From Chthoniobacteraceae bacterium (GTDB lineage Bacteria > Verrucomicrobiota > Verrucomicrobiia > Chthoniobacterales > Chthoniobacteraceae), in contig JANNXQ010000142.1 in assembly GCA_031409655.1 (NCBI GenBank), positions 1 to 17,847 on the forward strand: DNA of 17,847 nucleotides. Direction: 5' to 3'. The notes beneath the pieces were generated by a model. That model searched no databases. It was given only the letters and a program-made list of their open reading frames with translations, and was not told the DNA's origin. Position numbers and translations under genes: made by a program. This document shows positions 1 to 17,847 of this stretch, one piece after another (position 1 is the stretch's first letter; every line of letters starts with the position of its first letter).

Positions 1-1
1 G

Positions 2-1525
2 GGTTCGGCGAATGACGTGACCGTTTATGATGTCGAGTCCGGACTGCCGGTGTCGCCGCCGATGCGGCATCACTACTTCGTCGTGGGACTCAGCGCCTCG
101 GCGGATGGCACGCGCACGGTCAGCCACGGCTGGGACGACACCGCCATCGTGTGGGACGCGCAGCAGGGGCGGCGGGCACTGAGTCCGATCGTGTATGGCG
201 TCGGCGGGGCGAAGCGGGTCGCGGTCGCGCTTTCACGAGATGGACGACGCGTCCTCGTGCATGTCGCGGACAAACAGCCAGAGTCCATCATGGTCTGGCG
301 TGGCAGCGCGCGGAGCGAACCGCTGCGGCACGCGGTGGAGGGACAGCGCGGCTTCGATGCCGGCCCGATGAGTCCCGATGGCCGTCTCGGTGTGCTCGGT
401 CTTTCTCCCGACCGACGCTGCCACGTCTATGAACTCGCGACGGGCCGCGTGCTGCTCGACAAGCCGACCGCCGGGGATGTTTATGTCCCGCTCTTTTCTC
501 CCGACATGAAGCGTTGCTACGCGCTCACCGCGAACGGCTGGCTCTACGGCTGGGACTTGGAAACCGGCGCGGAACTTTGGAAGCCGAATCATCAGCCCGG
601 CTACGTCCGCCCCGGTGCGATTTCGTCCGACGGCACACGCATCATCGCCGGGCACAACGATGGCCACATCCGCATCTACGACACCGCCACCGGCGAAGTC
701 GTGCAGACGCTCGATCATCCCGGCGAGGTGAAAGTGCTGCGCTTTGCCCCCGATGGCAGCGGACGCTTTCTCTCCGCCTCCACGGACCGGCTCGCGCACG
801 TCTGGGATTTGGCGACGGGGAAAAAACTTCAGACTTTCGCCGGCCACAGCGACACCATCATCGCCGGCGCGTGGAGCCGCGACGCACGTTTCATCGCCAC
901 CGCTTCCTACGACACGACCGCGCGCATCTGGGACGCGACGAGCGGCCAGCCCATCGGTGCGCCCATGCCGCATCTGGGCTGGCTGTCGCATTTGGAATTC
1001 AGCCCCGACGGCACACGCCTCGCCACCGTCTGCCGCGATGGCACCGCGCGCCTGTGGCATCCGCTTACCGGCCAGCCCGCATCACCGCCGCTCGCGCTGC
1101 AGACGAGCGGCGAGGCCGTGCGCTTCACCGCCGATGGCAAAGCGTTCGTCGTCCGTGACCACGATGGTTTCCGCTTCTGGGACACCGCGAACGCCGAGCC
1201 GGTCACGCCGCATTACGCCGAGCCATCCTCCGGCGGCTTGGGCATGGACAGCGAAAACTGGCGGGCCATCATGACACCCGACGGAACGCGCGTCTTCCTC
1301 GCCGCCTCGATGAATGACGGCGCGCTCTGGAGCATCCCGCAGCCGCGTGCTCCCGCCCCAGCCTGGCTCCCCGCCTTCCTCGAAACGCTCGCTGGCCTGC
1401 GCCTCGACGACCACGGCGAACTCCGCCTCCTCCCGCCCAGCGCACCACCCGCGCTCCCAGTCGGCATTTCCGAAGATGAATACGCGGCGTGGGCGCGGAA
1501 AATCCTCGGCGAAGCGAGGCGCTGA
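2..1525 (+). CDS. 5'-truncated WD40 beta-propeller protein; probably the C-terminal sensor region of a Ser/Thr kinase paralogous to 11790-15344
   Basis: The frame is open from the window edge (GSANDVTVYD...). It has many WD40 repeats (GHSDTI...SYDTTARIWD, LDHPGEV...TDRLAHVWD) and is colinear with the C-terminal ~500 aa of 11790-15344, sharing DGTRIIAGHNDGHIRIYDTATG, LRFAPDGSGRFLSASTD and YAAWAR[K/R]ILG. The kinase domain would lie outside the window, so that part is inference. Confidence 0.9.
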   Translation, partial: GSANDVTVYDVESGLPVSPPMRHHYFVVGLSASADGTRTVSHGWDDTAIVWDAQQGRRALSPIVYGVGGAKRVAVALSRDGRRVLVHVADKQPESIMVWRGSARSEPLRHAVEGQRGFDAGPMSPDGRLGVLGLSPDRRCHVYELATGRVLLDKPTAGDVYVPLFSPDMKRCYALTANGWLYGWDLETGAELWKPNHQPGYVRPGAISSDGTRIIAGHNDGHIRIYDTATGEVVQTLDHPGEVKVLRFAPDGSGRFLSASTDRLAHVWDLATGKKLQTFAGHSDTIIAGAWSRDARFIATASYDTTARIWDATSGQPIGAPMPHLGWLSHLEFSPDGTRLATVCRDGTARLWHPLTGQPASPPLALQTSGEAVRFTADGKAFVVRDHDGFRFWDTANAEPVTPHYAEPSSGGLGMDSENWRAIMTPDGTRVFLAASMNDGALWSIPQPRAPAPAWLPAFLETLAGLRLDDHGELRLLPPSAPPALPVGISEDEYAAWARKILGEARR

Positions 1526-1583
1526 AAACTTTTTTGCCGATTCGCGTAAGGTTGCGCGCGCGGCCGGTAAGAACTCGGGTGCA
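1524..1583 (+). promoter_or_regulatory. Putative ECF-sigma promoter, copy 1: A/T tract, GTAAGGTTGCG (1546-1556), N7, CCGGTAAGAAC (1564-1574)
   Basis: The bipartite motif has the same spacing in four intergenic regions. Here it ends 9 nt before ATG 1584. Confidence 0.75.
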
Positions 1584-4500
1584 ATGAAAATTCTCCCGAC
1601 TCCGTTCACTTCCATTCCGGCGATTTTGCGCCTCCGCTTTTGGACGGGGATCATCATGGCGCTCTGGCTCCTGCCGGCGCAGGGGGCGGTCGTCACGGTC
1701 ACGAATACGAATGACTCCGGGCCGGGTTCGCTGCGGGGATCCATCGCGGCAGCGGCGGCGGGCGATACCATCCAGTTTGCGGTCGCGGGCACGATCACGC
1801 TCAGCAGCGGACAGCTCCTCATCGACAAGAGCCTCACCATCCGCGGCCCCGGCGCGGGGACGCTGACCCTCCGCGGCAACGGTGCCGAACGCGTCGTCGA
1901 GGTGCTCAACGGCACCATCGCGGCGATCTCCGGCGTGACCATCACCGGCGGCTACCAGCCATTCGAGCATGGCGGCGGCATCTTGAATGGGGGTTCGCTC
2001 ACGGTCTCGCGATGCGTCATCAGCGACAATCGCACGGGGGTCGATTATGAGGGCGCGGGGATCATGAATTTCGGGACGCTGGCGGTCCATGAGTCCATCA
2101 TCTCGGACAACCATGGCTACAATGGGGGCTCCAAGGGTGGCGGGATCTCGAGCTACGGTTCGCTGACGGTCGTGGGATCGACCATCTCCGGGAATACCGT
2201 CGGGTATCTGAGCGAGGGGGCCGGGATTTTTTGCGGGGATGGCTCGGCGACCATTGCGAATTGCACCATCTCCGGCAACGCCCTGGCCGGAGGCAACGGC
2301 GGCGGCATCGCGATCAGGAGCGCGACGGTGTCGGTCACCCAGTGCACGATCGTGGGCAACAGCGCCGGCAACGGTGGCGGCATCTATCTCCCCGCGTTCG
2401 ATACGGGCACGCTGACGTTGGCCAATACCATCGTCGCCGGCAACACTGCGACCTCGGTGGGCCGCGAGATTCAGGGCTCCGCGGCAGCGATCTCGGTCGG
2501 GCACAATCTGCTGGGCCAGAGCGGGGAGACCACCGGCCAGGCGCTCGCGGGCTTTTCTCCCGTGGCCAGCGATCTCACCGCGACCAGCGATGGCACGACC
2601 CCGAGCGCATTGAACACGATCCTCACCACCGCGCTGGCCGGCAATGGCGGTGCCACGCAGACGCATGCGCTGTCGGCGGGCAGCCCGGCGATCGACGCGG
2701 GCGACAATGCCGTGGCCACGAATGCCGGACTCACCACCGACCAGCGCGGCGCACCGTTTGCCCGGAGGATTGGCGTGGTCGATATCGGCGCGTATGAGGT
2801 GCAGGCGGCGATCGGGGTCATCGTCGTGGATACCACGGTGGATGAAAACGACGGCCACTACGGCCCCGGCGATCTCAGCCTGCGCGAAGCCATCGCCCTG
2901 GCCACCGCCAATCCCGCCTTCCGGACCATCACCTTCTCCGATGGGACGAATGGGACGATCAATTTCTCCGATGGCACGGCGCGGACGATCACGCTGTCCT
3001 CCGAGCTGGCCATCGACAGCAGCGTGACGATCACCGGCCCCGGCGCGGACAAGCTCACCGTCAGCGGCAACAACGTCAGCCGCGTGTTCAACATCGGGAG
3101 CGGGAATTACAACGTCACGTTCACCGGGCTGACCATTGCGAATGGGCGGCGCCTCGGCGCGACGGTCGCCGGTCCCTCCGTCGGGCCGACCGAGGCGGGC
3201 GGGGGCATCGCCAGTGCGAGCAACGGCATCCTCACCATCACGGCCTGCGTCATCAGCGGAAACTCCGTGACCGGTGGCGCGGCGGTGGGCGAAACGGGCG
3301 GGGACGGTTTGGGCGGGGGCATCTACTGCTCGGCGGGCACGCTCCTGCTTTCTCGCAGCACCATCGCCGCCAATACCGCCAATGGGGTCGCCAGTTCACC
3401 TGATGGCTCGGGCTATGGCGGCGGCATTTACCTCGGCGGCACGGCGGCGGCGGCGCTGGTGAATTGCACGCTGTCCAGAAACCAGGCATTGACACCCGAC
3501 GGCTCTCTCGGTGGCGCCGGTCTCTACCACGCGGGCAGCGGACCGGTCACGCTGACGCACTGCACTGTCTCGGCGAACCACATGCAATCAGGCCTCTTCC
3601 CGGGTGGCGGCGTCGTCCGCGCGGGTGCCGGCACGGTGACGGTGGCCAACAGCATCATCGCCGGGAACACGTCCAACTCCTCCAGCTCGGATCTGGGCGG
3701 CGCCTTCACCTCCGCCGGGCACAATCTCATCGGCTCGCAGGACACGATCGCCGGCTTGACGACGGCCACCGGATTTACCCATGGCGCGAACGGCGATCAG
3801 GTGGGCACCGTCGGCTCGCCGATCAATCCGCTGCTCGGCGCGCTCGCGAACAATGGCGGGCCGACGCCGACGATGGCCTTGCTCGGCAGCAGCCCGGCGA
3901 TCGATGCGGGCAGCAACGCCACGGCCATCGCCGCGGGGCTGGCGGTGGATCAGCGCGGCTACGTGCGCTTCGTGGGCGGTGCGGTGGACATTGGCGCTTT
4001 TGAAAGCGGGGCGGCGGCGGTGCCGGCGGCGCTCGTGGTGACGACCACGGCGGACAAGCTGAACTTCGACAACACCGGCCTCGCGTTGCGCGAAGCCCTT
4101 TTCCTCGCCAATGGCGCGGGCACGCCGCAGACGATCACTTTCGACCCGACGGTCTTCGCGACGCCGCAGACGATCACGCTGACTACGATCGGCGACCCGA
4201 CGGCGGGGCCGAGCGCGTTTGGCATCCGCACGGAGGTGACGATCGTCGGCAGCGCCGCCGGGGTGACGCTGGCCGGAGGCGGCGCGGGCTCGAGTCTGCG
4301 CGCTTTTTACGTCGCGGCGACGGGGCGTCTGACGCTGCAAAATCTGGCGTTCAGCGGCTTTCGCCACAAGGGCGGTGATAGTTCCAACGCGGGCGGTGCG
4401 GCGGGGATGGGCGGCGCGATCTTCAACCATGGCGGAGCCGTGAGCGTCGTGGCCTCGACGTTTTTGGGGAACATTTCCCAAGGAGGATCGAGCGGCGTGG

Positions 4501-6407
4501 GAAGTGTGAGTTTCGGTGGTGGTGGCCTGGGCGGAGATGGCGCCGGCAATAGCGGAGGCGGGCCGAACGGTGGTGGGGGCAGCGGCGCGGGCGGAGGTTT
4601 CGGAGGTGGCGGGTCGTTCGGCGCACCGGGCGACAATGGTGGCAGTGGTGGCTTCGGTGGAGGCGGGGGCACCAACCAGAATGCGCAGCTCGGTGGGCTC
4701 GGCGGTTTCGGCGGTGGCGGTGGTGGAGCCGACTCGGGGGCCGCCGCGGGCAACGGCGGCTTCGGCGGTGGGCGCGGCGGCGGCAATTACCGGGGCGGTG
4801 GCGGCGCGGGCATGGGGGGAGCCATCTTTGCCAATGGCGGCACGACCTCGATCACGAACAGCACCTTTGCCAATAACTCCGCCCTCGCCGGCACCGGCGC
4901 GAACAACGGCCGGGGCTATGGCGGCGTGATCTTTGCCCGCAATGGCACGCTGACCATCGAGAGCAGCACCTTTAGCGGCAACACTGCGGCGGATGGCGGA
5001 CGCGGCGCTTACGTCTATAGCGACACCGGCGGCGGCGGCAATAACACCAGCCCCGGCAACGGCGTGGCTGTGGCGACGATCCGCAACACGATCCTCGGCG
5101 GCAGCGACACCGCCGTTTCGGACTTCGTGGCCGACAGCAGCGGCGGCGGCAGCGTGACGTCGAGCGGCGCGGGCAACTTGATCCGCACGGCGGTCAATTT
5201 CGGCGGCACGATCGTGAGCACGGCCAACCCCGGCCTCGGCGCGCTCGCGAGCAACGGCGGCCCCACGCAGACGATGGCGCTGGCGACGAACAGCCCGGCG
5301 ATCAATGCCGGAAGCGGCAGCGGTGCGCCCGCGACCGATCAGCGCGGCAAATTGCGGCCGCAGTTTGGCGTGGTGGATATCGGCGCGTATGAGCAGACGC
5401 CGTTCGACACGGGGCAGACCATCGTGAATGTCGGCGGGGCCTACTGGTATCTCGGGCCGGATGTGGTCGGCGGGGATTTGCGCGTCTATCGCGAAGTGCC
5501 GGGGCAGATCGCGGAGTGGGTGGGCTTCGGCGTGGGCGTGCGCATCGGCCGGGCCCTAGACGGCACCGTGCTCGTGGAAAATGCCAGCGGTGGCGTGTAT
5601 GCGCGCGCGGGATCGAGTGGCGGCAGCATCGGCACTTCTTGGCAGTTACTGACTTCCGTGACTGCCGGCGATGGCGCCACCTGGTTCTTCGGCCCCGATG
5701 CCCTCGGGCCGGACTTCTACATTTACCGCTGGGCCGCCGGCGGCGCACCGACTTACAGCTTTGGTTACGGCACGCAGCTTTCCGTCGCCACGAATGGCTC
5801 CATCCTCGCCCTCAACAACGCGGGACAACTTTACCTCCGCGTGGGCTCCAATGCGGGCCTCGGTTCCGTCTGGCAGCTCCAGAATCGCAACCCGGTCGCC
5901 GGGCTCGACATCATCCACCGCTACCCGACGCAAAGCGTGAAAGTGCTCCTCGCCACCTTGCTCGCGAATGACACCGATCCCGACGGCGACACGCCGCTCA
6001 CCATCACCGCCCTCGGCACGCCGTCATCCGGCCAGGCCACCGTCTCGCTCTCGGATGGACGCGCCTTTTACCAACCCGCCGCCGGATCCACCGGCGCGGA
6101 CACCTTCACCTACCAGCTCTCCGACGGCCACGGCGGCACCGCCACCGGCACCGTGAATGTAGAGATCATCGGCAACAACGGCACCGCGCAGAACATCACG
6201 AAAATCGAGATGCTCCCCGGTGGCTCCGCCGGGATCAGCTTCGCCGCCATCCCTGGCCGCACCTACCGCGTGCAATCCACCGACAGCCTCGCCCCCGCGA
6301 ACTGGCAGACCCTCGCCACCGTGACAGCCGATGCGCAGGGCCGAATCGAAATCATCGACCCACCGCCGCTCCCGCCCTCGCGCTTCTACCGCACCGTCAC
6401 GCCATAA
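1584..6407 (+). CDS. Large secreted/surface protein (~1607 aa): signal peptide, three CSLREA-like/choice-of-anchor-Q parallel beta-helix units, Gly-rich insert, tectonin-like module, cadherin-like (Big_9-type) Ig domain, Verrucomicrobia-type RFYR C-terminal domain
   Basis: The start is placed at 1584, not 1314, because it gives a signal peptide (MKILPT...IIMALWLLPAQG|AVVTVTNTNDSGPGSLR) and aligns with ATG 7290 through the duplicated upstream region. The three units begin GSLRGSI, LSLREAI and LALREAL and end in NGGxTxTxAL..SPAI[D/N]AG..DQRG..DIGA[Y/F]E. LLANDTDPDGD...DTFTYQLSDGHGGTATGTV is cadherin-like. The protein ends GRTYRVQSTDSL..W...RFYRTVTP. Confidence 0.88.
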   Translation: MKILPTPFTSIPAILRLRFWTGIIMALWLLPAQGAVVTVTNTNDSGPGSLRGSIAAAAAGDTIQFAVAGTITLSSGQLLIDKSLTIRGPGAGTLTLRGNGAERVVEVLNGTIAAISGVTITGGYQPFEHGGGILNGGSLTVSRCVISDNRTGVDYEGAGIMNFGTLAVHESIISDNHGYNGGSKGGGISSYGSLTVVGSTISGNTVGYLSEGAGIFCGDGSATIANCTISGNALAGGNGGGIAIRSATVSVTQCTIVGNSAGNGGGIYLPAFDTGTLTLANTIVAGNTATSVGREIQGSAAAISVGHNLLGQSGETTGQALAGFSPVASDLTATSDGTTPSALNTILTTALAGNGGATQTHALSAGSPAIDAGDNAVATNAGLTTDQRGAPFARRIGVVDIGAYEVQAAIGVIVVDTTVDENDGHYGPGDLSLREAIALATANPAFRTITFSDGTNGTINFSDGTARTITLSSELAIDSSVTITGPGADKLTVSGNNVSRVFNIGSGNYNVTFTGLTIANGRRLGATVAGPSVGPTEAGGGIASASNGILTITACVISGNSVTGGAAVGETGGDGLGGGIYCSAGTLLLSRSTIAANTANGVASSPDGSGYGGGIYLGGTAAAALVNCTLSRNQALTPDGSLGGAGLYHAGSGPVTLTHCTVSANHMQSGLFPGGGVVRAGAGTVTVANSIIAGNTSNSSSSDLGGAFTSAGHNLIGSQDTIAGLTTATGFTHGANGDQVGTVGSPINPLLGALANNGGPTPTMALLGSSPAIDAGSNATAIAAGLAVDQRGYVRFVGGAVDIGAFESGAAAVPAALVVTTTADKLNFDNTGLALREALFLANGAGTPQTITFDPTVFATPQTITLTTIGDPTAGPSAFGIRTEVTIVGSAAGVTLAGGGAGSSLRAFYVAATGRLTLQNLAFSGFRHKGGDSSNAGGAAGMGGAIFNHGGAVSVVASTFLGNISQGGSSGVGSVSFGGGGLGGDGAGNSGGGPNGGGGSGAGGGFGGGGSFGAPGDNGGSGGFGGGGGTNQNAQLGGLGGFGGGGGGADSGAAAGNGGFGGGRGGGNYRGGGGAGMGGAIFANGGTTSITNSTFANNSALAGTGANNGRGYGGVIFARNGTLTIESSTFSGNTAADGGRGAYVYSDTGGGGNNTSPGNGVAVATIRNTILGGSDTAVSDFVADSSGGGSVTSSGAGNLIRTAVNFGGTIVSTANPGLGALASNGGPTQTMALATNSPAINAGSGSGAPATDQRGKLRPQFGVVDIGAYEQTPFDTGQTIVNVGGAYWYLGPDVVGGDLRVYREVPGQIAEWVGFGVGVRIGRALDGTVLVENASGGVYARAGSSGGSIGTSWQLLTSVTAGDGATWFFGPDALGPDFYIYRWAAGGAPTYSFGYGTQLSVATNGSILALNNAGQLYLRVGSNAGLGSVWQLQNRNPVAGLDIIHRYPTQSVKVLLATLLANDTDPDGDTPLTITALGTPSSGQATVSLSDGRAFYQPAAGSTGADTFTYQLSDGHGGTATGTVNVEIIGNNGTAQNITKIEMLPGGSAGISFAAIPGRTYRVQSTDSLAPANWQTLATVTADAQGRIEIIDPPPLPPSRFYRTVTP
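5232..5885 (+). repeat. Duplicated coding module, copy A (end of choice-of-anchor-Q unit plus tectonin-like domain); partner at 9831-10481
   Basis: By-hand alignment of 5337-5462 with 9936-10061 gives 116/126 identical nt, with 8 synonymous and 2 non-synonymous differences. Protein similarity continues to WQL[Q/L]N. Confidence 0.92.
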
Positions 6408-6426
6408 CTCTTACTGACTTACTCCG

Positions 6427-7185
6427 ATGAAAAGTAACTTACTTCTTGCCGCACTCACACTGTTCGCGCTCGCCGCTATCCCCGCGCGCGCCGTCCTCAT
6501 CGAGACCCATAGCTTTACCGGCTTGAATCTCGACATCCCCGACGGCAACCCCAGCGGCCTCGCCAACGTGCAAAACTTCACCACCTTTATCGGAAGCATC
6601 ACCGACCTCGAGGTAAGCTTGAAGATCACCGCCACGCCCGACTTCGCGCCGCTCGCCTTTGCCGGCGACCTCTACATTTACCTGAGCCACAGCACCGGCT
6701 TCTCCGTGCTCCTCAATCGCGTCGGCCGCGCCCTCGCCGCGCCCTTCGGCTACGACGACAACGGCCTCGACATCACCCTCGACGACGAAGCCGGGAATGG
6801 CGACGTGCATCTCTATCGCACCGTCACCACGCCCTCTCCCGGCTCGCCGCTCACCGGCACCTGGTCCCCCGATGCCCGCGCCACCGATCCGAACCTCGTC
6901 CTCGACACCGACCCCCGCACCTCCCTGCTCAGTAACTTCGACGGCCTGAGTGCCGCCGGCGACTGGACCCTCTTCGTCGCCGATTTATCCACCGGCGAAG
7001 AACACCGCCTCGAAGATTGGTCCCTGAAAATCACCGGCGAAGCCGTCCCCGAACCCGCCACCGCCGCCCTGCTCGCCCTCGGCGCGCTCGGCGTGCTCAC
7101 GCCCCGCCGGCGGAGGCGGTTGAGTGGATGCGCCCCGCGTGATCTCGCTGAGAGGGGATCCAGCCCAGCCCGTCTCCTACGATGA
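6427..7185 (+). CDS. PEP-CTERM sorting-domain protein with a proprotein-convertase P-domain-like jelly-roll
   Basis: Signal peptide MKSNLLLAALTLFALAAIPARA|. P-domain-like pattern IPDGNPSG...ITDLEVSLKIT...GDLYIYLSH...LSNFDG..AAGDWTLFVAD...LEDWSLKI. C-terminal VPEP, hydrophobic helix and RRRRR. It lies 19 nt after the previous stop, so co-transcription is likely. Confidence 0.9.
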   Translation: MKSNLLLAALTLFALAAIPARAVLIETHSFTGLNLDIPDGNPSGLANVQNFTTFIGSITDLEVSLKITATPDFAPLAFAGDLYIYLSHSTGFSVLLNRVGRALAAPFGYDDNGLDITLDDEAGNGDVHLYRTVTTPSPGSPLTGTWSPDARATDPNLVLDTDPRTSLLSNFDGLSAAGDWTLFVADLSTGEEHRLEDWSLKITGEAVPEPATAALLALGALGVLTPRRRRRLSGCAPRDLAERGSSPARLLR

Positions 7186-7231
7186 ACACGCCGCGTGGAC
7201 CGGAAAAGTGATGCGCCTGCCGCAACGCGGA
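7160..7231 (+). pseudogene. Relic of the 3' end of a WD40-kinase gene
   Basis: An off-frame translation reads PAQPVSYDEHAAWTGKVMRLPQRG, versus PALPVGISEDEYAAWARKILGEARR* at the end of the first gene. From GAT 7181 (=1475+5706) it is gap-free, with the same 5706-nt offset as the adjacent promoter duplication. Confidence 0.75.
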
Positions 7232-7289
7232 AAACTTTTTTACCGAATCGCGTAAGGTTTCGCGCGGGGCCGGTAAGAACTCGGGTGCA
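7230..7289 (+). promoter_or_regulatory. Putative ECF-sigma promoter, copy 2: A/T tract, GTAAGGTTTCG (7252-7262), N7, CCGGTAAGAAC (7270-7280)
   Basis: 7230-7294 matches 1524-1588 at 61/65 nt without gaps, including the ATG. Confidence 0.78.
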
Positions 7290-10200
7290 ATGAATACTTC
7301 ATCCCCGGCCAATCCTGTCTCCGCTCCTTCCGCCCGTGCCCGCGTCCGCTGGCGCGGGCTCTTCGCGGGGGTGCTCGGCCTGTGCCTGCCCGTGCTGGCG
7401 CAGGCGGCGAATCTCGTGGTCAACAGCAACGCGGACCCTGTCGGGTTCAACCCCAACATCACCATCGCCACGCTCGGGCCGGTGGTCACGCTGCGCGATG
7501 CCATCAATGCGGCCAATAACACCGGTGGCACCAACGTCATCACCTTCGACCCGAGCCTCAATGGCGGGGAAATCACGCTCAACCGGATCGCGACGATCAC
7601 GATTTCCTCTTCGCTCACGATTAACGGCCCGGGCAGGGACAATCTCGGAATCGTGGCTTACTATACTACCAACCCTGCCGTGGAGTCAGTCTTTGCGATC
7701 AATGCTGGTAATAATGTCACGATTTCCGGCCTTGACTTAAAGTATTCCTACGGACCCGTTGGAAGTATCCTAATCCCTGGAAGCACCGCAACTCGCTTCA
7801 TCGTCTCGGCTGGCAGTCTGACCATCCGCGACTGTAGGTTTTTGGCTCGCAGTGGCCGCAACATTATCGATGGAGTGGCGGGAAATATATCAAGCTTGGG
7901 CAATCAGTATCTCAATTCTGATGGATTTTCGCTCATCCACTTTGCTCAGACGACTTCTTTGGACCCCGTAGGGACGCTCCTTTGTCAAAACGATCATTTT
8001 GAGGGCAACTCTGGCAGATTTGGCATCTGCATCTATGCCGAAGGAGTGAAGGCGGTCATCATAGGATGCCGTTTCATCGGAACTACAGCGGAGGGTATTG
8101 TTTTCACCGGTGGTGGTGGTGTGATGGGAAATAGCGCCCCCGTCGTCTTGGCGTCGCTTTGCGATTTGATCAGCCTCAATAACACCTTTTACGCTAACGA
8201 ATTTGGCAGACTTCCCGACCTTTGCGCGGTCGATTGCTTGAGCGCCTTTAGCGCCAATGACACTTTTTGCTCGGCATATTTTACGCCAACATCGCAAGTG
8301 GGGGTTCAAGGCACACCGATCACCTTCGTCCATTCCACATTGATGGCTGGGGTATTGGAAGGCGCTGGGGCATGGAATATACAGGATCCGGGCACCATAG
8401 GACCATCTCCTATCGCGCAAACCCTGCGCGTGAAGAACTCGTTTTTAGGCGTCCCGACCTTAGGCTACGGCAATCCGGCATTGATCATCTCCGAGAACTC
8501 GCCAGTGGTGCAGGCAACCAATTGGGCTGCCTATCTGATGACTTATGGGGCGAATTCCAACGGGCAGGATTACGCGACTACGTTCGGCCTCCCCGGAATC
8601 GGCAGTTTCGGCGGGCCTGGCCTGACCGTCCCGCTGTGCAAGGATAGCCCGTTAAAAGGGGCCGGGAGCAGCCTCGGTTTGGTAACGGTGGATAACGGCA
8701 CGACCTTGACGGTGGATCATGTGGAGTATGTCGCACCCTATCTGCCGCTGCGGATCGGGAGCGAGATCGTGGTGGTCACGGATGTGCCCCATAGCACCAA
8801 TCCTGTCATTCCGTCGGCTTATGACGGGTATCGCTCGGGCACGGCCCAGATCACGGTGCAGCGGGCGCAATACGGCACCACCCAGACCAACCTGGCGGGC
8901 CAGCCCATCACGCTGGCCTTTGATGCCACCGGCGCATTGCGCAACCCCAACCAGATTGACATCGGGGCGCGGGCCAGTGTGCCGCATACGATGACGGTGG
9001 ACACCGTCGCCGATGATCCTGGAATCCAAACACTCTACGTAGGTAACGGTCCTGTTTTCCGGGGGAGAATTTACGTTCCGCTCCGTTCGGCGCTGACGGT
9101 GGCAGAGGCGGATGGGGGCGGCACGGTGACCTTTGATCCGAGTCTGGCCGGGCAGACGGTCACGCTCACCAAAGGCTGGAGCCGAAGCAATGATGTCTCG
9201 GCGCTGCAAGTCACCACGCCCGTGACCATTCAGGGGCCTGGCAATGCGCCGGGCGTCACGCTCGCCATCGGCGCGGGCGTGCCGCGGCGGCATTTCCAGG
9301 TGAGCAGCACGGGGGCGCTCACCTTGCAAAATCTCACGCTCACGGGCGGCAACTGTCCGTCCGGTGGCGGCGCGATTTTCAGCCAGGGCCTCCTGAATGT
9401 GGACGGCTGCACTTTCACCGGCAACACCAGCGCGCAGGAAGGCGGCGCGCTCTGGAACTACGGAGCAGGCACGCAGACGCAGGTGAAAAACTCGACCTTC
9501 GCGGGCAATACCTCGGTGCAAAACGGCGGCGCGATTTCCACCGCGTGCGAACTGATGACGCTGACCAATGTGACCATCGTGGATAACTCAATCACCGGCA
9601 CGGTGGGCGGCGGCATTCACCGATACTCCGGCGCGACGCGGCTGGTGAACAGCATCGTCGCCCGCAACACGGCCAACGGCTCGCCGAACAACGTGACTTC
9701 CATCGTCAATCCACTGGACGCGGCGAACAGCTTCAACAACCTCCTCGGCGCAGATGTGGCCGGACCAAACGGCAGCGGCCTGACGAATGGCGTGAATGGA
9801 AACAAAGTGGGCATCGCTGCGGCGAGCCTCGGCCTGGGCGCGCTGGCAAGCAACGGCGGCCTCACCCAGACGGTCGCGCTGCTGCCCGGCAGCCCCGCCG
9901 TGAATGGCGGCACCGCGACTGGCGCCCCGACGAACGACCAGCGCGGCAAATTGCGCCCGCAGTTTGGCGTGGTCGATATCGGCGCGTTTGAGCAGACGCC
10001 TTTCGACACCGGCCAGACCATCGTGAATGTCGGCGGCGGCTACTGGTATCTCGGACCGGATGCCGTCGGCAGCGATCTGCGCGTCTATCGCGAACTGCCC
10101 GGCCAACTCGCCACCTGGGTGGACAACGGCACGGCCACGCGCATCGGTCAGGCCCTCGACGGCACCGTGCTCGTGGAAAACTCCAGCGGCGGAGTCTATG

Positions 10201-10907
10201 CCCGCCCCGGTTCCACCACTGGCCTCGGCAGCGGCTACCAACTGCTTTCCTCCGTGACCGCCGGCGACAGCGCCACCTGGTTCCTCGGCCCCGATGGCAA
10301 CGCGAATGACTTCAACATTTACCGATGGTCGAGCAGCAGCAGCCCGGCCTACAGCAACGGCTTCGCGACGCAGCTTTCCATCACGGCCAACGGCTCCATC
10401 CTCGCCCGGAACAACGCTGCGACTAACTACCTCCGCCTCGGCTCCAACAGCGGGCTCGGCACAAACTGGCAACTTCTGAACGGCCCGCTCCCCATCTGGC
10501 GGGCGCTCCAAAGTCTCGCCGACAACGGCACGGAAGACCTCGCGAACCCCTCCCGCGACGGCGTCGCGAACCTGCTCAAATACTCCTTCAACCTGGCCCC
10601 GAACGCCGGCGACCTCGCGCGGGTGAATCTCGGCGTGCTGCCCGCCAACGGCACCGCCGGGCTGCCTTTCATCACACAAGACCCGCAAGGCCGCCTGTTC
10701 ATCGAGTTCGTCCGCCGCAAAGCCGCGACCAATCCCGGCATCACCTGCATCATCGAGACCGGCGACGACCTCACTGCCCTGCAGCCGCTCGACCTGAGCG
10801 GCGCGGCCGTCGTCTCCATTGATGCAACCTGGGAGCGCGTCACCGTCACCGACCCAACCATCACGCCCAACCGCTTCGCTCGCGTGCGGGTGAGCGTTGC
10901 GCCGTAG
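7290..10907 (+). CDS. Secreted/surface protein (1205 aa): signal peptide, two CSLREA-like/choice-of-anchor-Q beta-helix units (the first divergent), tectonin-like module, Verrucomicrobia-type C-terminal domain
   Basis: Signal peptide ...GLFAGVLGLCLPVLAQA|ANLVV. First unit VTLRDAINAAN...IDIGARA; second unit PLRSAL...GGAI..FTGN repeats...NGGLTQTVALLPGSPAVNGG..DQRG..DIGAFE. C-terminus DGVANLLKYSFNLAP...IEFVRRK...ERVTVTDP...RFARVRVS. Confidence 0.88.
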   Translation: MNTSSPANPVSAPSARARVRWRGLFAGVLGLCLPVLAQAANLVVNSNADPVGFNPNITIATLGPVVTLRDAINAANNTGGTNVITFDPSLNGGEITLNRIATITISSSLTINGPGRDNLGIVAYYTTNPAVESVFAINAGNNVTISGLDLKYSYGPVGSILIPGSTATRFIVSAGSLTIRDCRFLARSGRNIIDGVAGNISSLGNQYLNSDGFSLIHFAQTTSLDPVGTLLCQNDHFEGNSGRFGICIYAEGVKAVIIGCRFIGTTAEGIVFTGGGGVMGNSAPVVLASLCDLISLNNTFYANEFGRLPDLCAVDCLSAFSANDTFCSAYFTPTSQVGVQGTPITFVHSTLMAGVLEGAGAWNIQDPGTIGPSPIAQTLRVKNSFLGVPTLGYGNPALIISENSPVVQATNWAAYLMTYGANSNGQDYATTFGLPGIGSFGGPGLTVPLCKDSPLKGAGSSLGLVTVDNGTTLTVDHVEYVAPYLPLRIGSEIVVVTDVPHSTNPVIPSAYDGYRSGTAQITVQRAQYGTTQTNLAGQPITLAFDATGALRNPNQIDIGARASVPHTMTVDTVADDPGIQTLYVGNGPVFRGRIYVPLRSALTVAEADGGGTVTFDPSLAGQTVTLTKGWSRSNDVSALQVTTPVTIQGPGNAPGVTLAIGAGVPRRHFQVSSTGALTLQNLTLTGGNCPSGGGAIFSQGLLNVDGCTFTGNTSAQEGGALWNYGAGTQTQVKNSTFAGNTSVQNGGAISTACELMTLTNVTIVDNSITGTVGGGIHRYSGATRLVNSIVARNTANGSPNNVTSIVNPLDAANSFNNLLGADVAGPNGSGLTNGVNGNKVGIAAASLGLGALASNGGLTQTVALLPGSPAVNGGTATGAPTNDQRGKLRPQFGVVDIGAFEQTPFDTGQTIVNVGGGYWYLGPDAVGSDLRVYRELPGQLATWVDNGTATRIGQALDGTVLVENSSGGVYARPGSTTGLGSGYQLLSSVTAGDSATWFLGPDGNANDFNIYRWSSSSSPAYSNGFATQLSITANGSILARNNAATNYLRLGSNSGLGTNWQLLNGPLPIWRALQSLADNGTEDLANPSRDGVANLLKYSFNLAPNAGDLARVNLGVLPANGTAGLPFITQDPQGRLFIEFVRRKAATNPGITCIIETGDDLTALQPLDLSGAAVVSIDATWERVTVTDPTITPNRFARVRVSVAP
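9831..10481 (+). repeat. Duplicated coding module, copy B; partner at 5232-5885
   Basis: Same alignment as copy A; the offset is 4599 nt at the 5' end. Confidence 0.92.
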
Positions 10908-10977
10908 CTGGATGCGTAGATCCCGGAGCGCATTGGCCCATTGAATCGGTGCGCGGTGCCCGCGACAGTCCGCAGCG

Positions 10978-11739
10978 ATGCGCGATGAACGCCCCGTTGA
11001 TTTACCAGACCCGAACAGTCCGCAATTTCCCCACACCCGATGGAGTGTGGTGGTGCGGGCTAATGCGGGTTCGGAGGCTGGGGCGCACGAGGCGCTGGCG
11101 GATTTGTGCCGCGATTATTGGCGGCCGCTCTTCTATTTCGCGCGCCGGAAGGGGCACTCGCCGGAGGACGCGCAGGATCTCACGCAGGGGTTTATCGCGG
11201 AATTGCTCGAGCACAATGCGATCGCCCGGGCGGATCGCGATCGCGGGCGGTTTCGCACGTTTTTGATTTCGTCGTTCTGCCACTTCCTCGCCAATGCCCA
11301 GCGCGATCGCTCGACGCAGAAACGCGGGGGTGGAGTCGTTGTGGTGTCACTCGATGACGAGGAGGATGCGGGTGGCGCGCAGATGGCGGTGGACGGGACG
11401 ACGCCGGAGATGGAATACGAACGTCGCTGGGCGCTGGGGTTGCTGGAGCGGGTGATGGCGAGGCTGCGCGCGGAGTATGTGGAGGCGGAACGTGGGGCGC
11501 TCTTCGATGCGATGGAGCCGCATCTCTCCGGCGCGGCGGGACGGCCCGGTTACGCGGCGATCGGTGAGGCGCTGGGCTTGAGCGAGGGGACGATCCGCGT
11601 GGCGATGCATCGCATGCGGCGGCGATACGGGGACCTGCTGCGCGAGGAGATGGCGGCGACGGTGACGACGCCCGAGGAGATGGAGGATGAGCTGCGCCAC
11701 CTGACGAATGTCGTGGCGGGTGTGCCGAGCCGACTGTGA
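10978..11739 (+). CDS. ECF-family (sigma-70 group 4) RNA polymerase sigma factor of the Ser/Thr-kinase-associated type
   Basis: N-terminal FPHTRWSVV; region 2 ALADLCRDYWRPLFYFARRKGHSPEDAQDLTQGF...RGRFRTFL...FLANAQR; region 4 HTH YAAIGEALGLSEGTIRVAMHRMRRRY. It is directly upstream of a kinase, and no anti-sigma gene is visible. Confidence 0.93.
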   Translation: MRDERPVDLPDPNSPQFPHTRWSVVVRANAGSEAGAHEALADLCRDYWRPLFYFARRKGHSPEDAQDLTQGFIAELLEHNAIARADRDRGRFRTFLISSFCHFLANAQRDRSTQKRGGGVVVVSLDDEEDAGGAQMAVDGTTPEMEYERRWALGLLERVMARLRAEYVEAERGALFDAMEPHLSGAAGRPGYAAIGEALGLSEGTIRVAMHRMRRRYGDLLREEMAATVTTPEEMEDELRHLTNVVAGVPSRL

Positions 11740-11740
11740 G

Positions 11741-11789
11741 ATTTTTGAAACGTTTCGGCGGGAACCGGTAAGAACTGTCCGCAACCACG
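11741..11789 (+). promoter_or_regulatory. Putative ECF-sigma promoter, copy 3: T tract, GAAACGTTTCG (11747-11757), N7, CCGGTAAGAAC (11765-11775)
   Basis: The downstream box and spacing are identical to copies 1 and 2 although the flanks are unrelated. It ends 14 nt before the kinase ATG. Confidence 0.75.
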
Positions 11790-14700
11790 ATGGCGAATCC
11801 CATTTCCAACGATCCCGACGCCGCAGCGCAGCGGACGTGCGCGACTTGCGGCGCGGCGCTCGCTGCAGGCCGGCTCGGCGCGCATTGCCCGCGCTGTTTG
11901 TTCGGTCTCGCGAGCGGGTTCGGATTGGCGGGCGAGGCGGTGGACGAGGATCTGCCCGACCCGGCCGATTGGCGCGGCTTCGGCGACTACGAGTTGATCG
12001 AGGAAATCGCACGCGGCGGGATGGGCGTGGTGTATCGCGCGCGGCAGATGAGTCTCGGGCGCGAGGTGGCAATCAAGATGATCCTCGCGGGCGAGCTGGC
12101 GACGGCGGAGTCGGTGCAGCGCTTCCGCAATGAAGCGGCGGCGGCGGCGCGGCTGCATCACCCGAACATCGTTTCCGTGTATGAAATCGGGCAGCACGAG
12201 ATGCAGCATTTTTTCTCGATGCGGCTCGTGTCCGGGCGGCGCAATGTCGCGACGTGGGCGAAGGGAGTCGCGCCGTCATCGGGACAGATCGTGGCGATGA
12301 TGGTGAAGACGGCGCGCGCTGTCGCTTTTGCCCACGAGCGCGGAGTGCTGCATCGCGACCTGAAGCCGTCGAATATTCTCGTGGACGAAATGGGCGAGCC
12401 GCACGTGACGGATTTCGGCCTGGCGAAGCTGGTGAATCAGGACAGCGGGATCACGCGTTCCGCCGCAATGCTCGGCAGCCCGAGCTACATGGCGCCCGAG
12501 CAGGCGGACTCGCGCCAGGCGGATGTGACCATGGCGACCGATGTGTATGGGCTCGGCGCGGTGCTTTACGAACTGCTCGCGGGCCGGCCTCCATTTGTGG
12601 GCGCGTCGCCGCTGGCCACGGCGAAGATGGTCGTCGAGCAGATGCCGGAACGACTGGAGGCAGTGCCGCGCGATCTTGCCACGATCTGCCTGAAGTGCCT
12701 GGAGAAAGAGCCCTCGCAGCGTTACGCCACGGCGCTGGAACTGGCCGAGGATCTAGAGCGCTTCGCGCGTGGGGAGCCGATCCGCGCGCGCCCGATCACC
12801 GCCCCCGAGGCGCTCTGGCGTTGGGCGCGGCGGCGGCCGGGGATTGCGGCGCTGCTCGGCGCGCTGGCGCTGGCGCTGGTGCTCGGCCTGGCGGGCGTGA
12901 CGTGGCAATGGCGGCGCGCAGAGCGGGCGAACGCGCAGCAACTCAAGACGCTCGACCACCTGGCGTGGAAGGAAATCGTGCGCCAGGCCGGGAGCGACGA
13001 TGCGCCGATCGCCCTGGCGGCGCTCGCCGCGAGGCTGCGGGCCGATCCCGGGCGCTGGCAGGCGGCGATGCTCGCCATGTCCCTCGTCGAGCAGAGCGCG
13101 TTTCCGGTGATCGTCGGGCCGCCAGTCGTGCCCGTGGGGAAACTACGCGCACCGCCCCGGATCGCGCCGGATGGCCGTTGGTTCGCGGCGACCGGGGAGG
13201 ACACGGCGGTGCAGGTGTGGGACACGGCGACGGGCGCAGTGCGGGCGAAAATCGCGCTGCCCGCGGTGGCGACGGCGCTCGCGGTGGCGCAAGGCCCGTT
13301 CGTGCTCGCCGTCGCGACGAAGGATGCGCAAGTGCGAGTCCACGCGGCGCTCAATGGTCCCGCTCTCGTCCTCGCCCGCACCGGCACGGAGCCGATCAAT
13401 GATCTGCGCTTTTCCGCCGACGGCTCGCGGCTCCTTGCGCGTTCCCGCGATCGTGTGGAAGTCTGGCGCTGTGCGCAGCCGGAGCAGCCGCTCTCTTTTT
13501 CCCTCGATGGAGGCATCCGTGGCGCGGCGATCTCCGCCGATGGATCGCGGGTGCTGGCCTGGAATGCGAAGCGCGCCACGGTCTGGGAAGCGGAGTCCGG
13601 CCAGGCAAAGCTCGCCGTCGCCGCGCAGGCGGATTTCCGGCAGGGCGCGCTGGCGGCGGGAGGAAAACGGGTGGCGCTCATCGATGGCGCCTTTGTCACG
13701 CGGACTTGGGACGTGGATGCGGGCACGCCGCTCAGCGTCATCGACAGCCCGCTCTCGTCGCTGAAGTTGCTCGCGCTGGATGGCGGCGGCGGGCGCATCA
13801 CGCTGGCCGCCTTCTCAAATGAACTGATGGTCCACGATACCGCCTCCGGGCTGCGGGTCTCGCCACCGATGCAGCATCTTTACCAACCCACCGCGCTCAT
13901 CGGTTCGGGCGACGGCGCACGCACGGCGAGCTATGGCCGGGATGGTCGCGCGCACGTGTGGGATGCGGCGACGGGCCGCTCCCTGCTCGGCGGCATCTGG
14001 CTCGGAGATGATCGTCTCGTCGCCCCGGACTTCTCACACGATGGCCGCGCTCTGCTGCTCGCGCCCTGGCCGTCGCCCGACGGCGCGGCACCGATCAGCG
14101 TCTGGCGCGAGAGCCGCACGGCTCCGCCCCGCGTGCAGCGCGTGGAAGGGCAGCGCGATTTCAATGGCTGCCGGCTCAGCCCCGATGGGCGGCTCGGCTG
14201 CCTCGGCTTGTGGCCGGGGAAGCGGGCGCATGTCTATGAACTGGCGACCGGGCGCGTGCTGCTCGACGCCGCGGTCGGCGGCGATGTCTATGTCCACCTT
14301 TTCTCCCCCGACATGCGCCGCTACTACGCGCTGACTTCCAACGGCTGGCTGCACGGGTGGTCGCTCGACACTGGCGCGCCGCTGTGGCCGGCGAACCACC
14401 AGCCCGGCAATATCCGCCCCGGCGAAATCTCGCCCGACGGCACCCGCATCATCGCCGGGCATAATGACGGTCACATCCGCATCTACGACACGGCGACCGG
14501 CGCGCTCCTGCGGACGCTCGACCATCCCGGCGAAGTGAAGACGCTGCGCTTCGCGCCGGATGGCAGCGGGCGTTTCCTCTCCGCCTCCACCGATCACCTC
14601 GCGCACCTCTGGGATCTGCGGACGGCAGAAAAAGTGCGGACCTTCGCCGGACACACGGACACGATCCTCGCGAGCGCATGGAGCCCGGACAGCCGCTTCG

Positions 14701-15344
14701 TGGCCACGGCTTCCTACGACCAGACGGCGCGCGTGTGGGACGCCGCCACCGGCCTGCCCGTGGGCCGGCCGATGCCGCATTTCGCCTGGCTCTCGCACCT
14801 GGAGTTCAGCCCCGATGGCCGCCGCCTCGCCACGGCCTGCCGCGATGGCACCGCGCGTCTCTGGCATCCACGCACCGGCGAACCCGCATCACCGCCGCTC
14901 CCGCAGGGCAGCACCGCCGAAACCGTGCGCTTCACCCGCGATGGGGCCTGTCTTCTCGTGCGCGATCATCTCGGCTTCCGCTTTTGGGATGCAGAAAATG
15001 GCGAGCCCGTCACCGTCCACTACCCGGCCCCGGCCTCGGGCGGGCTCGGCATGGACGCCGATTCCTATCGGGCCGTCCTCTCGCCCGATGGCACCCAGGT
15101 CTTCCTCGGGTATTCGATGAATGAAGGCGCGCTGTGGACCATCCCGCAGCCCCGCGATCGCGTGCCGGAGTGGTTCCCGGATTTCCTGGAAAGTCTCGCG
15201 CTCGTGCGGCTGGACGCCTCGGGCACGCCGGCGGTTTTGTCAGGCGAGGGCCTGCTCCGGCTGAGGAAAATGCTCGCCGACCCACGCCACGACGGCCTCT
15301 ACGCCGCGTGGGCGCGGAGGATTCTCGGCCTGGCCGATCGGTAG
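11790..15344 (+). CDS. Membrane-anchored Hanks-type Ser/Thr protein kinase with an N-terminal CxxC/CxxC motif and C-terminal WD40 beta-propellers
   Basis: IARGGMGVVY, VAIK, RFRNEA, HRDLKPSN, DFG, GSPSYMAPEQ and DVYGLGAVLYELL are all intact. A hydrophobic TM segment IAALLGALALALVLGLAGVTWQW (~12843-12911) follows RRR. About 700 aa of WD40 repeats follow. Confidence 0.96.
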   Translation: MANPISNDPDAAAQRTCATCGAALAAGRLGAHCPRCLFGLASGFGLAGEAVDEDLPDPADWRGFGDYELIEEIARGGMGVVYRARQMSLGREVAIKMILAGELATAESVQRFRNEAAAAARLHHPNIVSVYEIGQHEMQHFFSMRLVSGRRNVATWAKGVAPSSGQIVAMMVKTARAVAFAHERGVLHRDLKPSNILVDEMGEPHVTDFGLAKLVNQDSGITRSAAMLGSPSYMAPEQADSRQADVTMATDVYGLGAVLYELLAGRPPFVGASPLATAKMVVEQMPERLEAVPRDLATICLKCLEKEPSQRYATALELAEDLERFARGEPIRARPITAPEALWRWARRRPGIAALLGALALALVLGLAGVTWQWRRAERANAQQLKTLDHLAWKEIVRQAGSDDAPIALAALAARLRADPGRWQAAMLAMSLVEQSAFPVIVGPPVVPVGKLRAPPRIAPDGRWFAATGEDTAVQVWDTATGAVRAKIALPAVATALAVAQGPFVLAVATKDAQVRVHAALNGPALVLARTGTEPINDLRFSADGSRLLARSRDRVEVWRCAQPEQPLSFSLDGGIRGAAISADGSRVLAWNAKRATVWEAESGQAKLAVAAQADFRQGALAAGGKRVALIDGAFVTRTWDVDAGTPLSVIDSPLSSLKLLALDGGGGRITLAAFSNELMVHDTASGLRVSPPMQHLYQPTALIGSGDGARTASYGRDGRAHVWDAATGRSLLGGIWLGDDRLVAPDFSHDGRALLLAPWPSPDGAAPISVWRESRTAPPRVQRVEGQRDFNGCRLSPDGRLGCLGLWPGKRAHVYELATGRVLLDAAVGGDVYVHLFSPDMRRYYALTSNGWLHGWSLDTGAPLWPANHQPGNIRPGEISPDGTRIIAGHNDGHIRIYDTATGALLRTLDHPGEVKTLRFAPDGSGRFLSASTDHLAHLWDLRTAEKVRTFAGHTDTILASAWSPDSRFVATASYDQTARVWDAATGLPVGRPMPHFAWLSHLEFSPDGRRLATACRDGTARLWHPRTGEPASPPLPQGSTAETVRFTRDGACLLVRDHLGFRFWDAENGEPVTVHYPAPASGGLGMDADSYRAVLSPDGTQVFLGYSMNEGALWTIPQPRDRVPEWFPDFLESLALVRLDASGTPAVLSGEGLLRLRKMLADPRHDGLYAAWARRILGLADR

Positions 15345-15356
15345 CCCTCACCGCCG

Positions 15357-15430
15357 GAAAATTTTTTTCGGAGATTCGGTAACGTTTCGCGAAAGACCGT
15401 TGAGAACAGCGGTGAACCACCTTCTTCATC
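15357..15430 (+). promoter_or_regulatory. Putative ECF-sigma promoter, copy 4: A/T tract, GTAACGTTTCG (15379-15389), N7, CCGTTGAGAAC (15397-15407)
   Basis: Same two boxes and the same 18-nt start-to-start spacing. As with copy 1, it follows a WD40 gene stop and precedes a secreted protein. Confidence 0.7.
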
Positions 15431-17847
15431 GTGCGAACCATCCACCGTCTCCTCGTCCTCTCCATTTTCCTCCTCGCGGGAGTCGCCCGCGCGCAGGACA
15501 TCAATGCTACCGTCGCGCCCAATATCGGCGGGAGCGACAACTTCGTGGATATTCCAAATACCACCGGCGGGCGTCTTCACTTTTTCACCAATCCGTCGCC
15601 CTCGGCTGCGAGGATGGCAAAGGTGTCCGGGGGAACCAGCGTAGCCGAGTGGCCGACCGTGGGAACTTTCGCTCCCGATCCGAACAATTCCTTCAATCGC
15701 ATCTTCCCGACCGAGACCCTGCGCGTCTATCCGAAGACCCTGGCGGCCGGCTCGACGATCCTGATCGAGTTCAGCTACACGCCGGTTGGCACCCGCTACT
15801 ACTATCGCGTGCTGGTGACCGCGGGTGTCCAGGTGACCTCGATCGTGACTCTGGACCCCTCGCCGACGGCGGAAGTCTCCGTGCGGTGGCGGGTGACCTT
15901 TGACACCCCGGTGAGCAATGTGACGGCGAATAACTTTGCCTTCAGTAGCGGCAGTAGCGGTGTGAGCGGCGTCTCCATCACGAGCGTGGTGCCGGACACG
16001 GCGCAGCCGAGCTCCTCGTGGACGGTGACCGCCAACACCGGCAGCTACCTCGGCCTGCTCTATCTCAACTGGGCAGGCCAACGCACGGAGTCGCCCCCGG
16101 TGGCCAACACCTTCACGGGTTTTCCCTACACCTTCCAGTCTGCGCCATTCTTCGATCTGAATCTCGGGCCGGTAACCATCAACCGCTCCAGCACGGTGAC
16201 GCTGAATGTCCATGCCACCATGCGGAACGGCGCCACCGTCTATTACCAGTGGTATATCGGCACCTGGTTCGACACGAACCCCGTCGCGATCCCGGGCGCG
16301 ACCGGCACCAGCTACACACCGCCCGTATTCAATACGACCGGGACTTTTAATTACCATTGCATCGCCCACGCCACGCCCCTCAACCCCGCGAACAGCCTTC
16401 AGAAAAGTGCGACGGCCATCATCACCGTGGTCGATCCGCCAAACATCACGACTTCTCCGGCGAGCCAGACGATTCCCTACAACCAAACCGCCACCCTCTC
16501 CGTCGCGGCCACTGGGACGGCTCTGAAGTATCAGTGGTTCCAGGTCTCGGGGAGCGGGCCGGACATCCCCGTCGGGATCGATTCGCCGACCTACACCACG
16601 CCGGCACTGACGGCGGATGCGCAATACTATGTGCGGGTGAGCAATGCCGGCCCCACCGTGCGGACGAGTGCGGTGGCCACCATCTCCGTGCTCGAGCCGC
16701 CGAGCCTCGTGGTGACCCTCCTCGGGGATGTGGTGAACAACCGCGACCGGCAGACGAGCTTGAGGGAAGCGGTCGCTTACGCGCAGACGCTGGGCGGGCA
16801 GCAGACGGTCACTTTCGCGCCGGGCCTCGCGGGGCAGACGGTGACGGTCGTCAATGGCTGGAACGGGGCGGGCGACGACACCGCGCTGCGCATCGCCGGC
16901 AATGTGACCATCGACGGCGGCACGGGGGTGACGATCCAGCTCGCCTCGCCCACGCCGCGCCGCATCTTCATCAGCGGCGGCGGAACATTCACCCTGCGCA
17001 ATCTCACGCTGAGCGGCGGCGACATCCGCATGGTGAGCAGTGGCGGCGCGCTGTGGAGCACCGGCACCGTCAACATCCAGAACGTGCGCTTCACCAACAA
17101 CCGGGCCGACCATGGCGGCGCAATTTACAACCTCGGCACGATGACGATCAGCGGATCGTCGTTCGACAACAACGCCACCGCCGCGAACGGGCAGGGCGGC
17201 GCAATCTGGAGCAACGGCACCCTCGGCATCAGCAGCACGCTTTTCTCCCTAAACACCGCGGGACAGCTCGGAGGAGCGATCGCCTCGTTTAATGGACTGA
17301 CCGTCACCGATTCGACCTTCAGCGGCAACCAGTCCGCCTTCAACGGCGGGGCACTGCGGCTCGACGGCACTGCGGTCATCGCGGGCTCGACCTTTTCCAA
17401 CAACACCGCCGTCAACGGTGGCGGCGCGCTCATCAGCCACGGTCAGACGACGATCACCAATTCGACCATCGCCTACAACACCGCGCTCGACGGCGGCGGT
17501 GCGCAGTTTTTCGAAGGCACCGCCAGTCTGCGTCACGTGACCTTCGCCAACAACGGGGCCACCCGCGCGGGCGGCGGCATGGCGGTGAACTCCGCGAATG
17601 TGACGATGACCAACACCATCGTCGCCGCCAACTCCGCGCCGGATCAGAACAACCTCTGGGGCGGGCCGCTGAACGCCGCGTCGTCCAACAATCTGCTCAA
17701 TCTCAACGCCGCCCAGGCCGGGCTCGGCGCATTCGCCTTCAATGGCGGGCCGACCGCGACCGTCGCGCTGCTGGCCGGTTCGCCCGCCATCAACGCGGGC
17801 ACGAACATCGCCGGGATCACCTCCGACCAGCGCGGCGTCCTGCGTCC
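15431..17847 (+). CDS. 3'-truncated secreted protein (>805 aa): signal peptide, unassigned N-terminal region, Ig-like domains, CSLREA-like/choice-of-anchor-Q beta-helix unit
   Basis: Absent from the ORF track because there is no stop in the window. Manual translation from GTG 15431 gives MRTIHRLLVLSIFLLAGVARA|QDINAT...; Ig-like VYYQWY..AIPGATGTSYT and PNITTSPASQTI..ATLSVAATG..LKYQWF..YYVRVSN; QTSLREAVAYA; GGAI repeats; NGGPTATVALLAGSPAINAG..TSDQRGVLR at the window edge, in the same frame. Confidence 0.9.
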   Translation, partial: MRTIHRLLVLSIFLLAGVARAQDINATVAPNIGGSDNFVDIPNTTGGRLHFFTNPSPSAARMAKVSGGTSVAEWPTVGTFAPDPNNSFNRIFPTETLRVYPKTLAAGSTILIEFSYTPVGTRYYYRVLVTAGVQVTSIVTLDPSPTAEVSVRWRVTFDTPVSNVTANNFAFSSGSSGVSGVSITSVVPDTAQPSSSWTVTANTGSYLGLLYLNWAGQRTESPPVANTFTGFPYTFQSAPFFDLNLGPVTINRSSTVTLNVHATMRNGATVYYQWYIGTWFDTNPVAIPGATGTSYTPPVFNTTGTFNYHCIAHATPLNPANSLQKSATAIITVVDPPNITTSPASQTIPYNQTATLSVAATGTALKYQWFQVSGSGPDIPVGIDSPTYTTPALTADAQYYVRVSNAGPTVRTSAVATISVLEPPSLVVTLLGDVVNNRDRQTSLREAVAYAQTLGGQQTVTFAPGLAGQTVTVVNGWNGAGDDTALRIAGNVTIDGGTGVTIQLASPTPRRIFISGGGTFTLRNLTLSGGDIRMVSSGGALWSTGTVNIQNVRFTNNRADHGGAIYNLGTMTISGSSFDNNATAANGQGGAIWSNGTLGISSTLFSLNTAGQLGGAIASFNGLTVTDSTFSGNQSAFNGGALRLDGTAVIAGSTFSNNTAVNGGGALISHGQTTITNSTIAYNTALDGGGAQFFEGTASLRHVTFANNGATRAGGGMAVNSANVTMTNTIVAANSAPDQNNLWGGPLNAASSNNLLNLNAAQAGLGAFAFNGGPTATVALLAGSPAINAGTNIAGITSDQRGVLR

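Follow-up and report, generated by a model that had tools for sequence, protein, structure and literature searches.

The closest described systems are EcfK/PknS of Xanthomonas citri and EcfP/PknT of Vibrio parahaemolyticus (ECF43). As far as the accessible text of the sources describes them, a one-pass Hanks kinase is encoded at position +1 and there is no separate anti-sigma gene (PMC13147305, PMC8999054). In ECF43 sigmas the DAED motif of sigma2.2 is replaced by Ser/Thr residues, with a Thr as acceptor, according to the same portions of text (PMC13147305, PMC8999054). Kinase-associated ECFs beyond ECF43 keep the acidic motif, may work differently, and are given as uncharacterised in the accessible part of a 2022 review (PMC8999054). 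The locus described here likewise pairs an ECF sigma with a one-pass kinase at +1.

We analysed a window of 17,847 nucleotides, which is the whole of contig C142 of the genome of a sediment Chthoniobacteraceae bacterium, with all genes on the + strand. A preliminary description had recognized the order WD40 gene end, motif, choice-of-anchor Q gene three times, twice intact and once as a relic, and the genes and coordinates that it gave were confirmed. The window opens with the 3' half of a WD40 propeller gene (2-1525, +), a paralog of the downstream kinase-WD40 gene (62% identity to kinase residues 676-1184). Since the window spans all of C142, the 5' half of this gene lies outside the assembly here. 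C142 and contig C35 share the same starting sequence, forming an assembly fork, and contig C43 terminates in a sigma gene, promoter and kinase start (71% identical). C43 is likely the 5' part of the WD40 gene ending at 1525, with the mid-kinase absent from the assembly. The conserved motif precedes all three cargo genes, and a fourth copy, absent from the preliminary description, lies within the 50-nt sigma-kinase junction, where no reading frame fits. Scans for sigma-70 promoters and terminators gave chance-level results.

The ECF sigma (10978-11739, +; TIGR02937 53.7 bits, cut-off 42.9) belongs to an FxTTxWS family. In an alignment of 45 sigmas, its sigma2.2 segment reads DAQDLTQG and R207 falls in the -35 recognition helix; D67 is invariant, and D64 and Q66 are conserved in at least 90%. 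We rejected an assignment to ECF43, and found no support for EcfK/EcfP-type activation in the form previously proposed for this locus, because DAQD is kept, Q66 occupies the ECF43 phospho-acceptor position, and the ECF43 profile TIGR02999 gave no match at E<=0.01 (control: sigma on C152 of the same genome, 171.6 bits, cut-off 126.15). The family is a large one: at E<=1e-30 it takes in 3670 of 8000 scored proteins, and this genome has 17 matches. More widely, it is present in all five planctomycete genomes that were searched (best E from 1e-27 to 1e-78). A search by sequence for a solved homolog found none (best E 0.016). Twelve sigmas preceding this kinase type form a clade with four linked to type III secretion (T3SS) (100/95; SH-aLRT 90 in a quick rerun leaving out six long or basal rows), in a tree from which a filter had removed the L167 sigma. 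Trees of the sigmas and of the kinases both recover the clade but differ in its internal branching. At locus L161 both sigma and kinase domain fall outside the clade, and the promoter matrix fails there too.

Seventeen junctions at 10 other loci served to derive this matrix de novo. It replaced an exact-pattern search of 151 family genomes, which was uninformative outside G000 and G012 because reversed controls matched about as often as the five genomes found. The window sites, all on the + strand, fall into two classes. Class G comprises the A/T tract and ECF-type promoter before cargo 1 (1526-1575; -35 GTAAG 1546-1550, 15-nt spacer, -10 GGTAAG 1566-1571; 26.4 bits, held-out, ranks 2-4 tied) and the promoter before cargo 2 (7232-7281; -35 GTAAG 7252-7256, -10 GGTAAG 7272-7277; 26.4 bits). 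Class C comprises the sigma-kinase junction promoter (11740-11776; -35 GAAAC 11747-11751, -10 GGTAAG 11767-11772; 21.4 bits, rank 7) and the A/T tract and promoter before cargo 3 (15355-15408; -35 GTAAC 15379-15383, -10 GTTGAG 15399-15404; 25.2 bits, rank 6). In a scan of the 6.85-Mb genome, the four window sites and those on C43 and C35 take ranks 1-4, 6 and 7; rank 5 (C239, 26.0 bits) falls within open frames, away from any gene start. Nine more sites outside the training set, located at the starts of kinase or cargo genes in G001, G003, G012, G477 and L164, reach scores of 19.5-27.3. The top genome-wide ranks of held-out sites bear out the earlier proposal of a promoter-type motif, and the sequence data strongly suggest that it is the cognate promoter read by the sigma. 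If so, the sigma would raise expression of its own kinase and of the output genes.

The classes differ in the fifth -35 base, which tracks the sigma residue equivalent to sigmaE R171 (position 207). In sigmaE, the C at -31 is read by R171, and a C accompanies R or K, as stated in the accessible text of PMC1540707. Within the clade, with the fifth -35 base masked, C occupies this position in 4/4 sites of R207 sigmas and 0/16 of non-basic sigmas, a count that holds few independent events; the R207 cases are two orthologs and thus represent a single evolutionary event. An automated family-wide count of the base rule gave 15/18 versus 1/10, with six clade rows chosen on the -10 box and 6/34 junctions lacking a site. 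In this genome the split (class C at 11747 and 15379; class G at 1546, 7252, C35 and C43) follows residue 207. The window sigma (R207) would therefore fit 11747 and 15379, and the paralogous T207 sigma on C43 would fit 1546 and 7252.

The receptor kinase (11790-15344, +; 1184 aa) consists of a zinc ribbon, a Hanks kinase domain with intact catalytic motifs, one TM helix (residues 352-370) and WD40 propellers, and the earlier reading of a transmembrane kinase-WD40 protein paired with an ECF sigma is upheld. A structure model of the propellers matched generic propellers only. The C4 ribbon (CxxC-x12-CxxC) and following helix (residues 17-46; 11838-11927, +) form the modelled sigma-binding surface, in agreement with family conservation: among kinases near such sigmas the ribbon occurs in 26/37, the helix alone in 5 more and neither in 6, and 9/24 kinases without a nearby sigma show the ribbon or helix pattern. 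The model of the sigma with the kinase N-terminus scored 0.67 (best of three controls 0.00); the mark used is reached by 116/157 solved complexes and 2/215 mismatched pairs and is rough here, where our own alignments were used. Runs share at least 73% of contacts, with partner pLDDT of at least 67. Searched by sequence, the kinase N-terminus gave no solved homolog (best E 0.018). ZAS-type anti-sigmas carry the zinc motif HxxxCxxC, which is absent here; the kinase has its C4 ribbon instead. The earlier statement that there is no anti-sigma holds in that no separate gene is present, but the modelled grip of the kinase N-terminus on the sigma suggests that the kinase may carry a built-in one in its zinc ribbon. 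In the model, contacts are tightest on family-specific helices and on the recognition helix, there in its C-terminal half, so the model is compatible with inhibition as well as with substrate docking.

The cargo proteins are domain-shuffled beta-helix/lectin proteins, as had been proposed. Cargo 1 (1584-6407, +; 1607 aa; signal peptide judged by eye) has three beta-helix/choice-of-anchor Q modules, a Gly-rich stretch and an Ig/cadherin-like domain. Cargo 2 (7290-10907, +; 1205 aa) is an orphan without its own kinase, with one choice-of-anchor Q module and a low-GC insert near 7590-8490 (GC 0.50-0.54 versus 0.61-0.68 in the rest of the gene). Cargo 3 (5' part 15431-17847, +; Ig, beta-helix, choice-of-anchor Q) runs on into contig C60 with PA14, chitobiase/Fn3 and a lectin-like barrel, for a total of 1421 aa. 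All three pass the choice-of-anchor Q profile NF041518 (214.9, 74.3 and 53.1 bits; cut-off 25). The CSLREA profile named earlier for a neighbourhood search does not describe them: TIGR04214 matched 0/3 at E<=0.01. Outside the window, L155 passes this profile (35.5 bits, cut-off 25) and the C35 cargo fails (21.2). Between cargo 1 and cargo 2 lies a gene for a PEP-CTERM protein with a weak P-domain (6427-7185, +; TIGR02595 20.8 bits, cut-off 16; PF01483 22.4, cut-off 21).

The preliminary description had set recurrence of the triad as a check, and five further genomes carry it. Kinase-WD40 genes of this type also stand at the head of a secreted fibre operon (4 loci). In 4 Verrucomicrobiaceae-type genomes they flank a T3SS cluster, together with a sigma of the sister clade, so adhesin output no longer serves as the defining feature. 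In a control, a choice-of-anchor Q gene occurred in 1/116 distant WD40 loci, many of them short. One genome, G001, keeps the sigma-kinase-promoter-cargo 3 order at 92-94% identity. L166 has no output gene, and G477 has a glutaminase-like gene (by eye) behind the motif. The close loci are Verrucomicrobiota, and distribution is patchy: 6/150 genomes in a family survey have the module (two of these only 33-37% identical), as do 1 other genome of 400 in a phylum sample and 1 close locus of 79 in a metagenome scan, located on the contig that carries L162. The window-clade matrix found no site at the kinase junctions of the four T3SS loci (best 6.9 bits), where a sister motif is present. A first T3SS promoter pattern was discarded, having been drawn from the same sites as its shuffle test, which was thereby biased. 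In 60 kb around the G725 T3SS cluster there is a sigma outside the clade and a distant kinase-WD40 gene, with no GTAAT-type site found; 60 kb at each of the G304, G750 and G219 T3SS loci held no such sigma, and G000 has no SctN above cut-off.

The relic (7175-7231, +) corresponds to the last ~18 codons of a WD40 gene, with the stop codon lost; the stop codon of the PEP-CTERM gene falls within it. The copy described earlier at 7231/7290 is real but short: it matches the end of the first WD40 gene at 36/57 nt, in register before the leader, and identity upstream drops to 3-5/15. As the best unrelated genome site scores 35/57, the case for the relic rests on its position. Related relic and promoter leaders occur on C35 and G012:C73, and C35 has two relics and an inserted PIN-type module at the WD40-end/leader junction. 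The cassette probably multiplies in two ways, as a whole unit or as a ~115-nt leader (WD40 stub and promoter) that would place new cargo under a sigma acting in trans. The short leader would show a route for bringing new surface proteins under one switch.

Instead of a promoter, the motif could be a remnant of duplication, a site of recombination or the site of another regulator, and the rearrangements on C35 do mark the WD40-end/leader junction as a hotspot. We consider this very unlikely, because the bipartite motif keeps its 15-nt spacing with free spacer sequence across families, occurs at the sigma-kinase junction outside the duplicated leader, is replaced by a sister motif in the T3SS loci, and co-varies with a known base-reading residue. 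The amplification might also be in part an assembly or binning artefact, with cargo 2, or C35 and C43, from a co-occurring strain. Contamination of the genome stands at 5.26%, G012 matches cargo 2 at 92.5% identity over the 3' half of the gene against 83.5% for rpoB (recent transfer or mis-binning), and among the listed pieces of run X1, possibly the source sample, none bridges 7271/7276 or 9232-10565. But single X1 pieces differing at no more than one position span 1429-7271, 10565-12044 and 13956-16845 (joints, mostly with sides of 18-26 letters, were not used), the kinase-WD40 gene and its putative counterpart ending at 1525 share only 62% identity, and G001 preserves the gene order, which makes such an artefact improbable.

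The preliminary description had envisaged one shared promoter, so that any paralogous sensor could switch on any cargo. A single matrix does pick up all six sites, the orphan cargo behind relic leaders (7290, C35, G012:C73) need a sigma in trans, and so does the orphan kinase of L156/L167, whose promoter has the same sequence as the one of the sigma-kinase pair in its genome. The T207 sigma, with no basic residue there, may even read both classes. The split by residue 207, however, assigns the 1546 and 7252 promoters to the paralogous sigma, which makes free cross-talk doubtful, and poor reading of class G is expected of the R207 sigma, which would limit cross-talk to one direction at best. 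We therefore regard this proposal as unlikely and favour two classes served by two sigmas. A more serious contender keeps the same circuit and has the sigma inactive until phosphorylated, as in EcfK/EcfP, with the zinc ribbon as a mere substrate dock. It fits the intact catalytic motifs, the conservation of T20, T69, T142 and T228 in at least 90% of the 45 sigmas, and the replacement of the last acid of DxxDxxQE by G in the window sigma. T142 is a linker residue, as is T106, the second activating site of EcfK in the accessible text of PMC13147305. The differences from ECF43 listed above speak against it, as does the modelled interface, which is not the active site. Because the sigma retains its acidic core-binding motif, holding and release appears slightly likelier than phospho-activation alone; we favour the former tentatively, short of an even chance, and give the latter somewhat less.

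We consider it likely that the locus as a whole is explained by a portable sigma-kinase signalling module whose copies are insulating from one another. It would be a trans-envelope module of Verrucomicrobiota, ordered sigma, promoter, receptor kinase, promoter, output. Judging from one model and conservation, the cytoplasmic N-terminal zinc ribbon and helix of the kinase would keep the sigma at the membrane. Contact with a cell or surface would, by analogy, be sensed by the outer WD40 propellers, which would then switch on the kinase. In this genome the cassette copies appear to have begun to insulate from one another. We further speculate, with considerable doubt, that the zinc ribbon is a built-in anti-sigma, the clade a contact regulator for varied machines, and the sister clade the T3SS master regulator of the four Verrucomicrobiaceae-type genomes. 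If true, a receptor kinase would control, by holding and release, an ECF sigma that is active in itself; such a mechanism, distinct from that of ECF43, would apply widely in so large a family, and Verrucomicrobiota would plug one contact-sensing regulator into different cell-contact machines. The locus also suggests a regulator of type III secretion in Verrucomicrobiota. For one family of kinase-associated ECFs beyond ECF43, it supplies a promoter candidate, a rule that links base to residue, a putative binding surface and outputs that can be named, which opens the question to a plasmid reporter.

Compared with EcfK/EcfP, the sigma here is of another family, with DAQD kept and TIGR02999 missed, and the outputs are giant surface proteins, a fibre operon or T3SS. 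In the accessible text on ECF43, the kinase has an extracytoplasmic TPR sensor and a helical N-terminal segment, in place of the WD40 propellers and C4 zinc ribbon found here, and EcfK drives T6SS contact secretion against amoebae, while the sister clade here flanks T3SS. The best structural match of the cargo module, a right-handed beta-helix, is Rhombotarget A (RbtA; PDB 9cdu, 9cdv; E 8.8e-05, TM 0.47). Unlike RbtA, the cargo have no GlyGly-CTERM match, and their modules are in tandem, shuffled with Ig, PA14, FG-GAP and lectin-like domains; adhesion is putative. ECF62 (Casas-Pastor 2021, PMC7826278), in the portion of that paper available, likewise has a +1 kinase in which WD40 repeats, a single TM helix and a zinc finger at the N-terminus are combined, all predicted only; the comparison is by description of the domain layout. 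There ECF62 is given as 100% Planctomycetes with no conserved promoter or output, in contrast to the Verrucomicrobiota, conserved candidate promoter and defined outputs here. ECF217s1, in the same portion of text, is likewise kinase-associated with conserved extracellular-protein domains nearby (dockerin, Planc_extracel); it is planctomycete, is reported there without a conserved promoter, and has other cargo domains than the locus described here (PMC7826278).

The window holds seven genes, all on the plus strand, and is the full length of contig C142 in a host genome of 6.85 Mb and 306 contigs. The end of a WD40 gene (2-1525) is followed by cargo 1 (1584-6407), the first of three genes for giant surface proteins, a PEP-CTERM gene (6427-7185), cargo 2 (7290-10907), an ECF sigma factor of the FxTTxWS family (10978-11739), a kinase-WD40 gene (11790-15344) and cargo 3, which starts at 15431 and continues on contig C60. 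The preliminary description claimed that the order of WD40 end, motif and cargo occurs three times, once as a relic. The three copies are present, and the relic before cargo 2 shares 36 of 57 nt with the end of the first WD40 gene, with similarity dropping to background upstream. An additional, fourth motif copy lies between the sigma and kinase genes, and the genome holds two beyond the window, one where contig C43 ends in a sigma-kinase junction and one ahead of an FG-GAP cargo on contig C35. Between WD40 end and cargo on the reverse strand of C35 (L063, ~1525-3190) lie a toxin-antitoxin-like pair of the PIN type and another PIN-like gene (named by eye), and the same stretch carries two relics of the WD40 end, one of them accompanied by a truncated promoter.

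The assembly is fragmented around these genes. Contigs C35 and C142 share an identical start, which is an assembly fork, and the contig ends of C43 (L062) and of C47 from another genome (G012:C47, L054) fall at the same kinase residue, suggesting a common repeat that defeats assembly. Pieces from run X1 span 1429-7271, 10565-12044 and 13956-16845 with 0-1 differences; among the pieces listed, 7271/7276 and 9232-10565 are not bridged. A truncated sigma gene 3' of cargo 3 on C60 (L064, 7474-7779, minus strand, in-frame TAG) is the remnant of a further cassette.

The identification of the motif as an ECF promoter is well supported. An unseeded two-block search of 17 junctions from 10 other loci returned GTAAG, 15 nt and GGT(A/G)AG. 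With the resulting weight matrix, the six expected sites ranked 1-4, 6 and 7 in the host genome (21.4-27.4 bits), and the rank 5 site lies within open frames. In the wider sigma family, GTAAC occurs at the junction with different -10 boxes. The FxTTxWS family is expanded in the host genome (17 contig matches), mostly adjoining kinases with other junction motifs.

In sigmaE, the residue that reads the -31 base pair is R171, and R or K goes with C (PMC1540707). We set residue 207 as its equivalent by the spacing to H211 and R212 (sigmaE F175 and R176). With the base masked, C is found at 4/4 sites of two R207 sigmas versus 0/16 of ten non-basic sigmas, and a cruder family-wide count, six rows of which were chosen on the -10 box, gives 15/18 versus 1/10; these counts include kin that are not independent and reflect about two events, namely a basal loss in the clade and a regain in the lineage of the window.

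This base rule bears on the proposal that the cassettes cross-talk freely through one promoter. The sites with C as the fifth -35 base (11747 and 15379) match the window sigma (R207), whereas those with G (1546, 7252 and the C35 site) match the C43 sigma (T207). C43 is therefore likely to be the missing start of the first cassette. The rule splits the window's sites between two sigmas. Some sharing is needed, since orphan cargo depends on a sigma acting in trans, but it is probably limited to sites of like class, or one-way.

In the kinase, the catalytic motifs are intact and occur together with a C4 zinc ribbon, WD40 repeats and a single hydrophobic helix (352-370). For planctomycete kinases of this type, the kinase domain is predicted to lie inside and the WD40 domain outside (PMC11032199), and by analogy the window protein would adopt the same topology. 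A sigma-kinase complex model scored 0.67 versus 0.00 for the best control, by a measure whose mark is reached by 116/157 solved complexes and 2/215 mismatched pairs and is only roughly valid with the alignments that we used. Contact agreement between runs was at least 73% and partner pLDDT at least 67; sequence comparison found no solved homolog for the proteins modelled, though they may resemble known anti-sigma complexes at the level of fold. The confident interface, mainly kinase 17-46 against sigma 149-160, 201-225 and 239-248, covers some of the -35 recognition helix but does not include the active site. Of 37 kinases near such sigmas, 26 have the ribbon and 5 others have just a similar helix, with labels assigned by distance and at least two rows mislabelled; ECF43-type partner kinases have a different N-terminus. 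We take these results to point to a specificity dock, which probably also restrains the sigma.

Profile and motif tests rule out membership of the window sigma in ECF43. In a tree of 56 sigmas, one clade (100/95) unites 12 sigmas that precede this kinase type or its stub with four linked to type III secretion system (T3SS) genes, and 16 of 22 kinase domains form one clade (SH-aLRT 92). Within the clade, the two trees disagree. Locus L161 lies outside both clades, and does not pass the matrix.

All three cargo proteins pass the choice-of-anchor Q profile; none matches CSLREA, named alongside it in the preliminary description. The repeated module was modelled as a right-handed beta-helix (pLDDT 81.6), with rhombotarget A as the closest structure, and signal peptides were called by eye. 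The function of the cargo, like the signal sensed by the module, is something that we infer. Cargo blocks are common to different genes at 67-93% nucleotide identity in varied combinations, and the ortholog of cargo 3 in G001 has three beta-helix modules versus one in the window. In genome G012, a relic leader precedes genes resembling cargo 2; their identity is 92.5% versus 83.5% for rpoB, which is a matter of recent transfer or mis-binning. In G003, a sigma and promoter precede a stub of the kinase that is fused with the C-terminal part of a cargo protein. The cargo C-termini (6350-6407 and 10850-10907) carry a short R-F-[YAG]-R motif, common in secreted proteins of these genomes and without a family match, that is possibly a sorting signal. 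A low-GC insert in cargo 2 (7590-8490) has language-model features like those of phage beta-helix clusters (0.92, 144/256 features), a lead only.

A contig scan with five kinase-WD40 ends as queries yielded 53 loci, of which 15 (L154-L168, 40-94%) count as close; genomes G376 and G477 were added from separate searches. The loci most closely related to the window are from Chthoniobacteraceae and Verrucomicrobiaceae. A sigma gene lies immediately 5' in 10 of the 15 (L154, L155, L157, L161-L164 and L166-L168), and L165, too short to reveal one, comes from a genome with a sigma-kinase pair. As had been anticipated, the triad recurs, with choice-of-anchor Q giants as output in five other genomes (G001, L155, L162, L163 and L164); such a gene was found in 1 of 116 distant WD40 loci. 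A second output is a secreted operon (L154:12247-22175, L157:12345-22259, L156 and L161), conserved behind the promoter, with a Peptidase_S74 fibre-like gene, a PA14 protein and two proteins without a Pfam or NCBIfam match; Bdello_MAT_N reaches 32 bits on this operon, below its cut-off of 60. L166, L167 and L168 show no output or a contig end, and the reading frame of the kinase is interrupted in L164, L167 and L168. The module is real and patchily spread. Elsewhere, a motif behind a clade kinase leads a glutaminase-like gene (by eye) and not a secreted protein (L071, G477:C551, 14587, minus strand), and at L056 (G003:C113, 1106-4106) a clade kinase is divergent from the gene for a secreted protein of 947 aa, which by eye resembles a ceramidase, each gene with its own motif copy (27.3 and 19.5 bits).

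In L158, L159, L160 and G376, the sigma lies ~35 kb upstream of the kinase-WD40 gene on the same contig and strand. Between them in G376 is a T3SS cluster, with SctU, T, R, N, J, C and D above cut-offs, and orthologs of the queried G376 genes were found in the other three loci. The ~35-kb cluster and a TPR-glycosyltransferase are flanked by a sister-clade sigma and kinase-WD40 (G376:C4:176374-216090; L225, L226 and L051); G561, G562 and G563 have the same arrangement. Several operons of these clusters lie behind GTAAT-type leaders. GTAAT is the top 5-mer other than A/T runs in the clusters (15/45 leaders versus 3.5 expected), is rare in coding DNA, and lies 53-118 nt 5' of sctW, effector and chaperone operons at matching places across clusters. 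The T3SS-linked sigmas have A207 and a non-C base, in agreement with the residue-207 rule. Outside the clade, another FxTTxWS sigma and a distant kinase-WD40 adjoin a T3SS (L240, G725:C191, 15596-19854), perhaps an independent pairing.

Our survey of the literature, largely shallow, found nothing on the promoter of this sigma family, a kinase-borne sigma dock or the regulation of verrucomicrobial T3SS. The kinase architecture has already been described, as a prediction without promoter or output, for ECF62 (PMC7826278). The module belongs to kinase-associated ECF signalling.
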